A stretch of 41,109 bases of DNA, taken from positions 64,001 through 105,109 of IMG/VR virus record IMGVR_UViG_3300012933_000388; one strand, 5' to 3'. Origin of the DNA: a virus (Duplodnaviria > Heunggongvirae > Uroviricota > Caudoviricetes). Positions 1-41,109 of this stretch are shown here, piece after piece. The notes below the pieces were generated by a model. That model was not told the DNA's origin. It worked only from the letters and a program-made list of their open reading frames with translations, and did not search any database. Position numbers and translations under genes: made by a program. Every line of letters begins with the position of its first letter. Position 1 is the stretch's first letter.

Positions 1-2
1 AT

Positions 3-3000
3 ACTGAGTATAGCTACGTCAAACTATTCGATTTGCAACCTAGTGGCGATAACTACTCTATCTCTGGTTTAGTTAATACGTACCTAGTGGAGTCCACTAG
101 TAACCTGCACTCACTGACTGTGAACTACGCACAGGGCGGTCAGCAGCTTGATCCAGACCTTAATACATTATATTTGAAGTATCTGAATACTGGTATCAAT
201 GGTGAGAAGACGTATGAAAACAACTCCGTGTTGACATCATACCACCGCGATTACCGCGTCGAATCTATCCAGGTCGTTGATGGTGGTACTCTATACTCCA
301 ATAGCGATATTGTAGGATTTGTAAGCAACACAGGTTCTGGCGCTAGTGCGCAATTGACAACATACGCAAACGGTACTATTCGTAGCGTTGCCGTCGTCGA
401 ACGTGGATCTGGTTATATTACGATCCCCGACATTGCCATTACTTCGAATAACGGTAGTGGAGCTTCTTTGAGTGTGGTGAACTACCTAGCACAAGTGCAA
501 GTCGCCAACTCGATTTATGCTAATGCTGTTGGTCGTGGTACTGCTATCAAGACCTCTGATGGTGTAATCTATCAGAAGGGCCACTTTATCCGTGTTGGTG
601 CGCATGAGACAATCTTGTCCAAATACAACACTACCCCTAATAACGTCGTTGCTGGTTTTGTAACTAGCGAAGCGGTTGTTAACAGTAACTCCGACCAGAC
701 GTTGTTGGATAATGCAGGCGGAACTACTAATTACACAGCTCCAGGAGCTGACCGTCTCAAGTTGACTGCCAACTTGGTCACTATGAGCACAACTGCCGCG
801 GCAGCAAATAATGAATTCTTGGTGTTGTATGAATATCAAGATGGACGCGTCGTTAAGGACCGTACATTTACACAGTTCAATTCTGTAAACAAGGAATTGG
901 CACGTCGTACATACGAAGAGTCGGGCAACTACGTTGTTAATCCGTTTACGTTGTATTCTGAAGCTAAGACAGGGAATACAAGCCATCTGAACATGGTAGT
1001 AGGTGCTGGTGTTGGATATGTTGAGGGTAGCCGTGTTGAAATTCTAAACAATACAAGACACCCAATCCGCAAATCTGATGACACCATCACGGACACAACA
1101 CAAACTATCACGACCAACTATGGAGGTTACATCAACGTTAAAGAGTTGATGGGTAACTTCGATATTAAACAAGCTGGCACTATCGCGCTCTACAACGACG
1201 CAACCAACCCATATGGTAGCCGTGCAATTACTACCGGTACAGGTATCCAAGCTCCGTCCGGAGGGGTGCAAATTGGTACAGCGCGCGTGAGATCGATCGC
1301 ATATGATTCAGGCATACCTGGCTCTGCAGATTGCGTCTACCGTGTATATCTGTTCGACGTAAAGATGTCGTCAGGATTTACATTCAAGGATGTGCGTACC
1401 ATTATGAATGGTAGTTCTGGTATAGCTGATATTATCTGGGACACTGCTCTAGGATACGCTGTACAATATGACACAGACTTCGATAAACTAGTATTCGATA
1501 CTGGTACCTTTGCTGTGCGTGAATTGGACAACGAGATTGTCATCACTCGTACATCAAACAACACAGGTGCGTTCACTAGTGGTGGTGTGTTGAGTTTCTC
1601 CCTTGGTAGTGGCGTCAAGTTCCCATACCAAGCTAGCTCTACGCTATCAACTGTACAAGAGAAGGACTTCATTGTTGTTCCTTCGTCGACGATGACTAAG
1701 TCGTCGAATAATGCTGGTACGGTAGTTGCAAACACTGCACAAACATATGTTACAGGTACTGGCACTACATTCCAGACTGATTATGCTGTTGGGCAGTACA
1801 TCAAAGTCGGTAGCAACACTGCTTTGATTACTCGTATCACGTCTAATACCTCCATGGATATTACTCCAGCATGGGGTGCGACATGGAACGCCGGAAATGC
1901 TCACTATACAACATATCCAGCTAACGTGCCTATTGATTTTTCTGCTACTGGCCGAACAATCGCTATCGACTCATCGAGAAGCACTGTTACACTAACATTA
2001 GGACATCTCCTCGCGGCTACATCCGATCCTGTGACAGTATACCACGATGCGGAATATGATTCTCCAGCCGTACGAGTGAAGAGTGCTAATCAATATTATG
2101 TTAAAATCTCTAATACAGCAACAGGCACTACCAGCAACGGACCATGGTGTCTCGGAATTCCTGACGTAATCGACCTTGAGGCTGTGTACTTGGGTACAGG
2201 AACATCATATGCTAATACTGACGCAAGTCCAGTAAACTACCGCGACAGCTTCACGATTGATAGCGGACAGACTGACAACTTCTATGGCCTTGCTTCGTTG
2301 AAGATTAAGCCAGGCACATCATTATCTCTAGCCAACAAGAACCTAACTGTGCTCGTTAAAGCACTGACACACGGTACTGGTAGCTATATCTCTACTGAGT
2401 CGTATTTTAGCTCAATCGATGATGTATCGGAACCATTGCCAGGCAACAAGATTCGTACGCAAGATATTCCTGTGTATGTGTCGCCTAAGACTGGTAAGGC
2501 TTACGATCTCCGTAATGTGATCGATTTCCGCCCAATCTGTACACCTACAGCTAACTTAGCAACAACATCAGCTGGCGCTACTATCAACCCAAGCGACACA
2601 GTTGCATTTGCAGCTACTGATAAGTTGTTCCCATCTCCGATCAGATCGTTCACAGGTTCTGTGACATCATATCTGGCTCGTCGTGACCGTATTATCATCG
2701 ATAAGGTGGGCCGCGTACGTATCGTTGAGGGCGCTCCATCGAATGCACCATCTGTTCCAGTGGAACCAGAAGGTTGTATGACTATTGGTGTGGTTAATAT
2801 CCCTCCATACCCAAGCCTATCAGCTAAAGAAGCTGCTGATAGTGGCCGTCCAGATTTGGGCGTGTATGTTTCACCGCAACAGAACCGTCGCTACACGATG
2901 AAGGATATCTCCGACATCGAAGGACGTATCAGCCGCCTCGAATACTACACATTGCTGAACACACTCGAAACCAACACTAAACAGATGGTGTTGCCTGGCG

Positions 3001-6000
3001 AAGCTAATACTTCAATTGAGCGTTTCAAGAATGGATTCTTCGTCGATCCTATGACCGACTATAACGTATCCAATCTGCACGATCCAGAGTATAAGGTGTT
3101 GATCGACACGGTAAGCGGCATCGCTCGCCCATACTTCTCTGACGCTCGTGTTGACTTGAAGTTCAACCCAACAACAAGCTCCAATGTCAGCAAGCACGGC
3201 GATCACGTCTTGTTAGATCATACAGCAAACAATATCATGCTGCAACAACCGTCTGCGACAATGGATCGTACGTTGGTTGACCAGTACTGGAGATATGTTG
3301 GTAACTTGACTACTGTTCCTTCATTCGATAGCTACTATGACATCGCTAACACATCTGTGTCGGTTGTTATTGACCTCGCATCGCCAATTAATAACTTGGC
3401 ACGTGCAACGTCTGCTGCATTGTCTGAGCTGAAAGTCAATACCAACGTTCTTGGATCTGTTAACACAGGCTCTGCATATTTGATCAGCCAATCAGGGCTG
3501 ACACAAGATTGGAGACAAGACGTTAATACTGCGCTCAATGATACTAAGGTAACATTGTCTGGTGGCGGTACTACGACATCTAATGCTACCACAGTTAACA
3601 TTCTGAGTAGCTTAGAGTTGCAACAATACATTCGCGATCAACGTGTATACTTCGTATCTACTGGCTTACGTCCAGGGGCACGTCACTATGCATATTTTGA
3701 TGGTGTAGCTATCTCTGATAGATCAGCTCCAGCGTCCGTTGACTTGACGTTGACGACATTGACTCCATCAGCTTTCGTGACAGCAGGAGCTATTGGAGCT
3801 CCGCTGATTGCTAACAGCTCTGGTGTGGTTGCTGGATATATCGATATCCCTAAAACGACCTACTTTGTAGGCGAACGCTCCGTTGTATTGATGGACGTAG
3901 ATAACGTTGCATCCGAAGCAACCGCAACATCTCGTGGTTTTGGTAAGTTTACAGCATATGCATTTGCTGGTAACAGAACCAACTTGTCTATATCGACAAA
4001 GACCATCGACGTTGCTGGAGGTCAAGGATTCTCAGCTACAAACTATTTGTCTGCGACTTACTACCGTAACGACCACACAGACTTTACTGTTCAACTTCCA
4101 AACCCAGATCCGCTGGCTCAAACCTTCAAGGTTCAGTCTACTGGTGATCAGACGGATGGTGTGTTTGTTACAAGTCTTGATGTTTTCTTCAAGAGAAAAG
4201 ACCCATCGCAAGGCGTTACAATTGAGATTCGTGAGACAGTCAACGGTGCTCCAGCATCTGTTATCGTCCCGTTCTCACGAGTGTATAAGCCAAGCAGTCA
4301 GGTCAGCGTCAGCAATAACGCTACAGCTGCTACTACATTCACATTCGAGACTCCTGTATACCTAAGAGCTGGTAACGATTATGCTATCGTGTTGTATCCA
4401 GACGCAAATACTCCAGAGTATCGTGTATTCACTGCACGTGTGGGATATAGAGACATCACAAACAGTAGCCTATTGGTGAACCAGAACTGGGGTCTCGGAA
4501 CGTTGTTCTACTCCACCTCTGGCGCTATATGGACTCCTGTGCAGGACGAAGATCTGAAGTTTACATTGAAGCGCGCTAAATTTACAGCTAGCAGCGGTAC
4601 TGCAGTTCTCAATAACGGAGACTATGAGTTCCTAACAGTGAATAACGCACTCGGTTCTGTTAGAGGCGGCGAAGCAATTGCTCAATTGCATCCAAATAAC
4701 TACCTCAACACTACCCTAACGTCATCGACGTCTAACAATGTGTTGTTCACAGGTAGTGACATTTCTTCATCGTTGGCTACAGGCGATAATGTGTTGGTTA
4801 TCTACGGTACAAGCCAAACTTTGGCTACTGGTAGCGTATCTCTAACAGCAACTGCTGTGTCTAATGCTGCTGGCGAGACTACTGAGTTTGACACTAGCTT
4901 CAGTGCTGGTAACTTCATCAAGTTCGGTAATACCTCGGCTGGTGAAATCCGTCAAGTAATTGCTGTAGCGAATAGTTCCGCACTAACGATCGACGCTCCG
5001 ATCACTGGCAACACTACAAGCACACAATGCTTTAGATTATCGCCATTGTTCCAAGTTGCGAAGGTTGTATCTGCAAACTCATCTGCTCTGGTACTCGATA
5101 AGGTCGCAGCCGCAAATACATCATCTACAGTACAAGCAACAATCCAGAAGGTTATCGCTGGAACTGTAGATACGTATGATTATAGTAACAACACTATCTT
5201 CATCAACAACTCTTCATCGTCTAATAGCACGTTTAAGATATTTGCCGCTAACAACACATACCGTGGTACACTTATCGGCGATACATCACAAGCGACTGCT
5301 GACGTTGTTAGCGTTGATGATATTAGCGTCAACTTCTTCAAGCCGTTCTTCAGCACGATCGTGACACCTGGCACATCGTTGTCGTTGACGTCTACATTCA
5401 CACTGCAAAATGCAGGCACATCTGATACTAAGTTGTATGAGATGGGAATGTTGAACAAGCTAACATTCAACGATAATGCAGTGATCAAGAGCCGTAGTAA
5501 CGAAATTACTGGTTCCGTTGTCAACAAGTCATTCAGCGTGTCGATGAGTTTCAGCTCATCTGCAAATAGTACATCGCCTGTATTGGACGTAAATCCAATC
5601 AGCGTGATCACTACACGCAACTTGATCAACGACACACTTGATGGTGAAACTACTCGATATGGTAGTGCCACAAGTAAGTATATCTCGAAGCGTTTGTCTT
5701 TGACAGAAGGAATGGATGCTGAAGACGTTAAAGTGTTCACAACAGCATACAAACCAGCTGGAACGAACGTTGACGTATATGCTAAGATCTTGAACTTTAG
5801 TGACGGTGAATTGTTTGAAGATAAGGATTGGACATTACTTGAGCAAACTACATCCGATTTCACATTCAGTGATTCGTTGAATGATCAAGACTACAGAGAG
5901 TATGAGTATACTTTCCCAGTCACTCCTCCTGCAATTGTTATCTCAACTAGTTTGGTAACTACGCAGTCAGGCAATACGATCATTACTGGTGCTGATGCGT

Positions 6001-6347
6001 CAATCACGAGCAATCTCGTGGTCGGAGACTTCATCAAAGTCGTTAGATCCAACAGATTGACTGACTATGACATGCTACGTGTTACTAACATTAACACAGG
6101 TGCATCACAGATCACTACAGCTACTGCAGCGTCATTTACTTCCACTGGATGTACTGTCGAAAAGGTAACACAACCTAAGGCAGCTTTCAAGTATTGTCGT
6201 AATAACAACATCGTACGTTACCATAGCCCTACCGGAGCTGCATATGATACGTACAAGTATCTGGCAATCAAGATTGTATTGAGATCGCCATACAGCTACT
6301 TGGTACCTACGGTTAACGATGTTCGAGCACTTGCAGTATCGGTATGA
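3..6347 (+). CDS. Large baseplate/structural protein, VrlC/DUF4815-like; 5'-truncated (frame open from window edge)
   Basis: Frame has no stop from nt 3 (TEYSYVKLFDLQP...), so the TTG at 33 is not the true start. Motifs QKGHFIRV, APGADRLK, ELARRTYEESGNY, RLEYYTLLN, RFKNGFFVD, DPLAQTF, EDLKFTLKRAKF and C-terminal IKIVLRS...PTVNDVRALA match the VrlC-like proteins of T4-like myophages as I know them. Confidence 0.85.
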   Translation, partial: TEYSYVKLFDLQPSGDNYSISGLVNTYLVESTSNLHSLTVNYAQGGQQLDPDLNTLYLKYLNTGINGEKTYENNSVLTSYHRDYRVESIQVVDGGTLYSNSDIVGFVSNTGSGASAQLTTYANGTIRSVAVVERGSGYITIPDIAITSNNGSGASLSVVNYLAQVQVANSIYANAVGRGTAIKTSDGVIYQKGHFIRVGAHETILSKYNTTPNNVVAGFVTSEAVVNSNSDQTLLDNAGGTTNYTAPGADRLKLTANLVTMSTTAAAANNEFLVLYEYQDGRVVKDRTFTQFNSVNKELARRTYEESGNYVVNPFTLYSEAKTGNTSHLNMVVGAGVGYVEGSRVEILNNTRHPIRKSDDTITDTTQTITTNYGGYINVKELMGNFDIKQAGTIALYNDATNPYGSRAITTGTGIQAPSGGVQIGTARVRSIAYDSGIPGSADCVYRVYLFDVKMSSGFTFKDVRTIMNGSSGIADIIWDTALGYAVQYDTDFDKLVFDTGTFAVRELDNEIVITRTSNNTGAFTSGGVLSFSLGSGVKFPYQASSTLSTVQEKDFIVVPSSTMTKSSNNAGTVVANTAQTYVTGTGTTFQTDYAVGQYIKVGSNTALITRITSNTSMDITPAWGATWNAGNAHYTTYPANVPIDFSATGRTIAIDSSRSTVTLTLGHLLAATSDPVTVYHDAEYDSPAVRVKSANQYYVKISNTATGTTSNGPWCLGIPDVIDLEAVYLGTGTSYANTDASPVNYRDSFTIDSGQTDNFYGLASLKIKPGTSLSLANKNLTVLVKALTHGTGSYISTESYFSSIDDVSEPLPGNKIRTQDIPVYVSPKTGKAYDLRNVIDFRPICTPTANLATTSAGATINPSDTVAFAATDKLFPSPIRSFTGSVTSYLARRDRIIIDKVGRVRIVEGAPSNAPSVPVEPEGCMTIGVVNIPPYPSLSAKEAADSGRPDLGVYVSPQQNRRYTMKDISDIEGRISRLEYYTLLNTLETNTKQMVLPGEANTSIERFKNGFFVDPMTDYNVSNLHDPEYKVLIDTVSGIARPYFSDARVDLKFNPTTSSNVSKHGDHVLLDHTANNIMLQQPSATMDRTLVDQYWRYVGNLTTVPSFDSYYDIANTSVSVVIDLASPINNLARATSAALSELKVNTNVLGSVNTGSAYLISQSGLTQDWRQDVNTALNDTKVTLSGGGTTTSNATTVNILSSLELQQYIRDQRVYFVSTGLRPGARHYAYFDGVAISDRSAPASVDLTLTTLTPSAFVTAGAIGAPLIANSSGVVAGYIDIPKTTYFVGERSVVLMDVDNVASEATATSRGFGKFTAYAFAGNRTNLSISTKTIDVAGGQGFSATNYLSATYYRNDHTDFTVQLPNPDPLAQTFKVQSTGDQTDGVFVTSLDVFFKRKDPSQGVTIEIRETVNGAPASVIVPFSRVYKPSSQVSVSNNATAATTFTFETPVYLRAGNDYAIVLYPDANTPEYRVFTARVGYRDITNSSLLVNQNWGLGTLFYSTSGAIWTPVQDEDLKFTLKRAKFTASSGTAVLNNGDYEFLTVNNALGSVRGGEAIAQLHPNNYLNTTLTSSTSNNVLFTGSDISSSLATGDNVLVIYGTSQTLATGSVSLTATAVSNAAGETTEFDTSFSAGNFIKFGNTSAGEIRQVIAVANSSALTIDAPITGNTTSTQCFRLSPLFQVAKVVSANSSALVLDKVAAANTSSTVQATIQKVIAGTVDTYDYSNNTIFINNSSSSNSTFKIFAANNTYRGTLIGDTSQATADVVSVDDISVNFFKPFFSTIVTPGTSLSLTSTFTLQNAGTSDTKLYEMGMLNKLTFNDNAVIKSRSNEITGSVVNKSFSVSMSFSSSANSTSPVLDVNPISVITTRNLINDTLDGETTRYGSATSKYISKRLSLTEGMDAEDVKVFTTAYKPAGTNVDVYAKILNFSDGELFEDKDWTLLEQTTSDFTFSDSLNDQDYREYEYTFPVTPPAIVISTSLVTTQSGNTIITGADASITSNLVVGDFIKVVRSNRLTDYDMLRVTNINTGASQITTATAASFTSTGCTVEKVTQPKAAFKYCRNNNIVRYHSPTGAAYDTYKYLAIKIVLRSPYSYLVPTVNDVRALAVSV

Positions 6348-6562
6348 TTGTGCAGACAACAGACGCAAACTTTGCTCGTGATACAGAGAATCATGCGGTA
6401 ATAAATACTAACACTACCGCATACATGCTCTACAAGCAGCAGCGAGAGAAGTCCCGTACTGTGGACTCTCTTGCGGCTGAGGTCAACGAATTGAAGTCGG
6501 ACATCAGCGAAATCAAACAATTATTAGGACAATTGATTAAACATGCCTCTACTAATAGCTAA
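6344..6562 (+). CDS. Small coiled-coil protein (72 aa) following the VrlC-like gene
   Basis: ATGA overlap with the upstream stop; heptad pattern VDSLAAEVNELKSDISEIKQLLGQLIK. Confidence 0.75.
   Translation: MIVQTTDANFARDTENHAVINTNTTAYMLYKQQREKSRTVDSLAAEVNELKSDISEIKQLLGQLIKHASTNS
6400..6407 (+). promoter_or_regulatory. Possible T4-type late promoter (AATAAATA)
   Basis: ATAAATA core about 140 nt upstream of the 6543 gene. It lies inside a CDS (codons V-I-N-T), so it could be coincidental. Confidence 0.4.
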
Positions 6563-7346
6563 CGTAACCCCTACGTCCGACACGTTCCAGTCGTGGGTGG
6601 ACAAGACTAATCAGATCGCAGATGCGATGTCTACTGTTGTTCTAACATCGGCAGCTAATACTGTTGGAGGACAGAACAGCGCGAACGTCAATCTTGCTGG
6701 TATATTTGCAGCCACTACATTAGTAGCTACAGACGGCCTTCGTGGTGGAGGTGTAACATCATCTGCCAATTTGGCAGTGACATCTAATGTACACTTCACT
6801 GGCGCAAACGTTAGTGCTGCTACAACATATCTAAACTTGCAGTCCACGACTGCAATTATCAACTCCAATGCTATCACGATTGGTGGCACTACTGCAAACG
6901 TAGCTGCAAACCTATATGTTAAGGGAACATCCTTGACGGTGATAGCAACTGGACGTGTTGGTATTAACACAACATCAGCTGATGCTGCATTAACTGTATC
7001 TGGCGGCGCTAATGTATCAGCAGCATTATATGTTGGTGGTAGCTTAGACATTTCAGGTAACACCACACTAGCTAGCAACGTATACATTACAAAATCGGAT
7101 AGCCCAACAACGGGTACATTGTACTTTGGCAATACTGGCCTACGCACAATGAGCTATGATGGTACAAAGTTTATTATTGCAACTGCTAACTTACAGGTCA
7201 ACGGGCACGTGATTGCTAGTGGCATTGTTACTATCGGCAACACTGGCATCGATGGCGTCAACGTTGCTGCTTTCAAGGTTGCATATGATAGCCGCCCAAT
7301 TCTGAAAATATATGATGTGAATGGCACTCAGCTGTTCACAATGTGA
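6543..7346 (+). CDS. Putative short fibre/structural protein (267 aa)
   Basis: N-terminal DTFQSWVDKTNQIA anchor-type motif seen in T4-like fibre proteins; Ala/Asn/Thr/Gly-rich beta-type repeats (ANVS, GNTT, GRVGINT). Confidence 0.7.
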   Translation: MPLLIANVTPTSDTFQSWVDKTNQIADAMSTVVLTSAANTVGGQNSANVNLAGIFAATTLVATDGLRGGGVTSSANLAVTSNVHFTGANVSAATTYLNLQSTTAIINSNAITIGGTTANVAANLYVKGTSLTVIATGRVGINTTSADAALTVSGGANVSAALYVGGSLDISGNTTLASNVYITKSDSPTTGTLYFGNTGLRTMSYDGTKFIIATANLQVNGHVIASGIVTIGNTGIDGVNVAAFKVAYDSRPILKIYDVNGTQLFTM

Positions 7347-7356
7347 TTGGTGAGCA

Positions 7357-8337
7357 ATGGGAAGACCTCTTAAAATTCTGAGTTATGGTAGCGGCAACAT
7401 TTCGTTAAAGGAAATGTCGGATGCCGAAATCTACGACTCAATAGGATACCATGTCCTCAAAGCATTCGCTAGTACGCCAAGTGTTGGTAGTCTAGTGAGC
7501 CCTCAGGCTGGTGCAACAAACATCGGAAGCTTCGTCGATACATATCGGGTATCTCCTCCAGGCACTCACGACGGAACAGCAGCAAACATGACTTCGACTA
7601 CAGTAACAGTCGCGCAGCTGACTGGGTCTGTGACGGAAACATTTGTCCGGCCGGTTGGATGGACGTCGACGTTCATCGAGTCAATGTCGGATAGCGATAT
7701 CAATACATATATTATTGATCCTACAATCAATATAATGACCAACGGGGGACTTGGGTCATATTATATCAGCTCAACTACGCCAACCCACGTAGCAGGCGCT
7801 ACATGGACGCAGGCATTTGCAATAACCAACTACTCATATACCGGATCTAACCTTGGTAGTACGTATGTGTGGCAATTAACAAACCTCCCAGCTCCAGCCA
7901 ACCTATACCCTATCAAATGGAATGGTAGTAGCTCGCTCAGAGAGATTGACCAAACGACCATCAGACTGTTGGCTCAACGTTTACGTAATCGTATAATAAG
8001 TACTGGTCGTGGGACATATGCAGTGCAAGCATCTACACCTAGTACTGGTAGCTGGGCACAGATGGGTGCATCGTATGTTGATGATCGTCAAAGTACAACC
8101 AATGTTGGTTATACTGGAGCATACTCTGGCACATACGTAGGTGGATATACTGGGACATACTCTGGCACATATACCACATGGTATGGTGGTAGGGGTGTGA
8201 ACTCTACCGGATATTACACTGGTTATTATACTGGGTACTACACAGGGTATTATACTGGCAATTATGTTGGATTAACAGTCGCAGGCACAACGGAATCATT
8301 AGGTACTACAGCACGGCTGTGGGTACGTAGGAGTTAA
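7357..8337 (+). CDS. Putative virion protein with C-terminal Tyr-Thr/Ser-Gly repeat tract
   Basis: 326 aa; S/T/G-rich; ends with YTGAYSGTYVGGYTGTYSGTY...TGYYTGYYTGYYTGYYTGNYVG; lies in the structural operon. Confidence 0.7.
   Translation: MGRPLKILSYGSGNISLKEMSDAEIYDSIGYHVLKAFASTPSVGSLVSPQAGATNIGSFVDTYRVSPPGTHDGTAANMTSTTVTVAQLTGSVTETFVRPVGWTSTFIESMSDSDINTYIIDPTINIMTNGGLGSYYISSTTPTHVAGATWTQAFAITNYSYTGSNLGSTYVWQLTNLPAPANLYPIKWNGSSSLREIDQTTIRLLAQRLRNRIISTGRGTYAVQASTPSTGSWAQMGASYVDDRQSTTNVGYTGAYSGTYVGGYTGTYSGTYTTWYGGRGVNSTGYYTGYYTGYYTGYYTGNYVGLTVAGTTESLGTTARLWVRRS
8110..8271. repeat. 12-nt-period coding repeat (Y-x-G-x / TGYY) with varied synonymous codons
   Basis: For example gga tat tac act / ggt tat tat act / ggg tac tac aca / ggg tat tat act / ggc aat tat. 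Confidence 0.85.
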
Positions 8338-8340
8338 TAA

Positions 8341-8784
8341 ATGAAAACAATACAAGCCGTCGAGAAGCCAATTTGGCAGGACATCTCGACAAAAGATAGA
8401 ATTATTGCACGATTCGTGTATGATGATGGCAGCGCCAATGTCGTATCGTTTCCTGTCGATGACACCAATGACGATTATACTACATTCTCAACGTTCAGTT
8501 CGATAGAGGAAGTCGACACGAACACAGAAGAGGTTCGAGCTGAACAAGCTGCTGCAAGAGAGAAATCAATTGCACAGAACACAGAGAGAACTGAGCAGAA
8601 AAAATCTAACACTCTGTTCAATGCTAAGATTGAAGCATTCGAACATCCACTCGTTCAAGCAGCTCCAAAGGAGTGGAAGGCAATGATACGTAAGGCTACC
8701 ACAACTGTTGAGGTTGTTGCAGTTGTTGCGGCTTTGATTATTAAGAACGGTGAACCGAGTGCTACGTTGAGTGATGCAGAATAA
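8341..8784 (+). CDS. Hypothetical protein (147 aa), possibly a fibre-assembly/chaperone type
   Basis: Clean ATG 3 nt after the previous stop; N-terminal beta part (WQDISTKDRIIARFVYDDG), then charged helix and hydrophobic C-terminal helix. Confidence 0.65.
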   Translation: MKTIQAVEKPIWQDISTKDRIIARFVYDDGSANVVSFPVDDTNDDYTTFSTFSSIEEVDTNTEEVRAEQAAAREKSIAQNTERTEQKKSNTLFNAKIEAFEHPLVQAAPKEWKAMIRKATTTVEVVAVVAALIIKNGEPSATLSDAE

Positions 8785-9460
8785 TGGGTTTGTAATAATA
8801 GCAACAGTACATAGGAAGTACGTGCTGTCAGCAGCAAACCTTGCTGACTCTATTCGTGATTATTGGCCTGAAGCAAACATAACCATATACACGACGCCAG
8901 ATCTGTTGGATGGAGTTGATTTGAGTTCTGCAGATCAAGTCATTACCGATGGGGTACCGAGCGATCGTCGAGCTAAATTGTGGGCGCTGGGGAAGACGCC
9001 ATATGATATCACAGCATACTTGGACGCAGATACAGTAGTGGTATCGCCAGAGATTGTCAATATATTCGATCAGCTTGGTAATGACGATATCATCTTCACC
9101 AAGATTCGCAGATACAATTCGAATCCAAAAGGGTACCTCGATCATCCTGAGTATGTCCGACATGGGGGAGTGTTCGTATACAATAATAAGCCGGACACCA
9201 TTGCATTTATGGAACGATGGTGGGATCTGTGGTTGAATACCAGAAGCGCTGAGATATTCAACAAAACATACCCCGAATATCCAGATAAGATGAAGGAATG
9301 GGATCAGTTCTACCTGTTCTATCTTGCTACACATACCAACCACAACCTATCGTTAGGCTTCTTCGAGAACGACGCTAGGTGGAATTTTGTTACAGGATAC
9401 CTACGCAGCGAGCTTAACGGGACAGATCCAATAATTGAACACTACACAATAAAGATATAA
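8771..9460 (+). CDS. GT-A fold nucleotide-diphospho-sugar transferase-like protein
   Basis: TPYDITAYLDADT (DxD), GGVFVYN and WDQF motifs. Confidence 0.75.
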   Translation: MMQNNGFVIIATVHRKYVLSAANLADSIRDYWPEANITIYTTPDLLDGVDLSSADQVITDGVPSDRRAKLWALGKTPYDITAYLDADTVVVSPEIVNIFDQLGNDDIIFTKIRRYNSNPKGYLDHPEYVRHGGVFVYNNKPDTIAFMERWWDLWLNTRSAEIFNKTYPEYPDKMKEWDQFYLFYLATHTNHNLSLGFFENDARWNFVTGYLRSELNGTDPIIEHYTIKI

Positions 9461-10143
9461 TGATTTTTGCTAATAAGATTCCATCGGAGTTGCTGGATCA
9501 ACTGAATGATTTTAGCGATTGGTTCTTTGCTCAGTCGATTGAGAGTACAGTGGAGCTGCAGCCAAAGAAGCTTGACACAGAGTATGCCGTCAGCAATGAA
9601 TACCTAGAACTAATGAAGAGCCGCCCCGACAATGTGGGGTTTCCAGAAGAGTGCTATGGTGCTGATTTTAAAAACGTTGGTGTGTATGATACGGCCGTAT
9701 ATTTCGACCGAGTGCAAAAGCTAGACAAAGCACTAATGAATTTTACAGGTAGCCGCAACAACGCCCTCAAGATGTACTATCCGCCAGGGGGATACATAGG
9801 ATGGCATAATAATGCAAACGCTCCTGGATACAATATTCTGTTCACCTACAGCGAGACAGGTGATGGAGACTTTAGATACATTCACCCACAGACAGGTGAG
9901 TTGGTAATCATGCCAGACCGTAAGGGGTGGAGCTGTAAAGCTGGGTACTATGATATTGTAGATGGCAAACCACTTTGGCACGCAGCGCACACGAAGTGCA
10001 ATCGACTAAATTGGGCTTACATCATTCACCCTACTCTATGGGCCGATATGGCTGAGGAGTTGGGCATCGATGTTACAGCAGTATCTGATGTATTCGGGAG
10101 AGACCCACACAATGATGATGCGGCTGCAAAATTCTTTAGATGA
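9460..10143 (+). CDS. Cupin/DSBH (2OG-Fe(II)-oxygenase-like) protein
   Basis: YYPPGGYIGWHNN...NILFTYS...G.F.Y...LWHAA pattern; the first triad is HxN rather than the canonical HxD. Confidence 0.6.
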   Translation: MIFANKIPSELLDQLNDFSDWFFAQSIESTVELQPKKLDTEYAVSNEYLELMKSRPDNVGFPEECYGADFKNVGVYDTAVYFDRVQKLDKALMNFTGSRNNALKMYYPPGGYIGWHNNANAPGYNILFTYSETGDGDFRYIHPQTGELVIMPDRKGWSCKAGYYDIVDGKPLWHAAHTKCNRLNWAYIIHPTLWADMAEELGIDVTAVSDVFGRDPHNDDAAAKFFR

Positions 10144-10837
10144 TTGATTGAATCATCCGCACCTGTGGATTGAATTCATTACCCATCCACAACCAATCTT
10201 CTCCAAACTCCAACTGGTATAATGAATTATACTCAACCGCATGTTCGAAGTCGGCTGGTTTGCGAGCAAAGGCGTCATGTGGCTCAAAATACTTAATGAT
10301 GCCTCCATTATTCCTGATCGTCTCATCGACGAAATTCTGCTCTCCATTAACGGGTGGATGAGCCACTTGCAGATCGAGGATGTATCTTCTCATCCAGTAG
10401 GATGGGTTATCGTGGAATACATCTGGAATACACGTATGGTCACCACCAATGAACTTGTAGAGGCCTCCGTTAATAGTAAACCCCTTACCTTTGTATCTGG
10501 TCCACCACCGATATGGAGCAACTAGCTCATTGTTGTTGACGGGCGCATTGAATATATCTGTGACGTCACCAACGAACGTCCAATCTAAATCAGACACGAA
10601 ACATACCTGGCCCTTTGGGGCCATATTAAAGAAGTCGACCTTATGCCACTGCCTTCTTCCATCGTCGTTGCTTATAGGTATCACTTCGATGTGTTTGTCG
10701 AATGCGGCCTTGTCGTATGTGGTGTAGCAATGAACCTGTAGAGGTAAGTCTACGTGGTCCTGCAGCTGTCGGTGAAATCTCTCGACGTGTTGTGGAGTGT
10801 AGTTTGGCCCCGTACAGACTGTGTATACTGGAATCAT
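10136..10837 (-). CDS. GT-A-like glycosyltransferase
   Basis: VCTGPNYTPQHVERF, WHKVDFF, SDLDW (DxD), INGGLYKF and GEQNFV; same family as 11427-12104. Confidence 0.7.
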   Translation of the reverse strand: MIPVYTVCTGPNYTPQHVERFHRQLQDHVDLPLQVHCYTTYDKAAFDKHIEVIPISNDDGRRQWHKVDFFNMAPKGQVCFVSDLDWTFVGDVTDIFNAPVNNNELVAPYRWWTRYKGKGFTINGGLYKFIGGDHTCIPDVFHDNPSYWMRRYILDLQVAHPPVNGEQNFVDETIRNNGGIIKYFEPHDAFARKPADFEHAVEYNSLYQLEFGEDWLWMGNEFNPQVRMIQSII

Positions 10838-11430
10838 AGTTTTAGTATTGCAATCTGCGATGAATCAGGAATATCGAGAACCTCTATCCTACCCCAGTTG
10901 CAGTGGATGAACGCATCGATTGCTAATCTTGGTGATAATGAGGGATCGCCAGACTTTTCCTTAGAAGCATGTTTTGTATATTTCCAACGCGTTGCATCAT
11001 CGAGTAGCAACACACCCCCTGAACGGATCATCTGAAACGCTCTGACCACATCCTCTAGTACAGAGCTTGATGTGTGATCGCCATCGATGTATATGAAGTC
11101 GAATGTGTCTTTAATATCACACAACACATCTACAGATCTACACTCGTAAAACCTTACTTTATTTTTGTGATTACATTGATTGAGATTTTCAAGGAACCTA
11201 TCTTTAACCATGTCGAGTATTGTATCGTCGACTTCATAGTTTCCACGGAAGGGGTCGATTGCAATGTGCGATTGTATCGACGTGTAAGTGTCTAGCATCC
11301 AGAATGTAGTACGCCCCTCAAACACACCAATCTCCATAGTGCGGGCTGGACTGACGATGTACTTGTTGAATATGAATGTAATATTTTTGGTGCTGGCTTT
11401 AGACCAATCAACAATATAGTTGTAACTCAT
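10834..11430 (-). CDS. Class I SAM-dependent methyltransferase (Methyltransf_24-like)
   Basis: MEIGVFEGRTT, FDFIYIDGDH and GGVLLLDD. The ATG at 11430 (ATGA overlap with the upstream stop) is preferred over the TTG at 11436. Confidence 0.88.
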   Translation of the reverse strand: MSYNYIVDWSKASTKNITFIFNKYIVSPARTMEIGVFEGRTTFWMLDTYTSIQSHIAIDPFRGNYEVDDTILDMVKDRFLENLNQCNHKNKVRFYECRSVDVLCDIKDTFDFIYIDGDHTSSSVLEDVVRAFQMIRSGGVLLLDDATRWKYTKHASKEKSGDPSLSPRLAIDAFIHCNWGRIEVLDIPDSSQIAILKL

Positions 11431-12104
11431 ACCCAATATTCTTTCACCAATATATCATCAGGCACATCAGTCTGCTTAGGATATCCGTGAAATATACAAA
11501 CGTCATATAGTGGGCGATGTTTAAATTTGACCGAATCACATAAGTCGGCGCCACGACGGTACGAGTATACTACGCCGCGGGGTAAAGTATCCACTTTCAT
11601 CTTCTCGTGCCATAAGAAACGGTCGACGCCTTTATATGTCGCCATGTGCTTCTCAGGATCTTGTATGAAGTAATCGTAAATCTCAGAGGCATCTTTCCAG
11701 ATCATAATACTGGAGTTGTACATCGTGTTGCGTTCTTGCCAGTCGGATAGAATGATAGGATCTTTCCAATACGCCATGCATACAGTAAGGTTGTCTGAAG
11801 CTAATTCGAATAGACGATCGATCTCGCCGTGAATTATAACATCAAGATCGAACAACATCTTAACATCATGTTGTTGTAATCTGGGGTGAACAAGTAATGG
11901 AATTTTGAACCACCACGTTTCAAATTCGTCAGCAGACTCGATTGGTATGATGTGGATGGATTGATCGATCCCGGTAGGGTCATCTGTGTAGCAATAAATA
12001 GGGGTGAGGGGGTTACCCCAACGCCGAAGCATCGAAGCTAATTTGTTGACATACTCGGCCGAATATTTCTGGCCCCACTTCAGGCAGACATAGCAATTGT
12101 TCAT
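11427..12104 (-). CDS. GT-A-like glycosyltransferase
   Basis: CLKWGQKYSAEYVNKL, WWFKI, FDLDV (DxD), YNSSIMIW, GVDRFL and FHGYPK. Confidence 0.75.
   Translation of the reverse strand: MNNCYVCLKWGQKYSAEYVNKLASMLRRWGNPLTPIYCYTDDPTGIDQSIHIIPIESADEFETWWFKIPLLVHPRLQQHDVKMLFDLDVIIHGEIDRLFELASDNLTVCMAYWKDPIILSDWQERNTMYNSSIMIWKDASEIYDYFIQDPEKHMATYKGVDRFLWHEKMKVDTLPRGVVYSYRRGADLCDSVKFKHRPLYDVCIFHGYPKQTDVPDDILVKEYWV
11993..12000 (+). promoter_or_regulatory. Possible late promoter (AATAAATA) for the radical SAM operon
   Basis: ATAAATA core about 130 nt upstream of ATG 12127, inside the opposite-strand gene. Confidence 0.45.
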
Positions 12105-12126
12105 ATTATAATGTTTTGAGGAATGT

Positions 12127-13164
12127 ATGTATATTTATCGCGATGGATTAGAATCAATGCACATCGAGCTTACAAATAAATGTAACGCTAGATGTCCCCA
12201 ATGCTCACGAACCAACAACCCGCTGGTTGAAGATAACCAGGTCGAGATCACCCTACAGCAATTTAAGCAATATTTTGATGGTGAGTTCATACGTGGGCTG
12301 AAGAAGATTAAGTTCTGTGGAAACTTTGGCGATCCTGCCATGGCTAAAGACTGCATCGCAATACATCAGTATATTGTCGATTGCAATCCAGACATTAACT
12401 TATCCTTCGACACAAATGGTGGAATCAGAACAACGACATTCTGGAAACAGCTCGGTGCATTTTACATCGGCAAGCGTGAGAGTTACATAATCTTTCATAT
12501 CGATGGTATGGAAGATACAAACCATATCTACAGGGCAGACGTGAGCTTCTCGAACGTGATGAAGAACGCAAAAGCCGCCATATCGACAGGGGCGCAAGTG
12601 GTGTGGGCATTTATTCCATTCATGCATAACGAACATCAAGTCGAAGAGGCAGAAGCATTATCGAAGCAGATGGGATTCTTTAAATTTGCAGTCAAGATCA
12701 GTTCGAGATTTGAACACAAGCTACACCCATTCTCATACAAAGATTCTAAGACCGGTCTGACTAAACAGATATACCCAGCAACGTCCTCTGAGTTTAACGT
12801 CACGGAGCTACTAGCAAACTTAGACAAGCCTGTGTGTACGGCTGAGAAGAGAAAAGAGATATATGTGGATGCTAGAGGTCGAGTCTTACCATGTTGTTGG
12901 TATGGGTCTGGATATGAGACGAATAGCGACTTCCGTCATGCAGTTGATGGGTGCCATACGCCAAACCTCGAAAGCACTCCTGTCAAACAGGCAATTACTA
13001 CCCCATTGTTCCATAATATCAAGGCATCATGGGACACCCCGGAAAATGTACTAAACAAGCCATGCTATAAAAAATGTAGTGGCAAGCTGATGCATTTTTG
13101 GCTGATCGATGGCACTATCACACCTCAAAAGAACTACACTGAGTGGTTGAGGGAAGAGTTGTGA
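12127..13164 (+). CDS. Radical SAM protein with C-terminal SPASM/Twitch-type Cys motifs
   Basis: CNARCPQC, FCGNFGDP and TNGG; auxiliary cluster motifs C...IYVDARGRVLPCCW and C...CYKKC. Confidence 0.92.
   Translation: MYIYRDGLESMHIELTNKCNARCPQCSRTNNPLVEDNQVEITLQQFKQYFDGEFIRGLKKIKFCGNFGDPAMAKDCIAIHQYIVDCNPDINLSFDTNGGIRTTTFWKQLGAFYIGKRESYIIFHIDGMEDTNHIYRADVSFSNVMKNAKAAISTGAQVVWAFIPFMHNEHQVEEAEALSKQMGFFKFAVKISSRFEHKLHPFSYKDSKTGLTKQIYPATSSEFNVTELLANLDKPVCTAEKRKEIYVDARGRVLPCCWYGSGYETNSDFRHAVDGCHTPNLESTPVKQAITTPLFHNIKASWDTPENVLNKPCYKKCSGKLMHFWLIDGTITPQKNYTEWLREEL
12132..12138 (-). promoter_or_regulatory. Probable late promoter (gATAAATAt on the minus strand) for the GT-MTase-GT operon
   Basis: TATTTAT on the plus strand, about 28 nt upstream of the minus-strand ATG at 12104. 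Confidence 0.6.
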
Positions 13165-13748
13165 TTTATACACATACGGTGGGATCGGTCACCGCTACTA
13201 TATCTGATAGTATGACCAGCGACTTCCAATTCTTAATGGAAGGTGCAGCTGCTGAGGGAGCTACTGAGTATTCACGGCTCGAGCTTGGGGGGAAGTATGA
13301 GTATAGTGTCGTAATGTCATACAATGATATCCCATATGGATTTTTCCTTATGTGCAATGGAGGACGATATGCTCCCGATGTGTTAAGGGTATACACTAAG
13401 CTGTATACGATTCCACAATTCAGATCAGCTGCCGGCATCGGCCGATATCTATTACCAACAGATACAGCAATTGGAGTGACCTACACCTCACATAGCATCA
13501 TTGCAAACTTTGTTGAGGACGTCTTACCATCAGCAGGGGTGGGGCCTTACAACTTCTATTTTTACTCACGAGCACCCAATGATACTACAATTGTGTCTTT
13601 GATGAATAAATTCGCAAGAGTGAAATGGAATGTGTCCGATGACCGACTATACTTTGTGGGCAAGAAGGAAACAAATCCACAAAGTTGGAAGCACATCATA
13701 TACAAGGGTGACCTATCAAAGTTCACCCAGCCATCTAAGGCTATCTGA
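13161..13748 (+). CDS. Hypothetical protein with a GNAT-like acyltransferase motif
   Basis: GTG at 13161 (GTGA overlap, upstream gaggga RBS) is preferred over 13143. LYTIPQFRSAAGIGRYLL resembles GNAT motif A. Confidence 0.5.
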   Translation: MIYTHTVGSVTATISDSMTSDFQFLMEGAAAEGATEYSRLELGGKYEYSVVMSYNDIPYGFFLMCNGGRYAPDVLRVYTKLYTIPQFRSAAGIGRYLLPTDTAIGVTYTSHSIIANFVEDVLPSAGVGPYNFYFYSRAPNDTTIVSLMNKFARVKWNVSDDRLYFVGKKETNPQSWKHIIYKGDLSKFTQPSKAI

Positions 13749-14445
13749 CCTTCTTATCGAGAAGCCTTACTATCGCTGCTCCCAAATCCCACTTACCAAA
13801 CACTGGGTCTCGTGGATGTGTGTGATGATGGTCGTGGTATGTTTCTCCAGCAAGTAGCCATGAAAGATATGGACGGCTGATTGCCTTCCCGTCCTTGTGG
13901 CCGAGATAGTTTACAGACGCTTGACCAAGAAACCCATACGTGTTAATGATCGTCCAAGACATTGGACCAAACAATATACACATCACAATAAAACCTACAA
14001 GAGCGATTGGAAGATAATACTTCATCTGTGCTTGGTATAGCGGATTGCGTAGATTTGTTTTATTGGCATATGCCATGTTGAAATCGTAGTATGCAATCAT
14101 CAGGTTGGCCCAGATACCTTTGTGAGGTCCATGTGGGTCCTTATCTGTGTCGACGTATCGGTGATGTTTGTTGTGAGTCGCAGCCCATGATAATACTTGC
14201 GTAAAGGCAAATGCAGCACCAAGGCTGAGAAACATTACCTCTGCCCACTTAGGACACTCCCAAGCATAATGAGTGACGAATCTGTGATAATATGCAGACA
14301 CAACACCTGCCACCACAATCATCCCAACGACGAACCACACCAAGTATACCCATTGTGGATCGACTACGATATTATACAGCGTGTATAATGCGCTAGCAAA
14401 AAATATCGTTTGCTGAATAATCTTTTGTATCCATGTTGGGATCAT
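13741..14445 (-). CDS. Membrane fatty acid desaturase (delta-9/DesC-OLE1-like)
   Basis: Three His boxes YYHRFVTH, HNKHH..D...DPH and GETYHDHHH; hydrophobic TM segments. Confidence 0.9.
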   Translation of the reverse strand: MIPTWIQKIIQQTIFFASALYTLYNIVVDPQWVYLVWFVVGMIVVAGVVSAYYHRFVTHYAWECPKWAEVMFLSLGAAFAFTQVLSWAATHNKHHRYVDTDKDPHGPHKGIWANLMIAYYDFNMAYANKTNLRNPLYQAQMKYYLPIALVGFIVMCILFGPMSWTIINTYGFLGQASVNYLGHKDGKAISRPYLSWLLAGETYHDHHHTHPRDPVFGKWDLGAAIVRLLDKKVR

Positions 14446-15251
14446 ATGTTCGCCTCATAGTTCAGCTCAATGCCGAATTCGCGAAGACTCTCTTTGGCCT
14501 TCCAGTAGTTATCTCCGGAGACACACTCCATCATTGCATCCTTGTCGGTCCACATAAAATCATAAACTCTGCTAGAAGGCGTGTTGCTGCCTTTGCACCC
14601 ATACACCTTCTTTGTTTTATAGAACGCTTCGTTCATAAACGGCATCATAAAGTTTTGTTCGATTGTTGACCTTATATCTTGTATTCCATCAAAACGGCTT
14701 AGTATATCACTATTTGTGTAGTCATACTCTACTCGTAAACCATACGTCTTTGTCGGGGCTAAGTTATCACATGCATATTCAGTCATAATAAAATGCGTAC
14801 GTGATTCGATGCCTCCGTTGACTGCAGTGTGGTGTGCTTCAGCTGAGTTGATTTGTCGAATTCTACCATCTGCGGGTAAATGATACCCACGTTGCTTATC
14901 ATAATCATAATAGAAACTGCCACGATTCTCAATCACCGATAGATGATACTTGTTATCGGGATCGTTGTGATGACGCAAGCAGAAGCCAGCTGGTAATATA
15001 ATGAACACAGATCGGTTCATAAGGAACGGCATCTCTTCAATCACCCGCTCGAACACAGTACCGTTTAGTATAGGGTTAATGATGGGCCGATGGAAGTATG
15101 TGTAGTCTTCAAACTCTGGATTTTCAGCAAAGCATGCTTGTAATATTCCATTGCGCGCAACATGCGGGAGGATCTTTGTCTCCCAGTCGTGCTTGACCTC
15201 CATTGGATCATACCGATACTCGCCAAATAATTGTACAGACTCGTGCATCAT
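14442..15251 (-). CDS. Asp/Asn beta-hydroxylase-family (2OG-Fe(II)) oxygenase with an extra C-terminal domain
   Basis: LPAGFCLRHHNDPDNKYHL...HLPADG...INSAEAHHTAVNGG..SRTHFI (HxD...H...R). Confidence 0.7.
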   Translation of the reverse strand: MMHESVQLFGEYRYDPMEVKHDWETKILPHVARNGILQACFAENPEFEDYTYFHRPIINPILNGTVFERVIEEMPFLMNRSVFIILPAGFCLRHHNDPDNKYHLSVIENRGSFYYDYDKQRGYHLPADGRIRQINSAEAHHTAVNGGIESRTHFIMTEYACDNLAPTKTYGLRVEYDYTNSDILSRFDGIQDIRSTIEQNFMMPFMNEAFYKTKKVYGCKGSNTPSSRVYDFMWTDKDAMMECVSGDNYWKAKESLREFGIELNYEANI

Positions 15252-15445
15252 ACTCTAGTTCTCACTGATGAATTGTGGGCGGATGTAGGCAATGAAAAGT
15301 CGTATGCAGCAAACTTATCTTCGTTCAATCGTTTGATGAGATCTTCGAATGCGGCTGTTTGAGTCGGCCCTGTACCCATATACACTTTATCGGATGAGCG
15401 GATCAGCGCCATCGTCTTTCCGTTGTGTGTGGAATATTTTATCAT
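15248..15445 (-). CDS. Small hypothetical protein (~65 aa)
   Basis: Packed between fabF-like and oxygenase genes; ATG at 15445 is preferred over the TTG at 15460; no ACP DSL motif. Confidence 0.55.
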   Translation of the reverse strand: MIKYSTHNGKTMALIRSSDKVYMGTGPTQTAAFEDLIKRLNEDKFAAYDFSLPTSAHNSSVRTRV

Positions 15446-15446
15446 T

Positions 15447-16568
15447 TCATGCTTTCTCAATAATCATGCTAGCGCATTTACCACCAAACCCAAACGAGTT
15501 GTTTAGGGTCTTGGTGATGTTTGTGTGAATGGGGGCCTGTACAATATTGAAATCGGAATCTATGCACCCTTGTGTATGTGGGACTATGCCTCTATTCATC
15601 GAGATGATGCTGTATATCGTTTCAATGACGCCGGCGGCAGCAAACGTATGGCCAATCTTACCTTTGTTTGAGTATACCAAAGTTTCTCCCACAACGTCAA
15701 CGATGGCATTGTATTCTACCTCGTCTCCGCCGGGCGTTGATGTGCCATGAGCATTGACTGCTTCTGGCATTCCGCCATATTTGATGGCCTGACGCATGGC
15801 TTCTCTAGCCCCCTCACCACTTGGTAGCGTCCTATCAAATGCATCCGACGCATGGCCAGCCGGATACACATAACCGTATATTTTAGCCCCACGAGCTTTT
15901 GCCTTTGCTTCTGATTCCAGGATAACAACTCCTGCCCCCTCTCCCATCACAAAACCTTTACGGGATTTGTCGAATGGTGTGGATTGAGACGAAAGCGCCT
16001 TGAAGGATGAGAACAACGACATATCAATGTAATTGACACCAGCGTCCGCTCCTCCTGCAATAACATAGTCGTATTGATCGACAAACTTCATTGCAAAGTC
16101 TATCGTCACGAGGCCCGTAGCACAAGCTGAATACATACAGGTATTGATCCCCCTAAACCCATAGTATAGAGATACATAACCACATAGTGCGTCTGCCGTG
16201 CTATTGATTCCTTTTTTGGGACTGATACGGTCGCGAGAAATCATGTCGTATGTGTACTCGTTTCCTCCAGTCAGCGAGGATAAAAACACACCAACATTAT
16301 CGGTGATGAGTACATTAGCGTGTCTAATTGCTTGGTCAACGGCGTGCACGCCGTACCGCATTGTTCTTGGCAAGAACCTTTGGTCTGTGTTTTCCGGGAA
16401 GATCTCGGTCCCTTGAGCAGGGAACAATGAGCGCTCGATTGCGCAGCCTGGAACTAGCAACGATGTTGAGCTGTAATATGTGTTGGAATCGATCATTTTA
16501 TCGAAGTTATCGTCGGGATTGTTCCCTAACGCATCGATTAATCCATATCCTGTTATACACACTCTCAT
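15447..16568 (-). CDS. fabF: Beta-ketoacyl-ACP synthase (FabF/FabB family)
   Basis: ITGYGLI, catalytic SACATG (Cys), GEGAGVVILE, NAHGTST (His), KGKIGHT (His) and NNSFGFGG; GGAG RBS 5 nt before the ATG. Confidence 0.92.
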   Translation of the reverse strand: MRVCITGYGLIDALGNNPDDNFDKMIDSNTYYSSTSLLVPGCAIERSLFPAQGTEIFPENTDQRFLPRTMRYGVHAVDQAIRHANVLITDNVGVFLSSLTGGNEYTYDMISRDRISPKKGINSTADALCGYVSLYYGFRGINTCMYSACATGLVTIDFAMKFVDQYDYVIAGGADAGVNYIDMSLFSSFKALSSQSTPFDKSRKGFVMGEGAGVVILESEAKAKARGAKIYGYVYPAGHASDAFDRTLPSGEGAREAMRQAIKYGGMPEAVNAHGTSTPGGDEVEYNAIVDVVGETLVYSNKGKIGHTFAAAGVIETIYSIISMNRGIVPHTQGCIDSDFNIVQAPIHTNITKTLNNSFGFGGKCASMIIEKA

Positions 16569-16615
16569 TGCTGCTCCAATAATCTAATAATAGTATCTAG
16601 GCGATCTTTACAACT

Positions 16616-16623
16616 TATAAATA
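16616..16623 (+). promoter_or_regulatory. T4-type late promoter TATAAATA
   Basis: Exact consensus in intergenic DNA, 31 nt upstream of ATG 16655. Confidence 0.85.
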
Positions 16624-16654
16624 AGCAAGACATATCAAAATTGCGAATAAAACC

Positions 16655-16984
16655 ATGGCCATAAAAGCAAATCTCATCATTGATCAGGGAACAACGTATT
16701 CCACTACTATCGACGTCACCGACGATAATGACGTGCCTATCAATCTGTCTGGATATACTGGCTCTGCGCAGTTAAGAAAACACTATTCATCGTCAAACTC
16801 GACCATATTTACAGTATCGCTAGCGCCGCTAGATGGTATCGTTATTCTGAGTTTGACTTCAACCCAGACCGCCGCATTAAAGGCCGGTCGTTATGTTTAT
16901 GATGTCGAGCTGACAAACACATCGAATGTTGTGTCTCGAATTGTGGAAGGAATAGTCACAGTTACCCCACAAGTTACGAGATAA
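16655..16984 (+). CDS. Small Ig-like structural protein (BppU-N-like fibre/baseplate adaptor)
   Basis: NLIIDQGTTY...GSAQLRKHYSS...LSLTSTQTAALKAGRYVYDVEL...RIVEGIVTVTPQVTR pattern. Confidence 0.75.
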   Translation: MAIKANLIIDQGTTYSTTIDVTDDNDVPINLSGYTGSAQLRKHYSSSNSTIFTVSLAPLDGIVILSLTSTQTAALKAGRYVYDVELTNTSNVVSRIVEGIVTVTPQVTR

Positions 16985-16989
16985 AATAG

Positions 16990-19900
16990 ATGGCAAATAC
17001 TGTTTTCCAATCCCCTAAGATCAAAGTACGTTTAAAGAACGATGGTGCACTAGCGCCAACACAACCACTAACGCTAAAGAATGCTGTTGGATCGGGTCGT
17101 CGACTAGACGAAATGATCGACGTGACGTTCTCTGGCACAGCGAATGCGAACATCATAGTATATGATGCTCATGTTGCAGCGTGGATCAACCGCACACCTA
17201 CTTCGATTGTAGGTAACACCTTCCAGATTGCTGTATCGAACGCAACTAATGATTTTGATTGGAGCATTTCGCTTCCTAACAACGTTATCGTTGCTAATAA
17301 CCTGACAGTGGGTCAAGGATTCAGCGTTAATGGTGTAGTGACTACAGCAAACAACTTGGTTGTTACTGGTACAGCTAACATTGTTGGCGCAATCAATAGA
17401 AACCCAACGATTGTTGTCAATCTTAGTGGCGACGTAGTCGGTACAGGCAACACAACTCTCACAGACTTAGCAAACGGTGTAATTAATATTACTACCGTCA
17501 ACCAACAAAACAGTATTGAGCTTGGTGTAGATACCACCGGTGCTTATGTTGGTAATGTATTCGCCGGCGTTGGTGTGCACATCTCCAATACTGGTGGGGA
17601 AAACAGCAACCCTACATTCTCCATTGGTCAGCCAGTTGAAACTGATTCTGCTGTCACCTTTGGCAACACAACAATCAACGGATACGCTAACGTATCACAA
17701 TCACTGCAAGTGGCCGGTCGTGCTGACCTCGGTAACACTGGCGTTGATGGTACGTTGCGCGTTACACATACTGCTAACTTAGCAGGCAACGTAGAAATTC
17801 GCGGTACTGCCATCGTCAATGGTTCGTTGACTGTTGCTAACACAATATCTGTAGGTAACACGAATGTTACTGGATCGATCGTAGTGTCATCGACTGCTGA
17901 GGTGCACGATACCTTGACGGTTAATGGTGCAGTATACTTTGCTAACACGTTGTCTGTGTTGAGCAATACGACAATCGCTGGCACCCTCACTACAAAGAAC
18001 ATTGTACCAGATGCTAACAATGCATACTCATTGGGTACAGCGGAGATGCGCTTTACTGAGTTGTGGCTCAGTGGCAACACATTGATCGTCGGTAATGCTG
18101 TCATCAGCGATGCTGGCACATCTCTTAGCGCTGAGACGCTAACTGGCGACCCGATATCGTTCAATGTGGGAAATACGAATGTTCAAGGTACGTTGAATGT
18201 TCAGCAAACAATTCAATCTAACAACCTAGTAGCAAACACATTAGATGTTGCTCAGTTGACTGATCTGCGCGGAAACACAAACATCCATGGCCCATTGGTA
18301 GCTAATGGTACTGTGACGATTGCTAACAATGTAGGCGTCACTGGTGATACGTTGTTTACTGGCAATGTTAGTGTTGTGGGTCACTTGATCTCTACAACAC
18401 AGAATGTTGGAAATACAAACATCGACGGATACATTAATGTAACATCGACCGCTAATATTGGTGGTAATATTACAGCTCGTGCAGACGTAACTGTTAACGG
18501 TGCCGTATTAGTTGCAAACACTCTTGCAACTGGTAACACAACAGTTGCTGGATTCGTGAACGTATCGTCATCAGCTAATATTGGCGGCACGCTGAGCGTC
18601 GGCGGAAGCGTCAGTGTATCTAACACTATCAGTACTGGTAACTCTACTGTTGTTGGGTTTATCAATGTAACATCGACCGCAAATGTTGGTGGCGACATTA
18701 CGGCCCGTGGTCAGATCATTGCAAATGGCGCAGTAACAGTCGCCAACACAATTGCTACTGGCAACTCCACTGTAACAGGATTCATTAACGTATCATCTAC
18801 CGCCAACGTTGGCGGTGATATTAATGCTCGCGGCCAGTTGGCTGTCAATGGTGCTGTTACAATTGCAAACACCTTAGCCGTTGGTAATACGACAATCACT
18901 GGCATAGCAAACGTCCAAGGTAATGTTGTTGTTACCGACACGATTGCTGGTAACAACTTAACATTGTCTGGAAACCTGACCGTTTCTGGTACAACGACAT
19001 ACATCAACACAACGACTCTGAATGTTGGTGATAACATCATCACTCTGAACGCAGACGTGGTAGGCACACCAACAGAGAATGCTGGTATCGACGTCAACCG
19101 CGGTACTTCTGCGAATGTTCAGTTCTTGTGGGATGAGTCTAACGATAGATGGTCGACCAATGGTAGCAACCTTGCCGTAGGTGCAAACGTTGTTATCAAC
19201 ACAACCGACATTACGATCGGCAATTCAGCATCTAATACCTTCGCTAACTCGACAACAATCGTAGCAAACAATATCAACGTCACTACGATCAACCGCGACC
19301 CTAATATTGTGGTTACGTTGTCTGGTGATGTCGTTGGTACTGCAAACGCGACTCTAACCAATCTGTCCAACGGTAGCATCTCAATTGCTACGACAATTCA
19401 GCCTAACAGCGTTGAGTTGGGTTCCGATACGACTGGTCCATATGTTGCTAACGTCAATCCAGGTACTGGTGTTTACATTACCGATAATGGTGGCGAGAAC
19501 ACAACGCCAACAATTTCGATTGGCCAACCGGTTGATACTACCTCTGCTGTTACATTCGGTAACACAACGGTCAATGGTTTCAGTAACGTATCTGGTCAAG
19601 CCAAGTCTGGTTCTATTCAGACTGGTGTGGTTGCGTCCGGCAATGTTGACGTAACTGGTTATATCAATGTAACATCGACCGCTAATATTGGTGGCAATAT
19701 CACTGCCCGTGGTAATGTTACTGTTAACGGTTCTGTATTAGTTGCAAATACTCTTGATACTGGTAACACAACCGTAAGCGGTTTTGCTAACGTAGTCGGT
19801 AACCTGACAACTGTTACTTTTGCTTCTGGCAACTCGACAATTTCTGGTAGCCTAGCAACAGGTAATACGACCGTCACTGGTTTTATTAATGTATCGTCAT

Positions 19901-22900
19901 CTGCGATCGTAGGTGGAGCAGTTACATTAAGAGATACACTGTCCGTAAATGGATCAGTAATTGTATCTAATACTTTGAGCAGCGGCAATACGACTATATC
20001 CGGTTTTGCCAATGTGGTCAACAGTTTGAGCGTATCGGGTGTAACAACTCTAGCAAATACACTAGCTGTAGCTGGTAACACTACTATTAGTGCTGGTGAG
20101 TTGACCCTGTCCAACACAACTAGCAAGTGGATCGACTTCCAACAAGCTGGCATCGGTGCACCGACTACTACAACAAGAAGCGTTGGTACTAAGGCAATCT
20201 TGTGGAACAACGTGTCTGCGTCTGCAGTAGACTATGCGATCGGTATTGAAAACCAAGCAATGTGGTTCAGTACTGCTACATTGGCTGATAGCAATTTCAA
20301 GTTCTACGCTAATACAACATTGATCCTTCAGGCCAACAATACCGGTCTGAATCTATTCGATCGTACGTTGTCTGGTATTACTACTCTTGCTGCAGGCAAT
20401 ACAACGATCACTGGCTATGCAAACGTCACTTCGACTTTGCAAGTTGCTGGCGCTACAACAATTGCTAACACACTGAATGTTACTGGAGATATTACTGGCT
20501 CTGGTGCAAACGTTGTACTTGTTGCGGGTGCATACTCCACGACATTTGCAAATAACGGGTCAACTACTTTCCCTGGTGCTGTTTCTGGAATCACAACCCT
20601 AGCAGCTGGTAATACTACACTGACCGGATTTATTAACGTATCTTCGACAGCAAGCATTGCTGGTGCTGTGGATGTCCATGGTACATTGACAGTCAATGGT
20701 GCTACTACTATTGCTAACACGTTGGCAGTTGGTAACACAACAGTTACAGGCTTTGCTAATGTGGTCGGCTCGTTGCAGGCTACTACGTTCGCTTCTGGTA
20801 ACTCTACGGTTACAGGATTTGCTAACGTTGTTGGTAGCTTACAATCTACAACTCTTTCTACTGGTAACACAAGTGTTGCTGGTACGTTGTCGGCCGGTAA
20901 TACTACAATCACTGGTGCGTTGGGTACGACTACTCTAACGTCAGGCAACACAACCGTAAACGGAACACTAGCGGCTGGCAATACTACAGTAACTGGTTCA
21001 ATTGAATCTACTACATTGTCGACAGGCAACACTAGTATTGCCGGTACATTGTCTGCAGGTAATACTACAATCGCCGGCTCGCTCGGTTCTGGCAATACGA
21101 CCGTAACAGGGTTTGCGAATGTAACATCCACACTACAAGTGGGCGGCACATCTACCCTTGCAACTGTAAATTCAGGCAACACAACAGTTACAGGCTTTGC
21201 TAACGTAACTGGCAGCTTGCAATCTGCATCATTGAATACAGGCGATACAACGATCGTTGGTTATGCAAACGTAACAGGCTCGTTGCAATCTGCTACTGTA
21301 AGTACTGGCAACACCGTTGTTGGTGGTACCCTGTCATCAGGCAATTCCACAATCACTGGATTTGCGAATGTTGTTGGGTCACTGCAAACTACAACGCTTG
21401 CATCTGGTAATGCTGCTGTTAGTGGAACGCTCGAAAGCGGCAACACAACAGTAACTGGCTACATTAACGTTTCGTCTACTGCTAGTATTGCAGGTAATGT
21501 TGATGTTCATGGCACTCTCGTTGTAAATGGTGCTACTACAGTCGCCAATACGTTGTCCACAGGTAACACGACTGTTACTGGCTTTGCTAATGTAACGGGC
21601 GGACTACAATCGCTCACTATCAACACTGGCAACACAACTGTAACTGGCTTCGCTAATGTTTCTGGCGATTTCCAATCTGCTACAGTAAGCACTGGCAATA
21701 CTACAATTGCTGGGTTTGCTAACGTAACTGGTAATATCCAGTCCGCAACGTTGTCCACAGGCAACACCGATATAAACGGCACGCTTGCAGCTGGCAACAC
21801 AACAGTTGCAGGCTTTGCTAACGTATCGTCTACACTGCAAGTTGGTGGCGCTGCTACCATTAACAATACACTTGCTGCTGGCAATACTACGGTAACAGGT
21901 TTTGCAAATGTATCAGGAGATCTAGTTGTTGGCGGCAACACTAACATCGCTGGTCACTTGGTTGCTAATACAATCCGTACGTATTCTAGCGTACAGATCG
22001 ATGGTGATTTGACTGTTAGCGGCAACACTGTAACGATTGGTGTTACTAACCTAGCTGTTGAAGACAATATGATCTACCTCAATGAAGGTAGCACAACAGC
22101 AAATCCTGACTTAGGTATTTCTGGTAACTACAATGATGGCACATACCGTCATGCTGGTTTCTTCCGCGATGCTTCTGATGGAGTGTGGAAGGTATTCGAT
22201 CAGTATGAACCAGAGCCAGACGGCGCGTTCATTGATACGTCAAACAACACGTTCCGTATTGCCGATTTCCAAGCTAATACTGGTACGTTCCGTGTGTTGA
22301 ATGTTGGTAATACAACAATCACTGGTACTGCTAATATTAGTGGCGCTGTTGGGTTTGGTAACACGACCATCACTGGTTGGGCTAATGTCGCTTCTACATT
22401 GGCTGCTGGCAATACGACAGTTACTGGATATGCAAATATATCCTCAACATTGGCAGCCGGTAACACAACAGTAACTGGTTTTGCTAACATTTCATCGACT
22501 CTTGCTGCTGGTAATACGACAGTAACAGGTTTTGCTAACATTTCCTCAACATTGGCGGCAGGCAATACCACAATTACTGGTTTTGCAAATGTTACTGGTG
22601 TGTTGCAAACGGCGACGTTTGTTTCTGGTAACAGCACAATTACAGGGTTTGCAAATGTTGTAGGCACATTGCAATCTACAACGCTTTCTGTCGGCAACAC
22701 GTCAATAACAGGATCACTGGATACTGGCAACACGACGATCACAGGATTTGCTAATGTAGTTGGTACATTACAATCTAGTGTAATCGAAGCTGGTAATACT
22801 ACAGTAACTGGCTTCGCTAACGTAGTAGGTACATTGCAATCGACTACATTGTCGACGGGTAATACAGTAATTTCTGGCACAGTAAGTGGCGGAAATACGA

Positions 22901-23370
22901 CAATCACTGGGTTTGCTAATGTAGTTGGTACACTCCAATCCACTACATTGGCTGCAGGTAATACTGTACTAAGTGGTACATTGAGCGCTGGTAACACAAC
23001 TGTTACTGGTTTTGCTAATGTTGTCGGGCAGATCCAAGCAACAACGTTGTTGTCAGGAAACTCGACAATTCAAGGATTTGCAAATGTAGCAGGTACGCTA
23101 GCTTCAGGCAACACTACTATCACAGGCTTCGCTAATGTGGTTGGTATGGTTGTTGTGTCAGAGACGTTGACTGCGAATGCGATCACACTAACACACGCCC
23201 TCACTGTACCGAATGGTGGTACTGGTAGAACGTCGTTCACGCTGAATGGTGTGATGTATGGTAATTCTACGGATGGATTGTTAGCCACTGCCGCTGGTGC
23301 AAATGGCGATATTCTGCAAGTTATCAATGATGTGCCAGTATTTGCGTCAATTGACGGTGGTGAATTCTAA
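16990..23370 (+). CDS. Giant repetitive tail-fibre protein (2126 aa)
   Basis: Dozens of GNTT(I/V)TGFANV-type repeats; embedded fibre modules (NAGI.V.RG, HAGFFRDASDG); C-terminal GGTG...IDGGEF. Confidence 0.88.
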   Translation: MANTVFQSPKIKVRLKNDGALAPTQPLTLKNAVGSGRRLDEMIDVTFSGTANANIIVYDAHVAAWINRTPTSIVGNTFQIAVSNATNDFDWSISLPNNVIVANNLTVGQGFSVNGVVTTANNLVVTGTANIVGAINRNPTIVVNLSGDVVGTGNTTLTDLANGVINITTVNQQNSIELGVDTTGAYVGNVFAGVGVHISNTGGENSNPTFSIGQPVETDSAVTFGNTTINGYANVSQSLQVAGRADLGNTGVDGTLRVTHTANLAGNVEIRGTAIVNGSLTVANTISVGNTNVTGSIVVSSTAEVHDTLTVNGAVYFANTLSVLSNTTIAGTLTTKNIVPDANNAYSLGTAEMRFTELWLSGNTLIVGNAVISDAGTSLSAETLTGDPISFNVGNTNVQGTLNVQQTIQSNNLVANTLDVAQLTDLRGNTNIHGPLVANGTVTIANNVGVTGDTLFTGNVSVVGHLISTTQNVGNTNIDGYINVTSTANIGGNITARADVTVNGAVLVANTLATGNTTVAGFVNVSSSANIGGTLSVGGSVSVSNTISTGNSTVVGFINVTSTANVGGDITARGQIIANGAVTVANTIATGNSTVTGFINVSSTANVGGDINARGQLAVNGAVTIANTLAVGNTTITGIANVQGNVVVTDTIAGNNLTLSGNLTVSGTTTYINTTTLNVGDNIITLNADVVGTPTENAGIDVNRGTSANVQFLWDESNDRWSTNGSNLAVGANVVINTTDITIGNSASNTFANSTTIVANNINVTTINRDPNIVVTLSGDVVGTANATLTNLSNGSISIATTIQPNSVELGSDTTGPYVANVNPGTGVYITDNGGENTTPTISIGQPVDTTSAVTFGNTTVNGFSNVSGQAKSGSIQTGVVASGNVDVTGYINVTSTANIGGNITARGNVTVNGSVLVANTLDTGNTTVSGFANVVGNLTTVTFASGNSTISGSLATGNTTVTGFINVSSSAIVGGAVTLRDTLSVNGSVIVSNTLSSGNTTISGFANVVNSLSVSGVTTLANTLAVAGNTTISAGELTLSNTTSKWIDFQQAGIGAPTTTTRSVGTKAILWNNVSASAVDYAIGIENQAMWFSTATLADSNFKFYANTTLILQANNTGLNLFDRTLSGITTLAAGNTTITGYANVTSTLQVAGATTIANTLNVTGDITGSGANVVLVAGAYSTTFANNGSTTFPGAVSGITTLAAGNTTLTGFINVSSTASIAGAVDVHGTLTVNGATTIANTLAVGNTTVTGFANVVGSLQATTFASGNSTVTGFANVVGSLQSTTLSTGNTSVAGTLSAGNTTITGALGTTTLTSGNTTVNGTLAAGNTTVTGSIESTTLSTGNTSIAGTLSAGNTTIAGSLGSGNTTVTGFANVTSTLQVGGTSTLATVNSGNTTVTGFANVTGSLQSASLNTGDTTIVGYANVTGSLQSATVSTGNTVVGGTLSSGNSTITGFANVVGSLQTTTLASGNAAVSGTLESGNTTVTGYINVSSTASIAGNVDVHGTLVVNGATTVANTLSTGNTTVTGFANVTGGLQSLTINTGNTTVTGFANVSGDFQSATVSTGNTTIAGFANVTGNIQSATLSTGNTDINGTLAAGNTTVAGFANVSSTLQVGGAATINNTLAAGNTTVTGFANVSGDLVVGGNTNIAGHLVANTIRTYSSVQIDGDLTVSGNTVTIGVTNLAVEDNMIYLNEGSTTANPDLGISGNYNDGTYRHAGFFRDASDGVWKVFDQYEPEPDGAFIDTSNNTFRIADFQANTGTFRVLNVGNTTITGTANISGAVGFGNTTITGWANVASTLAAGNTTVTGYANISSTLAAGNTTVTGFANISSTLAAGNTTVTGFANISSTLAAGNTTITGFANVTGVLQTATFVSGNSTITGFANVVGTLQSTTLSVGNTSITGSLDTGNTTITGFANVVGTLQSSVIEAGNTTVTGFANVVGTLQSTTLSTGNTVISGTVSGGNTTITGFANVVGTLQSTTLAAGNTVLSGTLSAGNTTVTGFANVVGQIQATTLLSGNSTIQGFANVAGTLASGNTTITGFANVVGMVVVSETLTANAITLTHALTVPNGGTGRTSFTLNGVMYGNSTDGLLATAAGANGDILQVINDVPVFASIDGGEF
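22393..22596. repeat. 4 x 51-nt tandem repeat (STLAAGNTT(V/I)TG(F/Y)AN(I/V)(S/T))
   Basis: Units start at 22393, 22444, 22495 and 22546; near-identical protein but divergent third positions. Confidence 0.9.
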
Positions 23371-23387
23371 CGGGTAAATGTAGTGAG

Positions 23388-23394
23388 ATAAATA
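23388..23394 (+). promoter_or_regulatory. T4-type late promoter (gATAAATA)
   Basis: Intergenic, about 55 nt upstream of ATG 23450. Confidence 0.75.
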
Positions 23395-23410
23395 TCACGT
23401 AACATTAACA

Positions 23411-23432
23411 AGGGCCGCTACATAGCGGCTCT
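23411..23432 (+). other. 9-bp RNA stem-loop in the leader of the 23450 fibre gene
   Basis: aggGCCGCT-acat-AGCGGCtct (one G-U pair); no U-tract on the plus strand. Confidence 0.55.
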
Positions 23433-23449
23433 TAACTCTAGATAGAGAC

Positions 23450-26400
23450 ATGGCTAACAACAAAATACAAATAAAACGTAGCAGTGTAGCTGGGCGTGTA
23501 CCGACGGCAGAACAGCTTGCCGTCGGCGAATTTGCGGTTAACTTGACCGATAAAAGACTATTCACTAAAGACACGACAAATACAGTCATAGATGTTCTTG
23601 GCCAAAGTCTCAACACTACAGCAAACGTATCGTTCTCTCAAGCAAATATTGGCAACGTAGTAACTACTCATGTGAGTAGCGCCAGCAACTTGCTCTTGTC
23701 GACGAGCACGACAGAGCCTATAGTAATCAGCCCTAACGGCCACGATACTCAATTCCTCCCATCCGGTCAAATTCGCCCATATGGCGTGATCATGGGAAGC
23801 TCATACGATTCAAACCAAGTAGACGTAAGTTACCTCGGACCCTTGCAACTCAAGGGTATGGCGTATGGTGTAGATATAACAACTAGCCCAGATAACGGAT
23901 CTACCAGCCATGTATGGACATTTGGTACTGATGGTAATCTTGGCGCGCCAGGTAATGTAACCGCTAATGGTACGATTACTGCCAACACATTCGTTGGTAA
24001 TGTTGATTGGAGTTATGTAACCTCCAAACCAGACCTCAAGATCAGTATCACTGGCGATGCTACTGGCAATAACACATTCACTGATCTAGCTAATGGCTCG
24101 ATTGAAGTTACGCTAGCCAACACTACAGTTACTGCTGGCACATATGGTAACAGCTCTGTAATTCCTGTCATCACAGTCGATAGCAAGGGTCGTATTACAT
24201 CTGCGACGACAAACGCAGTTGCGGGTATTACTGGTTATTCATACACATCTGCAAACAACACTTTTGCAATCACTGCTGGTGATGGGTCCGTATACAAAAC
24301 AACAATCGATACCGTCAACACCTTTTCAGTATCGAACACGCTAAATGTAACTGGCGTAGGTACATTCTCCAACGATGTTGTAGTCTATGGTAACCTGACT
24401 GTCTCTGGTACTACGACTTACATTAACACAACTGAGCTTAATGTTGGCGACAACATCATTGTGTTGAATGCAGATGTTACGGGTACCCCAACAGAGAATG
24501 CTGGTATTGAAGTTCAACGTGGTACGTTGCTTAACGCCAACATCACCTGGGATGAGAATATCAATAAGTGGGTGATGGGGTATGGCGATACCATCTACCG
24601 CGACATAGTTGCTAACACAGACCTTGCCGCGGCTGTCCTTGATCTAACCACCACTGCTAATAACTTTGCTGCTAATGCATACGCAAACGCAGTATCTACT
24701 GCTGCAACAGATGCAACAGACAAAGCGGCTAATGCATATTCGAATGCTGTCAGCTACGCCGATGCTAAGGCTGCTAACGCATACTCAAATGCTGTTGCAT
24801 ATGCCGCGTCTAACAGCTATGTAAATTCTACATTTGCACCTAAAGCGGACCCTACATTTACTGGCAACGTTACAATAGCGACAATTGTTGCTAACGGTAC
24901 GATCGGCACAGCTGGTCAAGTAATTACCTCGAATGGATCTACTTTATATTGGTCCACTCCTGCAGGTGTAACTGGATTTACATACACACCTGCTAACTCT
25001 ACGTTTGTTGTAACTGCAGGTAACGGTACTACATATCCTGCTACTATCAATGGAGCTAATAGCAGCACCAAGGGTATAGTAACAGTAGTTGACCAGTTCT
25101 TCGGTGAAGAGTCTACTGTTGTAGCTTCAGCCAACGCTGTGGCTCACGTCTTTGCTGTAGCAAGCGCTGCCCACGTAAAGGCTGATGATGCTGCAGCTAA
25201 CGCACTCAGTGCGTATGCCAATGCGGTTGCGTATGCTAATACAATCGCGGCTACTGCATACTCAAATGCTACAAGCTATGCCGACACCAAAGCGGCTGCT
25301 GCATACTCGAACGCGATAGCATACTCCGGCAACGCGGCCTTAGCATATGCAAACGCCGTCACGTTTGCTACTACGGTGGCGAACAACGCATATGCTAACG
25401 CTATATCGTATTCGATTATAGACGCTACTAATAGAGCAGCTGTAGCATACTCTAATGCTACATCATATGCAGATACTGTAGCGACAACTGCATACAATAA
25501 TGCAGTAACCGTGGCTACTGGTGCAGCCTCTAACGCATATGCTAACGCGATTGCCTATTCTGGCAATGCTGCCGCGGCTTATGCTAACGCTGTTGCATAT
25601 ACAGACACTTATGCTGCAACAAATACGTATGTCAATACTGCGCTGGCACATAAGGCTAATCTTGCTGGTCCTACATTTACTGGTCTGGTTACAGTTAGTG
25701 GTACTGCATCCTTTGCGGGCAACATTTCCTTTAGCAACACTAAACTTGATGCCAATGGAAGTGTAGGCTCAGCTGGCCAAATCCTCACCTCAGGTGGTCC
25801 TGGTGGTAATGTATACTGGTCTACGGTTACTAGCAGTAATGGTGGCGTTGGTACATTATATACAATCTCGACATCTGCCAACCTTTCATCTGCTAATGTA
25901 ATTCTCACTGGTGCTGATTCTACAATTGGCAACGTTAAGTTTACTGGTAATGGTGGGATCGGTATTAGCTCAGATGGTACTATAATTACCATCGATGGCA
26001 GTAATATAGTCGGGGGCGGTGGTAATGCTTATGGCACAATTGCTGTGTCTGGCCAATCAAGTCTAATTGCTAACCAGACTAACACTACGTTGACATTTGT
26101 CGCTGGTAACAACGTCACCCTCACAACCAACACTGGTAGCGGTTCGATCACTATTTCTGCTACGGGTGGTTCTGGTGGATCGACTGGCAATGCGGCAGGT
26201 AATGCCTTCATTTCTGGTAGAGATAACTTTGTCGGTGATGGTACTGAGACCTCATTCACATTGAGTCAGGATGGATCAGCTAATAGCGTCCTCGTTTTGG
26301 TTGAAGGTCTGGTACAATTCCACAGCGAAGACTATACTGTCGTCGGCACTGCTCTTACATTCGCCACGGCACCTGCTAACAATGAAGCGATTGAGGTTCT

Positions 26401-27316
26401 CCATATCTCTGGAGCATCGACGTATCACTTCATGCAGTATGGCGCGATTGATACATTTACTGGTAATGGTTCGGTAACGGACTACACATTGTCGGTAGCA
26501 GCAAATACAAGCACAGCTACTGTATACCTTGATGGTTTATTGCAGGCTCCGACTACAGACTTCACGATTAGTGGTACAACGCTTAGCTTTACAACTGCCC
26601 CACTCGATGGTGAGATTGTATTAGTATACCACACTGAGAGTATATCCTCAGCTATTCCGAGTCTAGCAATTGCTGGAACGGATACGTTTGCTGGTAATAG
26701 CACAAGCGTCAATTTTACGCTAACATCCACAGCAGACATCAGCACAAGCCTCGTAACTGTTAATGGTATAGTCCAACGGTATGGTGTGGATTACACTATC
26801 TCAGGATTGACACTGACGTTTACTGATGCACCACCGAATGGATCAGCTATTCAATCGATGCGGTTCACGGGATCTGTTGGTACTGCATACCGCTCAGTCG
26901 CTGTTGGGTCTTCTACGATTGCCGCTGAGTCGGCAGCTAGTACGCTAATAATTGCTAATAATGCTGGCGTAACAGCAACAGTCAGCAACAGCACTATATC
27001 GATTGGTCTCTCAGACATAGCTAAGCAAAGTCTGACAGGAAATGGTTCTAATACTCAATTCACATTGGTGTATAGTGCAACCGCCGATGATTTGTTTGTG
27101 TATGTTAATGGTATCTACTTCCACCCAGATGAAGATTACACTGTGGCTAACACTACGCTGACGTTTACTGTAGCACCAGTAGATACTTCTCAGATCCGTA
27201 TCAGATTCATGCGCGCCCCAAGCGGTTTAATATCGTTGATGGGTGATTTGGACTCAGGTACAGGATCGTATGATATGGACTCACAAGATGGGCCACCAGT
27301 CGACCTAAACGCATAA
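23450..27316 (+). CDS. Tail fibre (1288 aa): Mtd_N-like N-terminus, AYxNA coiled-coil stalk, four C-terminal Ig-like repeats
   Basis: KIQIKRSSVAGRVP...GEFAVNLTDKRLF; AY(S/A)NA repeats; four copies of (F/L)xG(D/N)...F/YTL...V.(N/D/E)G...D(Y/F)T...L.FT.AP. Confidence 0.88.
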   Translation: MANNKIQIKRSSVAGRVPTAEQLAVGEFAVNLTDKRLFTKDTTNTVIDVLGQSLNTTANVSFSQANIGNVVTTHVSSASNLLLSTSTTEPIVISPNGHDTQFLPSGQIRPYGVIMGSSYDSNQVDVSYLGPLQLKGMAYGVDITTSPDNGSTSHVWTFGTDGNLGAPGNVTANGTITANTFVGNVDWSYVTSKPDLKISITGDATGNNTFTDLANGSIEVTLANTTVTAGTYGNSSVIPVITVDSKGRITSATTNAVAGITGYSYTSANNTFAITAGDGSVYKTTIDTVNTFSVSNTLNVTGVGTFSNDVVVYGNLTVSGTTTYINTTELNVGDNIIVLNADVTGTPTENAGIEVQRGTLLNANITWDENINKWVMGYGDTIYRDIVANTDLAAAVLDLTTTANNFAANAYANAVSTAATDATDKAANAYSNAVSYADAKAANAYSNAVAYAASNSYVNSTFAPKADPTFTGNVTIATIVANGTIGTAGQVITSNGSTLYWSTPAGVTGFTYTPANSTFVVTAGNGTTYPATINGANSSTKGIVTVVDQFFGEESTVVASANAVAHVFAVASAAHVKADDAAANALSAYANAVAYANTIAATAYSNATSYADTKAAAAYSNAIAYSGNAALAYANAVTFATTVANNAYANAISYSIIDATNRAAVAYSNATSYADTVATTAYNNAVTVATGAASNAYANAIAYSGNAAAAYANAVAYTDTYAATNTYVNTALAHKANLAGPTFTGLVTVSGTASFAGNISFSNTKLDANGSVGSAGQILTSGGPGGNVYWSTVTSSNGGVGTLYTISTSANLSSANVILTGADSTIGNVKFTGNGGIGISSDGTIITIDGSNIVGGGGNAYGTIAVSGQSSLIANQTNTTLTFVAGNNVTLTTNTGSGSITISATGGSGGSTGNAAGNAFISGRDNFVGDGTETSFTLSQDGSANSVLVLVEGLVQFHSEDYTVVGTALTFATAPANNEAIEVLHISGASTYHFMQYGAIDTFTGNGSVTDYTLSVAANTSTATVYLDGLLQAPTTDFTISGTTLSFTTAPLDGEIVLVYHTESISSAIPSLAIAGTDTFAGNSTSVNFTLTSTADISTSLVTVNGIVQRYGVDYTISGLTLTFTDAPPNGSAIQSMRFTGSVGTAYRSVAVGSSTIAAESAASTLIIANNAGVTATVSNSTISIGLSDIAKQSLTGNGSNTQFTLVYSATADDLFVYVNGIYFHPDEDYTVANTTLTFTVAPVDTSQIRIRFMRAPSGLISLMGDLDSGTGSYDMDSQDGPPVDLNA

Positions 27317-27324
27317 TATAAATA
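27317..27324 (+). promoter_or_regulatory. T4-type late promoter TATAAATA
   Basis: Exact consensus immediately after the TAA of the upstream gene, 28 nt before ATG 27353. Confidence 0.85.
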
Positions 27325-27352
27325 ACAGAAAAAGATTAACAGGACTCCCAAC

Positions 27353-28507
27353 ATGCCAACATCATTACAGTTTAGAAGAGGCAATAGTGCAGCAGCAGCT
27401 GCCGTAACTGGCGCTAACGGCGAAATTTACATCAACACACAGACCAAGACGATTCACGTCCATGATGGTGTGACTGCTGGCGGTTTTGCTCTTGCTAATG
27501 CTTCGAGTGTTGCTGCAAAAGCCAACGTGTACCTTAATGTTGTAGAAACTAGTGGTGGTAACGTTGCCATCGGCAATACTGTTACTGGCTGCTCGTTTAT
27601 TACTGTTAATGGTACAGAGCTGTCAGTAAATACCTCATACGGGTTGTCGGTTACGTCTGACTTTAACGTCGCCGGAGCTGCATATCTCAGTGGTGGTACT
27701 ACATTATACAGCAACACTTACATTCATTATGATAGCGGGTCGGGAGCACTATATCTCGGTGGTAAGCTGTTCGCAAATAACTCAATGGGCTCGGCTGGCC
27801 AAGTACTGAAAACTAACGGCACAGGATACACATACTGGGGCGATGGTGGGGCCAGCTTAGCATCTGTTGCTGAAGACATCCTTCCATCGTTCAACGATGT
27901 CTTTGACCTTGGTTCGTCTGCTAAGCGTTGGAATGATGTATTCCTAACAGGCACTGTCAATGTCAATGGTGCAACGTTGACCGGCAATACTGTTACATTG
28001 GACGGATCGCCAAACACATATAACATTTCTACAGCAGCTAACTTTGTATCAAATGGCGCTGTGGTTTCTCGTACCGCGCTGGTTGGTGATTTGTTGTTTA
28101 CGAATAACATGATCACACCTAGCAGCAGCGCTTCTCAGTATGCTGGTACTGCTAACACGCTCCTCATTAACGGCCGCGTGACTATCACGAAGGGTGTGAC
28201 ATTTACGCCATCGACTTTAGCTACAACAGGTACTGTGGATATCAGCTTTGATAGTAATGCGGTATTGACCCAAGGACCACTAACTGGTGATATTACATAT
28301 ACTGGCAGCTCATATGCTGCTGGCAGCTCTGTTACAGTTCGTGTCACGAACGGGTCAACCGAACGTAGTGCATCGTTCCCGACAAACTGGGTGTTTGTTG
28401 GCACTGAGCCAACAACTATCGCGGCAAACAAAACAGCCATTCTGACTGTAACATCATTTGGCACAACAGAAGCTGATTGTGTAGCAGCTTGGGCAGTACA
28501 AGGATGA
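27353..28507 (+). CDS. Tail fibre/spike with Mtd_N-like (major tropism determinant N-terminal) domain
   Basis: LQFRRG...GANGEIYINTQTKTIHVHDGVTAGG; GSAGQVLKTNGTG and FDLGSSAKRWNDVF fibre motifs. Confidence 0.82.
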   Translation: MPTSLQFRRGNSAAAAAVTGANGEIYINTQTKTIHVHDGVTAGGFALANASSVAAKANVYLNVVETSGGNVAIGNTVTGCSFITVNGTELSVNTSYGLSVTSDFNVAGAAYLSGGTTLYSNTYIHYDSGSGALYLGGKLFANNSMGSAGQVLKTNGTGYTYWGDGGASLASVAEDILPSFNDVFDLGSSAKRWNDVFLTGTVNVNGATLTGNTVTLDGSPNTYNISTAANFVSNGAVVSRTALVGDLLFTNNMITPSSSASQYAGTANTLLINGRVTITKGVTFTPSTLATTGTVDISFDSNAVLTQGPLTGDITYTGSSYAAGSSVTVRVTNGSTERSASFPTNWVFVGTEPTTIAANKTAILTVTSFGTTEADCVAAWAVQG

Positions 28508-29682
28508 TAGGTCTTAACTTACACAATCCAGGGTTCGTCGGAATGCTTGGCGGCGGCGGCCCCTTAGCACTCGACGGTCTATTGGACACCACCTTCATAA
28601 CTAATGCTGGCACAGGATTCACTGGCGGCAACGGTAGGGTAACTCAAGCAATACGTGTCGCGGATGGTAAAATCCTAGCTGTAGGAGACTTCACCGCATA
28701 TAACGGAAATTATGCTCCATACATTGCAAGAATAAATTCAGACGGCTCATTTGACAATACATTTAACCCTGGTTCTGGATTCAACTATATTCCAGATTGT
28801 GTTGCGTACAAGGCTTCAACAGGAGAGTATATAGTCGGTGGTAGTTTTAGTACATACAATGGATCCTCCGTACCAAAAGTTTTTGCAATCCAGCCGGACG
28901 GATCACGTCAAGGATTTTTCAACCCAACACACACCTTTGGTGGGTATAGTATTATTGGTATAGCAGTCGATACTAGCGGCATATTCGTTGCTGCTGGTAG
29001 TAGTCATGTGTTAGTAAAGTTGGACGGCACTACCGGATCTACGTTACTGTCGGGTATTAGTGGAGGCTATCGTGAGGGAAGCTTAGCTGCTATAAGTGTG
29101 GTGAACACTATGTCAGGACCAATGGTTGCTCTGGCTGTTCCATGGAACGTCCCAGGAAAGGGCACGCGATATGTTATCTTAGTCGATGGTAGCAATCACA
29201 ATCTCGTAACTAGTTTTGATTCCTCTTCGATCACTGGCACCATCAACAATCTATCTTCGTTATTGCAAGGCGGATCGCCAAGAATCATGGCGGGCGGATT
29301 TAGACCATATCTATTGACAGAAACAGGTGCGCTTGCGTCCGGATATACTCTTCCTTATGTTTTCAATACAACAGCAAACCGACCAGTCCTTCCAATCGAC
29401 GTTACGTCGGAGTCGGGATTCCTGATTGCGACAGGATCGCAGGTTTATAAGGTGTTGAATGACGGGAGTGCGTCTTCTACGTTTGATAATATGTGGGCAC
29501 TACAATGGACCAACTACGCCGCTAGCATGACCTCCATTGTTACGCCTTTATCGACGACTGACGCAACACAGCAAGGCGTCGTAATCGTTGGACAGTTTGA
29601 TAGAAGAGTAAGTTATAATACTGGTCAGACCACTATGTTGCCATCTGGTATAGTGAAGCTGACATTTAACTACAATAGATAA
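28504..29682 (+). CDS. Delta-60 repeat (DUF5122-like) beta-propeller protein, candidate receptor-binding module
   Basis: ATG at 28504 (ATGA overlap) is preferred over 28477; DGKILAVGDF...IARINSDGSFDNTFNPGSGFN...IVGGSFSTYNG repeats. Confidence 0.75.
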   Translation: MIGLNLHNPGFVGMLGGGGPLALDGLLDTTFITNAGTGFTGGNGRVTQAIRVADGKILAVGDFTAYNGNYAPYIARINSDGSFDNTFNPGSGFNYIPDCVAYKASTGEYIVGGSFSTYNGSSVPKVFAIQPDGSRQGFFNPTHTFGGYSIIGIAVDTSGIFVAAGSSHVLVKLDGTTGSTLLSGISGGYREGSLAAISVVNTMSGPMVALAVPWNVPGKGTRYVILVDGSNHNLVTSFDSSSITGTINNLSSLLQGGSPRIMAGGFRPYLLTETGALASGYTLPYVFNTTANRPVLPIDVTSESGFLIATGSQVYKVLNDGSASSTFDNMWALQWTNYAASMTSIVTPLSTTDATQQGVVIVGQFDRRVSYNTGQTTMLPSGIVKLTFNYNR

Positions 29683-29710
29683 TGTTTATTTTGTGAACTA
29701 ACATACTGAT

Positions 29711-31243
29711 ATGATTCCTAATATATTATGGCAGACGTGGAAGACTAAGGATATCCCAGATTCCGTTAAACCGCAAGTTGATACGTGGCGAGCATCTAAT
29801 CCACATCTGGATTTTAAGTTCCAGGGTGATGAGGAATGCTCTAGCTTTATACTAGAGCATTTTGGTGAGAAAATTTATAACCTCTATACTGCACTCCCTC
29901 AGCCGATAATGCGCGCTGACTTTTGGAGAGTCGCTGTGGTGTATGTGCATGGGGGATATTATGCCGACCTCGACCTCGCATGCAACTCCCACCTAGACAA
30001 CATTGTGCCAAACACGGCCGATGCTTGCTTTATGGTCGAGCGTGATAATGTTGCTAACTTTTTCTTTGGTGCAACGCCAAAGCATCCCGCACTCGCCCTT
30101 GCTCTTGAGTATATGATTAGAGAAGCAAGAGATACGGTGATCAAGGATACACAGAGCTTCGGAATGCACTCGCTTCACCAAGCGATGAGAGATCATTATG
30201 CTGTGGTGGGCAATCAATATCCGAACGACAACAACACACGTACCTTAGATATCCAGATTCTACAACACGAAGGGATAATGAGGCACTATGTCGCTAGCCT
30301 CAATGCAGGACCACAATATGACTCTTGGAGACAGCGAGATGTAGTAATGCGCCGGGAACGAGAGCTGTGCGATGATGTACTATTCTTCACCACATTCAAT
30401 AAGAATGGATATGATTTATATGGTAGAGAGTGGATCCGCAGCTTTATTAGGACCGCTAACTACTACGGCAAGGTGCGCGCAAGAGTGTACTATGAAGGGT
30501 TTGCTCCTGATATCGATCATCCATCTATTGAGTGGGTCGACTACGAACAAGCAGTTCCACTACACGCTGAGTGGAAGGCTGAGTATCTATCAAAATCAAC
30601 ACACTCTGATTATGTGAAGATGATGACGATTAGATTCAGCCACAAGGCGTTTGTAATTCAGCACGTGCTTGATCACATCACGGACAAGTATGTAATCTGG
30701 CTTGATGGCGATTGTGTTTTTAAAGCAGACGACTATAGTCATTTCCCGTCTAACATATTGGATGGTAAGTTCCTGGCATGTCAGGTAGAGCATGCGCATG
30801 ATTTGAACCATGTTGAGTCGGGCATTTTAATATTTGATGGTACCCACCCCGATACAAAAGAATTTAACCGCGAGTTTAAGGAACACTACAGAGTAGACAA
30901 TGTATTGCCAATGGGTCAGCCATATGATGGTTTCTTGGTATTCAAGTCGCTACTAACTTCTGAGGCCGCATACGTCGATTTAAATGAGGGGTATGGCAAA
31001 GGAGGGATACAAAGCGATCCGTCTATGACGTTCTGTCATCCGTCGATTAGTTCTAAGTTTATCCACAATATTGGGTGGACGGGCAAAACACAATATAGCG
31101 ACTGGGACAACATTTATGCTAGGGATGACATTTATTTGAAGATGAAATCTATATTGTTCGGTTCCTCTCCCATCGACATCCACGACAAGATAACATATGC
31201 ATCAGACACACTACAACAACTAAGCCGCCTGCGCCCAGTATAA
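29711..31243 (+). CDS. Two-domain glycosyltransferase: GT32/OCH1-like N-terminus plus second GT-A domain
   Basis: IPNILWQTW...ADFWR..VVYVHGGYYADLD; second domain from ~30371 with TTFN..GY..YG, RFSHKAF and WLDGD. Confidence 0.88.
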   Translation: MIPNILWQTWKTKDIPDSVKPQVDTWRASNPHLDFKFQGDEECSSFILEHFGEKIYNLYTALPQPIMRADFWRVAVVYVHGGYYADLDLACNSHLDNIVPNTADACFMVERDNVANFFFGATPKHPALALALEYMIREARDTVIKDTQSFGMHSLHQAMRDHYAVVGNQYPNDNNTRTLDIQILQHEGIMRHYVASLNAGPQYDSWRQRDVVMRRERELCDDVLFFTTFNKNGYDLYGREWIRSFIRTANYYGKVRARVYYEGFAPDIDHPSIEWVDYEQAVPLHAEWKAEYLSKSTHSDYVKMMTIRFSHKAFVIQHVLDHITDKYVIWLDGDCVFKADDYSHFPSNILDGKFLACQVEHAHDLNHVESGILIFDGTHPDTKEFNREFKEHYRVDNVLPMGQPYDGFLVFKSLLTSEAAYVDLNEGYGKGGIQSDPSMTFCHPSISSKFIHNIGWTGKTQYSDWDNIYARDDIYLKMKSILFGSSPIDIHDKITYASDTLQQLSRLRPV

Positions 31244-31247
31244 AATT

Positions 31248-32066
31248 ATGATCCCAAACACCGACAACATCACATATTTTACTACGTTCAATGAGGATGG
31301 ATATCTCCTCTATGGTAAGTCGTGGGTGCAGTCATTCGTTGATGTGGCTAATGTGAACAAGAATATCAAGGCCCGCATATATTGTGAGGGGTTTGTTCCT
31401 GACATCCACCACGAGTCCATCGAGTATGTGGACTTTGGGCAAGCGATTCCGGAACATGGCCGCTGGAAAACAGAATACACACAGCGTACTAATCACATGA
31501 GCTATACGAAGAAGATGGCTATTAGGTTTAGTCATAAGGCGTTCGTAATACAGCATGCGATCGACAACCCTAGCGGTCGATATATGGTGTGGCTGGACGG
31601 CGATTGTGTTTTCAAACCAGCCGATCATTCTTTGTTTGCGTCGACGGTAACAAACAACAAAGTGCTGGCATGTCAAGTTGAAGCGATTAAGGATACGACG
31701 ATATCTCATGTGGAGTCTGGCATTCTGATATTTGATACCGAGCATCCAGATTTGGAGCGGTTGAATAGCGCGTTCAAGATATTATACCGACCTGCACAAG
31801 TAATCAAGATGCCAAATGATGCTGTTGATACTAAAGCTGATGGGAACTGGCAGGACTATGGTCCATATGATGGCTTTATACTGCACAGGGCGTTGGTCGT
31901 TTCGGAGATTGCTTTTGAAAACTTGAATACTACAGACCTGGTTGATACACCAGTATCTGTTGCAAGCTCAACGTTCTACCATTCAGAGTTAAAGTCTAGA
32001 TTCATCCACAACATAGGACCTGCTGGCAAACAAGAGTATGCACAACATGATGGAGTAATGTTTTGA
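31248..32066 (+). CDS. GT-A glycosyltransferase, paralogue of the C-terminal domain of 29711-31243
   Basis: Shared IRFSHKAFVIQH, WLDGDCVFK, LACQVE, HVESGILIFD, YDGF and FIHNIG. Confidence 0.85.
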   Translation: MIPNTDNITYFTTFNEDGYLLYGKSWVQSFVDVANVNKNIKARIYCEGFVPDIHHESIEYVDFGQAIPEHGRWKTEYTQRTNHMSYTKKMAIRFSHKAFVIQHAIDNPSGRYMVWLDGDCVFKPADHSLFASTVTNNKVLACQVEAIKDTTISHVESGILIFDTEHPDLERLNSAFKILYRPAQVIKMPNDAVDTKADGNWQDYGPYDGFILHRALVVSEIAFENLNTTDLVDTPVSVASSTFYHSELKSRFIHNIGPAGKQEYAQHDGVMF

Positions 32067-33223
32067 GAATAGTTATTGATATCCAAGGCATGCAAACACA
32101 CCAGTCTCGAAAAAGAGGCGTGGGTAGATATGTTTCTGAAATAGTAAGAGAGTTTGTGAAGCTAGCACACAACCATGAAGTTATCTTAGTTGCAAATGAC
32201 AACTACGGTGATACACAAGAGTCGTTGCAAGCTATCTTAGGCGATGTTCAGATTGCATTCTGGAGCTTCCATACTGGTGATGTTCGAGATGTGCAAAGAG
32301 ATAGGGAAAAGTTCATTCTTAAAAAGAGACCCGATCTTGTATGGATGCCTTCCTTGCAGGAAGGTCACGGCGAAGATACGGTAACGAGTATTAATAAGAC
32401 AGTAGACTCGGCCTGCATTTGGGTAACTACTGTGCATGATGTAATACCTCTTATACTCAGAGAAGATTATCTAAAAGACCCTAACACACGCAACTGGTAT
32501 GAGGAAAAGGTAGTGCAATCGAGAAAGAGCGACTATCTTTTTACAGTGTCTGAGTTTTCTAAAGATAAGATTTCCGAACTATTACCATTCGATAAGTCTA
32601 AAATCTTCGTTGTGCCTCCAGCCGTCAATCTGGATATGTTTAATGCGAAGGAAGATACACCAATCGACGCGTCGCCATATATTCTATTTGTTAGTGGATA
32701 TAACCCACATAAGAACGTTGAGAGACTGATAAAGGCATACTCCGCTTTGCCTGAAGGTGTGCGGTCGACACATAAACTATTGTTGGTGGGTGCTGCTTTA
32801 GCTGACCACCACTACCAGTATGTGATCGACAATAATATTCAAAATGTAGAGTTTCTGCATAGCGTCAGTACTGATGAGTTAATCAACTATTATAGAAACT
32901 GTAGCTTGTTCGTTTTCCCTTCGTATGCTGAAGGGTTTGGGATACCTCCGTTGGAGGCCATGGCTTGTGGTGCACCTACAATAACATCAAATGCTCATAG
33001 CCTACCTGAAGTTGTCGGCATGCCCGAAGCCATGTTCGATCCATTTAATGTAGATCAGATATCGAGCGTCATGCACAGAGGGTTGACGGACGAAGCGTTC
33101 CGAAAAGAGCTGATATATAATGGTACGGAAAGAGCAAGACAATTTGGCTGGAAGAAGAGTGCTCAATATGCAATGAGCTGCTTTGAAGAAATGTATAAGA
33201 ATCACATTGTGAAGGAAAGATAA
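32063..33223 (+). CDS. GT4 (GT-B) glycosyltransferase, mannosyltransferase/WbdA-like
   Basis: MRIVIDIQG...RGVGRY, TVHDVIP, PHKNVERL and FPSYAEGFGIPPLEAMACG; TTG start overlapping the previous TGA. Confidence 0.92.
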   Translation: MRIVIDIQGMQTHQSRKRGVGRYVSEIVREFVKLAHNHEVILVANDNYGDTQESLQAILGDVQIAFWSFHTGDVRDVQRDREKFILKKRPDLVWMPSLQEGHGEDTVTSINKTVDSACIWVTTVHDVIPLILREDYLKDPNTRNWYEEKVVQSRKSDYLFTVSEFSKDKISELLPFDKSKIFVVPPAVNLDMFNAKEDTPIDASPYILFVSGYNPHKNVERLIKAYSALPEGVRSTHKLLLVGAALADHHYQYVIDNNIQNVEFLHSVSTDELINYYRNCSLFVFPSYAEGFGIPPLEAMACGAPTITSNAHSLPEVVGMPEAMFDPFNVDQISSVMHRGLTDEAFRKELIYNGTERARQFGWKKSAQYAMSCFEEMYKNHIVKER

Positions 33224-33870
33224 TGAGTGGCGAAATAAAGTGGTGGCATTCGATTGAGTTACCAGATGGAACAATTACCCCAGGCATGAAGAGCTATGAG
33301 CTGCTTTGCACTGAGGCGCGCAGCTATTTTCATGGCATAGATCTCATCGGTAAAACGGTATTAGATGTTGGCGCATGGGATGGTTTTATGTCGTTCGAGG
33401 CTGAAAGAAGAGGCGCGAAGCGTGTTCTCGCAGTCGAGCATGACAGCTGGTCGGGGTGTGGGTGGGGCACTAAGGATGGGTTCAACTATGCTCATAGCCG
33501 TATCAATTCAAAGGTCGAGAGTTTAGATTCTGACCTATTCGACTTAGACCCGCAAGTTCAAGGAAAGTTTGACGTTGTCTTGTTCCTCGGTGTACTATAT
33601 CATCTAACGGACCCGTTCGGGGGATTGAAGAAGGTCGCAGATATGACGAACGATATGTTGATCGTTGAGTCTACAGTATACCATACGTTTACAGATGAAC
33701 CTGTGATGCGATATCATTTAGGGGATGAACTTAGCAACGATCCTTCAAACTACTGGACACCGAACGAGCGGTGCCTACGTAACATGCTTATTGAGCTTGG
33801 GTTTACTAGAATAGAAACCTCTCCTGGTCCTTCGCCTAATAGAATTGTGGCCAAGGCTTGGAAGCGTTGA
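33223..33870 (+). CDS. Class I SAM-dependent methyltransferase (CmoB/DUF1698-like)
   Basis: WWHSIEL, GKTVLDVGAWDGFMSF and FDVVLFLGVLYH. Confidence 0.85.
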   Translation: MSGEIKWWHSIELPDGTITPGMKSYELLCTEARSYFHGIDLIGKTVLDVGAWDGFMSFEAERRGAKRVLAVEHDSWSGCGWGTKDGFNYAHSRINSKVESLDSDLFDLDPQVQGKFDVVLFLGVLYHLTDPFGGLKKVADMTNDMLIVESTVYHTFTDEPVMRYHLGDELSNDPSNYWTPNERCLRNMLIELGFTRIETSPGPSPNRIVAKAWKR

Positions 33871-33877
33871 AGCAATA

Positions 33878-35608
33878 ATGCACCGCATAACCACACTCAA
33901 TGAGAAGAAGATACACTCCCAAAATGGTGAAGATGGTATCATTGATTATATTTTTGCTGCTATAGGAGCAACGAATAAGGTTGCAGTTGAAATCGGTGTC
34001 TCAGTAACTTCAACAGACCAGCAGGGAAACTATATCTCCAATCGGTTGGAAAACAACACAGCTGCGTTGGCGGAGAAAGGCTGGGAGCTGTATTGGTTTG
34101 ATATAATCGACCCCTTTGTGACGCCAAGTAATTGTACCTTCACCAACAAGTTTTTAACGAAAGACAATATCGTCGGTTGTTTCGAGCAAAACGGTATACC
34201 GAAGGAATTTGATCTATTATCGATCGACATCGATAGCAACGACTACTACCTGAGGGATGCTCTGAGAGGGTATTCGCCGAGAGTTGTTGTATTAGAGTAT
34301 AATGGTTGTTTCGACGGAAGTGCCGAACATATTATGCCATATAATGAAGATTATGTCTGGTCGGGTGATAGAGAGTATGGGGCCAGCTTAAAGTCACTCA
34401 CCAATCAAGCCGAAGAACTAGGGTACGATTTAGTGTATTGTGAGAAGAATGGAGTCAATGCTTTCTTCATACGTAAAGACGTTAACACATTCAAGTCGCT
34501 AACCTCTGAAGAGGCTTGGGTTAAGTTGTGGTGGGCGAGGAGGACAGGAGATCGAGGATCTCTGAACAACGTTTATAGTAGCGTTCTACAGAGACTGATC
34601 ACAGACGATGAATATGAAACGTATAAAGATATCGATATCGGGCAGGTGAAAGATATCCTGATCGACACGCCGGAATACAAAACCCTAAATTCAAAAAAGC
34701 TGAGTGCCATATCTCCTCAAATCACTTTTCCATATACAATTATGGCGGTCAACGATAGAGCTTCTCTTAACACGGAGAGAACAAAGAGCATTATACCGAC
34801 AGAGTTTATAAGTGACATCGAATTCGTCAATGGTAATGCCGCTGATATGCAATCGTATTTTAATAATAACGGTATAAAGATAACTTGGGATGAGGCGGTT
34901 TGGGAGAGAAAGCCTCTACCTGGTGAATTGGGATGTGTGGCTAGCCATCTAAACTGCCTGAAGTATATTGTCGAGAACAACATACCAAATATGTTGGTGA
35001 TTGAAGATGATGCGGTATTGGATGAAAACTGTTTAAGTATCCTGAACAATTGCTACAACGATCTACCGGAAGACTATGACTTCTTGGTGAACATGACTGA
35101 TCTTTGGGTAGGAGAGCACTTCGTTAAAGTTACTGAACCCACGTTGATAGGTTCACAGTTCATCAGTAAATCGTATCTAGTAAACTCGAGCACTATGATG
35201 ATGTTGTATTCATATAGCGGTGCTAAGAAAATTCTCGAGGCATATAAGACATATGGTGTATACACTCCCATCGATTTGTTCCTCCTTGATATGAGTCGAG
35301 ATCATGTATTGAATGGGTATTCGACTTTCTTCAGCAACCCGCTGGCCAAGTTTGGACAACAGTATGGGTCGATCATTGACCCTACCGATGTTAGAAAAAA
35401 TTATGCTGATATGGCAGACTTACCATGGGCTCAGGACAAGGAGAGATTCAATGGCGTATTGACTCTATATGAAAGCCTATTGGGTAGGCCAGCCGATAGA
35501 ACAGGAGCGCACTACTATGTGACGTCCGATTTCACCTTGCGAGAAATTAAGAACATACTCCTGAATTCGGATGAATATGTAGAGCGCCGTAAAACTGAAA
35601 GACAATAA
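33878..35608 (+). CDS. Fusion: FkbM-like methyltransferase + GT25 glycosyltransferase + DUF4214-like helical repeats
   Basis: ATG at 33878 preferred. SQNGEDG, VEIGV, FDLLSIDIDSND and PRVVVLEYN (FkbM-like); PGELGCVASH and LVIEDDA (GT25); LYESLLGRPAD..G..YY...S.EY. Confidence 0.85.
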   Translation: MHRITTLNEKKIHSQNGEDGIIDYIFAAIGATNKVAVEIGVSVTSTDQQGNYISNRLENNTAALAEKGWELYWFDIIDPFVTPSNCTFTNKFLTKDNIVGCFEQNGIPKEFDLLSIDIDSNDYYLRDALRGYSPRVVVLEYNGCFDGSAEHIMPYNEDYVWSGDREYGASLKSLTNQAEELGYDLVYCEKNGVNAFFIRKDVNTFKSLTSEEAWVKLWWARRTGDRGSLNNVYSSVLQRLITDDEYETYKDIDIGQVKDILIDTPEYKTLNSKKLSAISPQITFPYTIMAVNDRASLNTERTKSIIPTEFISDIEFVNGNAADMQSYFNNNGIKITWDEAVWERKPLPGELGCVASHLNCLKYIVENNIPNMLVIEDDAVLDENCLSILNNCYNDLPEDYDFLVNMTDLWVGEHFVKVTEPTLIGSQFISKSYLVNSSTMMMLYSYSGAKKILEAYKTYGVYTPIDLFLLDMSRDHVLNGYSTFFSNPLAKFGQQYGSIIDPTDVRKNYADMADLPWAQDKERFNGVLTLYESLLGRPADRTGAHYYVTSDFTLREIKNILLNSDEYVERRKTERQ

Positions 35609-35609
35609 T

Positions 35610-36194
35610 ATGAGTTTTTGTATAAAGGATGGGTACAACCATCGAACCCAAGAGCTGTATTTCGATGATACAGGTCTAAAGGATGAGTGGCAGAAAGAAG
35701 TGTATCAATACGCTCACGACGTTGCTGAACAAAATCAATATCAGACTATCATGGATTTTGGATGTGGGTCAGCATTCAAGCTGCTTGATAATTTCAAAGA
35801 TTACAACACCATCGGAATAGACTTGCCGCAGACTGTGGAGTATCTACAAAACACTTACCCAGAACGAACATGGTCGTCCGCGCTTGAGGTGCATCATAAT
35901 GTAGACATTCTTATAGCGTCAGATGTGATCGAGCATATGGTAGATCCAAATGTATTGATTGATTACATTAAAGCATGTTCTCCTAAAGAGATCATATTAT
36001 CGACGCCCGATAGAGACCTCGTTGTCGAATACCTTGGGGGTTCTGCTGATGGCCCTCCTCACAATGGGTGGCACGTACGAGAGTGGAATCGCCGTGAATT
36101 TATTAAATACATAGCCCAGCACTTCAATATTTTGAATCATATTATAACCAATAAGCAGCAAGCTACGCAGCTTATACATTGCAGGATGCGTTAA
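35610..36194 (+). CDS. Class I SAM-dependent methyltransferase
   Basis: IMDFGCGS, DILIASDVIEH, ILSTPDR and HVREW. Confidence 0.85.
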   Translation: MSFCIKDGYNHRTQELYFDDTGLKDEWQKEVYQYAHDVAEQNQYQTIMDFGCGSAFKLLDNFKDYNTIGIDLPQTVEYLQNTYPERTWSSALEVHHNVDILIASDVIEHMVDPNVLIDYIKACSPKEIILSTPDRDLVVEYLGGSADGPPHNGWHVREWNRREFIKYIAQHFNILNHIITNKQQATQLIHCRMR

Positions 36195-36195
36195 C

Positions 36196-36969
36196 ATGGA
36201 AGATAAAATTATATTAGTGACTGGTGGTTTTGATCCAATTCACTCAGGTCATATTGCATACATTAAAGCTGCCAGGGAACTTGGCCGCGTAATGGTGGGA
36301 GTAAACAGCGACGCATGGCTGCAACGCAAGAAGAGCTCAGCGTTCATGCCCTTTGAGGATCGCAAGGCGATTGTTCAGAACCTCAAAGACGTCATGGGCG
36401 TAATCGAATTCGATGATTCGGATAATACAGCAATCGATGCAATTAAGCAAGTCCGCAAAATGTTTCCAAACAACAGGATCGTGTTTGCAAATGGTGGTGA
36501 CCGCACATCAGCAAACATTCCGGAAATGGAAGCGTTCAAAGATGATCCATCTGTTGAATTTGTGTTTGGTGTTGGTGGTGATACCAAAATGAACTCGAGC
36601 TCTACTATCTTGGATAAATGGAAAAATGAGCAGGTAGACCGCGGTTGGGGATATTATCAGACGTTCTTTAAGAATGCAGATTCCACAGTAAAGCTGAAAA
36701 GATTGGTACTCAAACCAAAACACAAGATCAGTATGCAATTACATAATAGCCGATCCGAGCTGTGGTTTGTAGAGTCTGGAAACGGCAATCTAAACACTAT
36801 AGAGGACGGCAAACTCAAGGTAGTATCTACCCTGGGACCTTTGGAGTTGGTAAATGTGGAATCCAAGCAAATCCACCAATTGGAAAACACCAGCGATACA
36901 AAAGACTTGATCGTTGTGGAGATCCAATATGGCGATTATTGTGACGAAAGCGACATTATCCGCCTGTAG
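36196..36969 (+). CDS. Cytidylyltransferase-like nucleotidyltransferase (RfaE-II/TagD family) fused to a mannose-6-P-isomerase-type cupin
   Basis: TGGFDPIHSGH (HxGH), GVNSDAWL, FANGGDR and GGDTKMNSSS; C-terminal RGWGYY, SMQLHNSRSELWFV and VEIQYG. Confidence 0.9.
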   Translation: MEDKIILVTGGFDPIHSGHIAYIKAARELGRVMVGVNSDAWLQRKKSSAFMPFEDRKAIVQNLKDVMGVIEFDDSDNTAIDAIKQVRKMFPNNRIVFANGGDRTSANIPEMEAFKDDPSVEFVFGVGGDTKMNSSSTILDKWKNEQVDRGWGYYQTFFKNADSTVKLKRLVLKPKHKISMQLHNSRSELWFVESGNGNLNTIEDGKLKVVSTLGPLELVNVESKQIHQLENTSDTKDLIVVEIQYGDYCDESDIIRL

Positions 36970-36986
36970 TGTGGAAATCTGTTAGG

Positions 36987-36993
36987 ATAAATA
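36987..36993 (+). promoter_or_regulatory. T4-type late promoter (gATAAATA)
   Basis: Intergenic, about 33 nt before ATG 37027. Confidence 0.75.
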
Positions 36994-37026
36994 CTCCAGA
37001 ATAATAATTACAAACACTGGTGTACG

Positions 37027-39180
37027 ATGACCTCCAAAGCCTCACAATTATCCGCATTTATTGCTGTAGCTAATACTGTAGCGATGGCATCTTTGCCCGC
37101 CGGCGCAACGTTTGCGTCTTCGTCTGATATAACGTCAGCCGTCGATACTGCATATGCCAATGCGGTTTCTGGTGTGAGCGCTAATGCAGCAACTGCGTAT
37201 AGCAACGCTACCAGCTATGCGGATATGGTAGCTGCGACAGCATACTCGAATGCTGTATCTCATGCTGTTTCGAATACATACGTCAATTCTACGTTTGCGC
37301 CCACTATCAACCCAACGTTTACAGCGAATGCTACCGTATCTGGCGGATTGGTAGCAAACACAATTGCTGTATCTAACTATATCGATTTCGCAAACAACGC
37401 CACAGCTCCTACTCAAAAAGAAGGTCGTGTATTTTACGATCAGAGTTCGAAAACGCTAGCATACTATGTTGCTGAACCTGATGTAACCCTTAACATAGGT
37501 CAAGAGAGTTGGATTCGCGTATATAATGCTTCTGGAGCTGATGTCCCTAACGGCGCGCCTGTAAGGTTCGCAGGAGCATTGAATGGTGTGCCTACTATCC
37601 AATTAGCAAGTGCTTCCACGCTTGCGGGCGTTACGTGGATTGGTGGTGTGGCGACGCATTCCATAGAAAACAGCTCATATGGGTATGTTTCCAATTTTGG
37701 CCGAGTTAATGGTGTTGACCTTTCTGCGTTCGATGTTGGTGATCCGGTGTATGTTTCAACGACACCAGGAGGATTGACTAAAGTTGCACCAACTGCGCCC
37801 AACTATCCAGCACTTGTTGGTGGGGTCGTTGCTAATGGTACCAGCGGTACTATCCTTGTCAAGATCGAGCCATATGAATATGCAACGCTGCGTGTGACTG
37901 GCGATGCTAGATTCGATGGCACATTAACGGTTGCCGGTAACCTGAACATTCTTGGCAACACGACGTCAACGTCAGTATCAAGCATAGAAGTGTCCAACAC
38001 GATGATATACTTGAATGGCGGCAACCAAACATCAAACAATGCTTTTGTTGGGGCTGGACTGAATGATGCAACGCTCGCAGGCCACCTTCAATATAGCAAC
38101 ACAACCACATTCTATATAAAGATCGACAGCGTTGGTGCAACTGATACGTTTGCCTGGTCGACTGACGACTTTGCAACGACCCGAGCATCGAACGTCGCTA
38201 TTACCGGCAGTAGTCAGTGGGTTGGTGGTGGATTGTTGGTGGCGTTTGGCTCGACCACTGGGCACACACTGAATGATAAGTGGTCAGCGACTCTTGCCCC
38301 AGTAAACGTCGATGCTGGTGTTGTATCTAATTACCATACCGGTGAGAATGGCGTATACACTCATACGGGGTATTTCCGTGATGCGTCTGATGGCAGATTC
38401 AAGTTCTTCGCTGGATACACCCCAGAACCAAACACGAGTATCAACATTGCTCATGCATCGTTTGCTTTTGCTGACATACAAGCAAATGTGTTCTACGGCA
38501 CATTGAGTGGTAATGTAATCGGTAATGCAGATACTGCGACAGCTGCAAACAATGCATTATATCTTGGCGGCCAAGCCGCAAGCTACTACGCTAATGCCGC
38601 GGCTCCTGGGACAGCATATTCCAACGCAGTATCTACAGCTAGTACTGATGCATCTTCTAAAGCAGCAACTGCCTATTCGAACGCGGTTGCATACGCTGCG
38701 GCCAACACATACGTTAATACGCAGCTTGCCCTCAAAGCTAACTTAACAGGAGCAGCATTCACTGGCGCTGTATCTGGTATCACTACTCTTGCTGCTGGTA
38801 ATACTAGTATTACAGGTACTATCACGGCTACTGGCGACATCACGGCGTTCTACTCAGATGCAAGATTGAAAGACTTCAAGGGCACAATTCCGGACGCTCT
38901 TGCAAAAGTTCATGCGTTGAATGGATACTACTATGTTGGTAATGCAAAAGCTGGAGAGTTAGGATATGATACTACAATTATGCAAGTCGGTGTGTCTGCA
39001 CAGGAAGCTGAAGTTGTAATACCAGAGATTGTTGCTCCGGCTCCAATCAGTGCTGAGTATCTAACAGTCAAATATGAAAAGTTCGCTCCGCTGTTGATCG
39101 AAGCTATCAAAGAGGTTGATAATAAGTACCAACAGCAGATAACAGATCTCCGCGAAGAAATTGCAAGACTGAAGGGGTAA
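37027..39180 (+). CDS. Tail fibre (717 aa) with C-terminal intramolecular chaperone (peptidase S74)
   Basis: GDITAFYSDARLKD, GVSAQE, YEKFAPLLIEAIKE and terminal coiled coil; shares AYSNA and HTGYFRDASDG modules with the other fibres. Confidence 0.9.
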   Translation: MTSKASQLSAFIAVANTVAMASLPAGATFASSSDITSAVDTAYANAVSGVSANAATAYSNATSYADMVAATAYSNAVSHAVSNTYVNSTFAPTINPTFTANATVSGGLVANTIAVSNYIDFANNATAPTQKEGRVFYDQSSKTLAYYVAEPDVTLNIGQESWIRVYNASGADVPNGAPVRFAGALNGVPTIQLASASTLAGVTWIGGVATHSIENSSYGYVSNFGRVNGVDLSAFDVGDPVYVSTTPGGLTKVAPTAPNYPALVGGVVANGTSGTILVKIEPYEYATLRVTGDARFDGTLTVAGNLNILGNTTSTSVSSIEVSNTMIYLNGGNQTSNNAFVGAGLNDATLAGHLQYSNTTTFYIKIDSVGATDTFAWSTDDFATTRASNVAITGSSQWVGGGLLVAFGSTTGHTLNDKWSATLAPVNVDAGVVSNYHTGENGVYTHTGYFRDASDGRFKFFAGYTPEPNTSINIAHASFAFADIQANVFYGTLSGNVIGNADTATAANNALYLGGQAASYYANAAAPGTAYSNAVSTASTDASSKAATAYSNAVAYAAANTYVNTQLALKANLTGAAFTGAVSGITTLAAGNTSITGTITATGDITAFYSDARLKDFKGTIPDALAKVHALNGYYYVGNAKAGELGYDTTIMQVGVSAQEAEVVIPEIVAPAPISAEYLTVKYEKFAPLLIEAIKEVDNKYQQQITDLREEIARLKG

Positions 39181-39183
39181 TAT

Positions 39184-39726
39184 ATGGCATTACCATCTAG
39201 TGGCTCGCTTTCATTTTCACAGATCAACGTAGAACTTGGCCGATCGGCAACTGCTCAGCTGAGCATGAACGACTCTGGTGTGAGGGGGCTGTTTGGGGTT
39301 GCGTCCGGTCGGATTGGTATGAATGATGGGCGGGGTAAGTCGTCGGCCTTTGTTTTCAACCAGACTATTGCTACCAATACTGCCAATTATGACTTGCGCG
39401 CCGCTGCAGTATCGGCAGGGTGGAATCAGACGACACCACTTAATGCTACCGTGACGATCAACTCTGGCGTGTATGTATATTCTGGTAGCACGGGGTCGTA
39501 TGCATTCGTAACAGGCACTACGTTCCCAGCCGGCAGTGTTTTGTCGTTGATAAATAACGGCACAATCGTCGGCCGCGGTGGTGATGGTGGTACTGGTGGT
39601 AATGCATCTACAGGCTTTGGTGGCGGCGGCGGTGGCCCAGCGTTGTATGCTGGTTATGCACTCCGCGTAACAAACAACGGCCGAATCGCTGGTGGCGGTG
39701 GCGGCGGCGGTGGTGGTGGTAGCTAA
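39184..39726 (+). CDS. gp38-like fibre-tip adhesin, apparently C-terminally truncated (180 aa)
   Basis: MALPSSGSLSFSQINVELG N-terminus; NYDLRAAAVSAGW, LINNGTIVGRGGDGG and NNGRIAGGGGGGGGGS-stop; only about 3 Gly-rich motifs. Confidence 0.7.
   Translation: MALPSSGSLSFSQINVELGRSATAQLSMNDSGVRGLFGVASGRIGMNDGRGKSSAFVFNQTIATNTANYDLRAAAVSAGWNQTTPLNATVTINSGVYVYSGSTGSYAFVTGTTFPAGSVLSLINNGTIVGRGGDGGTGGNASTGFGGGGGGPALYAGYALRVTNNGRIAGGGGGGGGGGS
39550..39556 (+). promoter_or_regulatory. Possible internal late promoter (gATAAATA) for the desaturase and radical SAM genes
   Basis: About 190 nt upstream of ATG 39746, but it overlaps the conserved LINNG codons. Confidence 0.3.
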
Positions 39727-39745
39727 TCTTAACTTTGAGGCAGTG

Positions 39746-40603
39746 ATGTCATTTTTTCGTTATTCTAAACTCGATTCCCTTTTAGTATTATACGCCCTAG
39801 TAGCATGTATTGCTCCCTTTGCAGTAGCTAGTATCGACAGTTGGATGGTGTGGGTCTTGTTGGCCCCCCTCCAAGCGATCTTTAACGTCATCGTGATGAA
39901 TACATGCATGCACCATCACGTGCACACTCCCATCTTCAAAAACGATCGACTCAATCGCATGCATGAGTTGCTCACCACATTGGCTGTCGGAATACCATTC
40001 CAGTCGTGGAAGTGGTTTCACCTAACACACCACAAATATAACAACGATTTAAAGAAGAATGATGTAGTTCACGATCCAGTGTCATTCTATAGATTCAGCG
40101 AACCGGGCGTAAGAGAAAATGTATGGCTGTATTGTGTGTATGGCGTTTGGCGGGATCTCGTAGGAATCACGTCTACAGACCCATCATGTACTAACCAGGT
40201 GCGTATAAGCAACCCCGGTCGTCTACGGACAGAGATATGGTTATATGGTTTGTGGTTCCTAGCTCTGTTGACATATAATGTATGGTATGGTATATTCTAT
40301 GTGTTAGTGTATTTGATGAGTTTGGTACTTAACCAGGCGAACAGCTATGGTGAACATTATCTGGCCGTTGACCCTACAAACTTCAGGTCCGATTCAGTGG
40401 GGTGTTATGCCTGGTGGTTTAACTTTTTCTGTTTCAACTCAGGATACCACCAAGAACATCACATACGTCCAGGCGTACATTGGACCAAGTTACCAGAACT
40501 GACGTTTAGCTTGCCATCTAATAGGCACACTATTGCAGGAATGTATATGTTCAACATTCCGTGGGCCGCCGACCTTAAAGAATTGATATGGAGTAAGAAG
40601 TGA
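39746..40603 (+). CDS. Membrane fatty acid desaturase family protein
   Basis: ATG 39746 with gagg RBS (the GTG at 39692 is an artefact of Gly codons); His boxes MHHHVH, HLTHH and YHQEHH; TM segments. Confidence 0.88.
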   Translation: MSFFRYSKLDSLLVLYALVACIAPFAVASIDSWMVWVLLAPLQAIFNVIVMNTCMHHHVHTPIFKNDRLNRMHELLTTLAVGIPFQSWKWFHLTHHKYNNDLKKNDVVHDPVSFYRFSEPGVRENVWLYCVYGVWRDLVGITSTDPSCTNQVRISNPGRLRTEIWLYGLWFLALLTYNVWYGIFYVLVYLMSLVLNQANSYGEHYLAVDPTNFRSDSVGCYAWWFNFFCFNSGYHQEHHIRPGVHWTKLPELTFSLPSNRHTIAGMYMFNIPWAADLKELIWSKK

Positions 40604-41109
40604 GATATAGCAAGTTTGAGACGGATGGTGGTATTGTATTTTACTATGACAACATTACCAATAACATTCTAGAGCAGGACGGAACGCCCATATTTGAGAT
40701 GTTAGCTGATCCGACGTATGAGTCATTTGCGAAGCAAACATACTCATCTAGATCAAAGTCCCGTGCACCGACAGCTATCAGGTTGTTGATGGGACATGCT
40801 TGTAACTTCTCTTGCGCATATTGCATGCAGAAGGATATTGGCAACCCAGATGAACTACCAAAGAACAAAGGACTGCAATTGTTGTTCGAATCGGTCCGCG
40901 ACAATCTTGATACATCTAACTTGCAGCGAGTTGAATTGTGGGGAGGTGAGCCGTTTCTATACTGGAACGATATGGTAGAAATAATGACATTCTTCGATTC
41001 GCCAGCCATGACGTTCGGAATTACTACCAACGGATCTGCCCTTTCTGCAAAGCATGCCCAGTTCTTTGGTCAGCTACAGGGCCATGTAATTGTAACAATA
41101 TCACATGAT
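40600..41109 (+). CDS. Radical SAM protein (anSME/SPASM-maturase-like), 3'-truncated; absent from the ORF track
   Basis: GTG 40600 overlapping TGA; my translation MRYSKFETDGG...GHACNFSCAYCMQ...ELWGGEPFL...ITTNGS...TISHD is open to the window end. Confidence 0.9.
   Translation, partial: MRYSKFETDGGIVFYYDNITNNILEQDGTPIFEMLADPTYESFAKQTYSSRSKSRAPTAIRLLMGHACNFSCAYCMQKDIGNPDELPKNKGLQLLFESVRDNLDTSNLQRVELWGGEPFLYWNDMVEIMTFFDSPAMTFGITTNGSALSAKHAQFFGQLQGHVIVTISHD

Follow-up and report, generated by a model that had tools for sequence, protein, structure and literature searches.

The fibre region of a freshwater T4-like phage described here raises the question of why about 18 to 19 genes for sugar-, methyl- and lipid-modifying enzymes are set between tail-fibre genes, and on what these enzymes act. 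The window (41,109 nt) covers the fibre region, or host-recognition cluster, of an uncultured phage and comes from a contig of 105 kb that is 43% complete; gp6 shares just 34-40% identity with its counterparts in Cr30, phiM12 and HTVC008M, placing the phage in a different lineage. The original prediction held that the enzymes form one system that decorates the fibres with glycan, methyl and possibly acyl groups. Glycosylation of the fibres by phage enzymes is tentatively favoured here from the gene content. Taken as a whole, a scheme of two enzyme sets, a glycan set acting on the fibres and a lipid set acting on host lipids, is judged possible rather than probable.

The gene order and coordinates are as first described. 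Baseplate wedge genes gp6/7/8 lie ahead of giant fibre 1 (1..6347, + strand; 2188 aa in the full contig), which starts 219 nt ahead of the window and has a GATAAATA box 59 nt upstream of its ATG. A group of small ORFs follows (6344..8784, +), made up of a 72-aa coiled-coil ORF, w6543 (267 aa, N/T/G-rich) and w7357 (326 aa, with GYYT repeats at the C-terminus), the latter two of fibre-like composition, and w8341 (147 aa, not N/S/T/G-rich). Family searches with these ORFs gave no match; they are probably co-transcribed with fibre 1, because their starts overlap or nearly abut the previous stops. Next are the putative glycosyltransferase (GT) w8771 and the oxygenase-like w9460 (8771..10143, +), an operon of GT w11427, methyltransferase w10834 and GT w10136 (10136..12139, -), a radical SAM unit of w12127 then w13143 (12127..13748, +), and a lipid-type operon of FabF-like w15447, a 70-aa ORF, w14442 and w13741 (13741..16568, -). 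An intergenic TATAAATA box at 16616 (+) precedes the fibre assembly protein (16655-16984, +) and the tandem-repeat fibre 2 (16990-23370, +), and a GATAAATA box at 23387-23394 (+) precedes fibre 3 (23450-27316, +). The head of a mobile cassette (27317..29682, +) consists of TATAAATA at 27317-27324, Mtd_N-type fibre w27353 and DUF5122 beta-propeller w28477, and leads into a seven-gene glycan block (29711..36969, +; w29711, w31248, w32063, w33223, w33845, w35610 and w36196). The remainder comprises a fibre and adhesin unit (36986..39726, +), with GATAAATA at 36986-36993, S74-chaperone fibre w37027 and gp38-like adhesin w39184, inside which lies a further GATAAATA box (39549-39556, +), and finally the three-His-box membrane desaturase w39692 and radical SAM w40600 (39692..41109, +). 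The window end cuts w40600, whose counterpart in G001, a complete, syntenic 235-kb relative, has 464 aa.

Each of the eight GT domains originally claimed has some support from profile, fold, paralogy or an Atlas lead. Matches to the phrog_1962 glycosyltransferase family were obtained for w10136 (E 3e-9) and w11427 (E 1e-10), to GT4 for w32063 (E 1.5e-32) and to GT25 for the C-terminal domain of w33845 (E 1e-13). The N-terminal domain of w29711 matches PF04488/GT32 (E 3e-12) and its C-terminal domain is a second GT-A domain in the AF2 model (pLDDT 85), with Foldseek matches to glycogenin, alpha-3GalT, LH3, LARGE1 and Mimivirus R699; w31248 is a paralogue of this second domain (47% identity). 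For w8771 there is an Atlas lead only, towards GT-A/PF03407 clusters, and among the Atlas neighbours of this protein and of w31248, 91-100% are viral. Every GT-A domain has a DxD motif, and no membrane segment was found in any GT. When GenBank phage records were searched by tblastn with the GT4 and FabF proteins, no close homologue was found (at most about 30-36% identity, and most of the matching records were contaminants or lacked annotation).

The other enzymes are largely as predicted. Three of the four proposed methyltransferases (w10834, w33223 and w35610) were verified; searches with the N-terminal domain of w33845, proposed as the fourth, returned no significant match. The cytidylyltransferase-cupin w36196 has both its CTP_transf_like and cupin domains, and the two radical SAMs (w12127 and w40600) each carry CX3CX2C, with a SPASM/twitch-like Cys cluster at the C-terminus of w12127. 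Both proposed oxygenases are oxygenase-like: w14442 matches the aKG beta-hydroxylase Cpz10 (7v4f, E 1e-8), and w9460 models as a 2OG-oxygenase-like protein with a prolyl-hydroxylase-like fold (modelled DSBH, nearest to prolyl hydroxylases, with an HxN...H...R motif). The supposed GNAT likeness of w13143 found no supporting match in searches.

The timing of expression bears on what these enzymes could reach. T4 late promoters, which are gp55/gp33-dependent, have TATAAATA at -10 and no -35 element. The boxes in the present phage, likened to these by box sequence, have the consensus KATAAATA, with G as often as T at the first base, where the T4 box is TATAAATA; in both phages an eight-base A/T box lies 20-60 nt before structural-gene starts and is depleted elsewhere in the genome. 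ATAAATA occurs 13 times in the 105 kb against about 27 expected; for nine of the 13 copies a start on the same strand follows within 60 nt (binomial P 9e-11), and 22 of 37 copies in G001 lie just upstream of starts (P 4e-19). Exact TATAAATA is present twice in the window against 2.5 by chance, both copies being intergenic and 29-32 nt before fibre-type starts. Fourteen of about 19 enzyme genes share compact units with fibre genes, and late-type boxes precede these units; inside them genes overlap or lie at most 28 nt apart and no excess of terminators was found, including in 27353-36969. The largest block (29711-36969) does follow TATAAATA at 27317 with gaps under the predicted 30 nt (28 nt at most from 27353 to 36969), and the 12104-10136 operon has its own late box, GATAAATA at 12132-12139 (-), 28 nt before the ATG and conserved in G001. 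The conservation of the boxes at 12132 and 39550 could reflect protein code, because both are inside coding sequence. These features suggest late transcription of the enzyme units; a search of RNA runs found none that covers the stretch. The prediction that the enzymes are mostly under late promoters agrees with box placement for the 14. No late box was found at the operon of FabF, hydroxylase and desaturase or at the radical SAM pair; upstream of the 12127..13748 unit the only element is a sigma-70-like TATAAT.

T-even alpha/beta-GTs and arabinosyl-hmC transferases act on modified DNA bases, and hmC glucosylation is classic in T4-like phages. A similar hypermodification of phage DNA by the present GTs is highly improbable, even with a QueC-like gene in G001: the GT4, GT25, GT32 and GT-A families differ from the T4 DNA-GT type, no thymidylate-synthase-family (ThyA/gp42-type) hydroxymethylase was found in the complete G001 or in the present contig (43% complete), and enzymes that serve replication would not be expected behind late boxes. 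So many GTs and methyltransferases point to an oligosaccharide rather than to DNA-base modification.

Comparison with relatives ties one glycan block to a fibre. The stretch 27317-36986, bounded by late boxes and containing the Mtd_N fibre, the propeller and seven enzymes, is missing from G001 and intact in another lineage (L051/L052) with identical TATAAATA intergenic sequence; one fibre and a GT block travel as a cassette. Neighbourhoods of w29711-type GTs were compared at 17 loci, some of them near-duplicates, which gave 14 distinct related viral contigs with upstream DNA; a 15th, L039, was left out of the upstream score because it begins at the GT. In all 14, same-strand fibre-type genes rich in N/S/T/G lie immediately upstream of the GT, which heads a variable enzyme block; in six, a short protein (about 210-240 aa, ordinary composition) separates the GT from the last of these genes. 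These related blocks carry GT25, GT2, GT11, FkbM methyltransferases, UDP-glucose dehydrogenase and epimerases, as well as acetyl-, carbamoyl- and sulfotransferase-like enzymes, and several of their enzyme genes have their own intergenic TATAAATA. Clusters of the two-domain GT family number at least 241, every one of them from metagenomic contigs no longer than 174 kb, and a pattern scan of 185,579 bacterial and archaeal genomes found no member. Enzymes share 59-87% amino-acid identity with their G001 counterparts and fibre parts mostly 42-60%, fibre 1 (80%) being the exception. G001 also has an extra QueC-like gene in its fibre region.

The adjacency of enzymes and fibres could simply reflect the hyperplastic nature of the region. 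Hypervariability is known for this region (PMC7029224), its enzymes are of mixed classes, w14442 is structurally closest to a nucleoside-antibiotic hydroxylase and G001 adds its QueC-like gene, all of which would suit a dumping ground of unrelated enzymes making glycolipid, modified nucleotide-sugar or secondary-metabolite-like products. Such a lack of any common target is nonetheless improbable, given that the order of fibres, two-domain GT and variable enzymes is kept in every scorable contig, that genes are packed operon-like under late boxes and that synteny with G001 extends over the entire 6.5-16.6 kb block.

A more serious alternative, rated somewhat unlikely, is remodelling of the host envelope, in which soluble GTs and methyltransferases would modify nascent LPS core, O-chain or another lipid-linked glycan at the inner membrane face, the host's MsbA, Wzx or ABC systems would export the altered product, and the new surface would exclude competing phages or stop progeny sticking to debris. 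This is the published reading of such architecture (PMC7029224, PMC12801897, PMC1079782); the GT25, GT4, GT8/PF03407-like and rfaE-domain-II-like families are typical of LPS core and O-chain, and the GT11, UDP-glucose dehydrogenase and epimerases of related blocks resemble O-antigen clusters. Against it, no flippase, polymerase, ligase or priming GT was found in any of 15 distinct blocks, and none of 327 context proteins showed likeness to Wzx, Wzy, WecA or WbaP. Host LPS is still compatible with these missing export genes, because GTs of the LPS core, too, are soluble and work without an exporter encoded in their own cluster. The phage is lytic and its boxes are of late type. LPS present on the surface beforehand would persist; in an infected cell that no longer grows, the LPS of the outer membrane is not renewed, and late cytoplasmic GTs are therefore poorly placed to mask receptors. 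Furthermore, the head GT family was found only on phage-sized contigs and not as a gene lately acquired from a host, and the block is inherited along with one particular fibre.

The lipid-type genes stand apart from the glycan genes. FabF (w15447) is intact, with its Cys-His-His aligned to solved KAS II, and both desaturases (w13741 and w39692) are confirmed FA_desaturase integral membrane proteins with His boxes, w13741 being desaturase/hydroxylase-like. The 70-aa ORF of the operon was considered as an ACP and rejected, and no ACP or carrier protein was found in either genome (G001 complete, the present contig 43% complete). The FabF and desaturase pair recurs on other phage contigs without fibres nearby; FabF lies among small non-structural genes in L007-L009 and two genes downstream of a fibre-like protein in L012/L013. 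Acylated fibres are the weakest part of the original prediction: neither the FabF operon nor the radical SAM pair has a late box, the FabF and desaturase combination is also found in phages at a distance from fibres, and published work treats phage desaturases as genes for host lipids (Roitman et al. 2018, PMC5776448). One integrated system, in which FabF, hydroxylase, desaturase and radical SAM also modify the fibres, for example by acylation or side-chain hydroxylation, would explain why all these genes are nested between fibres and conserved as a block in G001, and the fold of w9460 beside a GT-A recalls hydroxylate-then-glycosylate systems. It is decidedly improbable, however: beyond the missing boxes and ACP and the lack of support for a GNAT or other acyltransferase, integral membrane desaturases are ill-suited to soluble fibre substrates. 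FabF and the desaturases more likely act on host lipids than on the virion; for them and the beta-hydroxylase-like protein, the substrates would be host acyl-ACP and membrane lipids, and their genes would count as auxiliary metabolic genes. The desaturases resemble the membrane three-His-box desaturases of T4-like aquatic phages, known as host-lipid auxiliary genes (PMC5776448), and differ in that a desaturase-like gene is paired here with a FabF-type ketosynthase and an aKG hydroxylase.

For the glycan set, fibre glycosylation remains the favoured reading. Eight GT domains, three methyltransferases, the sugar-nucleotide-type nucleotidyltransferase-cupin and probably the DSBH hydroxylase and a radical SAM would be soluble proteins, transcribed late in fibre-gene units from gp55-type KATAAATA promoters, and may assemble a methylated oligosaccharide in the cytoplasm. 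T4-type virions also assemble in the cytoplasm, and the most likely acceptors would be the fibres, phage structural proteins of the same time and place. Chlorovirus PBCV-1, with A064R-type multidomain GT/MT enzymes, and Mimivirus, with fibril glycosylation clusters, have giant-virus glycan machineries in which soluble virus-encoded multidomain GT or GT-MT and sugar-nucleotide enzymes, in likewise clade-specific gene sets, put methylated glycans on virion surface proteins; these are eukaryotic viruses, however, and the homology goes no further than the GT-A fold (TM-scores 0.2-0.3 over two domains). Enrichment of N-x-S/T is strong only in fibre 2 (z 6.2) and weak in fibre 3 (z 2.3), the enzymes of the window include none for N-glycosylation, and no glycosylated T4-like virion turned up in the literature searched. 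Mycobacteriophage virions are glycosylated by phage-encoded GTs (Freeman et al. 2023, Cell Host Microbe, as cited in PMC12619734 and PMC12801897). As cited there, GTs and methyltransferases are likewise encoded beside structural genes and the proposed logic is virion-protein glycosylation in the cytoplasm; the glycans were demonstrated on capsid and tail-tube C-termini of siphoviruses with one to a few GTs, whereas the present phage is a myovirus, known from genes alone, with fibres as presumed acceptors and a far larger enzyme set.

The claim of a richer system than any known for T4-like phages was overstated. By gene content, the enzyme-among-fibres architecture matches the published host recognition clusters of pelagi- and cyanomyophages, in which T4-like aquatic phages carry a large hypervariable region after the structural core, full of GTs (GT8-type and others), with rfaE-like and sugar-nucleotide genes interleaved with tail-fibre genes (Zaragoza-Solas et al. 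2020, PMC7029224). The present phage differs in its freshwater source and its lineage (by gp6), and its region adds FabF, two desaturases, two radical SAMs and two oxygenase-like proteins; that study infers host O-chain modification, without analysis of promoters or cassette boundaries. Cyanomyoviruses with as many as 13 GTs and 22 cell-wall genes are also published (S-SCSM2R, S-SCSM1 and P-SSM2; PMC12801897; Sullivan et al. 2005, PMC1079782). Their sets, for which function was put forward from genes alone, share many GTs and a cytidylyltransferase with the present one and include Kds, PgaA and sugar epimerase genes absent here.

New here are searches that found no exporter, priming enzyme, carrier protein or DNA hydroxymethylase; a late-box-bounded cassette, absent from G001 and intact in another lineage; and a two-domain GT family that was found only on phage-sized contigs and stands behind fibre genes wherever this could be scored. 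In the favoured reading, this conserved GT would start or anchor the glycan, which the variable downstream enzymes may then elaborate.

The window makes up the final 41 kb of a viral contig that is linear, 105,109 bp long and an estimated 43% complete, and T4-type baseplate genes (hub, tube cap and gp6/gp7/gp8-type wedge proteins) are found 5' of the window, with the wedge genes directly upstream. Because the gp6 homologue shares just 34-40% identity with its counterparts in Caulobacter phage Cr30, Sinorhizobium phage phiM12, Stenotrophomonas phage DLP6, cyanophages and pelagiphage HTVC008M, the contig is assigned to an uncultured, deep-branching T4-like phage. Freshwater metagenomes share small fractions of its sequence words, which is a hint only. 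Megablast found no DNA-level match to the enzyme blocks among GenBank phage records, and tblastn of the GT4 glycosyltransferase and FabF against such records returned just distant matches or matches to contaminant-like records. Adjoining the baseplate/tail module of this T4-like genome are several tail-fibre genes, five or six in the window being fibre-type genes with Mtd_N, S74, gp38 or fibre-assembly matches, and interleaved with them are GT/LPS-type genes (eight glycosyltransferase (GT) domains, an rfaE-domain-II-like nucleotidyltransferase and methyltransferases). The region is also hypervariable between relatives, with a 9.7-kb cassette present or absent and fibre modules shuffled. Fibre genes interleaved with GT/LPS-type genes constitute the "host recognition cluster" of pelagimyophages and cyanomyophages (PMC7029224), and cyanomyoviruses carry up to 13 GTs and 22 cell-wall genes (PMC12801897); the architecture is thus already described for related aquatic phages.

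The original prediction was of a phage-encoded fibre decoration system of about 20 enzymes. The ORF map agrees with its gene coordinates, and about 18 recognisable enzyme genes were counted, which is close to the predicted number and includes most of the predicted classes, the exceptions being a GNAT-like protein and a fourth methyltransferase. All eight GT domains have some support. Firm HMM matches identify a GT4 (w32063, genes being named by their start in the window), a GT32-type DXD domain in the N-terminal part of w29711, a GT25 in the C-terminal part of w33845 and two phrog_1962 GTs (w10136 and w11427); the other domains are supported by AlphaFold2 modelling, paralogy or ESM Atlas neighbours, and a motif check finds DxD in every GT-A domain. 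The AlphaFold2 model of w29711 (13-sequence alignment, pLDDT 85) predicts two GT-A domains, with Foldseek matches to Och1, LH3, LARGE1, Mimivirus R699, SetA, glycogenin and alpha-3GalT. The second of these domains has a paralogue, 47% identical, in w31248, and both w31248 and w8771 have viral PF03407/GT8-like clusters as Atlas neighbours. Firm HMM matches also identify three class-I methyltransferases (w10834, w33223 and w35610), and the N-terminal half of w33845, proposed as the fourth, has no significant match; an FkbM reading of this domain likewise found none, and a local profile gave no link to the FkbM proteins of related loci. For w13143, the presumed GNAT, searches of Pfam, NCBIfam, PHROGs, Atlas and PDB profiles were all empty.

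The remaining classes are supported by HMM or structural matches. The gene w36196 encodes a fusion of a CTP_transf_like domain with a mannose-6-P-isomerase-type cupin, for which the best NCBIfam model is rfaE domain II, below cut-off. Two radical SAM proteins, w12127 (with a C-terminal Cys cluster) and w40600, both contain CX3CX2C; w13741 and w39692 are FA_desaturase proteins, the latter with three His boxes; and w15447 is a ketoacyl synthase (PF00109 and PF02801). Of the two oxygenases, w14442 matches Cpz10, an aKG-dependent beta-hydroxylase (7v4f), and w9460 (9460-10143, plus strand) is modelled as a double-stranded beta-helix (pLDDT 92) with protein prolyl hydroxylases as its nearest neighbours. 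The w9460 family comprises more than 146 unannotated clusters or proteins without Pfam annotation, and its invariant residues are H116, N118, H174 and R182; since H116, N118 and H174 are invariant, the metal motif is HxN...H rather than the usual HxD/E...H.

Among late-type boxes, just two exact copies of TATAAATA are present in the contig, which is not above chance; both are intergenic and lie 29-32 nt 5' of fibre-type starts; GATAAATA is found at equivalent places in upstream regions. The ATAAATA core of the KATAAATA consensus is present in 13 copies in 105 kb (about 27 expected), and 9 of the 13 lie 60 nt or less upstream of a same-strand start (P 9e-11). In the syntenic relative G001, 22 of 37 copies are upstream of starts (P 4e-19) and orthologous boxes are conserved. 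These TATAAATA-like boxes, found upstream of late or structural genes and rare elsewhere, thus have the motif and position of T4-type late promoters and would be expected to act as such.

On this basis, with assignment motif-based throughout, putative late units can be delineated along the window. The first starts with fibre 1 (1..6347) and continues across overlapping genes as far as the GT-A w8771 and the beta-helix oxygenase w9460, and a box at 12132-12139 on the minus strand heads the GT-methyltransferase-GT operon. Boxes at 16616 and 23387 precede, respectively, an assembly protein with fibre 2 (16990-23370) and fibre 3 (23450-27316). The box at 27317 heads the Mtd_N fibre w27353, the propeller w28477 and the seven-gene glycan block (29711-36969, plus strand, w29711 to w36196), that at 36986 heads the S74 fibre w37027 and the gp38-like adhesin, and one at 39549, inside the adhesin gene, lies ahead of the second desaturase and the second radical SAM. 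According to these box-headed units, 14 enzyme genes would fall within late units. The pair formed by radical SAM w12127 and w13143 has a sigma-70-like TATAAT as its sole upstream element, the FabF-hydroxylase-desaturase operon has no recognisable box, and terminator-like hairpins show no enrichment.

Several smaller features of the fibre region were also noted. A 72-aa ORF with a coiled-coil C-terminus (6344-6562, plus strand) overlaps both neighbours, fibre 1 at its stop and w6543 at its start, and because it is 94% conserved in G001 at the DNA level, what looks like a 195-nt gap behind fibre 1 is coding sequence; the product may be a fibre chaperone or linker protein. A AATAAATA at 6401, considered as a promoter for w6543, falls within this conserved ORF and was not counted. 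The gene w7357 (7357-8337, plus strand) has no family matches and ends C-terminally in a Tyr/Thr/Gly tract with four tandem GYYT repeats; its G001 homologue is 42% identical over the first 250 residues. The gp38-like adhesin (39184-39726, plus strand) is 180 aa here and exactly 180 aa in G001 at 72% identity, and the short form is therefore a conserved one and no recent truncation.

The relative G001 (IMGVR_UViG_3300048625_000299), recovered via the FabF search, is a complete genome of 234,864 bp with terminal repeats that is syntenic with the contig from the early region through the baseplate. It keeps all genes of 6344-16984 in order, as well as the adhesin, the second desaturase and the second radical SAM, with amino-acid identities of 59-87% for the enzymes versus 42-60% for most fibre parts (fibre 1, 80%). 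More specifically, the stretch 27353-36969 is wholly absent from G001, where just a late box lies between fibre 3 and an S74 fragment; in this phage the missing stretch has a late box on each side (27317 and 36986). Two Logan contigs (L051 and L052) carry the nine genes in the same order, with the two-domain GT 84% identical, and between window positions 27287-27356 and L051:4700-4770 the TATAAATA-containing intergenic stretch up to the Mtd_N start codon is almost identical, the proteins being about 84% identical. Thus, the fibre-propeller-glycan block behaves as a mobile, promoter-headed cassette, and late-promoter regions may serve as recombination joints for cassette exchange, analogous to the PeSL early-promoter cassettes known from T4-type phages.

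Other differences between the two genomes concern the fibres and the flanking enzymes. Fibre modules are shuffled between window positions 16990-39180 and G001 189139-198970: in w37027, the N-terminal part corresponds to the C-terminal part of G001 fibre 2, and the S74 chaperone end lies on a separate 305-aa gene in G001. G001 also has an extra QueC-like (PP-loop) gene between the w9460 and w10136 homologues (181687-182313; 1687-2313 on contig L023). Downstream of the second radical SAM it encodes a 2OG-Fe(II) oxygenase, a third radical SAM and a C1q-like protein, and the enzyme-rich region therefore extends past the end of the window.

For the two-domain GT that heads the glycan block, w29711, the family numbers at least 241 full-length cluster representatives (44-84% identity); they are all on metagenomic contigs of 174 kb or less and some are labelled "OCH1-like" by JGI, and a pattern scan of limited sensitivity found none in 185,579 prokaryotic genomes. 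Related loci numbered 17, all viral, on 15 distinct contigs (three loci are near-duplicates), of which L039 starts at the GT and was left out of the upstream count. All 14 distinct contigs with upstream DNA have the two-domain GT directly 3' of fibre-type genes that are rich in N/S/T/G and share its strand, and in each the GT is the first in a run of 5-12 enzyme-sized genes; in 6 of the 14, fibres and GT are separated by a short protein (about 210-240 aa) whose composition is ordinary. A w27353-like segment is found in one fibre-type gene of nine distinct contigs, and L029, the one scanned, has an Mtd_N N-terminus. The enzyme runs vary, containing GT25, GT2, GT11, FkbM methyltransferases, a hexapeptide acyltransferase, a carbamoyltransferase, a sulfotransferase-like protein, UDP-glucose dehydrogenase, epimerases, the same nucleotidyltransferase-cupin and a w12127-like radical SAM, and several of their genes have their own intergenic TATAAATA 7-31 nt upstream. 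Relatives of the GT4 w32063 were not found on viral contigs, and the C-terminal domain of w27353 occurs on six contigs, all too short to reveal a GT 3' of it.

The GTs adjoin virion structural genes and, as judged from the boxes, would share late units with them. Structural proteins and enzymes would be produced together, from shared transcripts and within one compartment. Chloroviruses and mimiviruses glycosylate their own virions. Work by Freeman and colleagues in 2023 is said to have established virion self-glycosylation for mycobacteriophages. Because of this shared compartment, timing and transcription, together with such precedents, glycosylation of the phage's own fibres is tentatively favoured over remodelling of the host surface. 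The latter, in which host LPS or another lipid-linked glycan is modified at the cytoplasmic face, is the published reading of such genes (PMC7029224, PMC12801897, PMC1079782) and is consistent with core-type GTs being soluble and with a host that would export the product. However, the phage is lytic and its boxes point to late expression, LPS already on the surface would persist, the head GT was seen on phage-sized contigs only and the block moves with one particular fibre; host-surface modification is considered possible, if a little less probable than fibre glycosylation.

Two further acceptors can be weighed against gene content. Phage DNA is unlikely to be glycosylated, because the thymidylate-synthase-family dCMP/dUMP hydroxymethylase (PF00303) that provides the acceptor base in T-even DNA glucosylation was found neither in the contig nor in complete G001 (control genomes were positive), and because the GT families are unlike the T-even DNA-GT type and the context is late. 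De novo synthesis of an exported polysaccharide is likewise unlikely, since a hydropathy-based screen gave no priming or export genes: neither the window nor the 327 proteins of the 15 distinct related blocks include a protein with eight or more membrane segments or a large multi-spanning one such as Wzx, Wzy, WecA or WbaP, the GTs of the window have no membrane segment, and the priming polyprenyl-phosphate GT with Wzx/Wzy or an ABC exporter that typifies O-antigen, CPS and EPS clusters was not found.

Fibre glycosylation, the favoured reading, draws no support from N-x-S/T sequons, to which the original prediction had appealed. The one strong enrichment is in fibre 2, with 107 against 67 expected (z 6.2), where the motif is part of a tandem unit; fibre 3 and the gp38-like adhesin have a weak excess (z 2.3 each), and the three fibres of G001 a modest one (z 2.9-4.4). 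Since this enrichment goes with a tandem structural repeat and neither an oligosaccharyltransferase nor an NGT-type enzyme is encoded, the sequons were not counted as evidence of glycosylation. The gene w9460 lies next to the GT-A w8771, and both come after w7357, the protein with Tyr/Thr/Gly repeats; given the modelled fold, this arrangement hints at hydroxylate-then-glycosylate chemistry, but a check of the fibres for collagen-like or Pro-rich acceptor tracts for w9460 found none.

The lipid-type genes are read differently. The FabF w15447 is a thiolase-fold ketoacyl synthase with its Cys-His-His triad intact (the ACATG Cys, HGTST His and GH His align to 4ls5, a solved KAS II), and it scores 250 bits against TIGR03150, below the equivalog cut-off of 494. 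No PP-binding protein (ACP) was found in the contig or G001, and a 70-aa ORF between FabF and the hydroxylase was ruled out as one; by sequence, w15447 is a KAS-family member that would have to use host ACP. At least seven other uncultured phage contigs (L007-L013) encode FabF-type ketosynthases (32-39% identical), and since four of these have a desaturase- or hydroxylase-like neighbour, this looks like a recurrent phage lipid module. The FabF and desaturase-like pair is near a fibre-like gene in L012 and L013 and among small non-structural genes in L007-L009. Both desaturases of this phage are integral membrane proteins, and cyanophage desaturases are described as host-lipid auxiliary genes (PMC5776448). 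The set (FabF, the hydroxylase-like w14442 and the two desaturases) is thus read as probable host fatty-acid remodelling (elongation, unsaturation and hydroxylation), not fibre acylation.

New here are the KATAAATA statistics, the late-box-bounded cassette with its natural presence/absence pair, a family of two-domain GTs at the head of such blocks that was found only on phage-sized contigs, and the distinction between a lipid and a glycan module; the four additions do not settle the target of the enzymes. Among the most abundant viruses are the T4-like myophages that infect SAR11, cyanobacteria and freshwater bacteria, and their fibre regions are full of "LPS-type" genes. It is possible, if doubtful, that aquatic T4-like phages widely glycosylate their own tail fibres, with the two-domain GT priming a fibre protein and swappable, late-promoter-bounded cassettes building lineage-specific methylated glycans that elsewhere would also be carbamoylated, sulfated or acetylated; the "LPS genes" of pelagi- and cyanomyophages would then be virion-coat rather than host-surface genes. 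This alternative is testable and potentially important, and the 9.7-kb cassette (one fibre, one propeller and seven enzymes behind a single late promoter), together with a natural relative that lacks it, provides a compact test case. Should the target be the host surface, the locus would be an ordinary new example of a published architecture. Should it be the virion, a hidden layer of glycans would underlie host range, particle stability and recognition by grazers or antibodies, and one class of genes now presumed to be auxiliary metabolic genes would have to be reinterpreted.
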